Positions 1-64,000 of a DNA stretch of 64,000 nt are shown piece by piece. Within the stretch, counting starts at the first letter, position 1. Every line of letters begins with the position of its first letter. The notes beneath the pieces were generated by a model. The model saw only the letters and a list, made by a program, of their open reading frames with translations. It was not told the DNA's origin and ran no database searches. Origin of the DNA: Octopus sinensis (taxonomy: Eukaryota); NCBI RefSeq assembly GCF_006345805.1, contig NC_043019.1:19219360-19283359 (forward strand), written 5' to 3'. Position numbers and translations under genes: made by a program.

Positions 1-104
1 CTCATAGCTTTCTACCTGCTAATTGTCCAAGAATCCTTAAATCACTACAACAAAACTGTTCCCAGTTACTTTCTCCTTCCTTGAACTTTTTAAAGAATTT
101 TGCA

Positions 105-500
105 CACTGTGGTAAGTAGCTTGTTTACGAACCACATGGTTCCAGGTTCAGTCCCACTGTGTGGCATCTTGGGCAAGTTTCTTCTACTATAGCCTCAGGT
201 CGACCAAAGCCTTGTGAGTGGATTTGATAGACGGAAACTGAAAGAAGCCCGTTATATATATGTATATATATATATATGTGTGTGTGTTTATGTGTTTGTG
301 TTTGTCCACCCCCCAACATCGCTAGACAACCGATGCTGGTGTGTTTACGTCACCGTAACTTAGCGGTTTGGCAAAAGAGACTGATAGAATAAGTACTAGG
401 CTTACAAAGAATAAGTCGTAGGGTCGATTTGCTCAACTAAAGGCGGTGCTCCAGCATGGCCACAGTCAAATGACTGAAACAAGTAAAGGAGTAAAGGACT
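105..500 (+). mobile_element. tRNA-derived SINE (family A) with internal (TA)/(TG) microsatellite
   Basis: Head TGTGGTAAGTAGCTTG...GGTTCAGTCCC (A/B-box-like) and body GATTTGATAGACGGAAACTGAAAGAAGCCC. The same family recurs at 905-1324 (-), 54102-54240 and 55535-55870. Confidence 0.75.
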
Positions 501-731
501 CCATGATCTTCTTCGTTTGTGGTTCAACAAAAATACATGTCATGATTTTTATCTCAGAGGGCAAAACAGGTTTTCTGAAGCTACGACTTTGGTTTTACTT
601 GAAGGAAGTTTTGAAGGTAATTACAGGTTGCAGGCCCCTTTTCAGAAGCTGTAACAAACTGTTTCATAGGGTTCAGAGTTTTTAGTGCAATGTTGGGAAT
701 AACATTTTCCAGTGGTCCACAAATGACTCAC

Positions 732-795
732 ATTTGATGTTTCTTTCCATAGAAAACTTGGTCCACGGTGGTCAGCACCACAGTGTCTCTGCTGT
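732..795 (-). other. Isolated candidate antisense exon (64 nt)
   Basis: The minus strand reads TTTTTGCCTTTCAG|...|GTGAGT. One open frame gives SRDTVVLTTVDQVFYGKKHQ. No partner exons were found. Confidence 0.2.
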
Positions 796-904
796 CTGAA
801 AGGCAAAAATAGCAGGAAAACTGCTCAATGATTTGATCAATTATTTTGGCTTCACAAAGCCAATTGCTAAGCAAATGTGTGAGTCACAAATCAACAGATG
901 TACT

Positions 905-1324
905 CTTTACTCTCTTTTACTTGTTTCAATCATTTAGCTGTGACCATGCTGGAGCACCGCCTTTAGTCGAACAAATCGACCCCAGGACTTATTCTTTGTA
1001 AGCCTAGTACTTATTCTATGGGTCTCTTTTGCCGAACTGCTAAGTTACAGGAACATAAACACACCAGCATCAGTTGTCAAGTGATGTTGGGGGAGGGGAC
1101 AAACACAGACACACAAACATATACACACACATGTATACATATATATATATACATATATACGATAGGCTTCTTTCGGTTTCCATCTACCAAATCCACTCAC
1201 ATGGCTTTGGTTGGCCCAAGGCTATAGTAGAAGACACTTGCCCAAGGTGCCACGCAGTGGGACTGAACCCAGAACCATGTGGCTGGTAAGCAAGCTACTT
1301 ACCACACAGCTACTCCTGCGCCTA
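905..1324 (-). mobile_element. tRNA-derived SINE (family A), inverted relative to the copy at 105-500
   Basis: Reverse complement of the head and body of the 105-500 copy. Confidence 0.75.
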
Positions 1325-2036
1325 TGGGAACCTTTAATTAGAAACCCATGACTATAAAAACAAGGTTTAAAGTTTATAATTTTCGTAATGTAATTGTCTT
1401 CTAGAGCAATAATATAGTAAATATAAATATTTTTTTCGTGTTAACATGCTGTAGGCAGGTTGGTGTACATGAGTTCAATCCCTGCATGAGTCAAGCTGGA
1501 TATAAATGGTTGAAGGGTATTACCCTAGCATTATCACAGTTGTAAGAAGAATATCTTTAGTCAGGATTTAATAATGGATCCAGTTCCAAATTCCATGAAC
1601 ATTATTAGGTATAAACAGCCACTTGAAGAAGACTGGTGTACACAAGAGTAAAAAGATTGTGACTCTAACAACTAAGTCCAAATATATCAGAGTACAAAAT
1701 AATACTTTCTGATTTCAGCACAAAGCCAGCAATATTAAGAAGAGGTGACAATCAATCACGTCAAAGTACTTCATCTCTACAGTGTTTTGTCATCCCTGAA
1801 AGAATTGAAAATAAAACTGAACTGAGCAGGATTTGAACTCAGAGTCCAGAGAGTCAGAACGAATGCAACAGAACATTTTATTCAATGTTCTAAAGACTCT
1901 GCTAATCCACCACTCTGCTAATCCACCACCCTGCTAATCCACCAACCTGTATATCAGAATACAATAATGATAATCCTTCATCTTAGAAATTAAATTCACA
2001 ATCACAGACATGTGCCCCCCCCCACCCCATCATCAT

Positions 2037-2067
<31 letters not shown>

Positions 2068-2242
2068 AGCAGCATCACCATCATCATCATATAATCCCCT
2101 TCTTCATGTTGTTACCATTTCTCTCTTTCTCTTCACCTCTCACTGCCACTAAGCATGTGATAGCATAATGCATTAGATGGTCTAATGTCTCTACTCTCAC
2201 TTTATCTGTTCTCTCCTCTCTCTCTCTCTCTCCCTCTCTCTC

Positions 2243-2298
<56 letters not shown>

Positions 2299-3178
2299 GA
2301 TCACTCCCTTCAACTAACCTTTTAATCATGTAGTAACTATTACTTTCCTCTTACCTCATGTTATTACCACATCTCTCTCTCTCTCTCTCTCTCTCCCTCT
2401 CTTTTCCTCTCACTCTTCACCTCTCCCTTCAAATAACTACACAACAGCATAATGCTCTCCGTCTTGGCATCTCTTAACAGATGGACGCTGAACATCTGAC
2501 AAAATAAACAGAACTGTAGAAAAGTAATGAGATTCTCCAGAAACAAGGAGAAGATGTCAGCCCTTGCTTAAAGAGTTGTTAGTGGTAACTTTGCAGACGA
2601 GTGATTAGGAGAAGGAAAAGATATCTAATTGTAAAGAAAAAAGGACTTCAATGAAAGCTAGAATGCAAACATTGGAAAATGAATACAAAACAGTAAAATA
2701 AAAAAAAAATTACAAAAATTTCCTTAATGTCAGCCACACCAAAGCCCCAAGAGTTTGTCCATAACAATTAGCAAAATCCAAAAGTAGAACTGAACTAAGA
2801 ATTGTAAGATAACAAACCATTTGTTAATTCTTAGGGAAACTAAAGCAATGTTTCTGCCCCGTAGTAACTACTTTCAGCTGAAAGGAGTGGATCAATTGAG
2901 AGTTTAGTATCGTTGTCATAGAGACAATGAAATACCAGTGTCAAGGAAGAAATCACTGACCTCAGGCTGGTTGTCCAGTATTTTCGCCATCTACACATTC
3001 ATGTTGTCTGCACTTTGTGGTTAATCAAAAAGAACTAATCACTCTTGACACTTTTTCCTTCTCCAATGTCATTAGTTAGGGATCAGTCCCTCATTATCAC
3101 TTGCCTTACAATTATAGAGCATTGGGGGTCGTTAAATAAGAAGTAATCTGTGCTATGTTTGACTTTCTTTAATTTCAG

Positions 3179-3412
3179 CCACAGCAGGGTCAACAGAGAC
3201 CCCTGAGCCGCAAAAGGAGGGTAAAGCTGTTGAAACTGTGAGTGTGCAGACTGAGGAGACAGCTGCTGACAGAGAAAAGCCGGTACTGTACGATATCAAC
3301 ATCCAAGAACATGCACGGCCAGAAAATACACCACTTCGTATCAATTTCAACCTGCCTCCGCACACTTGTCCAAAATCAGTATCTGAACCTACTCCAGAGG
3401 AGGAATCTCAAG
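3179..3412 (+). CDS. QT-repeat exon 1 (234 nt): ...KAVETVSVQTEE...YDINIQ...TPLRINFNLPPHTC...
   Basis: Acceptor TTTCTTTAATTTCAG ends at 3178; donor CAAG|GTATTT; 78 open codons. Confidence 0.8.
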
Positions 3413-6400
3413 GTATTTATCCCATTGGACTCTCTGTCTGATTGTGTGTCTGTCTGATGATCACTTGGTCTTACTATTATATAAGTGTCAAAAATATATT
3501 ATTGTAAAGTGCCTTCACAGTTTTAAAAGGATTCTATCACTGTATTGCATGAGATGGAGATTTTTGTGAACAGATCTGCCAGAAATTACTCAAAATTGTA
3601 CATTTCCAAATAAATCACCAACCTTTTAATGAGCACCTTTGCCAAAATCTTAAAATTCTTGTTGAGTTCAGCTTTAGGTCATTGCATCATCCCCTGCAAC
3701 TATTGTACTTAGCTGTTTAGTCCAGAATCTGTTTTTTTTTTCAGAAATACATCAACTAGACATCCAAATTTTATATAGAAATGCTGAACTAGATGAATGT
3801 TACCATGTACCATTGTCTTATCTTTTATAATTATAGGAGACAAACAGACCTAATCAATGCTATGTTTGACTTTCTTTCATTTCAGCTACACCAGAATCAT
3901 CTGACTCACAAAAAGAAGATCAAGTTACTGGTGGTGTGGGTGTACAAACTGTTGAGACAGGTGATGATAGGCCGAAACCAGTGCGGTACAAGATCAACAT
4001 CCAAGAACACGAGCGCCCAGCTTCCTCACCACTCCATATCACTGTGAACCAACCTCGTCATACCTGTCCAGCATCAACAGGTCAATCCCCTCCAGGTAAC
4101 ATTTGGATTCTCTGTCCAACTCTGGCTCAGTCAGTCTGTCTTTGTTTGATCATCCGAACACCAGCTCCAATGTCTGTCTCTTTCATTGTTTGTATAACTG
4201 TCCATCAATTTGTTGATTCATCTGACGTCAGCTCAGTTGTTCAACCATGCACGCCCGTTTAACCTTCACTTATAGAAGTGTTGGGAATAATAAAAAAGAA
4301 TCATTTAAAAAAATAGATAAACTACAAAATACAAAACTCCTCAAAACAAATACTTCGAGAAGGGGCCAAGATATTTCCTTTCTAAAGGATTCATGGTGAT
4401 GACTTCACAGTTAAGGATTGGGGAAATATCCAGTTGTAAAGATGCCCCCCACCCCATCCAAAAAAGAACTTAAATGCAAATAGTGAGAGAGAGATATAAA
4501 ACACTAAAATAAAAAAAAATAATTAACTTAAAAACTTCCTTAATTTCAGCTAATTTCAGCTAAACCAAAGCCTTTATGGGTTCAATAGAATTAAAACAAT
4601 ACCACTTTTCATTTTCTCTCTCTTGTATCTATGATGTTTAATAGGAATCTCTCATGCATAAGGAGTATTCCCAATGTGGTGGTGGATGTATATTAAATGT
4701 TGTATAGGCTGTGGCATATACCACACATCACACACAGCTTTTAATCATAATCAGAGGGCAGATCTAATTACTAAATTGGACCTAGATAATTAATGTGTTC
4801 TTAGATGAAGCGGATTACTGGAATGGTTTGTCCTGACTCAAAGGTAGAATTGAACTTAGCACCATACGATAACGAACCACTCGTTAATTATGCAGTGTCC
4901 TCACAGCAGACAGCAGAGAGATGTTTCTAGCCTACATCAGCTACTTTCAGTTTGGTGGAGTGGACCAATTGAGAGTTAACTATTATTGCCATGGTGACAA
5001 TGATATACCAGGTATAGGAGATGAACCTTTGACCTTGGGCTGATTGCCCAATATTCTGGACATTTCCACATCTACATCCTATGAATATTTGTGGTTAGTA
5101 AAAATAAAACAAAACCTGCACCGGAGTCACAACTTTGTACAGAAGTGATGAATGACACAACTTCACATTGCTTCTCCCCATCACCAGAATAACACTTTGG
5201 GTTCAATCAAAAAGAGCCAATCAATATTTGTAGGGTTTTCATATCAATCCACACCAACTGAATATAGAAACACATTATTACAAACTAGCAATAACATCTC
5301 TCTTAAAGCTAGACAACCTTATGATTAATTTCAGCTACACCACAGCCGGCCGAAAAGCCTAGAATTATGAAGGACCTGAGTGTACAGACAGGTGAGAATG
5401 GTGCTGAAAAGTCAAGCCCAAACCAGTACCAGTTCAATATGCCAAAGCAGTCAGGTCCGGGATCCTCACCAATAAGTATCCATGTGAATGTACCGCCTCA
5501 TGACTGTCAATCATCAATGTCATCAACAGTTAAACGGCCGTCAATCAGAGACAGTCCAGGTAAGTAAATTGGTCCAGTGGAGTTGTGTGTTTGTGTTGTA
5601 GTGGAAATGGTACTCCCCTTCCCCTGTATCAAAGTCAGAGAGGTCAGTAGAAGTAGAGTCGTTTGAATGAGTCATTCTCAGTTGGAGTCAGAGTCAGTTA
5701 TGTGTTGTACACGAGTTCGAGTTACTGTCAAGGTAGCCGTTTAAAAGTCATTGTCTTGCAGAGCTATCAGCAAAAGCATGATAGACGAGTCACAGATAAT
5801 AGACGTGGAATGCCACTGCAACATAATAGTGGCAACAAGGATATAAACAATTCATGTGGACAAAGTTGAAAAAAAAGATTTTTTCACAAGAAAATAAACA
5901 ATTCATGCAGACGACATTGAAACATTTTTCTCATGGACAAATTAAAAACTCAACAGAGGAATAACGAATATTTTTGTCATATATATTTTACAAAAATCCA
6001 TAAAATTATGGGATACTTTTAGAGGGTTTAGTTGAGTTGCAAAAACTGAAACAACAACAAATGTTACAGCAACAAATGCTGCAACTAATGAAGTTGGTAA
6101 GAAAACCCCAAAAATACATTTTCGCCAGACCACGTAGCAAATTCAATAAATGAACGAGAAATACCTATTTCTTTACTGCCCACAAGGGGCTAAACATAGA
6201 GAGGACAAACAAGGACAGACAAACGGATTAAGTCGATTACATCAACCCCAGTGTGAAACTGGTACTTAATTTATCAACCCCGAAAGGATGAAAGGCAAAG
6301 TCGACCTCGGCAGAATTTGAACTCAGAACGTAATGACAGACGAAATACTGCTAAGCATTTCGCTCGGCGTGCGAACGATTCTGCCAGCTCGCCACCTTAA

Positions 6401-9400
6401 ATAAATTTAAATATGACTTGGAAGAAGGAGTCACCTTCAAGGTATATTACTGAAGATTTGAACAAATGTTCAAAAAACAACTGTCAACACTGGACAGATG
6501 AAATGAAAACGCATCTAATTCTGAGGAAACTGACAATGACAGAGCAAGAAAAATACTGTCACTTTGATTGCCTAAAAAGTTTCTGACAAAAGTTTCACAG
6601 ACACAATTGACATTTTATGTAGGATGTTTAGTGAAAAAACATCCTTGTTCAACACATGTTGGAAGTGTTTGAATACTGAGAAAAGCAATGGCGAAGACTT
6701 TACCACATGTGAGGAGAGTGAACTGAGAGTGCAAGAGATTTAAACTGGATAAACTAACTCCAGACTCTTTCAAGTGATTGATTTTTGTTCAAGGACTTAC
6801 TGATAAAATGGACGTAGAAGTCAGAACGAAAATTCTCACAAATTAGAAATGAACCAGGATATAACTCCCCAGAAACTGTCAGAAGAGTGCAATATGATGT
6901 TAAAAGGCATAGTACAGAAGAAATCCAATGCAGAGATTATTTACAGATAAAACCAGTGTGGAAAAGTCGGAAGACAGGTAAAGTGTTTCACAAAAACACA
7001 CGCTATATAACAGGAGGTAAACCATGCATGGTATGCGGTGGTAGGCACCTGAGAAAAGAGGGTCCATTCAAAAAAGCGAAGTGTTTTCATTGTGGGAACA
7101 CAGGACACATTAAATCATACTGCAGAACTAAGATGATGAAAAATTGGTCCAAACAAGAAAAAGCAGAGTTTGTCATCAGAGAAAAGAGTTTGTACAATGA
7201 ACAAGAAATTCATAAAAGTGAGAATCGAAAGTCCTTGTGTGAAAATGTAATTAGACACAGGTAATTAGACACAGGTAATTAGACACAGGTAGTGACATAA
7301 CTATCATAAATGAAGAAACATGGCAACAAATCAAAAAACCAAAATTATTTAAATCAAATAAAGTAGCAAATAGTGTTACAGGAAAGGAATTATATTTGCA
7401 ATGGAATTTTTCAAGGTGAAATGAAAAGGACAATCATTTATGAGTTGAAAAAAATCACTAAATGCATGGAGTTATTTAAAATGTGGGATACCTCATTAGT
7501 GTTCTCTGTGAAAAATGTAGGTGGCACAGTTAAAAGTTCAAATGACGTTGAACAACTGAGACAAAAAATTCAAAAATTGTTTTCAAATGTTTTTTTGGAA
7601 GGATTAAGCTGTTGCACTAAAACAAAAGTGAGGATCATGGTAAAAGAAAAGGCCACACCCATTTTTAGGCCCAAACTGAATGTGCCATTTGTGGCATAAG
7701 ACCACGTTAATAGAGAGTTGGAAAGACTAGAAAGTCTAGCTATAATTGAAAAAGTCAACCGTTCAGACTGGGCAGCTCCGACGGTTTATGTAAAGAAAAA
7801 ATGCTAAAAAGGGAGGAGGGGTGAGTATAGGGAAAATGATACTCCCCTTCCCATGTGATATGGTGGTATGATCGAGCCACTATAAAGTCAGAGAGGTCAG
7901 TAGTAGTGGTAGAGTGATATGAGTTCTCAGTTGGAGTCAGTGTCAGTTATGTGTTAAATAGGAGTTTGAGTCACCGGTGGCAACGTAGATGTTTCAAAGT
8001 CATTGTCTTGTTGAGCTATCAGTGATTGCATGATAGACAAGTCAAAGATAATAAGATGCAAAATAGCCCCAAAAATATAAGAGTGGTGACAAGAATATTA
8101 CAGTGCCAACAATAACATACAAGATTATAACAGTTTGTCAGTTTCTTTTTCTTTCTTTTTTTTATTGACTCATTGAAAATCTGATTCCATCTTTGGTGTT
8201 TGATCATGTTTGGTTATTTGATACCCCAACTACCCAGCATGTATGTCTGTCTAGTTATTTGTCTGACTTTATAACTGTTTGTTCCTCTGATGTCAGCTTA
8301 ATTGTCATAGTCTTTTTGTCTGACCTCTGACACCTTGCCTCATTTTATTGTTACTAGCCAAACTACTTCTCTTCTCTTCCCCAAATTTCCCCTTTTCGTC
8401 CCCTATGCTTATCCCTTGTTACCCCGTTCCCATCCTCACTGCCCTACTCACTGTATCATTTGCTATCCTCTAGTCTCCCAACCCTTCTACATATCCAGCT
8501 TTTCACCAGTCACTGCTTTCTCCACCCCACACTCTGCATCCATGTCAAGTCTCTATTCCCTTCTTACACTCATTTCGCAACACCTTCTCATTTAGAGAAA
8601 GGGACAGTACTTATAGTTTTTACAGGTGTTCTGAGATTGCTGAAGCTGATTTCTCTTAAACCATTGCAAATTAACACCTGTCACCTAATTATCTAATTAT
8701 CAGTCAGTCTGGCAGCATAGTTCTTGTCAGAAGTAATGTTAGTCCATACAGTTCTTGTCTTTAGAAATACTTGTCCATCAGTTTCAATGTAAATCCTTGA
8801 CTCACCTATATTCAGATTGCATGCTGAATGGTTTTGTTGCTTTGTGTGCATCTCAGACACACTCAGTTAATGACACTTCAAGTAGCAAAGTCTGATTCCA
8901 CTCCAACACTGTCAAGCCAAAAGTTTCTGGAAATTATCTGTAGTCTCCAAGTTGAAATTCCTCCAGAACTGACCAACCATTTGATGCTTAAAAGTCTTTT
9001 ATGGAAGCTATCTTAGTGAGAATTTCTCATGGTTGAGGAACATGACTATTTGGTAGTTGATGCACCATTTAATGTTACACACCTTGCACATCATATACTT
9101 CTTTTAATCGGAATCCAAATCCAAATCCAATGGCCTGACTGGACCTAGATAATTAGTGTTCTTCAGACTGAAGCTAATTCTTCTCCAGACCCAGAAGAAT
9201 TGGATCAGTACTGGTAAGATATCTTGCAAACAACTTGCACATGCAAGTGCTACCAGTTAAAAGCTCCGCATATCGGAAGCTAGCAAGTGTATGAGGTCAT
9301 CAGGAGAGAATGCGCGCCGTTTCGGGGCCTACCTCTCGACGGCATCAATGCGCACCGGCCCCCCCTCACTGATATGAGGCCCCGCTTGCTAGATCAGCTG

Positions 9401-12400
9401 GTTATGAAGAACTCAATATACTTCTAGCCATCGCTCATCGTCTCTTTTTAACCAAATCCAGTGGTCATGGTGGTATTGACTTTACGATGAGTTAGGCCTA
9501 ACGATAACAACAGTCGTCTCACATTAACAAACCACTTGTTAATTCTATAGTGTTGCCACAGATGATAGCAAAGAAATGTTTCTACCCTGTGGTAATTACT
9601 TTCAGCCGGATGGGGTGGATCCATTGAGAGTTAAGTATTATTGCCAAGCAGTTATTGAAGTACCGCTGAGCTCTCATTGGCGAGCCAGTTTTGTAACCAT
9701 TTGCACATCCATTCTCTCTCTGGACATTATGGTCAACAAAAAAGAAATTGAAAAGTAAAACACAAGTCACTGCTGTATTTTCATTTTTCATTTTTTTAAA
9801 AAATTTCAGCTACACTAGAGTCTATTTTTATGTTTATGGGATAAATATCAGTTTCAAATTGCCTCTTCTCCTACAACTCTAATGCTTTGTATGGGGTCAT
9901 CCCATAAATAATGCGGTTTTTTTTCAATTGCATGAAGTAAAAGTTGGAGGGGGTGGGATAATCTACCTGCATCAACTTGCTATAAAACCAGGTAGTAATT
10001 TTAACTTGTACTGATTCTTACTGCAAGTTTTGAAGAGTTCAGTTCGATTTTAACAGTTATTTTGTCAAAGCTATCATGGAAGTGACAAGGGAGAATATTT
10101 GGCATATTTTGCTTTATGAGTTCAATAAAGGCAACAAAGCAATGGAAAGTGTGAGGAATATTAATGTGGTATAAGGGGATCGGACAATAAGCATAAGACA
10201 GTGTCAATGGTGGTTCCAGAATTTCCAAGCCGGAATCTACAGCCTAGCAGATGAGCCTCATCCTGGAAAATCTGCAGAGCTTAGCAAGGATGTCCTGCAA
10301 ACCCTGGTGGAACAAAATTTCATTGTAACTGTTGAGGAACTAGCAGAGAAGGTTGGATTTGGTCATTCAACTATTCAACCCCAGCGTGCCATCAGAAAAG
10401 TCAGCAAATAGAGTCAATGGGTTCCTCATAAACTTTCCAAGGTTAATTGCGTGCATAGAATGAATGTATGCTCTTCTTTGCTGTTGCACCCCATGAATGA
10501 ACCTTTTTTGGATCAAATAGTGACAAGTGACAAGAAATGGATTCTCTATAAAAATGTCAAGTGCCGAAGACAGTGGGTAAGGAGAAACACTGGTACCCCG
10601 GGCTAAAGAAGGCCTTCCCCCCACATAAGGTGTTGTTATCTGTTTGGTAGGATATGAAAGGCTTAGTCGACTTTGAACTTTTAAATCCAAACCAAATGAT
10701 AACAAAGGAGATCTACAGTGAGCAGCTTGAGAGGCTTAAGTCAGCGCTAAAAGAAAAATGACCATCTTTGGTTTCAAGGCAAAAGGTGTTCTTCCATCAG
10801 GATAATGCTTAGCCACATACAGCAAGGATGACATTCCAAAGGCTGGAGCAGGTTGAATGGGAAACGATGCCCCACCCACCATATTTGCCAGACATTGCCC
10901 CATCTAATTAGCATTTATTCTGCAGTTTTCAAAATCATTTGGATGGAAAAAATATGAATTTTGTAGACAAGGTCAGAACAGTACTGGAGGAATATTTTTC
11001 ATCACAGACAAGGGAATTTTGGAAGAGGGGCCTTGTAAGTCTACCAGACAGATGGAAGAGCATTGTAGAAAATGAAGGAGAGAATATTTTAGATTAAAAA
11101 AGAACTTTGCTTATCTTAATTTTGAAAAATAAAAGAAGTTTAAAAATCTGCATTATTTATGGAATGACCCAAAAGTTAAATAAAGAAGAACCAATCAATT
11201 TGTAGTAGATCTTGCATGTATGAAGTGGATTCGATCCACCATAGCCAAATTTAAGTTAACACTGCAACAGAACTTTTCCCACGGTGGAACAATGGTTTTT
11301 CTCTGACAGCAGTTTTTACATTTTCCAGATGCCTTTAGCTAGGCCGAAATAATGTCTTCACCATTTGACCCTTTCTAACCTCTTCTACTTCACCAAAATA
11401 GAGATAACAAGACCACTAACTAAATCTATTGTTCTCAATGATATATCTATTCTTCTGGATAGTTATAAAAGCAAGAACACCCTAAGCAGAAATCAGTCAG
11501 TGATGACTCAATGAGTCCAGTTACATGGTGACAACTCAACCAAGTAGTCACTAGGTGACAACTGAGCGAGGCGGCTTGTGATGACTCAATTAGTTAGGGA
11601 ACGGACTGCTAGAATCATGATGACAAGGAATGCAGCTACTAAAGACAATGGTCAGCGAGAGAAATGAAATTTACTGTCAGCAACTGTGAGACAATATCCC
11701 ACAACCCTACAACTCTCTCCAGCTCCAATTCTGTTCTCTTACAACATCTATCGCTGTCTGTGGATTACTACTAACAATTTGTGTATGCCAAACTATGCAA
11801 AAAAAAAAATTCTACCACATCCAACTTTCTTTCGCATGCTCTCTGATGTTATAACCTGCCTGTCAAGGTATGGTATTTTTCAACGTAATGGTAAATAAAT
11901 ACTTTCTTAAAACTTCATGCATTGTTCATCTTTCACATCCTACAGTATGCAATTATAATAACAAATTTTTATCGTTACAACTGCTGACTCCGACATTTCA
12001 TAATATTGTTTACTAATCAATCTTATTCGTTACAATTGGTAAATACTCTAATTAAAACCTAACCATTACAAATTCCATGTGCAAACCTCCTGTATTTCAT
12101 CCACAACTAGAGACCTCATACACTGAATAAAGAAGTGCATAGTGGTCTGATGGTTACAGCATCACATTGCCTTTTCTTTTACAACTACAGAACTTGTGAT
12201 TAATTTAAAAGAATTCATCAATGCTGTGTCTGAAACTTTTATTTAATTCAGCCCCATTATGATTAACCATGAGGGTTAATCCTAATGTAAGATATTTAGA
12301 AATAGTTATGGAGCTGAATGTCACAATACCTCATTGCTTTTTCACCTTAAAACTACAAAATATAAAGAACTAATTAGTATTATGAAGAACTAATTAGTGT

Positions 12401-15400
12401 TATGAAGAACTAATTAGTGTTATGCTTAACTTTTTCTTCCTTTCAGACTCACAACAGCCACCAAAAAGACCTAAACAAGTTGGGGACATGAGTGTACAGA
12501 CTGATGATGCTACTAGCAAACCAAAGATAACGCAGGTAGACAAGCATGGACACGTGTATATCAATGTGAAGGTACCTCCTCACAACTGTACCCTGCAGAC
12601 AGCCAACCCCAACTTAGACAACAGCACTCAAGGTAACTAAACTCTCTTGCATTCAGTTCAGCTATGTGTCTGCCTGCCTATCAATTTGAATGAGTGCCTC
12701 TTTGAGCATCTGACCACCAGCTCAATTAGATATCTGTCTGTCTGTCTATTTACTGGTCTTTGTATCTATCTCTTTATCAGTCTGGTTGCATGTCTAACAG
12801 TCTGTCTCACATATAATTATCTATCACGTGATAATGAAGATGAGGATGTGACTCTGTTTAATTGATTGGCTCTCCATTTCGTTTTTCTTGTCCAGTTTAA
12901 CTCAAAAGAAGTTTAATGTTTGAGGCAGGATCCTTCGTTGGAGGCCCTGAAGCAATGGATTCCATTCAAGAAACTAATTCTGAACTTTTTGTTCTTACTA
13001 TTTGCTGACCATCAGTTGCTTTCTCGTGTCTAGTGCTTACTCTCCCTCTCTCTCTCTCTCTCTTCCACTACAGCCTGACCAACAGGCCTACATCTAACCA
13101 ACAGCCTGTCTTTCTGTCTCTAAGACCTTCTCAATGGCAATGTGCTTATGCCAACAATGGCCGTTCACTTGGTTCACTTGGTACATTAGAAATAATAAAA
13201 ACATTACAATATAGACAAACCACAAACAAACAAACTGCTCAACACAAAACTTGTAAAAATTAGCTGTTTTAGGGAGCAACAACATCCCCTGAGAGGAGAA
13301 CCTAATCTTAAGAAGGGAACCTATTCCTACAAAAGAAAGCCACATCCATACTTTTAGGGAGCAGCAACATCCCCTGAGAGGAGAACCTAATCTTAAGAAG
13401 GGAACCTATTCCTACAAAAGAAAGCCACATCCATACTTTTAGGGAGCAGCAACATCCCCTGAGAGGAGAACTTAATATTAAGAAGGGAACCTATTCCTAC
13501 AAAAGAAAGCCACATCCATACATTTAGAGAGCAACAACATCCCCTGAGAGGAGAACCTAATCTTAAGAAGGGAACCTATTCCTACAAAAGAAAGCCACAT
13601 CCATACTTTTAGGGAGCAGCAACATCCCCTGAGAGGAGAACCTAATCTTAAGAAGGGAGCCTATTCCTACAAAAGAAAGCCACATCCATACTTTTAGGGA
13701 GCAGCAACATCCCCTGAGAGGAAAACCTAATCTTAAGAAGGGAACCTATTCCTACAAAAGAAAGCCACATCCATACATTTAGGGAGCAACAACATCCCCT
13801 GAGAGGAGAACCTAATCTTAAGAAGGGAACCTATTCCTACAAAAGAAAGCCACATCCATACATTTAGAGAGCAACAACATCCCCTGAGAGGAGAACCTAA
13901 TCTTAAGAAGGGAACCTATTCCTACAAAAGAAAGCCACATCCATACATTTAGGGAGCAACAACATCCCCTGAGAGGAGAACCTAATCTTAAGAAGGGAAC
14001 CTATTCCTACAAAAGAAAGCCACATCCATACATTTAGGGAGCAACAACATCCCCTGAGAGGAGAACCTAATCTTAAGAAGGGAACCTATTCCTACAAAAG
14101 AAAGCCACATCCATACATTTAGGGAGCAACAACATCCCCTGAGAGGAGAACCTAATCTTAAGAAGGGAACCTATTCCTACAAAAGAAAGCCACATCCATA
14201 CTTTTAGAGAGCAACAACATCCCCTGAGAGGAGAACCTAATCTTAAGAAGGGAACCTATTCCTACAAAAGAAAGCCACATCCATACATTTAGGGAGCAAC
14301 AACATCCCCTGAGAGGAGAACCTAATCTTAAGAAGGGAACCTATTCCTACAAAAGAAAGCCACATCCATACATTTAGGGAGCAACAACATCCCCTGAGAG
14401 GAGAACCTAATCTTAAGAAGGGAACCTATTCCTACAAAAGAAAGCCACATCCATACATTTAGAGAGCAGCAACATCCCCTGAGAGGAGAACCTAATCTTA
14501 AGAAGGGAACCTATTCCTACAAAAGAAAGCCACATCCATACATTTAGGGAGCAACAACATACCCTGAGAGGAGAACCTAATCTTAAGAAGGGAACCTATT
14601 CCTACAAAAGAAAGCCACATCCATACATTTAGAGAGCAACAACATCCCCTGAGAGGAGAACCTAATCTTAAGAAGGGAACCTATTCCTACAAAAGAAAGC
14701 CACATCCATACATTTAGGGAGCAACAACATCCCCTGAGAGGAGAACCTAATCTTAAGAAGGGAACCTATTCCTACAAAAGAAAGCCACATCCATACATTT
14801 AGGGAGCAACAACATCCCCTGAGAGGAGAACCTAATCTTAAGAAGGGAACCTATTCCTACAAAAGAAAGCCACATCCATACATTTAGGGAGCAACAACAT
14901 CCCCTGAGAGGAGAACCTAATCTTAAGAAGGGAACCTATTCCTACAAAAGAAAGCCACATCCATACATTTAGGGAGCAATAACATCCCCTGAGAGGAGAA
15001 CCTAATCTTAAGAAGGGAACCTATTCCTACAAAAGAAAGCCACATCCATACATTTAGGGAGAAACAACATCCCCTGAGAGGAGAACCTAATCTTAAGAAG
15101 GGAACCTATTCCTACAAAAGAAAGCCACATCCATACTTTTAGGGAGCAACAACATCCCCTGAGAGGAGAACCTAATCTTAAGAAGGGAACTTATTCCTAC
15201 AAAAGAAAGCCACATCCATACTTTTAGGGAGCAGCAACATCCCCTGAGAGGAGAACCTAATCTTAAGAAGGGAACCTATTCTTACAAAAGAAAGCCACAT
15301 CCATACATTTAGAGAGCAGCAGCATCCCCTGAGAGGAGAACCTAATCTTAAGAAGGGAACCTATTCCTACAAAAGAAAGCCACATCCATACATTTAGGGA

Positions 15401-18400
15401 GCAGCAACATCCCCTGAGAGGAGAACCTAATCTTAAGAAGGGAACCTATTCCTACAAAAGAAAGCCACATTCATACTTTTAGGGAGCAGCAACATCCCTG
15501 AGAGGAGAACCTAATCTTAAGAAGGGAACCTATTCCTACAAAAGAAAGCCACATCCATACATTTAGAGAGCAGCAGCATCCCCTGAGAGGAGAACCTAAT
15601 CTTAAGAAGGGAACCTATTCCTACAAAAGAAAGCCACATCCATACATTTAGAGAGCAGCAACATCCCCTGAGAGGAGAACCTAATCTTAAGAAGGGAACC
15701 TATTCCTACAAAAGAAAGCCACATCCATACATTTAGGGAGCAGCAACATCCCCTGAGAGGAGAACCTAATCTTAAGAAGGGAACCTATTCCTACAAAAGA
15801 AAGCCACATCCATACATTTAGAGAGCAGCAACATCCCCTGAGAGGAGAACCTAATCTTAAGAAGGGAACCTATTCCTACAAAAGAAAGCCACATCCATAC
15901 ATTTAGAGAGCAGCAACATCCCCTGAGAGGAGAACCTAATCTTAAGAAGGGAACCTATTCCTACAAAGAAAGCCACATCCATACATTTAGAGAGCAGCAA
16001 CATCCCCTGAGAGGAGAACCTAATCTTAAGAAGGGAACCTATTCCTACAAAAGAAAGCCACATCCATACATTTAGGGAGCAGCAACATCCCCTGAGAGGA
16101 GAACCTAATCTTAAGAAGGGAACCTATTCCTACAAAAGAAAGCCACATCCATACATTTAGAGAGCAGCAACATCCCCTGAGAGGAGAACCTAATCTTAAG
16201 AAGGGAACCTATTCCTACAAAAGAAAGCCACATTCATACTTTTAGGGAGCAGCAACATCCCCTGAGAGGAGAACCTAATCTTAAGAAGGGAACCTATTCC
16301 TACAAAAGAAAGCCACATCCATACATTTAGAGAGCAGCAGCATCCCCTGAGAGGAGAACCTAATCTTAAGAAGGGAACCTATTCCTACAAAAGAAAGCCA
16401 CATCCATACATTTAGAGAGCAGCAACATCCCCTGAGAGGAGAACCTAATCTTAAGAAGGGAACCTATTCCTACAAAAGAAAGCCACATCCATACATTTAG
16501 GGAGCAGCAACATCCCCTGAGAGGAGAACCTAATCTTAAGAAGGGAACCTATTCCTACAAAAGAAAGCCACATCCATACATTTAGAGAGCAGCAACATCC
16601 CCTGAGAGGAGAACCTAATCTTAAGAAGGGAACCTATTCCTACAAAAGAAAGCCACATCCATACATTTAGAGAGCAGCAACATCCCCTGAGAGGAGAACC
16701 TAATCTTAAGAAGGGAACCTATTCCTACAAAAGAAAGCCACATCCATACATTTAGAGAGCAGCAACATCCCCTGAGAGGAGAACCTAATCTTAAGAAGGG
16801 AACCTATTCCTACAAAAGAAAGCCACATCCATACATTTAGGGAGCAGCAACATCCCCTGAGAGGAGAACCTAATCTTAAGAAGGGAACCTATTCCTACAA
16901 AAGAAAGCCACATCCATACATTTAGAGAGCAGCAACATCCCCTGAGAGGAGAACCTAATCTTAAGAAGGGAACCTATTCCTACAAAACAATACCCCTCTG
17001 AGGGTTCCCCAGAGCCGACCGTGTATCTCTTCCAGGTGGTGCTATTAAATTAGACATGGCCTGAGTCAACTTTGGCTGAAACTTATCCAAGTAATCTAAT
17101 CTATGCTGTAACCTTTTAATCAAAGCCTGACAACGTGGGTAGAGGCTGATATCTTAACATTTCTGGTCTTAAGTATAAAAAAAATTATTAAAGATTTATA
17201 TAGAACTACATTCAGAGTATGTCTATAAGCTATTGTGTTTAGACCTGGTTTCTATCCTCAAACTGTTCCATTTTGTAGATGCAATTTAAAAAAATTTTTT
17301 TTTTTTATAAAGAACTCCAAAATTAGAAAAATCAAAAATCTGCAACAATCTCGGTCCCATGAGGATTGGATAATGGATTTTCAACAGTGTAAAGAAACTG
17401 ATTGTGGTGATCGTAGTTTTGACAGTGATTGTGGTGAAAGCAGAGACAGTGTTGATGATGACGATGGTTGAGATAAGTATGGGAGGAGGATAAAATAGTA
17501 CGGGGGGGGGGGTTATAATGGTGACAGGAGCGGTGTGATGTGAGGTGGAAACGAGCTGCTTGGCGGAGGTCTGCGCTCTCAGAGTGCTTTTCCAGTTCTT
17601 TCATTTATCTAATTCTGTCACAGATTGGCTGACCAGAAACTGTTGGTTATAGCTCTAGTTAAGAATGCAAATGTCCAATTCTATCTCATTATTATTATTG
17701 TTGTTGTTGTTATTCTTTTACAGTGGCAGCCAGAGTGTTTGTGGGTTTGTAGTGCACCCCCCCCACCACCTATACCACTCCCATTCTTACTTAGGGTTTA
17801 TCTCCTTTGGAATGTAGTGATTATGTAATGTATACAGGTTGAAGGCTATTCTATGTTTATGAGTTCTACCAAATGCAAGCTTGGGTCTTGCAGGCCCACA
17901 CCTTCCACACCCTCAGAGTTGGCACACTTAATATTGGCACATTGAACGGTAGGTCGGGTGAGATTGTTGAGATGCTTGAATGGAGATGTGTAGATTTGTG
18001 CTGCATCCAAGAAGTAAGGTGGAGCGGAAGTTCTGCTAGGTTCCTCACAGGCAAAGAACATAGGTATAAAATTTTCTGGGTAAGGAACACTGATGGGGTT
18101 GGGGGCGTGGGTATACTTCTTGCAGAGAAATGGCTTGATAAGGTAATCAAGGTAGTCAGAGTCTGTGATAGAATCAGCAACCATTATCTCAGCTTATGGC
18201 CCTCAGGCAGGGCTACCTGATGAACAGAAAGACCGATTTTATGACACCCTCTTGCAGACTACCATGTCGACGAATGACAGGGACCTTCTCTTTGTGGCTG
18301 GCAACTTCAATGGGCATGTTGGACAACATGTAGGGAGTGTCCCTGGTGTACATGGTGAGTATGGATTTGGTTCAGGCTGCAGGAGTTCTGTGATGCAAAT

Positions 18401-21400
18401 GATCTTTTGCTCTGTAATACTAACTTCAGGAAGCCTGCCAGTCACCTGTTCACCTACCAGTCTGGTGGGTACACAAATCAGATTGAATACATTCTCGCCG
18501 AGAAATGAGAAAGAGGGTTACTTATAAATGCCAAAACATTCCCAAGTGAAGAATACAGCCCACAGCATAGGTTAGTAGTTAGCGACTTCAGGATCAGGGC
18601 TAAATGACTGTGGAAGCTTAAGGATTCTGTGAATGGACAGAGATTTAGAGAGGTATTACTTGAAGCTTTTGATGAAAAAGAGAAAGATATAGCATCCTGT
18701 TGAGGGCCACTGACCAGATCTGTGGCTGGTGCAAAGTCCCCTCTTGACCTAAGGTAACATGGTGGTGGAACAATGTAGTTGACAGGGCCATTAGGGAAAA
18801 GAAACAGGCCTGGAAGGACAGGAAGAATGGTGGTAGCAGGGAACTGTATCAGATTGCCAGAAGGGAAGCTAGGAGACAAGTTTATTTAGTCAGAGGGGAA
18901 GCAGATAAGAAAAATTTGCCAATGTTCTGTGTTGTGAGGGCCAGGGACTTGAAGTGTTTCATGTTGCAAGACAGTATGTAAAAGATAACCGTGATGTCGA
19001 GAAATGTGTCTTCATGGATGATGGCTCACTTGCATTTAATGAGGCTGCAAAGAGAGAGACCTGGAGACACCACTATGAAGAATTGCTAAATGAAGAGAAT
19101 GAATGGGAGAAAGAAAGTCTACCAAATGTTGATCCAACAGAGGAACCAGCTATCCAAATTGACAGTACCTTGGTAGATAAAGCAATTAAGGGTATGAATG
19201 GTTAGTGAGAGCTGTACAAGCCATGTACAGGGATGCTGTCAGTAAGGTGAGGGTTGGCAGTGAGTATAGTGAAGAATTCCGGGTAGGAGCAGGGGCTCAC
19301 CAAGGATTATTCCTCAGCCCCCTCTTATTCATCATAGTCCTCCAGGCAATAACAGAGGAATTCAAGACAGGATGTCCCTGAGAGCTCCTCAATACTGATG
19401 ATCTTGCTCTAATAGCTGAGTCACTATCAGAACTAGAGGAAAAGTTTCAGGTGTGAAGCAAGGTCTAGAATCAAAGGGCCTTAGAGTCAATCTAGCAAAA
19501 ACCAAAGTCTTAGTAAGCAAGAAGGCAGACAAATCACAAATCCCTTCAGGTAGATGGCCCTGCTTGATCTGTGGAAGTGGCGTAGGTAGAAACTCCATAA
19601 GATGTACTCCATGTAAACTATGGATAAATAAGAGGTGCAGGCTAACTGAGAAGATAGTTTTTGTGTGTGGCAGATGCACAGGAGTAATGAACACCGAAGA
19701 TGTACAGAAAACAGATCCCATCACATGCTAAGGGGAAAAACTACAAGTAGCTGATAGCTTCTGTTATGTAGGTGACCAAGTCAGTAGCTGGAGTGGATGC
19801 TCTGAGAGCATAGCTGCTAGAATAAGAATAGCCTGGACAAAGTTCAGAGAGCTGTTACCTCTGTTGGTTACAAAGGGCTGTCACTCAGAGTGAAAGGTAG
19901 ACTGTATGATGCATGTGTGCAAACTGCCATGCTATGCAGCAGTGAAACATGGGCTGTGACTGTTGAGGACTGTGTAAGCTGGCAAGAAATGACGCTAGTA
20001 TGCTCCGCTGGATGTATGATGTCAGTGTGCATACACTGACATTACACATCCAGCAGAGTGTAAGCACCCTGAGAGAAAAGTTGGACATAAGAAGCATCAG
20101 GTGTGGTGAGCAAGAGAGACAATTGCACTGGTATGGTCATGTGTTGTGTATAGATGAGGACAGCTGTGTGAAAAAGTGTCACACGCTAACAGTAGAGAGA
20201 ACTTGTCAAGGAGGTAGACCCAGGAGGACCTGGAATGAGGTAATGAAGTTTGACCTTCGAACATTGAGCCTCACGGAGGCAATGACAAGTGACCAAAACC
20301 TTTGGAGACATGCTGTGCTTGAGAAGACCTGGCAAGCCAAGTGAGACCATAACCATGGCCTATGCCAGTGTTGCCCATTTAAGACTATTCTTCAATCATT
20401 GGGCAAGATACTGTGCTTGAGAAGACCTGTTGAGTCAAGTGAAATCATTGTCATGGCCAATGTCAGTACCGTCTGCCAGTAGCACATAAAAGGCACTATT
20501 TGAGCGTGTTGGTACCAGTCCCGCTGGACTGGCTCCCATGCAAAAAGTACCATAGAACGTGGTCAATGTCAGTGCTGCCTGACTGGCTCCCATGCCAGTG
20601 GCACGTAAAAAGCACCACTTGAGTGTGGCCAATGCCAGTGCCACCTGACTGGCTCCTGTACTGGTGGTATGTAAAAAGCACCCACTATGCTCTCGGAGTG
20701 GTTGGTGTTACAGAGGGCGTCCAGCTGTAGAAACCTTGCCAGATCAGATTGGAACTTTTTGCAGCCTCCCGGCTTGCCAGTCCTCAGTCAAACCATCCAA
20801 CCCATGCCAGCATGGAAAGTGGATGTTAAACGATGATGATGATGATGATGATACACACACACACACAAACACACACATACACATGTATATATATACATGC
20901 ACATATAATGGTTTAATGATGAACTAATCAGTGCTATGTTTGATCTTTAATTTCAGCCAACCAAAGGCAATCGAGACCAGCTACATTTAATAACGATGTA
21001 GGTATGCAGACCCGTAATACACCTGTTGATGATTCAAAGATGATGCCGGCTAAAAATCAGTATTATGTACTCCCAGATGGTAAACCTGTCTGTATTACTT
21101 TGAACACACCTTCTCACACCTGTCAACAAGCAGCAACACAACCCAACTCCATTGGCAAAACTTCAGGTAACTAACAAAAACTACTACTGTGTGATTAGGT
21201 CAGATTGCTCATCTAATCCTCTGATTACACTGGTCAACAAGTATTTTTCATCAAGCACGTGTCATGGTGTACTTAGTGTAGTTTTTAATGCTGATTTCAA
21301 ATATACAATTAGATTTTTGACATCATGTACAGTTTTCAAGATGAGAAAGCTTTTTGGTTTTAGCTCATTCCAATTAATGAGGTGTATGCATGCATTTCAT

Positions 21401-24400
21401 TCACATCACGAAAACATACCTTTAAAATAAACTACACTATTCATTGCTGCATAGTTCAGATGCAATATTTCATCATCTTAAATTAACCAATCAAATTTTG
21501 TCTGATGAAAATAGGTATTTCAACATCTCAAATCGTCCAGTCATAATTGGTCTGATGAAATATTTTATCATCTCAAATTTGTATCTATTTCCTTACCTGT
21601 TTACTGTGTCAAGACAGTGTAGAAATCAGCCTGATGTGTTTTGTTATGTCTGTGGATAATTTATTGTGAAAGCTCAAAAACCGTACAATAACACCAAAGA
21701 TCAAGAAGATTTATAAGCTACACTTTGACTGTCCTCTTGGAGAAGAGGACAAATTATAGGCACCACATTTTATCTGCTCAGCTTGCTCAAATGACTTACA
21801 TGACTGGTTCAATAATAATAAGAAGTCCATGGCTTTTGCCATTCTAATGATATGGAAGGAGCCAAAAGACCATTTTAATGACTTATTTTTGCAAAATAAA
21901 TGTCACAATATTTTCTATGAAGAATAAACACAAAATTGTGTATCCCGAGTTGGATTCTGCAAAGAGACCTGTGGCTCACAATGGAAGTCTGCCAACTCCA
22001 GTTCCACCAGATGATGGTATTGAAACATCAGATGATGCTGCTGACTGTCATGATAGTGCTGCTGAGGAAGATCATGTGGCTGATGATGATAGCTTTGAAC
22101 CTCAGAAATTTTCCCAAGCTGAACTTGTCACAGACCTATCCCTCTCAAAGTATAAAGCAGAACTGCTGGCATCAAGACTGAAGGACAAGTATCTGCTGCA
22201 GCACGGTGTTCGTTTAACTTATTTTCAGCAGAGAAATGTCGTTCTACAAATGTGTTTTTCTGTTGAAGGCCTGCTTTGCTTTTGCATTTGAATGTTTATC
22301 ACAAAATCACGATCCTGCAGAGCAGCGTTTGTTAATCAACTCTTCAAAATGAAGTTTAAAAGCTGTACTTCTCCAAAATGGTAATTTGAAGCCCTCCATG
22401 CCGATTGCACACTGCGTTCGTCTTCATAAATCATATGAGAATATGGAACATTTACTTCATGCCATTGATTATGAAAGATACTCATGGAAAATACGTGGAG
22501 ATTTAAAAGTCATTGCAATGTTAATGGGAATGTAGTCAGGTTTTACAAAATACTGTTGTTTCTTGTGCCTGTGGGATAGTCGAGCAACTGACAGACATTA
22601 TTCGGAATCAAACTAGCAGACAAGAACATCATACCAGCCAGGACTGACTAGCATCAAGAATACACCTCTTGTAGCTCCATGTAATGTCCTATTGCCTCCT
22701 CTGTACATAAAGCTTGGACTGATGAAACAGTTTGTAAAGACACTAGGGAAGAGAAATGCCAGAGGGTTTGAATATATTGTAGAAAAGTTTCCCAAAATCA
22801 CATAGATGAAGTTGAAAGAGGGTATCTTTGTTGGACCCCAAATTAGATGAGTAATCAAAGATGTCAACTTCAAGACAACACTGGATGAACTGGAACAGCC
22901 TGCCTGGAATGCTTTCAGTTGGATCTGTGAGAATTTCTTGGGCAACAAGAAGGCAATGGATTACATGGGTGGCACCAAGAATCTTCTGAAATATTACTCA
23001 CAATGGATTGTCACATGTCACTGAAAGTTCACCTCTTGGACTCCCATCTGGATTTTTTCGCAGACAACCTTGGAGCAGTGTCTGATGAACACGGGGAAAG
23101 ATTTCACCAAGATATTAATGCTATGGAAAAACAGTACCAACACTTCTGGAATGACAATATGCTGGTTGACTACTACTGGTCACTTTACTGTGATCAACCA
23201 AATCAGGAACATTGCGGGAAATCTAAATAACAATGTTTTTAACTCTGTTATTCTAACTTTGTCGGTTTGTCTGACCCATTTTTTGTGTATTCACTCTTTG
23301 TAGAATGAGAGTGAGGATTTTTAACTCAATAAACTCATTTACTTTCTAAAAATAATATGTCCTTATTTATTACGTTAATGATTTCATACACAAAAATATA
23401 TAAATATTTGCAGGTATCTACTGAAAAACTGATATATGTTGCATACAAATGGAGAGAGGTTTTGAAATCAGCTTGAGAAATTAGTCTAAAGAAGTTGGTC
23501 TGCATTCGTAACGAGTTTAATACATTTAATTTTGTTGGCCAGTGTTATCAGACTAATTGCTTGTCTGTCTGTTTGATCATCTGACTTCCCTTTTACCTGC
23601 CTACTTCACTGTTTAGCTATCTAATTACCTGTCTAGCAATCTGCCTTCTAGACAATGCCTGCCTCTACCTGTCTCCAAGAGCCTGTGTTTTATTGTCTGT
23701 GTGATTGATAGCTTACACCCACATTGGGGGCCTTCTGAAAGGAATTCTGAGAGTAATGAAAAGCATTTCAAATGGACTATGAAAATAGGAAACTTCCCAA
23801 CATAAATACTGTAGAAATCAGTTTATTTAGGGATAAATAATCTTTATTAAGGATTATATCATTAAAGACAAAAAAATAACCTGTACACACACTCCAAACC
23901 TCCAGCATTAACAACACATATGCCTGCAAACAACTCATACATGGGACACATGTGTACACAGGGTAGTTACGCAATATGTACAACTCACATACATGTGTAC
24001 ACACACATACAAGATACGCATACATGCATTCAGACCACACATACATAGCACAAACACAGCAACTGCAAACACGAACAAGTTTGGCACAAATACATTGCAC
24101 ACACACACACACACACACATGAAATAATCATTAAAAACTCGATATTTATGCAGAAAAGAAGAGCAGCAAAGGTGATGCAGGCCGAAATACCTGAGCAGTG
24201 ATCTGACTGCTGACCACTGATGGACATCTGCCACTTAAAGTGATGATTCCATTCTACCCCGGGTGCCCACAGTTCACATTGTCTATCTACACAGTATGGA
24301 GTCAGTTCCTTTTCTGCATAACAAACGAAGCCATTCCTCTCAGACTAGCAGAGTCGTCTCTTCTTTTCAGTTGACTAAAACTTTGGTTTATGTCAAGTTG

Positions 24401-27232
24401 ATTCTAGGTTTTGCTTCCAGGTCTGGAAATTCTTGTCTATGTCTGCTCCAAGGAGTAGGCTATCAGCATGTAGGAGTGGCCATCCGACTGCTGGTCTTAA
24501 TCTTCTCTGCAATGGGAGATTCAGTGTCTGTCCTCTGCATGTGAAAGGAAATGTTCTCTTACTTAATGATGGTCAAGAGGTTCATGCAGAGGATCATGTT
24601 TTCCTCTAACCATCCGACTATCATGTGTGTAGCATTGGCATGGTAACGGCTACTCTCCCCCCTCCCTTCCTCTCTCTCTCAATCCAGCCTGTTTGTCTAC
24701 TCTTGTAACTTCTTACTTTCTAACTTCGTTTCCTCTCCTTCCCGTTCTCTCTGACTGACTCTCCCTCACACTCTATGTTTTTGTTTTCCAGTGAGACTCT
24801 CCAATTGTCTGTCAGTTTGGATGTGCAGCTGACCGGCTCTTTCCTGCTGGCCCTTTGTTTACCTCTGTTTGCCTCTACAACAGCCTGTCTTTCTCTCTCT
24901 CTCCCTCTCTTCCACTACAGCCTGACCAACAGGCCTACATCTAACCAACAGCCTGTCTTTCTGTCTCTAAGACCTTCTCAATGGCAATGTGCTTATGCCA
25001 ACAATGGCCGTTCACTTGGTTCACTTGGTACATTAGAAATAATAAAAACATTACAATATAGACAAACCACAAACAAGCAAACTGCTCAACACAAAACTTG
25101 TAAAAATTAGCTGTTTTAGGGAGCAACAACATCCCCTGAGAGGAGAACCTAATCTTAAGAAGGGAACCTATCCCTACAAAAGAAAGCCACATCCATACAT
25201 TTAGGGAGCAGCAACATCCCCTGAGAGGAGAACCTAATCTTAAGAAGGGAACCTATTCCTACAAAAGAAAGCCACATCCATACTTTTAGGGAGCAGCAAC
25301 ATCCCCTGAGAGGAGAACCTAATCTTAAGAAGGGAACCTATCCCTACAAAAGAAAGCCACATCCATACATTTAGGGAGCAGCAACATCCCCTGAGAGGAG
25401 AACCTAATCTTAAGAAGGGAACCTATTCCTACAAAAGAAAGCCACATCCATACTTTTAGGGAGCAGCAACATCCCCTGAGAGGAGAACCTAATCTTAAGA
25501 AGGGAACCTATTCCTACAAAAGAAAGCCACATCCATATTTTTAGGGAGCAGCAACATCCCCTGAGAGGAGAACCTAATCTTAAGAAGGGAACCTATTCCT
25601 ACAAAAGAAAGCCACATCCATACTTTTAGAGAGCAACAACATCCCCTGAGAGGAGAACCTAATCTTAAGAAGGGAACCTATTCCTACAAAAGAAAGCCAC
25701 ATCCATACATTTAGGGAGCAACAACATCCCCTGAGAGGAGAACCTAATCTTAAGAAGGGAACCTATTCCTACAAAAGAAAGCCACATCCATACTTTTAGA
25801 GAGCAGCAACATCCCCTGAGAGGAGAACCTAATCTTAAGAAGGGAACCTATTCCTACAAAAGAAAGCCACATCCATACATTTAGAGAGCAGCAACATCCC
25901 CTGAGAGGAGAACCTAATCTTAAGAAGGGAACCTATTCCTACAAAAGAAAGCCACATCCATACTTTTAGAGAGCAACAACATCCCCTGAGAGGAGAACCT
26001 AATCTTAAGAAGGGAACCTATTCCTACAAAAGAAAGCCACATCCATACATTAGGGAGCAACAACATCCCCTGAGAGGAGAACCTAATCTTAAGAAGGGAA
26101 CCTATTCCTACAAAAGAAAGCCACATCCATACATTTAGGGAGCAACAACATCCCCTGAGAGGAGAACCTAATCTTAAGAAGGGAACCTATTCCTACAAAA
26201 GAAAGCCACATCCATACATTTAGAGAGCAGCAACATCCCCTGAGAGGAGAACCTAATCTTAAGAAGGGAACCTATTCCTACGAAAGAAAGCCACATCCAT
26301 ACTTTTAGGGAGCAGCAACATCCCCTGAGAGGAGAACCTAATCTTAAGAAGGGAACCTATTCCTACGAAAGAAAGCCACATCCATACTTTTAGGGAGCAG
26401 CAACATCCCCTGAGAGGAGAACCTAATCTTAAGAAGGGAACCTATTCCTACAAAAGAAAGCCACATCCATACTTTTAGAGAGCAACAACATCCCCTGAGA
26501 GGAGAACCTAATCTTAAGAAGGGAACCTATTCCTACAAAAGAAAGCCACATCCATACTTTTAGGGAGCAACAACATCCCCTGAGAGGAGAACCTAATCTT
26601 AAGAAGGGAACCTATTCCTACAAAAGAAAGCCACATCCATACTTTTAGGGAGCAGCAACATCCCCTGAGAGGAGAACCTAATCTTAAGAAGGGAACCTAT
26701 TCCTACAAAAGAAAGCCACATCCATACTTTTAGGGAGCAACAACATCCCCTGAGAGGAGAACCTAATCTTAAGAAGGGAACCTATTCCTACAAAAGAAAG
26801 CCACATCCATACTTTTAGGGACTGGTTTCTCTTTTCCTGCTCTCCAAATGCCAGTTCAATTCATAGAGCAGAATACTTGAATATTTTAGAAATACAAACA
26901 AGCCACATCGATTTATGCCTCTCCAGGACATTGTTTTATGCTCCATATTTTGCTTCCCACCACCCAGACGAGATTTGGGTCAAGAGTATTATCTAGGGTG
27001 GGGAAACAACCAGTATTGTATTGCTAAAAATAATATTGTGGTCAACGTGTTCCATAATGGCATCACATCTGAAAGAATTTGGTTAGAGTTCTAAAGTGAA
27101 CTTCTTAAATACACAGCTGTACCTGCACGTGTAGCAATATGTGTATGTGTGTGTGCACGTGTATATGAACATGCATATACATACATACATACATACACAC
27201 ACATACATATGTATACATACATATACACACAC

Positions 27233-27271
<39 letters not shown>

Positions 27272-30200
27272 CTGTTGGATCAGGTAATGAAGGTCACGGA
27301 GAGGGTCATAGCCCAACTAATTAGAGAGAGAGTTAGTTTAGATGAGATGCAGTTTGGGTTCGTGCCAGGGAAAAGTACCACTGATGCTATATTTCTGGTG
27401 AGACAGCTGCAGGAGAATTACCTAGCCAAAGATAAGCCCCTGTACCTGGCTTTTGTTGACATGGAGAAAGCCTTCGACAGGGTCACCTGATCCCTTATCT
27501 GGTGGTCAATGAGGAAACTAGGGATAGATGAATGGTTAGTGAGAGCTGCACAAGCCATGTACAGGGACGCTGCTAGTAAGGTGAGGGTTGGCGACGAGTA
27601 CAGTGAAGAATTCCGGGTAGAGGTTGGGGTCCACCAAGGTTCAGTCCTCAGCCCCCTCCCATTTATCATAGTCCTCCAGGCAATAACGGAGGAATTCAAG
27701 ACAGGTTGCCCCTGGGAGCTCCTCTATGCTGATGACCTTGCTCTAATTGCTGAGTCGCTATCAGAACTGGAGGAGAGGTTTCAGGTGTGGAAACAAGGAT
27801 TAGAATTGAAGGGCCTTAGAGTCAACCTAGATAAAACCAAAGTCCTAATAAGTAGGAAGGTTGACAAATCACAAACGCCTTCAGGTAGATGGCCCCGCTC
27901 AATCTGTAGAAAAGGCATAGGTAGAAACTCAATAAGATGCACCAAATGTAAGCTATGGACACATAAGAGGTGCAGCAATGTCAAAGGAAGGCTAACTAGG
28001 AAAATAGTTTTTGCATGTGGCAGATGCTCAGGAGCAATAAACACTGAAAATGCGCAGAGAGCAACTTTCCCCACATTCCAGGGAGAAAAACTAGAAATAG
28101 TTGATAGCTTCTGTTACTTAGGTTACTTCCGTTACTTAGGGGCAGGTGTGCTGAAAGTGTAACTGCTAGAGTAAGAATAGCCTGGGCAAAGTTCAGAGAG
28201 CTCTTACCTCTGCTGGTGACAAAAGGCCTCTCGCTCAGAGTAAAAGGCAGACTGGATGACGCATGTGTATGAACAGCCATGCTACATGGCAGTGAAACAT
28301 GGGCCGTAACTGCTGAGGACATGCATAAGCTCGCAAGAAATGAAGCCAGTATTCTCCGATCGATGTGTAATGTCAGTGTTCATACTTGACAGAGTGTAAG
28401 TACCTTGAGAGAAAAGCTGGACCTAAGAAGCATCAGTTGTGGTGTGCAAGAGAGACGTTTGCGCTGGTATGGTCATGTGGCAAGAATGGATGAAGATAGT
28501 TGTGTGAAAAAGTGCCACACCCTAGCGGTTGAGGGACCCTGTGGAAAAGGTAGACCCAGGAAAACCTAGAACGAGGTGGTGAAGCATGACCTTCGAACTT
28601 TAGGTCTCACCGAGGAAATGACTAGAGACCGAGACCTATGGAAGCCTGCTGTGTGTGAGAAGACCTGGCAAGACTAGTGAGATCATAACCCGTGGCCTCT
28701 ACATGGGATGGAGCCAGTCCACTTATGCATAACTTTCCTTCTTGGGACACAAAACTCTACTTGTGAAGACCTGTTGAGGCAAGTGAAAATCGAAATCGAT
28801 CAACATCAATTGAAAATGCAGCTATGATACCAGTGCTGGGGGCATGTAAGAGAACCATACGAACTGGCCGTTGCCAGTACTGCCCTGACTGGCCTCCATG
28901 CCGGTGGCACGTAAAAAGCGCCATATGACCGTGGCTGTTGCCAGCCTCGCCTGGCCTCTGTGCTGGTGGCACGTAAAAAGCACCATGTGATCATGGCTGT
29001 TGCCAGCCTCGCCTGGCCTCTGTGCCAGTGGCACATAAAAAGCACCATCTGATCGTGGCCGTTTGCCAGCCTCGTCTGGCACCTGTGTCGATGGCACATA
29101 AAAGCACCCACTACACTCACGGAGTTGTTGGCGTTAGAAAGGGCATCCAGCCGTAGAAACATTGCCAGATTAGACTGGGCCTGGTGCAGCCTTCTGGCTT
29201 CCCAGACCCCAGTTGAACCATCCAACCCATGCTAGCATGGAAAGCGGACGCTAAACGATGATGATGATATATACATGTATATGTATATGTATATATACAT
29301 GCATACATACATGCACATATAATGGTTTAATGATGAACTAATCAGTGCTATGTTTGATCTTTAATTTCAGCCAACCAAAAGCAATCGAGACCAGCTACAT
29401 TTAATATGAATGAAGATATGCAAACCCGTAAGACACCTATTGACGATTCAAATTTCATGCCGGCTAAAAATCAGTATTATGTACTCCCAGATGGCACACC
29501 TGTCTGTATCACTTTGAACACACCTTCTCTCACCTCTCAACAAGCAGCAACACAACCCAACACCACTGGCATAACTTCAGGTAACTAACAATAAGCTACT
29601 CTGTGTGATTGTGTCAGATTGTGTGTCTAATCCTCTGATTAGTGTTCTGATTGCTTGTCCGTCTGTTTGATCATCTGACTTCCCTTTTACCTGCCTACTT
29701 CACTGTTTAGCTATCTAATTACCTGTCTAGCAATCTGCCTTCTAGACAATGCCTGCCTCTACCTGTCTCCAAGAGCCTGTGTTTTATTGTCTGTGTGATT
29801 GATAGCTTACACCCACATTGGGGGCCTTCTGAAAGGAATTCTGAGAGTAATGAAAAGCATTTCAAATGGACTATGAAAATAGGAAACTTCCCAACATAAA
29901 TACTGTAGAAATCAGTTTATTTAGGGATAAATAATCTTTATTAAGGATTATATCATTAAAGACAAAAAAATAACCTGTACACACACTCCAAACCTCCAGC
30001 ATTAACAACACATATGCCTGCAAACAACTCATACATGGGACACATGTGTACACATGGTAGTTACCTGTACATGTATCCATATGTGTGTTCTTGTGTGTGT
30101 GTGTGTACATACATATAGATATATTCATGCATACATGTATAGGGAAAAAGAGAACACATATGCTGAACTATGGAGAAATCTGCAGTCACTCTATCCAGAT

Positions 30201-33200
30201 TACAAGTTCAGGTTTATACGTTTAATTATTGGAGCACTGGGGTATATAACACAATGCCTAAATACCAATCTTGAGAAATTAGGCTTCTCAAAACCAGAAA
30301 GGAGAAAGCTAATTTGAAGACTACAGATCCAGTCCATCACTGGAACTGTAGAAATCTGTAAAACATTCCAGAAGTTTACCATTTTAATATATATAAGAAT
30401 ATCTAGATATGCAAGTATATGCATGAGAATACATACCTAAAACAAAATATACAAATCTGCACGTATAGATACATACATACAAACAAAAATACCGTGTTGT
30501 TGATGTTGAAATTCCAATGAAAGAGCCTTGGATCTAGGTTTGAAACTGGCTCTTTCTCTATTGGCAAGAAATCTTGAAATAGTTGACACATACATACAAA
30601 CACTCATACATACAATTATACACATACATACATACATATGTGCACGAACTTGTGCCTATGTACGTATGTGAGGTCTAATCAACAAGTATCCTGACTGGTT
30701 TTATAAAAACAAAACTACATGTACCAATTTGGCATTTAATTTCCTTCAAAGTAGACCCCTTTGGAAGCCATGCACTTATTCCAGCATTGTGTCCATTCAT
30801 GGAAGCATTCCTGGAACTCATTTTCTGGGATAATCAGCAGTTGCCTAGTGGCACTCACTTTGATTTCCTCAATGTCCTGGAATCTTCTCTCTTTCAACGA
30901 GTATTTGATTTTTGGAAAGAGGAAAGAGTTGCAGTGGCTGTTGGACCTGGAAAATGCTGTGCCTAACCAAAACCTGCTGCACAAGCTGCACTGAAGGGGT
31001 GGGTGCATTGTCATGGTGCAATTGCCACTCACCGAACGCATGCAGTTGTGGCCTTTTCTGATGAATAGCATTCTGCAATCACTGCTAAATGTCACGGTAG
31101 TAGTCTTTGTTTCCTGTCTGACCAGGTGGAGCATACTCATGATGAAGAATCCCCTTGTACTTGAAGAAAATGGTCAACAGTTTCTTCACATTGTTTCAGT
31201 CTCGGAGAGATTGGAGGTCTTCCACTGCAAAGATTGAGCCTTTTTTTGGGGTCATAGCTATAGATATATGATTCATCACCCATTATGATGATTCCAAAAA
31301 GTTTTTATCGTTCTTGGCACAGAAAAGGAGATCTCGGGCAACTGAAACCCCAAAGTCTTTTTGTTCAGCTGAAAGCAGTTTTGGCAGAGACTTGGCAGAC
31401 ATGCATCTCACACCCAAATCTTCAGTGATAATGGACTGTAACTAATCTGCACATCCTCTGATAACTCACGGATGGCAATTCGATGATTTTACCTCACAGG
31501 GCTGCACGTACATCTGTGATGTTTTTCTCAGTTCTGCTGGTTGTGGGTCTCCCAGAACATTTGTCAATATTAACATTTTTTGGCCCTCTTCGAAATGTCT
31601 GAACCACTCATACACTTGTGTGCAGTTCATACACTCTTCTCCATACACTTTCTGCAACTTTGTGTAGACCTCTGAGCAGGTATTGCCAAGCTTTTGGCAA
31701 AGTTTGATGTAGATTCTCTGTTCAACTTTCTCTGTCATGGTCAATGCCATAATCACACGCTACACACGTTCCTTCCAAGCACTGCTGTAAACAGTGGAAG
31801 TGAGCTAGAATGTTAATAGTGTACATGCATAGCAGAGTTCACGGTCAATCTGTGCCAAACAGCTTCCCTCTGTGTGCTTTAGCTTCATCACTATGGCAAC
31901 AGTCCAGATACTTATTGGTCAGACCACGTACATGATGACTGCAAACCAATGATTTAGTATGGCCATCGCCTGATAGAAAGTCTTACACAAGCAATGCTCA
32001 TATAGGACTCTTCATTCCAGCCAAAGACCACACGGTTGACAAGTGTGAATGATGTTGGAGCTCTTTTGCGATTTATCCTTGTGTATTTTCATATGGTGCT
32101 TGAGGCCTCCTGAGGAGGCACATTATTATCCACAACTCTGACACCTTTTCATTTCATACTCAGTGTAGTCCACGGCTGGTTTGGTAAGATGACTGCATTG
32201 AGGGCTTTTCACTCCTACCATACTCAGATAAATGCACCTACATCAATTACAAGTTACTTCATTGCCCAGATGAAATTTCGATAACAGCTCAGGGTGTCCT
32301 TTCTAGCGTTTCTTTCACACTTCTGATGTTCCCTTCTCTGTAATTCAGATTCTTTTGTCCCCTTTTTGATGCTTTTTTTCCAACTTCCTTCCTCTAATGC
32401 TTTATTTTCCCACTCATCCAATTCGTGTCTTAATCAATGTTTGCTTCACATAACCCTTGAACCCCATCTTTAGTTTATATCTTGGGTGCTTCCCTTGAGC
32501 TAGTTGCTTTGGTATCCTTTGGTCATCCATTCTCACCACATTCCCACACCACCCAAGACGGTGCTGTTGAATGATAATTTCCATAATAGAGTAGCTACTC
32601 CCTACTAACACCTCCATTTGATTCCTGCAAAATAGCAGGAATCAACTGGAGGATGAAAGCATTTATGAAAGTGTTCCAGCCTCTTCAGAAGCCACCTAAG
32701 GTGTGGCACCTCAGATTTACATGCATCAAGCAGCAAAGAGAATGCACTACTTTTGTACGCTTTCATTTCTGTATCCTTCAAAATCCCACACTGTTATCAA
32801 AGACAATTGTTCAATTTTCCAAAAGTGTCACTTGCTTTCCCGATGCAAAGGAAGATTTTGTCATCCTGAGTACCAGAACTGTTTAGGCTACTTCCCAAGT
32901 ATACAAAGATGTCTGCAACCTTGTGCCGCTTTCCATAAACAAACACTGTTGACCAATTCTATTCTCTTTTTCTTAAGAAGTTCTTGTATGCTTTGATTAC
33001 AAACCAATCTTTGTGCGTTCAGGACATAAAAACAAGCACCTCTCTGCAAATTTTGATAACATTTTCTCTGAAATAATCCCAGCTGTTATGTCAGGTCACT
33101 CTTGGGCACCACCGGTAACATGCAACCCAGTACAACTTGCTGTACAGTCTGGTTGTTGGCAACTAAACTGGCAACCCCATCAAGCTTGCTTGATGAGGAG

Positions 33201-35399
33201 GGTGACTGTTCAATACCCTGCAGGACATAAATTAAACCCTGTCAAAGGGTGGAAGAACTCATGAATAGTCAACGCCCATCCAGCAATATATATATACATA
33301 TGTACACATGCATGCATATGCGGAGACATGGAAATTCTTGGGTTGGTGTCCAGGCATGTGGCTAGCCCACTGTGTATGTTGTTGTCACAACATACATACA
33401 CACATATTCATATACATATACATACATGCTTGCATGCACATATAATGTTTAATGATGAACTAATCAGTGATATGTTTGATCTTTAATTTCAGCCAACCAA
33501 AAGCAACCGAGACCAGCTACATTTAATAAGGACGTAGGTATGCAGACCAATATGACATCTAGTGACGATTCAAATTTGATGCAGGCTAAAAATCAGTATT
33601 ATGTACTCCCAGATGGCACACCTGTCTATATCACTTTGAACACACCTTCTCTCACCTCTCAACAAGCAGCAACACAACCCAACACCACTGGCATAACTTC
33701 AGGTAACTAACAACAAGCTACTCTGTGTGATTGTGTCAGATTGTGTGTCTAATCCTCTGATTAGTGTTCTGATTGCTGGTCTGTCTGTTTGATCATCTGA
33801 CTTCCCTTTTACCTGCCTACTTCACTGTTTAGCTATCTAATTACCTGTCTAGCAATCTGCCTTCTAGGCAATGCCTGCCTCTACCTGTCTCCAAGAGCCT
33901 GTGTTTTATTGTCTGTGTGATTGATAGCTTACACCCACATTGGGGGCCTTCTGAAAGGAATTCTGAGAGTAATGAAAAGCATTTCAAATGGACTATGAAA
34001 ATAGGAAACTTCCCAACATAAATACTGTAGAAATCAGTTTATTTAGGGATAAATAATCTTTATTAAGGATTATATCATTAAAGACAAAAAAATAACCTGT
34101 ACACACACTCCAAACCTCCAGCATTAACAACACATATGCCTGCAAACAACTCATACATGGGACACATGTGTACACAGGGTAGTTACGCAATATGTACAAC
34201 TCACATACATGTGTACACACACATACAAGATACGCATACATGCATTCAGACCACACATACATAGCACAAACACAGCAACTGCAAACACGAACAAGTTTGG
34301 CACAAATACATTGCACACACACACACACACACACATGAAATAATCATTAAAACTCGATATTTATGCAGAAAAGAAGAGCAGCAAAGGTGATGCAGGCCGA
34401 AATACCTGAGCAGTGATCTGACTGCTGACCACTGATGGACATCTGCCACTTAAAGTGATGATTCCATTCTACCCCGGGTGCCCACAGTTCACATTGTCTA
34501 TCTACACAGTATGGAGTCAGTTCCTTTTCTGCATAACAAACGAAGCCATTCCTCTCAGACTAGCAGAGTCGTCTCTTCTTTTCAGTTGACTAAAACTTTG
34601 GTTTATGTCAAGTTGATTCTAGGTTTTGCTTCCAGGTCTGGAAATTCTTGTCTATGTCTGCTCCAAGGAGTAGGCTATCAGCATGTAGGAGTGGCCATCC
34701 GACTGCTGGTCTTAATCTTCTCTGCAATGGGAGATTCAGTGTCTGTCCTCTGCATATGAAAGGAAATGTTCTCTTACTTAATGATGGTCAAGAGGTTCAT
34801 GCAGAGGATCATGTTTTCCTCTAACCATCCGACTATCATGTGTGTAGCATTGGCATGGTAACGGCTTTAATTTCAGCCATCCGAAAGCAATCAAAACCAG
34901 CCACATTTAATAAGGATGTAGGTATGTAGACCAATATGACATGTAGTGACGATTCAAATTTGATGCAGGCTAAAAATCAGTATGATGTACTCCCAGATGG
35001 CACACCTGTCTGTATCACTTTGAACACACCTTCTCTCACCTCTCAACAAGCAGCAACACAACCCAACACCACTGCCAAAACTCCAGGTAACTAACAACAA
35101 GCTACTCTGTGTGATTGTGTCAGATTGTGTGTCTTATCCTCTGACCATCACTCTGATTGCTAGTCTGCCTTTTGCATGCCTACTTCACGGTTTCCTTTCT
35201 TCTCTCCCTCTTATAGGTATGTATGTATGGCTGGCCAGTAACGTATTTTTCTGCAATATTTGGATAATTTATCCTGTCCAGGCTATTTTATTAGCAGTAT
35301 CACATGTTTGAGAATAAATTGTTTCTCTATCTTTCAATTCATCTCAACGCTTCTAAAGGAAACTTTGTTTAGTTTCATTGTAAGTTGTATGTATGCACA

Positions 35400-35431
<32 letters not shown>

Positions 35432-35910
35432 GGGAAATATCTGTTTGCGTGATAACAGGTGATAGGAAGGGCATCTGACTAGAAAACTTGCCTCAATCAA
35501 CTGTGAGACTCATGTAAGCATCGAGAATGGTCATTAAAATGATGATGACGGTGATGACGATGATGATAATGATGATAATGGCAACCCTGAACCAGAATTG
35601 AAGACAGAAATATTTCAGTTCATGAACGTCACGCCATCTCATTGTCTCTTCTCTTATAAGAACAGAACTCAGTGGTTTAGTGAAAAACTAATCAACTCTA
35701 TCTTTGATTTTTCAGCCAGCCCAGCACAGTCAAAGAGATCTAGACTGAAGGAGGATGTAGGTGTGCAGGCTGGTGAGATACCTGACAATTCAATGAAGAC
35801 ACAGGTCAGCAATCAGAACTATGTGCTTCCAGATGGCTCACCTCTCCATTTCACTTTCAACAGGCCACCAAAAGCAACAGTGCAACCTACTTTGAATAGA
35901 AAAATTCCAG
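3179..35910 (+). CDS. Uncharacterised multi-exon gene (partial) with tandem exons encoding LC8/DYNLL-type QT motifs: join(3179..3412,3886..4095,5335..5559,12447..12632,20957..21166,29371..29580,33493..33702,35716..35910)
   Basis: Eight homologous exons, each TTCAG|..CAG/AAG|GT, each a multiple of 3 and phase 1-1. Spliced length is 1680 nt with no stop. Start and end of the gene are not securely located. Confidence 0.8.
3886..4095 (+). CDS. QT-repeat exon 2 (210 nt): ...TGGVGVQTVE...YKINIQ...SPLHITVNQPRHTC...
   Basis: Acceptor TTTCTTTCATTTCAG; donor CCAG|GTAACA; open; homologous to exon 1. Confidence 0.85.
5335..5559 (+). CDS. QT-repeat exon 3 (225 nt): ...MKDLSVQTGE...SPISIHVNVPPHDC...
   Basis: Acceptor TAATTTCAG; donor CCAG|GTAAGT; open. 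Confidence 0.85.
5594..8090 (+). mobile_element. Degenerate, internally deleted Ty3/gypsy LTR retrotransposon
   Basis: Diverged LTRs at about 5594-5823 (TG..CA, followed by PBS-like TAGTGGCAAC) and about 7822-8070 (preceded by polypurine AAAAAGGGAGGAGGGG). Gag zinc knuckle KCFHCGNTGHIKSYC at about 7080-7125. RT N-terminus KEKATPIFRP...VPF...ELERLE...SDWAAPTVYVKK at 7640-7800. Confidence 0.75.
6150..6398 (-). mobile_element. tRNA-derived SINE (family B) inserted in the LTR element
   Basis: Minus-strand head GGTGGCGAGCTGGCAGAATCGTT...GAGTTCAAATTC and body GTCGACTTTGCCTTTCATCCTTTCGGGG. Related copies at 37720-38312 and 45380-45560. Confidence 0.75.
9892..11172 (+). mobile_element. Mariner DNA transposon, full length, transposase pseudogene
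   Basis: TIRs TGGGGTCATCCCATAAATAATGCG / TGCATTATTTATGGAATGACCCAA, with left TA. Remnants MEVTRENIWHILLYEF, WVPHKL, IVTSDKKW, HQDNA, HPPYLPDIAPS carry stops and frameshifts. Confidence 0.9.
12447..12632 (+). CDS. QT-repeat exon 4 (186 nt): ...PPKRPKQVGDMSVQTDD...HVYINVKVPPHNC...
   Basis: Acceptor TTTTTCTTCCTTTCAG; donor CAAG|GTAACT; open. Confidence 0.85.
13267..16987. repeat. 85-bp tandem satellite, array 1 (about 44 units)
   Basis: Unit TTTTAGGGAGCAGCAACATCCCCTGAGAGGAGAACCTAATCTTAAGAAGGGAACCTATTCCTACAAAAGAAAGCCACATCCATAC. The period of 85 was counted directly. There are no spacers. Confidence 0.97.
17866..20850 (+). mobile_element. RTE-clade LINE, older and degenerate, with internal deletions (APE + RT) and (TGA)n tail
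   Basis: APE motifs LRVGTLNIGTLNGR, CCIQEVRW, SAYGPQ, AGNFNGHVG. RT/C-terminal remnants HQG..LSPLLF, LHWYGHV, GRPRRTW. The 3' UTR ends in GATGAT repeats at about 20850. Confidence 0.9.
20957..21166 (+). CDS. QT-repeat exon 5 (210 nt): ...TFNNDVGMQTRN...YYVLPDGKPVCITLNTPSHTC...
   Basis: Acceptor GATCTTTAATTTCAG; donor TCAG|GTAACT; open. Confidence 0.85.
21228..23544 (+). mobile_element. Chapaev3-like (CMC superfamily) DNA transposon, degenerate transposase
   Basis: Termini CACTGGTCAACAA / TTGTTGGCCAGTG with a 3-bp TTA TSD (21225-27, 23545-47). Remnants CRNQPDVFCYVCG, GDLKVI, TKYCCFLCLWDSR, HIKLG-like LYIKLGLMKQFVK, HLDFF..NLGAVSDEHGERFHQDI. Confidence 0.85.
23555..24652 (+). repeat. Recent intronic segmental duplication, near-identical to 33775-34866 and partially to 29650-30056
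   Basis: Direct sequence identity, with duplicate ORFs in the track (23777/33993, 24263/34478). It contains an eroded antisense RTE fragment (QTWKQNLES...TKVLV) at about 24250-24500. Confidence 0.9.
24880..25113 (+). repeat. Unique-type left flank shared by both satellite arrays (copy of about 13040-13266)
   Basis: About 230 bp near-identical, from the (CT)n run to GTAAAAATTAGCTG, directly before each array. Confidence 0.9.
25114..26820. repeat. 85-bp tandem satellite, array 2 (about 20 units)
   Basis: Same unit as array 1; 1707 bp. Confidence 0.97.
27272..29270 (+). mobile_element. RTE-clade LINE, 5'-truncated (RT to 3' UTR), younger subfamily
   Basis: QFGFVPGKSTTDAIF, FVDMEKAFD, HQGSVLSP, LYADDL. 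Single-unit 3' UTR with (TGA)n tail. It begins in a (TG)n tract. Confidence 0.92.
29371..29580 (+). CDS. QT-repeat exon 6 (210 nt): ...TFNMNEDMQTRK...YYVLPDGTPVCITLNTPSLTS...
   Basis: Acceptor ends 29370; donor TCAG|GTAACT at 29581; open. Confidence 0.8.
30143..30590 (+). mobile_element. 3' end of an RLE-type (R4/NeSL-like) non-LTR retrotransposon
   Basis: EKENTYAELWRNLQSLYPDY...IIGALG...LEKLGF...LQIQSITGTVEICKTF resembles the restriction-like endonuclease C-terminus. Confidence 0.6.
30669..31928 (-). mobile_element. Mariner DNA transposon (second family), degenerate
   Basis: TIRs GAGGTCTAATCAACAAGTATCCTGACTG / CAGTCCAGATACTTATTGGTCAGACC. Remnants MTEKVEQRIYIKLC...VYEWF, LHHDNA, FLFPKIK, YFEGN*. 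Confidence 0.88.
32020..33000 (-). mobile_element. RTE-BovB-like LINE 3' remnant
   Basis: FVYLGSSL...GKASDTFGKL, HRLGWCGNVVRMDDQRIPKQL, and a terminal CQSCG..GLKHHMKIH-like motif. Confidence 0.65.
33493..33702 (+). CDS. QT-repeat exon 7 (210 nt): ...TFNKDVGMQTNM...YYVLPDGTPVYITLNTP...
   Basis: Acceptor ends 33492; donor TCAG|GTAACT; open. Confidence 0.82.
34877..35086 (+). pseudogene. QT-repeat exon 8, pseudoexon (or 45-nt truncated exon)
   Basis: Paralogue of exon 7 with CAG>TAG at 34927-29 (the Q of MQT). The native acceptor context is deleted upstream of 34865. Confidence 0.8.
35716..35910 (+). CDS. QT-repeat exon 9 (195 nt): ...KRSRLKEDVGVQAGE...YVLPDGSPLHFTFNRP...
   Basis: Acceptor CTAAT..TTTGATTTTTCAG; donor CCAG|GTAACT; open. 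Confidence 0.82.
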
Positions 35911-36879
35911 GTAACTCAACCACCTGCTTCTCTGTGCAGCTGTGTGTCTACCTACTCGTTAGATTGTCTGATTTAATCTCTTACCTGCCAGCATGCTTGG
36001 TTGCCTGTCTAATCATCTATCAGTTCAATTGTACCTCTGTTTTTCTGAATGTTGGCCTGATGGCCTGACTACCTTTTCTCATTGTCTATCTGTCTTTTAC
36101 TTTGTGTGTCTATTTAATCATTTGACTCCCTGTCTGTCTGCCTGCCTGTTTATCAGTCTGTCTGTGTGTTAGTCTTGTTATCTAGATTTTAATATTTTAC
36201 TTGGCTACTTTGCTTATCACCCTTTGACTGTCTCTTTGTCTCTGTTCAACTGACTGAATGATCATTTGTGTTTTTGTCCATCAGACATACAATACTACTG
36301 TCTGCTTTCTGTACACTCATATGTTTAATGGCCTGTCTTTCACTGTTTGTATGCCTGTCAATCTACACCAACGTTGGAGTTATCTTTCATTAAAGAAATG
36401 CCAAAACTATTTTTAAATATTTCAAAAACAACCCCACCACACAAAATAGGAATCTCATTCACACAAATATTGTCGAAAATTTAGGAGAACATACTTCCTT
36501 ATAAGGATTATATCAATACAGAAAAAATAACCTCACACAAGGAAACTGTTCATGTAGAAACTGTTATCTCTGAATCTTAAGCACACACAACACATGTAGA
36601 CAAACACCTCATATGCAGCCCATATGTACAAACACAACACATGTAGACAAACACACACACACCATGCACACCACATCACGCATATGAGTACACATGCACA
36701 CACATAATGTACACGCTCATCCAAGTCATAAATACATTCAAGGTGGATCCATCCATGTTTTGTACAAACATATCACAAACACAGGGAGATGTTGTTGAAA
36801 ATAAGATATTTATTTATACATATTACTGATATTGCTGTGAGACTTGAATAAACATTATTACAGGCTGAAAAACATTACA

Positions 36880-37260
36880 GCAAATATGAGTTTTTCTAAG
36901 CATTCCAGCGTCGCCTTACTGGCACTTGTGCCAGTGGCACATGAAAAACATTCGAGCGAGGTTGTTGCCAGTGTCGCTGAACTGGCTCCTGTGCAGGTGG
37001 CATGTGAAAAACACCACTTGAGTGTGGTCATTGCCAGTACCGCCTGACTGGCCCTTGTGCCAGTGACATGTAAAAGCACCCATCACACTCTCGGAGTGGT
37101 TGGCGTTAGGAAAGGCATCCAGCTGTAGAAACATTGCCAGATCAGAATGGAACCTGGTGCAGCCATATGGTTCACCAGTCCTCAGTCAAATCGTCCAACC
37201 CATGCTTGCATGGAAAGCGGACGTTGAACGATGATGATGATGATGGTGATGGTGATGATG
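36880..37260 (+). mobile_element. RTE 3' UTR-derived fragment (SINE-like) with (TGA)n tail
   Basis: GTGCCAGTGGCAC repeats, GGAGTGGTTGGCGTTAGGAAAGGCATCC, and CATGGAAAGCGGACGTT followed by TGA repeats. Confidence 0.75.
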
Positions 37261-37439
37261 ATTCCATTAAGTATCTTTCAATATTCAACCCTGGCAACTG
37301 AACTCAATACAAAAAGAGATGTGGCTCAATACCACCAGGCGTTTTATCTAGTGCTCTACAGTTTCTGACAGTGGCCACCTAATAATAATAAATTCCCTAA
37401 TAACTGATGTACCAATCCTAACAGATAACAATATATTTC

Positions 37440-37650
37440 TAAAAGAAATAGAGAAACTATTGATATAGAAATCAAAATAACTCAAATATGGAGCATGAAA
37501 GCAGAAACAATCCCTGTGATAATAAATGCTTCAGATGTGATCCCAAAACATGCAAACAAATACATAGCAAAAACACAAGGACTTATGAATCTACATAACT
37601 TACAGAGAAAGCAAGGCACCACACACATGTTATGTAGGGAAAATCACACC
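37440..37650 (+). mobile_element. R4/Dong-like RLE C-terminal remnant
   Basis: IEIK.TQIWSMKAETIPVII...KHANKYI.KTQGL.NLHNLQ..GTTHML. Confidence 0.55.
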
Positions 37651-37719
37651 ACCACACATAGCCAAGACACACAGAGTTGTGCAGTGAAAACATACAATAA
37701 AACTGAAGCTAAAATAGTA

Positions 37720-38312
37720 ATAATTCTTTCTAATTTTGGAAGAAGGCCATCAGTTTTGAAGGAATGTGTAGTAGTTAATACCATTGACCCCAGGACTTGA
37801 CCGTTACTTTATTTTATTAACCCTAGGAAAATGGAAGGTAAAGTTGACACCTGCAATTCTGCCAGCTTGCCACTTTGATGGTTTCTGATTTAGGTATGAG
37901 ACCAATAATTCTATGGAGAAAGGTTAGTCAATGCTATTGACTCCAGTCCTTGACCCTGAAAAGATGAAAAGCAAAGTTGACCTCAGCAGGATTTGAACTC
38001 AGAATGTAAAGGGGACAGAAAAATATGGCAAAGCATTTTTCTAACATGCTGAGGATTCTGACAGCCCACTGCCTAATAATGATAATAATAGTAATCCTTT
38101 CAATTATAAGCACAAGGCCTGAAATTTGGGGGAGGGGGGAGTCAGTCGATTCCATTGACCCCAGTGCGTGACTGGTATTTGATTTATCGACCTCGAAAGG
38201 CTGAAAGGCTGAAAGTCGACCTCAGTGGAATTTGAACTCAGAACATAGCAACAGGCGAAATACCACTAAGCATTTCACCTGGCATGCTAATGATTCTGCC
38301 AGCGCATCGCCT
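37720..38312 (-). mobile_element. Three consecutive family B SINE copies
   Basis: Repeated GAAAGG(C/T)AAAGT(C/T)GACCTC...TTTGAACTCAGAA...CTGCCAGC blocks. Confidence 0.7.
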
Positions 38313-38507
<195 letters not shown>

Positions 38508-40728
38508 ATTCTTTTTATTGGCCACAAGGGCTGACACACATGATTAGAAAACATAAAGGGACAAAACAGGATGAAAGGTTACAAAGGGTTTTGTCCGTTT
38601 GTAAAAATCCGTGTAAAAAACAGCGTAACAACGAAAATATTTAACAATGAAAAACTCCCAATAGGGGGGGGGGGGCGTTTCGAAAGGTTCCTGGTGGAAA
38701 AACCCATAAAAGCCAACGGGAGCCTGGTCAAAATGTTGGGCAGAGAGCCCCTTTCTCCTTTTATAAAACCTTTTTCAATTACAGGCGAAACCTCAGAGTT
38801 GGTCCATTTACACTGGCCATTCTTGCACAATTCACCCACCTTTCAGAAAACTTGCTATCGGACAGCACTCTCCTCTCTCACCTCATCTTCCTTTTCAAGT
38901 TGTCATATTAGCTCTGACAACGCAGTTTTCGTGTTTGGTGTCAAAATGTTGGTCGAGGGCCAACCTTGCCGCCAACACGTCGGTCGTGATGCCAGTCTCA
39001 AGAGCCTCGTCTAGTTTCTTAACTAAATCCCGCTCTCTCTTCCTACGTTCAATAGCTAGAGTCTTACTAAACCTAATCGACTCTACTCTAATTGCTCTCT
39101 TGAGGGCAAACCACCAGTTGTTGTTGATGATTGCTCCCGTGAGCACCCACTTAACTAGTAAACTAATCCGGTCTCTGTAAGCTTTGCACGCCGTTAACGA
39201 CGCGTTCAGCTTCCAGTAGCCGGGTCCCTGTCCATGTAGCCTATCTAAGTCGACCGTACAGATCATGAATTTGTGGTCCGTGTAGTCGACTAGATGGAAT
39301 TGTGGACACCCTATGCTGGCCTACAAAACACTCTATCTAAGTACGATCTAGATGACTCAATGCGATTGGTCCAAGTCCACATTGGCACATTCGGACAGCT
39401 GAAAGCGTTCGAGTAGGTTGGCGAGGCTCTTGCACCCTCCTCTCCTATCAGATGCTCCCCTGCCCACCCGATCGAAACGTTCGTCTAAGACAGCGTTCCA
39501 ATCCCCAACTAACACTAGAGTGTGTGACGTTCCCAAGAAAACTTCCAGACGTTTGAAATAATCCGACTGCCCTGCTCCTGTCGGAGCGTAGGCAGCCAGC
39601 AGTCTGAAAACACTGCCGTCACTACCGTCTACGTCGAGGACCACCAACTTACCTTCCGGATCCAGGAAGACTGTCTTTATTTTCAAGTCCAGGCCCTTCT
39701 GAAACAACTCCGCAGTACCACCACCGCCCACTCCCTGCCGACACGGAGATAGAAAGATCTCGTATCCGCCGAAAAGGGCTGCGAGTTCCTGCAGGTTGGA
39801 GAGCCTGGTTTCACTACTGGCTGCTACATCCACATCATGAAACCTCAGGTCGTTTAACAGGTAGCCCTGTTTCCAAGGTGACCCGAGGCCTCTCACATTC
39901 AAGCAACCGATTCTAAGTTTTGCCATGTTTCAAAGGTGATAAAAAAATGAAAGGAGAAAAAGGCTCTACTTACTGTTGTTGGTGGTAGGGATGGTTCCCT
40001 TGTGCTTTTGCACGGGTATTTCTACAATATTTTTATAAAGTTTCTTTGAGAAACTTCTCCCTAGTGATCCGACATCGTTAGGGAATATTTGTTTTATGTC
40101 ACTATATGTTTTTTCATTAATTTTAATGGCGAGAATGTGTGCTGGTGGTGTGTTGTGTGGAGACATTATGAAATCTGTAATGTTTGTACTTGTGTTGTCT
40201 TTTATATATGAAACGAGTTTTTCATTTTTTTGTGTTTATGGCTGTAATTGTGTCTGTGTGTGTTGGTGTGTGTGGCAGTGGCAGTAGTGGTGTCGGAAGT
40301 GTTGTGAGTGTGTGTTGTTGTTGTTGTTGATGATGTTGGGAAGCCCTGTTTGTTCATGCTTCCCCTGTGTGTCTTTTTGCTTTCTCCTCCTCTTCTTCTT
40401 CGGAGGCACTGTGTGCCATTCACCTTTCTCGGTATCAGTGCTCGCACAATCCGAGCAGTCCTGATCCGGAAAGGGGATGGCTGTCGAGTCCGCTTCAGCA
40501 GCAGAGCGAAAAGTTGTTGGTTCTGCTGGTAGCGGTGGTGTTGCTGTATCTGTTGGTCATGGTGACGGTGTCGGTGATTCTTCTTCCTTTTTTTTTGTTG
40601 TTTTTCTTGGTGCTGGGGTTGGTGTTGGTTTGGTGGTTGTTGTTGGAGGTGGTGTCGTTCGTCATGGTGGTGGTGATGGTGTTGGTGGTGTGGCAGTCTT
40701 TGATGTTTCTTGCTGTTGTTGTTTCTGC

Positions 40729-40759
<31 letters not shown>

Positions 40760-42127
40760 GCTGCTGCTGCTGCTGCCTCTTGCCGTCTGCCTCCATTCTT
40801 TATTTGTGAATGGGGCAGTCCCTCTTTAGGTGGCTTTCGCTGCTGCAGAGGTAACATTTTGGCTTTCGCCCCTCCACAGCAACGTGCAGCCTGGTTCCGT
40901 CCGGCAAATTTACTGAGTCAGGTATGGCATTAATGTTTTCCTGCTGGATTTGTACCAGCAGTTGAACTCCCATACCTGACCAGTTTTTTTCCCTCACTCT
41001 TCGTACATCTAGAATAGTGGCAGTGTCCTCTATGTCATAGAGGACAGCCGCCACCAGCCATGATATATTTAGTTCGGGGAGTACTGTGTCGATTTTTATT
41101 TTTTGGACCCTACGCCCGAGGTATGTTGGGACAAGGAACAAATTTTCATTTTGCAAGGGCGAAATGGCATGCGCCCTTGCATCCTCCTCTGTTGGGAAGC
41201 GAACCGCCACAGTTCCGAAACGCTTCCCTCTGGTGACATAGCTCTTTTTGGCCCATATGGGCTTCAGAGCTATTTCCAATTGTTGGGGTGTTGCGTTGAT
41301 TACTCTTTTGTTTTTCTTGTTGAAAACCTTGTAAAGTATTGTTTTCTTGTTTGTGTCATTTATGAGTTGTTGAGGTGTATTGAGGAAAACACTGTTTCCC
41401 TATTTTCTCAACAACTCCTTTGCGCTTTTTAATTGGTCTATCGTAACTTTTACTTCCTCCGAGTTTTCTTTTGTAGCGGAGGCGAAATTGCTACGATGGC
41501 TTGTGTTGTTGCTGGTGGTGGTGTCGGTGTGGCTGCTGGTGGTGGTGTCGGTGTGGCTGCTGGTCATTTTCTTTGCTTCTTTTCCAGTACAGGAGCACTG
41601 GTGGAAGGAAGAGAAGGAAAATCTTCGTTGACATCAAAGGTGACGCCATCGTTGTTGCTTTTCTTTGCAACGGTCTTTCTTCCGTCCTTCTCCAGTACTG
41701 GAACACTGGTAGAGGGAAGAGGAGGGAAATCTTCGATGATGTCAAAAGTGACGCCTTCGTTTTCATTTTCATTTGGAACGTTTTGCGTGCCAGCACGTTC
41801 TTTCGAAAACTTTTGTTTGCCTTTTAAGGCACGAAATGGGTGGTTTGGAGAAATGTTCAAATCAATTTTTTCTTGTGGAGAGGGTGGTGTTCCAAGAAGG
41901 GAACAGCCAACTGTTCTTTTTAACATTTTTTCAATATGTATGTGAATGTAATTTTAAAAAGTCAATATTTCAAACAAAAATTTTGCCTAGCCAACTAGCT
42001 CCGCAAGAAGTTAGTCGGCTTGGCTACACAAATATCCAAAAATATTTACACTTTTAAACAAATTTCCAACAGAAATGGTGCAAAACTTATGCAGCTTCTG
42101 GAGACAACGTCCGTCCGCTCGAGAAGA
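38508..42127 (-). mobile_element. Tx1/L1-clade LINE with both termini but RT internally deleted
   Basis: ORF1 (about 41926-39970, broken) has the zinc knuckle CYLCSSESHLKRDC. ORF2 has APE LRIGCLNVRGL..AYAP..VGDWNAVLD (39926-39357) and GPGYWKLNASL. The sequence jumps at about 38900 to the C-terminal RWVNCARMASVNGP-like end, with AATAAA at 38514-19. Confidence 0.88.
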
Positions 42128-42136
42128 AATAATAAT

Positions 42137-45075
42137 CATCATCATCATCATCATCATCATTTAGCGTCCGTTTTCCATGCTAGCATGGGTTGGACGGTTC
42201 AACTGGGGTCTGGGGAGCCCGAAGGCTGCACCAGGCCAGTCAGATCTGGCAGTGTTTCTACAGCTGGATGCCCTTCCTAACGCCAACCACTCCGAGAGTG
42301 TAGTGGGTGATTTTATGTGCCACCGACACAGGTGCCAGACGAGGCTGGCGAACGGCCACGCTCGGATGGTGTTTTTATGTGCCACCGACACAGGTGCCAG
42401 ACGAGGCTGGCAGACGGCCACGCTCGGATGGTGTTTTTATGTGCCACCGACACAGGTGCCAGATGAGGCTGGCAGGTGCCAGACGAGGCTGGCAGACGGC
42501 CACGCTCGGATGGTGTTTTTATGTGCCACCGACACAGGTGCCAGATGAGGCTGGCGGACGGCCACGATCGGATGGTGTTTGTTACATCCCCAAAGCACGG
42601 AGGCCAGTCTATGCGGTACTGGCTACGGCCACGTTCGGATGATTTTCTTGTGTGCCACCAGCACTGGTACCACAAAGATACAAATTCCATTTATGCTCAT
42701 CTATTTTGATTTGTTTTGATTTGATTTGATTTTCACTTGCCTCAACAGGTCTTCACAAGTGTCACTTGCCTCAACAGGTCTTCACAAGTGTCACAAGAAG
42801 GAAGGTATGCACAGGTGGACTGTCTACGTCGCCGGGTCTTCGGATGGTGTCTTAATGTGCCACCGACACAGGTGCCAGATGTGGCTGGCGAACGGCCACG
42901 ATCGGATGGTTTTCTTGTGTGCCACCGGTACTGGAACCACAAAGATACAAATTCCATTGATGTTCATCTATTTTGATTTGGTTTGATTTTCACTTGCCTC
43001 AACAGGTCTTCACAAGTGTCACGCGTGTCCTTGTGTGCCACCGGTACTGGAACCACAAAGATACAAATTCCATTGATGTTCACCTATTTTGATTTGGTTT
43101 GATTTTCACTTGCCTCAACAGGTCTTCACAAGTGTCACGCGTGTCACACACTTGCCTCAACAGGTCTCCACAAGTGTCACACACTTGCCTCTGCCTCAAC
43201 AGGTCTTCACAAAGTGTCACACACTTGCCTCTGCCTCAACAGGTCTTCACAAGTGTCATAAGAGGGAAGGTATGCACAGGTGGACTGACTACGTCGCCGG
43301 GTCTTTGGATGGTGTTTTTATGTGCCACCGACACAGGTGCCAGGTGAGGCTGGCGAACGGCCACGATCAGATGGTGTTTGTTGTGCCCACAGCACGGAGG
43401 CCAGTCGATGCGGTACCAGCTACGGCCACTTCGGATGGTTTTCTTGTGTGCCACCGGTACTGGAACCACAAAGATACAAATTCCATTGATATTCATCTAT
43501 TTTGATTTGGTTTGATTTTTGATTTTCACTTGCCTCAACAGGTCTTCACAAGTGTCACACACTTGCCTCAACAGGTCTTCACAAGTGTCATAAGAGGGAA
43601 GGTATGCACAGGTGGACTGACTACGTCGCCGGGTCTTCGGATGTGTCTTTATGTGCCACCGGCACAGGTGCCAGATGAGGCTGGCGAACGGCCACGATCG
43701 GATGGTGTTTGTTGTGCCCACAGCACGGAGGCCAGTCGATGCGGTACTGGTTACGGCCACGTTTGGGTGGTTTTCTTGTGTGCCACCGGCACTGGTACCA
43801 CAAAGAATACAATTCCACTGATGTTCATCTATTTTGATTTGTTTTGATTTGATTTGATTTTCACTTGCCTCAACAGGTCTTCATAAGTGTCACAAGAAGG
43901 AAGGTATGCACAGGACTGACTACGTCCCAGGTCGGGGCCACGGGTTATGGCCTGACTAGTCTTGCCGGGTCTTCTCATGCACAGCATACTTCCATAGGTC
44001 TCGGTCTCTAGACATTTCCTTAGTGAGACCTAAAGTTCGAAGGTCGTGCTTCACCACCTCGTCCCAGGTTTTCCTGGGTCTACCTCTTCCACAGGTTCCC
44101 TCCACTGCTAGGGTGTAGCACTTTTGCACACAACTATCTTCAGCCTTTCTTGTCACATGACCATACCAGCGCAGCCGTCTCTCTTGCACGCCACAACTGA
44201 CGCTTCTTAGGTTCAGCTTTTCTCTCAAGGAACTTACACTCTGACGATTATGAACACTGACATTACACATCCATCGGAGCATACTGGCTTCATTTCTTGC
44301 GAGCTTACGCATATCCTCAGCAGTCACGGCCCATGTTTCACTACCATGTAGCATGGCTGTACGTACACATGCATCATACAGTCTGCCTTTTACTCTTAGC
44401 GAGAGGCCTTTTGTCACCAGCAGGGGTAAGAGCTCTCTAAACTTTGCCCAGGCTATTCTTACTCTAGCAGTTACACTTTCAGCACACCCACCCCCGCTAC
44501 TGACTTGGTCTCCTAGGTAGCGGAAGCTATCAACTACTTCTAGTTTGTCTCCCTGGAACGTGGCAGAAGTTGGTCTCTGCATATTTCCAGTGTTTATTGC
44601 TCCTGAGCATTTGCCACAGACAAAAACTATTTTCCTAGTTAGCCTTCCTTTGACATTGCTGCACCTCTTATGTGTCCATAGCTTACACTTGGTGCATCTT
44701 ATAGAGTTTCTACCTACACCTTTTTTACAGATCGAGCAGGGCCATCTACCTGAAGGCGTTTGTGATTGATCTACCTTCCTACTTATTAGAACTTTGGTTT
44801 TGGCTAGGTTGATTCTAAGGCCCTTCGATTCTAATCCTTGTTTCCACACCTGGAACTTCTCCTCCAGTTCTGATAGTGACTCAGCAATTAGAGCAAGGTC
44901 ATCAGCATAGAGGAGCTCCCAGGGGCAACCTGTCTTGAATTCCTCCGTTATTGCCTGGAGGACTATGATAAATAGGAGGGGACTGAGGACTGAACCTTGG
45001 TGGACCCCAACCTCTACCCGGAATTCTTCACTGTACTCGTTGCCCACCCTCACCTTACTAGCAGCGTCTCTGTAC
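42137..45075 (-). mobile_element. RTE-clade LINE, 5'-truncated, uninterrupted 373-codon RT/C-terminal frame (43956-45077), tandemly expanded 3' UTR
   Basis: HQGSVLSPLLF, LYADDL, FRYLG, RLRWYGHV. The 3' UTR units repeat across 42170-43950, and the tail appears as (CAT)n at 42137-59. Confidence 0.93.
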
Positions 45076-46652
45076 AATAATAATAATAATAATAATAATT
45101 CAAACAGCCACAGAATACTGGCTAAGTCAGGATGTGTGACAAATTTTGTTGCAAGTTAGATATGAAAATAATGCTTCATTTGGTTTGGAGCCAGTCTTTT
45201 CCCAAAAGGTTAACTCTGAACAAAAAACATGCTAGCATTCAAAGGAAAAACAACATTAAGAGAAACTGTGGGGCCAATAAACACTACCTTGAAAGTGTTA
45301 CATTTTCATTACACATCAACACTAGATCCCTCACACATGAGTGTCATAGAAGCAAGGTAGAAGTTTTGGAGAGGAAATAACCCTTTCTACTATAGGCACA
45401 AAGCCTGAAATTTTTGGGAAGGGGTTTAATTGATTACATCGACTTATTTTATCAACCCCGAAAAGATGAAAGCGGCAAAGTCAGCCTAGGTGGAATTTGA
45501 ACTTAGAATGTAAAGCTGAATCAAATTATGCTCAGCATTTTGTCTGGATGCCCTTCCTAACATGCCAACCACTGTTTTACTTAGCTTGGTGTGTCTTTTC
45601 AAGCGCAGCAAACCACAAAGGGTCTCAGTCCCCTGTCAGCCTCTCTGTAAGGTCCAACTGCCTTATTATTCAGAAACAAACAAAAAAAAAAGTTTTTTTT
45701 TTTTTTAAGAGGGCAGCCTTAGAGAATCGTTTATCTAAGATTGTTCTCTCCCAAAGTTTTTTCACTGCACTTTTTCAGAACATTTTTTCCACATCTCATG
45801 GACATTTTTTCTTTTCTTAAACATCCTGTAGATGACTGACATTGAATTTAGCAGGAATCTGTTTGCTTGTATTTTGGAAGCTGTCTCTTATTATTGTGTG
45901 CATGTGTGTTATCAAGTCATCTTTGTGTCTGTTTTCAGTATTGAAGCTCAATGGGTGTGGTTCTTGTGTGTTTTGCTAGTGTTGTTGTTGTTGCTGGTGC
46001 AGTTGTTGTTTTTTTTTTGTGGTTTCTTTGATATTTTTGAGGTGTTTGCTTGGTAGTGTAGCTGTCAGTTTGGCTATTGTTGTTATCATGGTGCTGCTGA
46101 TGTTGTGATTGTAGGTTTGGCTGGCTGATGTTGTTGAGGTAGTGATGCTGTCAGTGTTGGTGTTGTTCTTGTTGTTATTGGTGGTGTGGATAGATGAGTG
46201 AAAACGCCCTCCGTTTCCTTGTTGAAACATTCTTCCACCAGCACCTATTCTTGCACTGTCTCTGCACCAACATTTATGCCTATGCACATGCATATTACTG
46301 TGAATTGTTTTACATTCTGCATCACTTCCAATGACTTTTCTGCCATACTTTTGTATGAGCTCTGGTTTCTTTCAATTGTTTTCTCTGTGAATCAGTTGTT
46401 CTGTGGGCCGAGCTTCACAAACAAAGGAGTCAATCCCAGCAGCAGCAGCAGCCTTGCAATAGCTTCTGTTGTTGCTTCAGTGGAAGAGAGGATGGTGTTG
46501 AGGTAATTTTAGATTACTTGTTTTTAACCTAAGAACAGGTATGGTGTTGCTATTATTTTTGCCACTTGGCATGTTATTGTTGTTGTGGTTGCTGCAGTTG
46601 TAATCAGTGTTGCTATTTTTAATTGTGTTGTTTTACCATTTCTTCCTTGTAG

Positions 46653-46717
46653 GCTGTCATATGGTGTCATGCCCTGCTATCCGTCCAAGAAGGGTGAAGT
46701 GCTGTTGCCACAAATAG
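46653..46717 (+). other. Tentative terminal coding exon of the QT-repeat gene (GCHMVSCPAIRPRRVKCCCHK*)
   Basis: Acceptor TTTTACCATTTCTTCCTTGTAG; phase-1 reading ends at TAG 46715-17; AATAAA at 46835-40. It has no homology to the other exons. Confidence 0.22.
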
Positions 46718-48250
46718 CCGGTAGACAACCAAGATTTCAAATGAAATGTTCATCAACTGCAAAAACTCAAAACTGTCAAAGGGTTGTGTTTCCAAGAAAA
46801 TAGAAATCAAGTAAATAGGAATGGCAAAAAAGTTAATAAAACAATATAACAACATCTACACAAACAGTATTTGTTTGAAATCTATATATTCATTTCTCTC
46901 TCTCTCTCTCTCGCTCTCTCTCTGTTATTTTTTTTATCACACTCTGCCTTTACATGTATAAAATATAAATGTAAATATGTAAGTATATCAATTTACAATA
47001 GCAGGAGGTCTTTAATTTCTCAACAAAACAGAATCCAGAGCAAAACTAGGGATAAAACATTGGTGATAACATGGTTTAGAATCCTACTGAAAAACCCGAG
47101 GAGTAGCAAAGGAAGCAAAGGGGAAACCAAAGATCACCAAACGTCTGCAGCACTCAGAATAAACAATTGGTAATACAGAGTTAAATTTTAAACAATTTTA
47201 AAAAGGGCAAAAATTTTACCAATTATAATATCATTTCTGTGATTCATTGCTGCCCACGAGAGAAGTTGAGGCAGAGAAAGTCTTTGAATTTTGATGGTCT
47301 TTGGAATTGCTGTTGTTCCACACTATACAAAAATATGAAACTAATAGAGATCCATCCATCCATCCATCAGTCCAGATGTATGTATGTATAGGCACAGGCA
47401 TGACTGTGTGGTACCTTGGGCAAGTGTCTTCTACTATAGCCCATAGTCCGAGGTGAACCAAAGCCTTGTGATTGGATTTGGTTGAAAGAAACTTAAAGAA
47501 GCATAGCATGTGTGTGTGTGTGTGTGTGTATGTGTGCATATCCTTGCCTAGTCATCATGGATTGGCCATAAATGAGCTTCATCATCACATAAGTGAGGTT
47601 TTCCATTTCCAGTCTTCATGAAAACCATTTTTGGTCATAGTGAGAATTAGTGACATTTTTGGAAGCAAGTGAGAATTAGTGACATGAGGATTCTAGCTGT
47701 AAAAAAAATCTGCCTCACCAAATTCTATCTGAGCCATTCAGGCAGAGAAAAGTGGACATTAAATGAGGATGATATGACACTTATGCATACATACAGGCAT
47801 GCATATGTGCATATATGCATGCACACATACATAAATTTGTTCACGTATATTCATACACAGGTAGTTTAATTGATTGCTACTGGTTAATTTGTACACCTAC
47901 TCCATATGAAGTCAGCAGTGACTATATACTGTGTGGTTGTCTATCTGTGTGTGTGTATGTATAAGTATATATATATATGTGTGTGTGTGTGTGTAGTCAA
48001 TCCTTTTGACTACCACTACTGCTAACCCATTGCTTGCCATCCACCATCTACCCTCCAATAATAACCTCTATGACTACCCTAAACACCATCACCATTTTTA
48101 GGGACTGGGAGGTCACTGCCCGTTTGGTTATCTAAGTGACAGGGTCTACATAAACATTTCTTAACTGTATTCTTCTGATGTTGGACCTGAAATATATAAA
48201 GGTTACTCACCTTTACTTTGCATTGTAAGAAACTCACCTTCTTTCCTTTG

Positions 48251-48307
<57 letters not shown>

Positions 48308-48781
48308 TGAACAATTTGGAGTCAACAAGAAGGGAGACGGCTGGACATTTATTTTTTTAATCACTACAATTGTTTCCATTCAACATAGTCTTCCAGGTAT
48401 GCAGGTATTTGATTATGCAACTGTTTCCCTGCATTATGAGATCTAGTTGTGTTTCCTCAGGCAATATGTAAATATTGTCTCCATAAGTTTAAAATCCTTG
48501 GCTTCAAGAACATCCTCTCTGTCTATCATGGCCTGAACTTAGTAGTAGTCTCTGAACTTATCAGGGTGTGTTGTTGCTGAAGGGCTGTTGGCAAACTGCT
48601 TTGAATGGGTAGATGTAGTGGGATGGTGATTCTGGTACTGTTAAAGGGATTGCTATTTTATTTCTTTGTACTGCTGATTTGTTCTTCATGGTTGGTTACA
48701 CATGTGATTGTCCTTAACTGACCTTTAAGATTCAGCGCTCGCATACACATGCACACACATACATATTTATTATAAGGTGCA

Positions 48782-51700
48782 AGAAACTCTATAAGGTGCA
48801 CCAAGTGTAAGCTATGGACACATAAGAGGTGCAGCAATGTCAAAGGAAGGCTAACTAAGAAAATAGTTTTTGTCTGTGGCAGATGCTCAGGAGCAATAAA
48901 CACTGAAAATGTGCAGAGAACAACTTCTGTCACATTCCAGGGAGACAAACTAGAAGTAGTTGATAGCTTCCGCTACCTAGGAGACCAAGTCAGTAGCGGG
49001 GGTGGGTGTGCTGAAAGTGTAACTGCTAGAGTAAGAATAGCCTGGGCAAAGTTTAGAGAGCTCTTACCCCTGCTGGTGACAAAAGGCCTCTCGCTAAGAG
49101 TAAAAGGCAGACTATATGATGCGTGTGTACGTACAGCCATGCTACATGGTAGTGAAACATGGGCCGTGACTGCTGAGGATATGCGTAAGCTCGCAAGAAA
49201 TGAAGCCAGTATGCTCCGATGGATGTGTAATGTCAGTGTTCATAATCGTCAGAGTGTAAGTACTTTGAGAGAAAAGTTGAACCTAAGAAGTGTCAGTTGT
49301 GGTGTGCAAGAGAGACGGCTGGGCTGGTATGGTCATGTGACGAGAATGGCTGAAGATAGTTGTGTGCAAAAGTGCTACACCCTAGCAGTTGAGGGAACCT
49401 GTGGAAGAGGTAGACCCAGGAAAACCTGGGACGAGGTGGTGAAGCACGACCTTCGAACTTTAGGTCTCACCAAAGAAATGACTGAAGACCGAGTCCTATG
49501 GAAGTGTGCTGTGCATGAGAGGACCCGGCAGGACTAGTCAGGCCATATCTCGTGGCCCCTACCTGGGACGTAGTCGATCCACCTGTGCATACCTTCCTTT
49601 TTGTGACACTTGTGAAGACCTGCTGAGGCAAGTGAAAATCAATCAAAACAAATCAAAATAGATGAACATCAATGGAATTTGTATCTTTGTGGTACCAGTG
49701 CCTGTGGCACACAAGAAAACCGTCCGAACGTGGCCGTAGCCAGTACCGCAATCGACCGTGACTCCTACCTGGGACGTAGTCAGTCCACCTGTACATACCT
49801 TCCTTCTTGTGACACTTGTGAAGACCTGTTGAGGCAAGTGAAAATCAAATCAAAACAAATCAAAATAGATGAACATCAATGGAATTTGTATCTTTGTGGT
49901 ACCAGTGCCGGTGGCACACAAGAATCCATCCGAACGTGGCCGTAGCCAGTTCCGCAATCGACCGTGACTCCTACCTGGGATGTAGTCAGTCCACCTGTAC
50001 ATACCTTCCTTCTTGTGACACTTGTGAAGACCTGTTGAGGCAAGTGAAAATCAAATCAAAACAAATCAAAATAGATGAACATCAATGGAATTTGTATCTT
50101 TGTGGTACCAGTGCCGGTGGCACACAAGAATCCATCCGAACGTGGCCGTAGTCAGTACCGCATTACTGGCCATCGTGCAGTGGGCACATAACAAACACCA
50201 TCCGATCGTGGCCGTTCGCCAGCCTCATCTAGCACCTGTGTCGGTGGCACATAAAAACACCATCCGAAGACCCGGCAAGACTAGTCAGGCCATATCCCAT
50301 GGCCCCTACCTGGGACGTAGTCAGTCCACCTGTGCATACCTTCCTCCTTGTGATACTTGTGAAGGCCTGTTGAGGCAAGTGAAAATCAAAATCAAATCAA
50401 AACAAATCAAAATAGATGAACATCAATGGAATTTGTATCTTTGTGGTACCAGTGCCGGTGGCACACAAGAGAAAACCATCCGAAAGTGGCCGTAGCCAGT
50501 ACCGCATCGACTGGCCTCCGTGCTGTGGGCACATGACAAACACCATCCGATTGTGGCCGTTCGCCAGCCTCATCTAGCACCTGTGTCAGTGGCACATAAA
50601 AACTCCATCCGAAGACCTGGCAAGACTAGTCAGGCCATAACCCATGGCCCCTACCTGGGACGTAGTCAGTCCACCTGTGCATACCTTCCTTCTTGTGACA
50701 CTTGTGAAGGCCTGTTGAGGCAAGTGAAAATCAAAACAAATCAAAATAGATGAACATCAATGGAATCTGTATCTTTGTGGTACCAGTGCCGGTGGCGCAC
50801 ACTTTGTGGTACCAGTGCCGGTGGCACACAAGAAAACCATCCGAACGTAGCCGTAGCCAGTTCCGCATCGACCGGCCTCCGTGCTGTGGGCACGTAACAA
50901 ACACCATCCGATCATGGCCGTTCGCCAGCCTCATCTGGCACCTGTGTCGGTGGCACATAAAAACACCTTCCGAAGACCCGGCAAGACTAGTCAGTCCACC
51001 TGTGCATACCTTCCTTCTTGTGACACTTGTGAAGACCTGTTGAGGCAAGTGAAAATCAAATCAAATCAAAATAGATGAACATCAATGGAATTTGTATCTT
51101 TGTGGTACCAGTGCCGGTGGCACACAAGAGAAAACCATCCGAAAGTGGCCGTAGCCAGTACCGCATCGACTGGCCTCCGTGCTGTGGGCACATGACAAAC
51201 ACCATCCGATTGTGGCCGTTCGCCAGCCTCATCTAGCACCTGTGTCAGTGGCACATAAAAACTCCATCCGAAGACCCGGCAAGACTAGTCAGGCCATAAC
51301 CCATGGCCCCTACCTGGGACGTAGTCAGTCCACCTGTGCATACCTTCCTTCTTGTGACACTTGTGAAGACCTGTTGAGGCAAGTGAAAATCAAATCAAAT
51401 CAAAATAGATGAACATCAATGGAATTTGTATCTTTGTGGTACCAGTGCCTGTGGCACACAAGAAATCCATCCGAACGTGGCCGTAGTCAGTACCGCATCG
51501 ACTGGCCATCGTGCTGTGGGCACATAACAAACACCATCCGATCGTGGCCGTTCGCCAGCCTCATCTAGCACCTGTGTCGGTGGCACATAAAAACACCATC
51601 CGAAGACCCGGCAAGACTAGTCAGGCCATATCCCATGGCCCCTACCTGGGACGTAGTCAGTCCACCTGTGCATACCTTCCTCCTTGTGATACTTGTGAAG

Positions 51701-53100
51701 GCCTGTTGAGGCAAGTGAAAATCAAAACAAATCAAAATAGATGAACATCAATGGAATCTGTATCTTTGTGGTACCAGTGCCTGTGGCACACAAGAAAACC
51801 ATCCGAACGTGGCCGTAGCCAGTACCGCAATCGACCGTGACTCCTACCTGGGACGTAGTCAGTCCACCTGTACATACCTTCCTTCTTGTGACACTTGTGA
51901 AGACCTGTTGAGGCAAGTGAAAATCAAATCAAAACAAATCAAAATAGATGAACATCAATGGAATTTGTATCTTTGTGGTACCAGTGCCGGTGGCACACAA
52001 GAATCCATCCGAACGTGGCCGTAGTCAGTACCGCATTACTGGCCATCGTGCAGTGGGCACATAACAAACACCATCCGATCGTGGCCGTTCGCCAGCCTCA
52101 TCTAGCACCTGTGTCGGTGGCACATAAAAACACCATCCGAAGACCCGGCAAGACTAGTCAGGCCATATCCCAAGGCCCCTACCTGGGACGTAGTCAGTCC
52201 ACCTGTACATACCTTCCTTCTTGTGACACTTGTGAAGACCTGTTGAGGCAAGTGAAAATCAAATCAAAACAAATCAAAATAGATGAACATCAATGGAATT
52301 TGTATCTTTGTGGTACCAGTGCCGGTGGCACACAAGAATCCATCCGAACGTGGCCGTAGTCAGTACCGCATTACTGGCCATCGTGCAGTGGGCACATAAC
52401 AAACACCATCCGATCGTGGCCGTTCGCCAGCCTCATCTAGCACCTGTGTCGGTGGCACATAAAAAAACACCATCCGAAGACCCGGCAAGACTAGTCAGGC
52501 CATATCCCATGGCCCCTACCTGGGACGTAGTCAGTCCACCTGTACATACCTTCCTTCTTGTGACACTTGTGAAGACCTGTTGAGGCAAGTGAAAATCAAA
52601 TCAAAACAAATCAAAATAGATGAACATCAATGGAATTTGTATCTTTGTGGTACCAGTGCCGGTGGCACACAAGAATCCATCCGAACGTGGCCGTAGTCAG
52701 TACCGCATTACTGGCCATCGTGCAGTGGGCACGTAACAAACACCATCCGATCATGGCCGTTTGCCAGCCTCATCTGGCACCTGTGTCGGTGGCACATAAA
52801 AACACCATCCGAGCATGGCCGTCTGCCAGCCTCGTCTGGCACCTGTGTCGGTGGCACATAAAAAACACCATCCGAGCGTGGCCGTTTGCCAGCCTCGTCT
52901 GACACCTGTGTCGGTGGCACATAAAACCACCCACTACACTCTCGGAGTGGTTGGCGTTAGGAAGGGCATCCAGCTGTAGAAACACTGCCAGATCTGACTG
53001 GACTGGTGCAGCTTTCGGGCTCCCCAGACCCCAGTTGAACCGTCCAACCCATGCTAGCATGGAAAGCGGACGTTAAATGATGATGATGATGATGATGATG
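48782..53100 (+). mobile_element. RTE-clade LINE, 5'-truncated (ORF to 49537), with 3' UTR expanded into about 3.4 kb of tandem units and (TGA)n tail
   Basis: The 208-aa C-terminal ORF is near-identical to the minus copy. GAAGACCTGTTGAGGCAAGTGAAAATC-type units recur about 11 times at about 206 and about 335 bp spacings. Confidence 0.93.
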
Positions 53101-53225
53101 ATAACATGGGAATATTATCTGTATGGACTTCAAGTGCTTGGTTCCGATATATGTGTGTGTGTAAATTAAATTAGAGATAAAACCACTATTAGGCAAATCA
53201 AACAGTGACAAACATAAGCTAAAAC

Positions 53226-53227
<2 letters not shown>

Positions 53228-53290
<63 letters not shown>

Positions 53291-53297
53291 GTATATG

Positions 53298-53346
<49 letters not shown>

Positions 53347-53372
53347 ATGTATATATATATATACATATATAC

Positions 53373-53437
<65 letters not shown>

Positions 53438-53635
53438 AAGTAGATAAATGAATTATCTTATTACGGATAATTCAAATGATAACCGATACCTGGGTAGCAA
53501 AAATCACAACAGAAAAAGCACGGTTGAAGTTACGACCATGGGGCATAAAATCCGTGCCTTAGTGCGGAAATTTGAAGTTTTATATATTAATATTCCTACA
53601 CTTAATATATATATATGTATATATGTCTATATATA

Positions 53636-53686
<51 letters not shown>

Positions 53687-53775
53687 ATATGTATATATGT
53701 ATATATATATGTGTGTGTGTATATGTATATATATATGTATATATAAGTGTATATATATATGTATATGTATATATA

Positions 53776-53836
<61 letters not shown>

Positions 53837-53900
53837 TAAGTGTATATATATGTGTGTGTATATATATATATATACATCCACATATATATACGTATATACA
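53228..53900. repeat. (TA)n/(TATG)n microsatellite blocks
   Basis: Directly visible; source of several spurious Y/I-rich ORFs. Confidence 0.95.
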
Positions 53901-54230
53901 CACATTCACATATATAAACATACTTACACTTGCACGCATATACATACACAGATGCTCATGTGCACATGCCCATGGTTATATATATATATGTATAAATCTA
54001 CTTACATATACACACAATCACATGCACACACTCATATCCATACATGTAAATGCATATATTTTCACACACACACGCGCACACACGCATGTAAAGGAATAAG
54101 TGTGGCTGTGTGGTAAGAAGTTTGCTTCCCAACCCCAGGGTTCCAGGTTCAAGTGACTTCTCCTATAGCCATGGACCAACTGAAGCCTTATGAGTGGATT
54201 TGGTAGATGGAAACAGAAAGAAGCCCATCG

Positions 54231-54262
<32 letters not shown>

Positions 54263-54548
54263 AAGGTAAAGACCCCTTTCAGTCTTAAATGATCTTGGGA
54301 TTGCACCTAGAAAGTCCCCCTTCGAGGCACAAGCCTGGGCAAGGTTGTCCATGGAAGACCAGCAGCCTCCCCTCTCCATGCCAGGCAAAGGCACCAGTGA
54401 CATCGCAACTCATTTCTACAGCTGAGTGAACTGGAGCAACGTGAAATAAAGTGTCTTGCTCAAGAACACAACACACAGCCTGCTCTGGGAATTGAACTCA
54501 CTATTTCTAGATTGTGAGCCCGACACTCTAACCACTGAGCCCTGCGTC

Positions 54549-54583
<35 letters not shown>

Positions 54584-55534
54584 GACTAAATCGAACCTAG
54601 GTAGATCAATACATTGGAAGTGGAGACAAGTGGCTTGGTGGTTAGGGTGTTGGACTCATGATTGTGGGATTGTGATTTCAATTCCTGGACCGGGCGATGT
54701 TACTCCAGTCCACTCAGCGGGCAAAAATGAGTAACACTGCAACAGACCGGTGTCCCATCTAGGTGGGGGATGGGGACATATACATCATTGGAACTGGGAA
54801 ACCATCATGAGCCTGGTATCACTCGAGAAGGAGACATTTTTATTTTACATCAACACAGAGGACGCTAGAAATGGCCGTGTATAATAATGTAGGGTTCACA
54901 GTGAAGTAGAACAACAAATGAAAGCGTTGTGTTTTGGTAGGAGACTCTAAATATGTAAGTACTGAATCCAGTTAAACCCGGAGATCCAACTCAGGACTGG
55001 TTCGAGGAACAGTGTAAGGATAAAAAAAGAACACAAAGAGGGTTTTAAATTTTGGAAGAATTTTATTGATGTATTCATAGCATTTAATTCCACCATCTTC
55101 AGGTAAAATTTTAAACACATATAAACAGATAAAAAGCAGTTGCAAACGTTGGGCTTCATGGTGGTAATGACACGTGGCTGAAACCCTTGGTAATATACCA
55201 TGCTCAGATCGTAATGGTGGCCAATGTTGGATTGTGTGACTGGCAGCACTTAAAGCACATCCCTCCGTTCTTGGCGTTAGGAAGGGCATCCAGCCATAGA
55301 AACCTTGCCAGATCAGATTGGAACCTGGTGCAGCTGCCCAGTTTTCAATCAAGCTGTCCAACCCATGCCAGCATGAAAAAATGGACGTCAAGTGATGATG
55401 ATGACATATACATAGCTTACAGTTGTTAGCCAACCCTCTAACACCATGCTCCATGCTCTGTCCTCTCACTACTCTGCTCCTCCCGTTTTGTTGTACTGTA
55501 CTTCTGAAAGAAATCTCTTCCTTATATGTTGTAT

Positions 55535-55870
55535 TAGCGCAGCTGTGTGGTAAGAAGCTTGCTTCCCCACCACATGGTTCAGGGTTCAGTCCCACTGCGT
55601 GGCATCTTGGGCAAGTGTCTTCTACTATAGCCTTGGGCCGACTAAAACCTTGTGGGATTTGGTAGACGGAAACTGAAAGAAGCCCGTCGTATATATATTT
55701 ATGTATGTATGTATGTATGTATGTATATGTATATATTTGTGTTTACATTCCTGTAACTTAGCGTTTCGGCAAAAGAGAATAAGAACTAGGCTTACAAAGA
55801 ATAAGTCAATTTGTTCGACAAAAGGCCGTGCTCCAGCATGGCCGCAGTCAAATGAAAACAAGTAAAATAA
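55535..55870 (+). mobile_element. tRNA-derived SINE (family A)
   Basis: GCGCAGCTGTGTGGTAAGAAGCTTGC...GGTTCAGTCCCACTGCG, homologous to 105-500. Confidence 0.75.
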
Positions 55871-55981
55871 TTGTTACTATTTAGTGTCAATTTCCCCACC
55901 AAGCTAGGAATTCACAGGTGTAGATAACTCTTGCCTTACTCCATTCAATATATTTCAGACTTATCTTCCCTGTTTAGGAAA

Positions 55982-56012
<31 letters not shown>

Positions 56013-56269
56013 GTTTGTGTGTGTGTGGGGGGGGGGAGAATGTTTGTTTTCTAGCAACGAAGCGGGCACTATGGCAACAAACATGACTAACCACTATAGT
56101 TATTGTATATTTATTTATCCAAGCACATAACAGAAACGCATGCGAATGGTGACGTGCGCGCCGCACACATTTATTCTCCAAGCTTTGCGGTTTCAATTAT
56201 GATTCCTAACCAACGTCTGTAAGTAAATGCGGTTTTTTTTTCACACTTCATATATGTAAGAGCATCATT

Positions 56270-56311
56270 TACATATCTGAGTATATATATATAAGAAATA
56301 TATATATATAG

Positions 56312-56343
<32 letters not shown>

Positions 56344-56362
56344 TTATATGTATATATATATT

Positions 56363-56395
<33 letters not shown>

Positions 56396-56432
56396 TATAT
56401 TATATATATATATATACTATATACATATATTC

Positions 56433-56493
<61 letters not shown>

Positions 56494-56563
56494 ATATATA
56501 TATATATATTATACGTATATATATATATTCTATATATATATATATATATATATCATAATATTA

Positions 56564-56601
<38 letters not shown>

Positions 56602-56621
56602 ATTTAGGATGGTCATTTTGC

Positions 56622-56652
<31 letters not shown>

Positions 56653-56739
56653 CCACGCACACACATACACACATGTGGTATATATATATATATCATATAT
56701 ATATATATATATATGTATATGGTTATATATATATATATA
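56270..56739. repeat. (TA)n microsatellite
   Basis: Directly visible. Confidence 0.95.
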
Positions 56740-58008
56740 CAGGGGTTGGACAGAATAATGGAACACCTGGCATCATAGCATCATAATTTTGAAATATTTA
56801 TAAAACTGTCAAAAGCTTGTTTATTTTTATGTTTTTTTTTATTTATTGTTAGTGTTGCTTAATATGATTTGCTAAAATTGTTGTTCTTTTCAGATATCAT
56901 TAGAAAAAAGTTAATTAAAATTCATTAAATGACAGATCTATCGAACTTTCAAAGAGATCAATTGTTGGTGCTCGTATGGCAGGCGCTAGCATAGTGAAAA
57001 CAGCCAAAATGTTTGGTGTATCAAGAAGTACTGTCTCGAAAGTAATGACAGCCTTTGAGAAAGAGGGAAAAGCTTCCTCGTTGAAACAAAACTCCAGAAG
57101 AAAACCAAAACTTTCAGATAGGGACCATCGGACTCTTATGCGAATTTAGAAAGGATCACAAAAGTAAAGTTCCCAAAATGACTACAGAGCTTAAGGACCA
57201 CCTTGAGAACCCAGTTTCCACTAAAACTATTCGCCGGGAGCTGCACAAAGCCAGATTTCATGGGCGGGCTGCATTCAGAAAAATCACTACTTTCAAAAAC
57301 AAACGCTGCAAAGCTTTTAGAGTGGAGTAAAAACCTACAGAATTGGTCCCTAGAGCAGTGGAAGAATGTTATTTTCTCGGACAAGTCATCCTTTACCTTA
57401 TTTCCGACCACCGGCTGAATATAAGTGTGGAGACAGCCAAAAGAAGCATTTGACCTAGACTGCCTTCTTCCAACTGTTAAACATGGAGGAAGATCTGTTA
57501 GGATCTGGGCTGGGGGGAGGGGCTATATCTTGGAAATCTGCCGCCCCAATGGTTTCCCTTCATGGCAGAATTAATAGTCAAGACTATTTAAGCATTTTAT
57601 CTGACCAAATTCATCCTATGGTTGCAGAACTGTTTCTGGAGGGAAACACAATCTTTCAGGATGATAATGCACCAATTGACACTGCTAAAGTTGTTACTGA
57701 ATGGCATGAGGAACATTCTAGTGAAGTTGAACATCTTATCTGGCCACCACAATCCCAGATCTCAATGTTATTGAAGATTTATGGTGCATTTTAGAATGGA
57801 GTCGATATCCTCCACCATCATCACTACAAGAACTGGAGACTGTTTTAGTTGAAGAATGGACAAAAATTCCTTTGCAAACAATTCAAACTTTGTACAAGTC
57901 CATCATCTTGTAGAATTCAAGCAATAATTACTGCCAAAGGCATCCTACTCCATATTAAGATAAATTTGTTTGAAATTTTAATGCTTCCATTATTTTGTCC
58001 AACTCCTG
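56740..58008 (+). mobile_element. Tc1-like (DD34E) transposon, full length, frameshifted
   Basis: TA-flanked TIRs CAGGGGTTGGACAGAATAATGGAA / TTCCATTATTTTGTCCAACTCCTG. Remnants MTDLSNFQR..VGARMAGAS, VIFSDKSSF, FQDDNAPI, WPPQS..LNVIE. Confidence 0.92.
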
Positions 58009-58179
58009 TATATATATATTATAGAGTCTCTTATATAATATATACATATTTATTATAGAGCTTCTTTCGGATTTATGTTTTTTACAAACGATATATGTAT
58101 GTATGTACATATATTTGCAAACAGGCCTCTCTCTCTTCCTCCATATATATATATATATATATCTTCGACCACGTTTGGT

Positions 58180-58610
58180 TGGTGCTTTATACGTGTCCAC
58201 GGCACGGGGAGCCAGTCAGGCAGCACTGGCACCAGCCACAGCTACAATTTCCATTTGACTGTGATTTTATTTTGATTTTATTTGACTCATTAGGTCTCCT
58301 CAAACAATTCAAAGGTACTTTTTAAGTTGGCTGCTTATGTGAAGCTGGTGTATGCTACAGCTGTGATCTCACTTTACTTGCTGCCTTTTCCCAATCACAG
58401 CATATCTCCAGAGGTCTCGGTCCTTCGTCATTTGCATTGTGAGGCCCAATGTTCGAAGGTCATGCTTCACCACCTCATCCCATGTCTTCCTGGGTCTCCC
58501 TCTATCATCGGTTCCTTCCACTGTTAGGGAGCGACACTTCTTTACACAGCTCTCCTCATCCATATGCAGCACATGACCATACCAGTGCAGTTGTCTCTCT
58601 TGCACACCAT
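58180..58610 (-). mobile_element. RTE LINE 3' fragment
   Basis: QERQLHWYGHVL...GRPRKTWDEVVKHDLRTL. Confidence 0.8.
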
Positions 58611-59292
58611 ATATATATATAAATGTACCTATAAAGTACCTATATGTGTATATATATATATAATATATATATAATATATAATATGTATATATATATATAT
58701 ATATATATGATAATATGTATTATTATTTGTTGTATTTCGGATGGTCGTTTTGCCAGTTTAGCCAATAAAAACACATGCATTATATATTTGGTGTTATTTA
58801 TTTTTTACATTAATCTTAATCTTATTTCGGTCAGAGTTCTTTCGTTGCACTCCTGTGACCGCATCAGTGGTCCTTTGTTTTCTTCTTTCTTATTTGTGTG
58901 TCTCTCCTTACTAACTGTCAGCCATTTTGTATTTCTATTGTATGTGTCTTCATTTGCACATGCTTATACCTCTATGTGCGTCTATGTTTAGTTAGTGTGT
59001 GTGTTGGGGGGGAAACTGCCACACAAATACACCTGAATATTTACAGAGATGAGTATTATGTTTCTGATATTTGAGTTATACTTAGAATACAAAATGTACT
59101 GTCACTGCTTTTCTTTCAAACATTCATATATATATATGTACTAAAAACCTATCCATTCTTGTTGCTTCTTTCTCGCTTATAATCACCCCACATTACTGTA
59201 TTGTTAAAACAGTATAGTTTTTTTTTGGTGCATCTAAGTTAGGTACCATATTCAAGTAAATTCATTTAAATTAACTGAATCTTTATTGCTTT

Positions 59293-59349
<57 letters not shown>

Positions 59350-59364
59350 ATATATATATATCTA

Positions 59365-60298
59365 TGTAGTGGAGGTAGATGCTCAGAGAGTGTTACCACT
59401 AGAATAAGAATAGCCTGCGCCAAGTTTAGAAAGCTTCTACCCCTCTGGTGACAAAGGGTCATTCACTCAGAGTGAAAGGTAGATTCTACAATGCATGTGT
59501 GCGAACTGCCATGCTACATGGCAGTGAAACATGGGCTGTGACTGCAGAGGGCATGTGTAGGCTTGAAAGAAATGAAGCTAGCATGATTCGCTGGATGTGT
59601 AATGTCAGTGTGCATACAAGACAGAGTGTAAGTGTCCTGAGAGAAATGCTGGACATAAGAAGCATCGGATGTGGCATGCAAGAGAGATGTTTGCACTGGT
59701 ATGGTCATGTACTACAGATGGATGAGGAGAGATGTGTGAAGAAGTGCCACTCTCAAACAGTTGAAGGAATCCGAGGGAGAGGTAGACCCAGGAAGACATG
59801 GGATGTGGTGGTCAAGCATGACCTTCGAATGTTGGGCTTCACAGAGGCAATGACGAAGGACCGAGATCTCTGGAGATATGCTGTGACTGCGAAGACCCTA
59901 CAAATAACGTGAGTTCATGGCTGTTTCCTGCACCAGTTTCGCATAGCCCCAGCCCATCCAAAGTACCTTAGATCACAGAATGGCCTGCTGTGCTTACCTT
60001 GGATCGTAGGGTGACCTGCTGTGCTTGAGGAGACCTATTGAGTCAATTACATCAACATCACAATAAATAAATATCAAATGGAAATTGTAGTTGTGATACC
60101 TGTGCCGATGGCACATAAAAAGCACCCAGTACACTCACGGAGTGGTTGGCATTAGGAAAGGCATCCAGCTGTAGAAACACTGCCAGATCAGACTGGAGTC
60201 TGGTGCAGCCTCCTGGCTTCCCAGACCCCAGTTGAACCATCCAACCTATGCTAGCATGGAAAACGGACATTAAATGATGATGATGATGATGATAATGA

Positions 60299-60300
<2 letters not shown>
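59365..60300 (+). mobile_element. RTE LINE 3' fragment with UTR and (TGA)n tail
   Basis: 154-aa ORF 59448-59912 (AMLHGSETW, LHWYGHV). Confidence 0.85.
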
Positions 60301-60331
<31 letters not shown>

Positions 60332-60335
<4 letters not shown>

Positions 60336-61342
60336 GTCATCCCATAAGTAATGCGTTTTTTTAATATTTCTTTTATTTTCACAATTAAGATTTTAATCTA
60401 AAATATATATCTATCAGGCAGACTTGCAAAGCCTCCCTTCTAAAATTCACTTGTCCATGACAAAAAATACATATCATCTACAGAATTCAAAATTTTCCCA
60501 TCTAAATGATTTTGAAGACTGCAATCATAATCATATGGGGCAATGTCTGACGAATATGGTGGGTGGGGCACCATTTCCCATTCAAACTTTGGAATATCAT
60601 CCTTGCTGTAGGTAGCTGAGCATTATCCTGATGGAAGAACACCTTTTGTCTTGAAATCAAAGATGATCATTTTTCTTTTAGCGCTGACTTAAGCTGCTCA
60701 CAGTAGATCTTTGTTATCATTTGGTTTGGGTTTAAAAGTTCAAAGTGGACTAAACCTTTCATATCCTACCAAACAGATAATAACACGTTACATGGGTGAA
60801 GACCTTCTTTGGCCTGGGGTGCCAGTGTTTCTCCTTTCCCTACCCACTGTCTTAGGCACTTGATGTTTTCATAGAGAACCCATTTCTTGTCACCAGTCAC
60901 TATTCAGTTCCAAAAGGGTTCATTCGTGAGATGCGACAACAAAGAAGAGCACACATTCACCTTCTGCATGCGATTAAACTCAGAAAGTTTGTGAGGGACG
61001 CATTGACTCTATTTGCTGACTTTTCTGATGGCACGCTGGGGTTGAATGGTTGAATGACCAAATCCAACCTTCTCTGCTAGTTCCTCAGCAGTTTCAATGG
61101 AATTTTGTTCCACCAGGGTTTGTAGGACGTCCTAATCAAGCTCTACCGATCTTACAGGAAAAGGCTCGTCTTCTAGGCTGTAGTTTCTGGCTTGGAATTT
61201 CTGGAACCACCTTTGACACTAACTTACACTTATTGTCTGATCTCCATATACTGCATTAATATTCCTCACACTTTCCATTGCATCGTTGCCTTTATTGAAC
61301 TCATAAGGCAAAATATGCCAAATATGTTCCTTTGTCCAACTT
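60332..61342 (-). mobile_element. Mariner (same family as 9892-11172), 5' end missing
   Basis: One TIR TTGGGTCATCCCATAAGTAATGCG after TA; antisense transposase remnant homologous to the 9.9-kb copy. Confidence 0.85.
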
Positions 61343-61414
61343 GGTGCATACATGCATACATATATAATATATATAATAATATATATATATATATTAATAT
61401 ATATATATACATAC

Positions 61415-61448
<34 letters not shown>

Positions 61449-61877
61449 AGCATTATTAAATATCAGAATGAGATGTAACAGTAATCTCTCGACAATGTAA
61501 AGTATAAAAGCCATCTCAATATGGCTAACCACAAAGGGGAGGGGGGGTTACTGTAGCTTTTTTTGCCGATGACACTCCCCGGACTCTAAGTAAGGCATGT
61601 GTAAAAGTTGAATGAAATTTGTTGTGTAGTTCTCAAGTTTTAGGGAAACACACAGATAGACACACTTCTCAGTTTTTTATGTATATTATATATATATAAT
61701 TATATTTTTATATATATATATATTATATATATATATTATACACATATACATACATATACATATTATATATATATATGGTTTTACTCTTTATCTTATATTA
61801 AACTTTTTAATACTTTTGATATTTATATTTATTAAAAAATAAGTAAAATAAATAAATAATAATAATATAAAAATAAA

Positions 61878-61975
<98 letters not shown>

Positions 61976-62182
61976 AATTTATAAGTATAATTAATAATTT
62001 AAATAATTTTAAATTTTAACTTGAAATTTAAATAATTTAAATTTTGAATTTTATATTTTATATATTTTGTATATTATATTAATTTAATTTTTATTCTATG
62101 TATTGGTTTATGTTTTTCACTGTTTGATTTGCCTAATAGTGGTTTTATCTCTAATTTAATATATATATATACATATATATAT

Positions 62183-62314
62183 ATTTATTATATAGAAGGA
62201 GCTTCTACAGGACTAGTACTGTTTCATTCAAGAGAAATCTTCAGGAAGCTATTTAACAAGAACTCTTGAATGAAACAGTACTAGTCCTGTAGAAGCTCCT
62301 TCTATATAATAAAT
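62183..62314. repeat. Perfect 52-bp inverted repeat with 28-nt spacer
   Basis: Arms 62183-62234 and 62263-62314 were checked base by base. Confidence 0.95.
62200..62250 (-). ncRNA. Type I hammerhead ribozyme motif (Penelope-type)
   Basis: The minus strand reads AGCTTC-CTGAAGA-TTTCTCTTGAAT-GAAA-CAG TACTAGTC CT-GTA|GAAGCT. Stem I is 6 bp, the core is intact, stem III is 4 bp with an ACTAGT palindrome in the loop, and the triplet is GUA. Stem II is weak. Confidence 0.7.
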
Positions 62315-62643
62315 TAATTTTACTCTGCTATGTATTGAGTACCTTACTTACTGTGGTTAACCCCGGATCACCCGGGACCTACAGATACATATATATATAT
62401 ATATATATACATGTAATATATACAGACATGTATATATATATATATTACATGTAATTATATACATATATATATATATATATACATGTATATATATATATAC
62501 ATGTGGTGTGTATATATACATATACATATAATATATTAATATATATATATATATATATATCATGATTCAAAATGTGACCGCGTGTGTACCGTTGGTGATT
62601 TTTTTCCTTCGTCTTCCCTTCCTTGGATCTTTCCTTTTTCTAT

Positions 62644-62678
62644 GTTTCTGACGAAGGGCTCCACTTGAAATGTTAAAT
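62644..62678 (+). ncRNA. Minimal type I hammerhead motif, degenerate
   Basis: GTTT-CTGACGA-AGGGCTCCACTT-GAAA-TGTT|AAAT. Stem III has no loop (it would need dimerisation) and the wobbles suggest decay. Confidence 0.45.
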
Positions 62679-62769
62679 CCTCCTTCTTTCCTTCCTTTCC
62701 TAGACTTGTTCCACATCCTTGCGCTGTTGTGTTTTCTCTTTGTGTTTTCATGTTGGGATTAACGACATG

Positions 62770-62803
<34 letters not shown>

Positions 62804-63096
62804 TGTATGTATGTATGTATGTGTGTGTTGTGTGTGTGTATGTGTGTATGTATGTATCTGTGTGTGTGTCAAAACAACTGGTTTTGATGTTATGTGTCCC
62901 TGTTAGCAGTTCAGTAAAAAAGAAGAATCCATAGAATAAGTGCGAGGCTTAAACAAGAGGGTCCTGTGGTTGATTTGTTCAACTAAAACCGTTCAAGGCA
63001 GTTCTTCAGTCAAATGACTGAAACAAGTAAAAGAATAACAGAATAATGGAATACATATCATACAAATTCTCTGTAGCTTATAAACGGTGAAAGGAG

Positions 63097-63390
63097 TCAC
63101 TTGGCGAGTTCCCATTGTTTTCTCCCTGCCTGTTTGAAATCATTCCCTTGCACGTATTGCACAGTTATTTTGTAATGTTGCATCATCTTTAGGAGTGAAA
63201 ATTGGTCAGCATTGTTGTTGTTGTTGCTGGTGAAGTTGAGAAAGTGTGAAACACAGTCAGGTGGCAGCGTCTCTTCAAGAAATTTTCCCTCAAATTTGAA
63301 CTGATTGTAATTGAGGTTGCTAATAAAATATCCGAATAATTTTTGGTGTTTAACTATTAATATTCTTTTCTCTGTTGGATTCCAAATCAA
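63097..63390 (-). other. 97-codon ORF, possibly an eroded Penelope-like RT remnant
   Basis: Weak resemblance only: NYNQFKFEGKF, and after a frameshift Q.G..TMGTR (cf. PLE RT motif Q..G.AMG). It is close to hammerhead motifs. Confidence 0.2.
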
Positions 63391-63691
63391 TTTTTTCCCA
63401 CACTAATTATCTACTTTGATAATTTCCAAGTTGCCAAAAAGATGCTTACAATGGGGTAAATTCTTTTTTTTTTTTTTTTGAATGCATACTTTGCCAAAAT
63501 GCACACATCTGTGTCTGCCGATGGTCAAACAACACTTTGGAATGTAACTCCTTTCTGGAAAATTCTCCCCTGATTAAATACCTAATTAACCAGTTTCAAT
63601 ATGAAAATTTTAAGTTAATTTAATTTCTCTAATTGAATTAATTGGCTATGGAAATAGCTGTTTATTTTTTTAATGTTTAATTCATGCCTAT

Positions 63692-63777
63692 ACTCACCTG
63701 ATGAAAACAGTTTCTTTCACATGATGTAATAATTTTAATTATCAATAAAAAACATGTCTGAAACAGCTGTAGTGAGT
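63692..63777 (+). ncRNA. Type I hammerhead ribozyme motif with long AT-rich stem II
   Basis: ACTCAC-CTGATGA-[55 nt, imperfect AAACAGTTT/AAACATGTCT stem]-GAAA-C AGCT GTA|GTGAGT. Stem I is 6 bp, stem III is the palindrome ACAGCTGT, and the triplet is GUA. Confidence 0.72.
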
Positions 63778-64000
63778 GAACTGCTATCTATCTGTTGTTA
63801 TTTGTTTGTATATATGCATATATGTATATATATAACTGTCTGAAATGGTCATGACTTCTGGTACTTGACTGATGAAAGAAAGCCAAGAATGACCTGTCTT
63901 TTTTTTACCTGTCCTTCTAATTGTTGTTTCTCTTGGCCGCCTTTGTGTCATCTATCTGTCCGAACGTTTTAATGCACCTAATTGCGCTTTTCTTCCATTT

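What the first reader, a model, noticed from the sequence alone, without database searches (positions are those of the whole stretch)
3179..35910. Exon-per-motif array encoding a putative multivalent LC8 (DYNLL) scaffold
Seen: nine homologous, symmetric phase 1-1 exons each carry a single QT-type motif: ETVSVQTEE, GGVGVQTVE, KDLSVQTGE, GDMSVQTDD, NDVGMQTRN, MNEDMQTRK, KDVGMQTNM, KDVGM*TNM and EDVGVQAGE. They sit in S/T/P/Q-rich, probably disordered sequence, and the motif is conserved while linkers diverge strongly. Known: the LC8 hub binds [DS]-x-x-[TVI]-Q-[TV]-[DE] strands, and multivalent partners such as ASCIZ/ATMIN, Nup159 and 53BP1 use repeated QT sites, including VQT/IQT variants. Inference: this is a protein I do not recognise whose LC8 valency grows by whole-exon duplication, with about 60-78 aa between sites. 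Because every exon is 3n and same-phase, any subset can be skipped in frame, so splicing could tune valency. Basic patches (PPKRPK, KRSRLK) and many S/T-P sites hint at nuclear or cell-cycle control.
Basis: partly seen in the sequence, partly recalled or inferred. Interest (0 to 1): 0.82.

Follow-up and report, generated by a model that had tools for sequence, protein, structure and literature searches.

The report
Octopus repeat-exon gene with LC8-like motifs
The window holds the 3' two-thirds of an octopus-only gene whose disordered protein is built from 14 duplicated exons, each carrying one G-V/M-Q-T motif that resembles validated binding sites for the dynein light chain LC8, but no binding has been shown.

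Summary
All nine motifs sit at the stated places, each in one exon with canonical AG/GT sites, a length divisible by three and phase 1-1.

The window is Octopus sinensis chromosome CM016881.1. The gene is RefSeq XP_036368543.1, "proteoglycan 4-like". That name is compositional: there is no Pfam domain, signal peptide or transmembrane segment. The gene is larger than the finding:
- Five more repeat exons lie upstream of the window.
- A terminal exon lies at 46653-46717 and encodes ...RPRRVKCCCHK.

The O. bimaculoides ortholog (XP_052831867.1, 968 aa) splices all 14 repeat exons plus this tail. The O. sinensis model skips E5-E7 and stops at the TAG in E8.

The only element shared by all unit types is [DE]-hydrophobic-[GS]-[VM]-Q-T. 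Three short units keep nothing else. VQT anchors are validated LC8 binders (SON, MAST1, ZFPM1). The flanks, scored without the anchor, look like binder flanks at about 9-10 sites. AlphaFold2 finds no fold.

LC8 scaffolding is the best hypothesis (about 0.45) but is untested. MQT, VQA and VQY anchors are unvalidated, spacing is long (41-75 aa), constraint is weak (dN/dS 0.63), and a second conserved block is unexplained. No data bear on splicing-tuned valency or nuclear control.

The parts
3179..3412 (+). Repeat exon E1 (234 nt, phase 1-1). Motif ETVSVQTEE at 3232-3258. Second block PLRINFNLPPHTC.
   Evidence: 100% identical to XP_036368543.1 residues 321-398.
3886..4095 (+). Repeat exon E2. 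Motif GGVGVQTVE at 3930-3956. Two in-frame acceptors lie 9 nt apart, at 3886 and 3895. RefSeq and O. bimaculoides use the 3895-type site.
5335..5559 (+). Repeat exon E3 (225 nt). Motif KDLSVQTGE at 5370-5396.
   Evidence: A homologous exon exists in a more distant octopod (P0003/L004).
12447..12632 (+). Repeat exon E4 (186 nt). PPKRPK at 12458-12475. Motif GDMSVQTDD at 12482-12508, the best LC8-type score in the protein.
20957..21166 (+). Repeat exon E5 (210 nt, young E5-E8 class). Motif NDVGMQTRN at 20992-21018. Not in the O. sinensis RefSeq model.
29371..29580 (+). Repeat exon E6 (210 nt). Degenerate motif MNEDMQTRK at 29406-29432, with poor flanks. Not in the O. sinensis RefSeq model.
33493..33702 (+). 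Repeat exon E7 (210 nt). Motif KDVGMQTNM at 33528-33554. Not in the O. sinensis RefSeq model.
34877..35086 (+). Repeat exon E8 (210 nt). It has TAG at 34927-34929 where the other E5-E8/U10-U13 copies have CAG (the motif Q). The RefSeq CDS joins E4 to E8 and ends at this TAG.
35716..35910 (+). Repeat exon E9 (195 nt). KRSRLK at 35733-35750. Variant motif EDVGVQAGE at 35751-35777. Present in the O. bimaculoides model.
46653..46717 (+). Terminal coding exon (acceptor ...ccttgtag|GC, phase 1). It encodes (G)CHMVSCPAIRPRRVKCCCHK followed by TAG. AATAAA lies at 46835.
   Evidence: tblastn with the O. bimaculoides C-terminus gives 18/21 identities, E 5e-13. Sequence read. The region is colinear with the O. 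bimaculoides 3' end at 88%.

Best explanation
Shown:
- The window contains the 3' part of a single octopod-restricted gene (O. sinensis XP_036368543.1; O. bimaculoides XP_052831867.1).
- Its roughly 900-970 aa product has an N-terminal amphipathic helix, then 14 tandem units of 41-86 aa, each encoded by one symmetric phase-1 exon, then a short basic, Cys-rich tail.
- The array arose by exon duplication and is still being homogenised and remodelled.

Inferred:
- The one element that every unit keeps, [DE]-[VLIM]-[GS]-[VM]-Q-T-x-[DE], is an LC8/DYNLL-type beta-strand motif. It is a hybrid of the classical GIQVD and TQT types.
- LC8 dimers would bind the same site on two chains and zip two copies of the disordered protein into a flexible ladder with up to about 10-14 rungs. 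Many individually modest sites would gain strength through avidity.
- The conserved MG... start (a myristoylation-type pattern) and the polybasic CCC tail may tether this ladder to a membrane.
- Exon gain, exon loss, gene conversion and possibly exon skipping would change the number of rungs.
For: Gene structure:
- Canonical splice sites, 3n lengths and phase 1-1 hold for all 14 repeat exons in both species.
- The O. bimaculoides RefSeq model joins all of them plus the terminal exon.

The motif is the core of the unit:
- In the alignment of 28 units, Q is present in 27 of 28 and T in 24 of 28. The surrounding sequence is 20-50% identical.
- The short units R3-R5 retain only this block.

Likeness to LC8 sites:
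- The validated binder list includes RCVSVQTD (SON), RHQSVQTE (MAST1), SDKGVQTP (ZFPM1), KDLGIQVD (DNMT3A) and NNIGIQTM (53BP1).
- With a PSSM built from those 79 binders, GDMSVQTD scores 12.9, KEIGVQTD 12.1, EDLGVQTD 11.6 and ETVSVQTE 10.8. Binders score a leave-one-out median of 13.1 and a 10th percentile of 8.9.
- Eight to ten sites per protein score 9 or more, against 0.7-0.9 in shuffled sequence.
They are 2.8-5.0 at 8 of 13 O. sinensis sites and 2.9-5.75 at 8 of 14 O. bimaculoides sites. Binders have a median of 3.4 and anchor-containing non-binders -0.3.

Interchange of T, V and M at position -1:
- An unrelated family of coiled-coil, tail-anchored proteins carries arrays in which GTQTD, GVQTD and GMQTD alternate within one protein.

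Context:
- There is no signal peptide or transmembrane segment (maximum 19-residue hydropathy 0.64).
- Composition is P/T/K/Q/S-rich, with no Trp.
- AlphaFold2 gives mean pLDDT 32 for the full protein. One unit with a 22-sequence alignment gives pTM 0.18 and no secondary structure.
- Multivalency can rescue weak, non-canonical sites, as shown for KANK1.
Against:
- No site has a TQT anchor or matches the ELM expression [^P].K.TQT.
- MQT (E5-E8), VQA (E9) and VQY (R3 in O. sinensis) are absent from the validated binders.
- GGVGVQTV, MNEDMQTR and KGEGMQTS have non-binder-like flanks.
- Peptides that look as good (LDTSIQTE, VDRSIQTV) are documented non-binders. My PSSM separates binders from anchor-containing non-binders poorly.
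- Spacing of 41-75 aa is much longer than in Nup159, ASCIZ or KANK1, so cooperativity may be low.
- A second block (P-L-H-I-x-V-N-x-P-P-H-T-C) is conserved in the nine long unit types. In unit R1 a contiguous 51 aa is invariant apart from two substitutions (I/V, T/S) across three octopods. A short linear motif alone does not explain this.
- Overall dN/dS is 0.63, and dN is at least dS in the E5-E8 class.
- Between the two species the 8-mer windows are not clearly better conserved than the rest.
Confidence: 0.45

Rival explanations
1. The unit is a roughly 50-aa module that binds some other partner or folds on binding. It would have three strand-prone segments (GVQT, Y-x-I-N-I-Q-E-H, P-L-H-I-x-V-N) plus P-P-H-T-C. 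On this reading the LC8-like look of the first strand is coincidental.
For: - The second block is conserved in all long units.
- In R1 the whole stretch QKLVKVLEDLGVQTDA.AMDGEKKMQYQINIQEHARPACSPLHINLSLPPH.CP is invariant in a third, more distant octopod, while its flanks have diverged.
- R1 has dN/dS 0.16.
- The full-length AlphaFold2 model draws low-confidence strands at exactly these three segments.
Against: - The short units R3-R5 keep only the QT block.
- AlphaFold2 with 22 paralogous units predicts no secondary structure and pTM 0.18.
- The H and C of the second block are lost in E6-E8 and in some O. bimaculoides units.
- There is no Pfam or PDB sequence match.
Confidence: 0.3
2. The protein is a weakly constrained, fast-evolving disordered spacer or low-complexity protein. 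The shared QT block is kept mainly by common descent and gene conversion among exons, with no dedicated reader.
For: - dN/dS is 0.63 overall and 1 or more in R2-R5, E2 and the E5-E8 class.
- Exon identity is about the same as intron-flank identity, around 0.9.
- Species-specific substitutions are shared by R3-R5 and by the E5-E8 and U10-U13 exons, which shows concerted evolution.
- Homologues are found only in octopods among 1.84 billion representative proteins.
Against: - The QT core survives between unit classes that are otherwise only 20-30% identical, which is too old a split for conversion to explain.
- All 14 exons keep frame, phase and splice sites in both species.
- In the eight young exons one stop is observed against about 3.7 expected if substitutions fell at random. 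This gives a rough P of about 0.05, and the copies are not independent.
Confidence: 0.15
3. In O. sinensis the distal exons E5-E9 are decaying or unused duplicates (pseudo-exons). The real product would be the 619-aa RefSeq protein that ends at the TAG in E8, so nine functional motifs are encoded (four of them in the window) rather than thirteen or fourteen. This concerns the 3' half only and is compatible with any of the functional readings above.
For: - The RefSeq CDS runs E4 to E8 and stops at 34927-34929.
- E8 carries the stop inside the motif, and the E6 motif has degenerated to NEDMQT.
- dN is at least dS in this class.
- E8 shares only 12 nt of the conserved acceptor region with its paralogues.
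Against: - O. bimaculoides models from two annotation rounds join the four corresponding exons, E9 and the Cys-rich terminal exon.
- E5, E6, E7, E9 and the terminal exon are intact, with canonical splice sites, in O. sinensis.
- The tail is 18/21 identical between the species.
- A stop in E8 followed by further exon junctions would normally trigger nonsense-mediated decay, whereas skipping E8 keeps the frame.
Confidence: 0.2

Closest known systems
ASCIZ/ATMIN (multivalent LC8 client; 11 sites in human, 7 in Drosophila)
   Same: It is a long disordered region carrying many QT-type motifs of unequal strength. It includes a G-V-Q-V site (ISTGVQVN) and several D-hydrophobic-x-TQT sites. LC8 dimers bridge two chains.
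   Different: There is no sequence homology and no zinc fingers. ASCIZ anchors are mostly TQT, whereas here there are none. Spacing here is 41-75 aa. Here each motif is a separate symmetric exon.
KANK1 L2 linker (15 or more weak non-canonical LC8 sites; membrane-proximal rod)
   Same: Many individually weak or non-canonical sites act through multivalency in a disordered linker of a cortex-anchored protein. The octopus protein also has possible membrane-anchoring termini.
   Different: KANK1 relies on short, uniform linkers to form a stiff rod. The octopus units are long, so at most a flexible ladder is expected. There is no homology. Anchoring here is only inferred from sequence patterns.
GKAP/DLGAP1, nNOS and DNMT3A 'G-I/V-Q-V-D' class of LC8 sites
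   Same: G at -2, a branched hydrophobic residue at -1, Q at 0, an acidic residue at +2, and often D or S at -4 with a hydrophobic residue at -3. Compare KDLGIQVD and LSIGIQVD with EDLGVQTD and KEIGVQTD.
   Different: Position +1 is T here, as in TQT sites, rather than V. Those proteins have one or two sites, not fourteen.
Proteoglycan 4 / lubricin (the RefSeq name of the gene)
   Same: Only the P/T/K/S-rich repetitive composition.
   Different: There are no SMB or hemopexin domains, no signal peptide, and no KEPAPTT-type mucin repeats. The name is an automatic low-complexity match.
Unnamed coiled-coil, tail-anchored proteins with [MW]G[TVM]QT[DE]P arrays (P0004, P0011, P0016, P0020, P0024)
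   Same: They carry tandem arrays of the same G-[V/M]-Q-T-[D/E] core in a disordered segment next to a membrane anchor.
   Different: The architecture is unrelated (a long coiled coil and a C-terminal transmembrane helix). The genes are intronless, lie in compact eukaryotic genomes, and their organism is unidentified. The match is confined to the motif.

Membership tests
LC8/DYNLL-binding short linear motif | Anchor triplet: Q at position 0, with T, V or I at -1 and T or V at +1 | tested here: met
   VQT is present in 8 of 14 units in O. sinensis (R3 is VQY) and 9 of 14 in O. bimaculoides. VQT anchors are validated binders in SON, MAST1 and ZFPM1.
LC8/DYNLL-binding short linear motif | Anchor validity of the MQT (E5-E8), VQA (E9) and VQY (R3) variants | tested here: inconclusive
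   None of these occurs among the 79 validated binders. Indirect support for MQT comes from the T/V/M interchange in the P0011-type arrays.
LC8/DYNLL-binding short linear motif | Strict ELM expression [^P].K.TQT | tested here: not met
   No unit has K at -3 together with TQT. The expression itself matches only 13 of 67 known sites.
LC8/DYNLL-binding short linear motif | Flank preferences: an H-bonding D or S at -4, a small G or S at -2, D, E or P at +2, and no proline before the anchor | tested here: met
   Flank-only PSSM scores are 2.8-5.75 at 8 sites per protein, and above 1 at 11 of 13 (O. sinensis) and 10 of 14 (O. bimaculoides). Binders have a median of 3.4 and non-binders -0.3. Three sites fail.
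LC8/DYNLL-binding short linear motif | Motif lies in an intrinsically disordered region accessible from the cytosol or nucleus | tested here: met
   AlphaFold2 gives pLDDT 32 for the full protein, and pTM 0.18 with no secondary structure for one unit. Composition and the charge-hydropathy plot fall on the disordered side. There is no signal peptide or transmembrane segment. The alignments were shallow.
LC8/DYNLL-binding short linear motif | Direct binding to LC8 (Kd in the micromolar range, strand in the dimer groove) | not testable with these tools
   This needs ITC, pull-down or multimer modelling.
Known multivalent LC8 clients (ASCIZ/ATMIN, Nup159, KANK1, RSP3, FAM83D) | Sequence or domain homology to one of these proteins | tested here: not met
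   There are no Pfam domains. A profile search of 1.84 billion representative proteins returns only octopod sequences plus motif-only or spurious hits.
Known multivalent LC8 clients (ASCIZ/ATMIN, Nup159, KANK1, RSP3, FAM83D) | Closely spaced sites (short linkers) that give cooperative ladder or rod assembly | tested here: not met
   Q-to-Q spacing is 41-75 aa. KANK1 packs seven LC8 dimers within a 126-residue construct.
Proteoglycan 4 / lubricin | Signal peptide, SMB domains, hemopexin domain | tested here: not met
   Pfam finds none of these domains. The N-terminus is acidic and non-hydrophobic.

The most novel reading that the evidence does not exclude
This is an octopod-specific, lipid-anchored disordered protein that recruits up to about 14 LC8 dimers through exon-encoded G-[V/M]-Q-T sites. 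Each binding site is a separate symmetric exon, so valency evolves by exon duplication, gene conversion and loss (for example the TAG in E8 of O. sinensis). Valency could also be set per tissue by exon skipping. That would be a natural system in which the number of hub-binding motifs is a spliceable, countable trait.
Probability: 0.15. Interest if true: 0.75.

Novelty: new member of a known kind. Interest (0 to 1): 0.45.

Why it matters
If LC8 binding is real, this would be one of the highest-valency LC8 clients. It would also be the only one, to my knowledge, with a strict one-motif-one-exon layout. It would offer a clean case of how short-linear-motif valency is created and tuned, by duplication, concerted evolution, loss and possibly splicing. 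It would add V/M at position -1 to the usable anchor set. It would also give an uncharacterised, lineage-restricted cephalopod gene a testable function.

If binding is not real, the locus is still a tidy example of tandem exon duplication in a fast-evolving disordered protein. It also flags two annotation problems: the 'proteoglycan 4' name, and the truncated O. sinensis model.

Tried and rejected
- Pfam on both orthologues returned nothing above threshold.
- A PDB sequence search with the conserved N-terminus plus R1 returned nothing.
- Word-indexed searches of 5.8 billion proteins and a full HMMER profile search of 1.84 billion representatives found only octopod proteins or exons (P0001, P0002/P0008/P0009, P0003, P0031). 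They also returned motif-only hits (P0004) and spurious bacterial Ig-like hits via 'LPDGTP' (P0005-P0007). No squid or other mollusc homologue was found.
- A search for a tenth exon copy in the window found none.
- A literature search for the gene identifiers and for 'proteoglycan 4-like' plus octopus found nothing.
- I looked for transcript evidence for E5-E9 in O. sinensis. No protein in the collection contains them. The Logan contigs that matched are genomic, not spliced.
- I considered and dropped several other readings of the motif: TRAF, SIM, PIP-box, LIR, Keap1 ETGE, and FHA or CK2 sites. The residues required are not consistently present across the units.
- I considered a zinc-binding reading of the H...H.C positions. 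It was dropped because the ligand positions are not conserved among units.
- My home-made PSSM cannot replace LC8Pred. It separates binders from anchor-containing non-binders only weakly on full scores and better on flanks.
Full report

Yes. A six-frame scan finds all nine peptides and both basic patches on the + strand at the stated places. Each lies in a short open frame preceded by a pyrimidine tract ending in 'tttcag' and followed by 'AG|gtaa'. Taking the phase-1 acceptor and donor gives nine exons:

| Exon | Coordinates |
|---|---|
| E1 | 3179-3412 |
| E2 | 3886 or 3895-4095 |
| E3 | 5335-5559 |
| E4 | 12447-12632 |
| E5 | 20957-21166 |
| E6 | 29371-29580 |
| E7 | 33493-33702 |
| E8 | 34877-35086 |
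| E9 | 35716-35910 |

All are 186-234 nt, divisible by three, and phase 1-1. A nucleotide profile of the exons finds these nine copies (E 1e-32 to 1e-57) and no others in the 64 kb. E8 has TAG at 34927-34929, at the position of the motif's Gln codon.

**2. Which gene is it?**

The spliced peptide hits two protein clusters among 5.8 billion:
- XP_036368543.1, 'proteoglycan 4-like', Octopus sinensis (P0001, 619 aa; accession).
- An O. bimaculoides cluster containing XP_052831867.1, 'proteoglycan 4' (P0008, 968 aa), and the older partial model XP_014783056.1.

The window is identical to O. sinensis chromosome CM016881.1 (locus L001, offset 56795). E1-E4 and the first 17 codons of E8 match P0001 at 100%. 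So the O. sinensis RefSeq coding sequence joins E4 directly to E8 and ends at the E8 TAG (gene end = window 34929). It leaves out E5, E6, E7 and E9.

The first 320 residues of P0001 lie upstream of the window. They comprise two short exons encoding an N-terminal helix and five further repeat exons, R1-R5.

The O. bimaculoides locus (L002) has 14 repeat exons. All have AG/GT sites, 3n length and phase 1-1. That model includes four intact E5-E8-type exons, the E9 orthologue, and a terminal exon encoding GCHMVSCPALHPRRMKCCCHK.

The terminal exon is also present in the window at 46653-46717. Its acceptor is ...ccttgtag|GC. It encodes CHMVSCPAIRPRRVKCCCHK plus TAG, with 18/21 identities to O. bimaculoides (E 5e-13). 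AATAAA lies at 46835. It spans about 93 kb in O. sinensis against 32 kb in O. bimaculoides. The difference comes from satellites and transposon fragments in the introns.

**3. Anatomy of the repeat**

I aligned the 28 units from the two species. One block is present in every unit type: [DE]-[VLIM]-[GS]-[VM]-Q-T. Q is present in 27 of 28 units (the exception is the E8 stop) and T in 24 of 28 (the exceptions are VQY in O. sinensis R3, VQA in E9 of both species, and E8).

The three short units R3-R5 (41-50 aa) keep only the QT block. The QT block is therefore the minimal conserved element of the repeat.

Q-to-Q spacing is 41-75 aa.

**4. Evolution**

- Copies share intron flanks. E5-E8 share 280-780 bp at 83-96% identity.
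- Within a species the young exons are more alike (0.93-0.96) than between species (0.82-0.89).
- R3-R5 share species-specific substitutions (APQPDS versus ASQPDT).
- Together these show that the array undergoes concerted evolution or repeated duplication.

Constraint is weak overall. dN/dS between the two species is 0.63. It is low in R1 (0.16), E1, E3 and E4 (0.30-0.39), about 1 or more in R2-R5 and E2, and dN is at least dS in the E5-E8 class.

The frame is nonetheless maintained. If substitutions fell at random, about 3.7 of the eight young exons should carry a stop, and only one does. This gives a rough P of about 0.05, and the copies are not independent.

Two Logan contigs from more distant octopods carry single homologous exons:
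- The E3 homologue keeps both blocks.
- The R1 homologue keeps a contiguous 51-aa core unchanged, apart from two substitutions (I/V, T/S), while its flanks have diverged.

No homologue outside octopods was detected in a full HMMER search of 1.84 billion representative proteins.

**5. Is it disordered and cytosolic?**

- There is no Pfam domain and no PDB relative.
- Composition is P/T/K/Q/S-rich, with no Trp and 0.7% Phe. The protein falls on the disordered side of the charge-hydropathy plot.
- The maximum 19-residue hydropathy is 0.64, so there is no transmembrane segment, and the N-terminus is acidic rather than signal-like.
- AlphaFold2 on the 619-aa protein gives mean pLDDT 32, with only a helix at residues 13-38.
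- One unit with an alignment of 22 paralogous and orthologous units gives pLDDT 63, pTM 0.18 and no secondary structure.
- The alignments are shallow, so this argues against an autonomous fold but does not prove its absence.

**6. Does the motif look like an LC8 site?**

I took the 79 validated binders and 32 anchor-containing non-binders of Jespersen et al. 2019 (PMC6607443, Table S4).

VQT anchors with G or S at -2 are validated: RCVSVQTD (SON), RHQSVQTE (MAST1) and SDKGVQTP (ZFPM1). Close relatives of the octopus sites are also binders: KDLGIQVD (DNMT3A), LSIGIQVD (GKAP) and NNIGIQTM (53BP1).

A log-odds matrix built from the binders gives these scores:

| Sequence set | Score |
|---|---|
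| GDMSVQTD | 12.9 |
| KEIGVQTD | 12.1 |
| EDLGVQTD | 11.6 |
| DNVSVQTD | 11.2 |
| ETVSVQTE | 10.8 |
| MQT sites | 7-9.9 |
| GGVGVQTV, EDVGVQAG | 4.7-4.8 |
| Binders, leave-one-out median | 13.1 |
| Binders, 10th percentile | 8.9 |
| Non-binders, median | 9.3 |

The proteins have 8-10 sites scoring 9 or more, against 0.7-0.9 in shuffled sequence. The sites are homologous, however, so they are not independent events.

A flank-only score is more telling, because it ignores the QT triplet by which the motif was spotted. It is 2.8-5.75 at 8 sites in each species. Binders have a median of 3.4 (IQR 1.5-5.0) and non-binders -0.3. Three sites have poor flanks.

A chance hit of the profile search adds indirect support. 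It is an unnamed family of coiled-coil, tail-anchored proteins from compact eukaryotic genomes. Arrays within a single protein alternate MGTQTDP, WGTQTDP, MGVQTDP and MGMQTE. So T, V and M are interchangeable at -1 in arrays whose T-versions have the textbook G-TQT-D core.

**7. Cautions**

- None of the octopus sites matches the ELM expression [^P].K.TQT. That expression captures only 13 of 67 known sites.
- MQT, VQA and VQY are not validated anchors.
- Peptides that look equally good (LDTSIQTE, VDRSIQTV) do not bind.
- Linkers are long compared with KANK1, where seven LC8 dimers pack within a 126-residue construct.
- The second conserved block and the invariant 51-aa R1 core are not explained by an 8-residue motif.
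- Between the two sequenced species the 8-mer windows are not clearly less variable than the rest (10 changes in 80 positions, by my count). Only the four core residues are (2 in 40). The species are too close for a real test.

**8. Most likely mechanism**

Shown: a 14-unit, exon-modular, disordered, octopod-restricted protein with conserved termini.

Inferred, at about 0.45: the G-[V/M]-Q-T strand of each unit inserts into the LC8 dimer groove. LC8 dimers pair two chains into a flexible multi-rung ladder. Many modest sites add up through avidity, as documented for KANK1, where no single peptide binds measurably.

Inferred, more weakly: the conserved start MGVDENN fits the N-myristoylation pattern, and the tail RPRR[VM]KCCCHK looks like a polybasic palmitoylation cluster. 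The ladder may therefore be membrane-tethered. The K-R patches (PPKRPK, KRSRLK) are conserved in O. bimaculoides, but they do not by themselves indicate nuclear or cell-cycle control.

Exon skipping would be in frame for any subset. Whether it happens is unknown. The E5-E7 skip in the O. sinensis model could be real or an annotation choice forced by the TAG in E8.

**9. Comparison with known systems and novelty**

If it works as proposed, it works like ASCIZ/ATMIN, Nup159 or KANK1 L2, but it is homologous to none of them. It is not a proteoglycan 4 (no SMB or hemopexin domains, no signal peptide).

I file it as a candidate new member of the class 'multivalent LC8 client'. Its distinctive features are one motif per symmetric exon, a V/M-only anchor set, long spacers, and putative lipid anchors.

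The gene itself is already annotated. The functional proposal is new as far as the searchable literature shows.

Interest is moderate. The hypothesis is attractive, cheap to test, and has some independent support from the flanks. But it is unproven, and even if true it extends a known principle.

Noticed in passing
window 13268-16987 and 25114-26821: Two arrays of the same 85-bp satellite (43.8 and 20.1 copies, 97% matches) sit in the E4-E5 and E5-E6 introns. They account for part of the threefold size difference of the gene between O. sinensis (about 93 kb) and O. bimaculoides (32 kb).
   Followed up: partly
window 23553-24651 versus 33769-34866 (and 29647-30064): A 1.1-kb intron segment is 99.5% identical between the E5-E6 intron and the E7-E8 intron. 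The neighbouring exons are only 86-93% identical. This suggests recent gene conversion, recent segmental duplication, or an assembly artefact.
   Followed up: no
window 5553-5559 and 12441-12447 (E3/E4 junction); window 3886/3895: The RefSeq protein reads ...RDISDSQQ..., whereas canonical GT-AG splicing of this genome gives ...RDSPDSQQ.... The RefSeq junction would need a non-AG acceptor. 'IS' is what the O. bimaculoides genome encodes, so the O. sinensis model may have been shaped by cross-species protein alignment. E2 also has two in-frame acceptors 9 nt apart.
   Followed up: partly
window 17873-20344, 27149-28162, 39357-39926 (-), 43956-45077 (-), 48911-49537, 59448-59912, 31466-31756 (-), 6887-7264: The introns and the downstream intergenic region are filled with transposon fragments. 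These include LINE-type reverse transcriptase with a PHD-like finger (RVT_1, E 1e-13 to 1e-14), an Exo_endo_phos endonuclease, a Mos1-type HTH_48, and weak CCHC zinc-knuckle ORF matches (E ~4e-3, below the Pfam cut-off).
   Followed up: partly
window 42306-43894 and 49551-52926: Tandem arrays of a 206-345-bp unit, plus 62-63-bp sub-repeats, lie in both orientations downstream of the terminal exon (window 47.2-54.4 kb). They carry repeated ORFs starting MEFVSLWYQCRWHTR. This region has no colinear counterpart in the 3 kb of O. bimaculoides sequence compared.
   Followed up: no
P0004, P0011, P0016, P0020, P0024 (loci L003, L007, L008; not in the window): This is an unnamed protein family with an N-terminal coiled coil, an array of 2-10 [MW]G[TVM]QT[DE]P motifs, and a C-terminal transmembrane anchor. 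The genes are intronless and lie in compact eukaryotic genomes or metagenome bins (for example GCA_020064025.1). It looks like another uncharacterised multivalent QT-motif protein. The organism was not identified.
   Followed up: partly
N-terminus of the protein (upstream of the window, L001 10001-20727) and window 46653-46717: Both termini are conserved. MGVDENNMDF fits the N-myristoylation pattern. Residues 13-38 form an amphipathic helix with an L-xx-AI-xx-ML-xx-I spacing reminiscent of docking helices. The tail RPRR[VM]KCCCHK is a polybasic Cys cluster. None of this was tested beyond pattern matching.
   Followed up: partly
window about 54383-56943: This region is colinear at 79-84% with the sequence downstream of the O. 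bimaculoides gene. In O. bimaculoides the next gene encodes a DUF4590 protein. Synteny is therefore kept, and the next gene should start near the 57-kb mark of the window.
   Followed up: no
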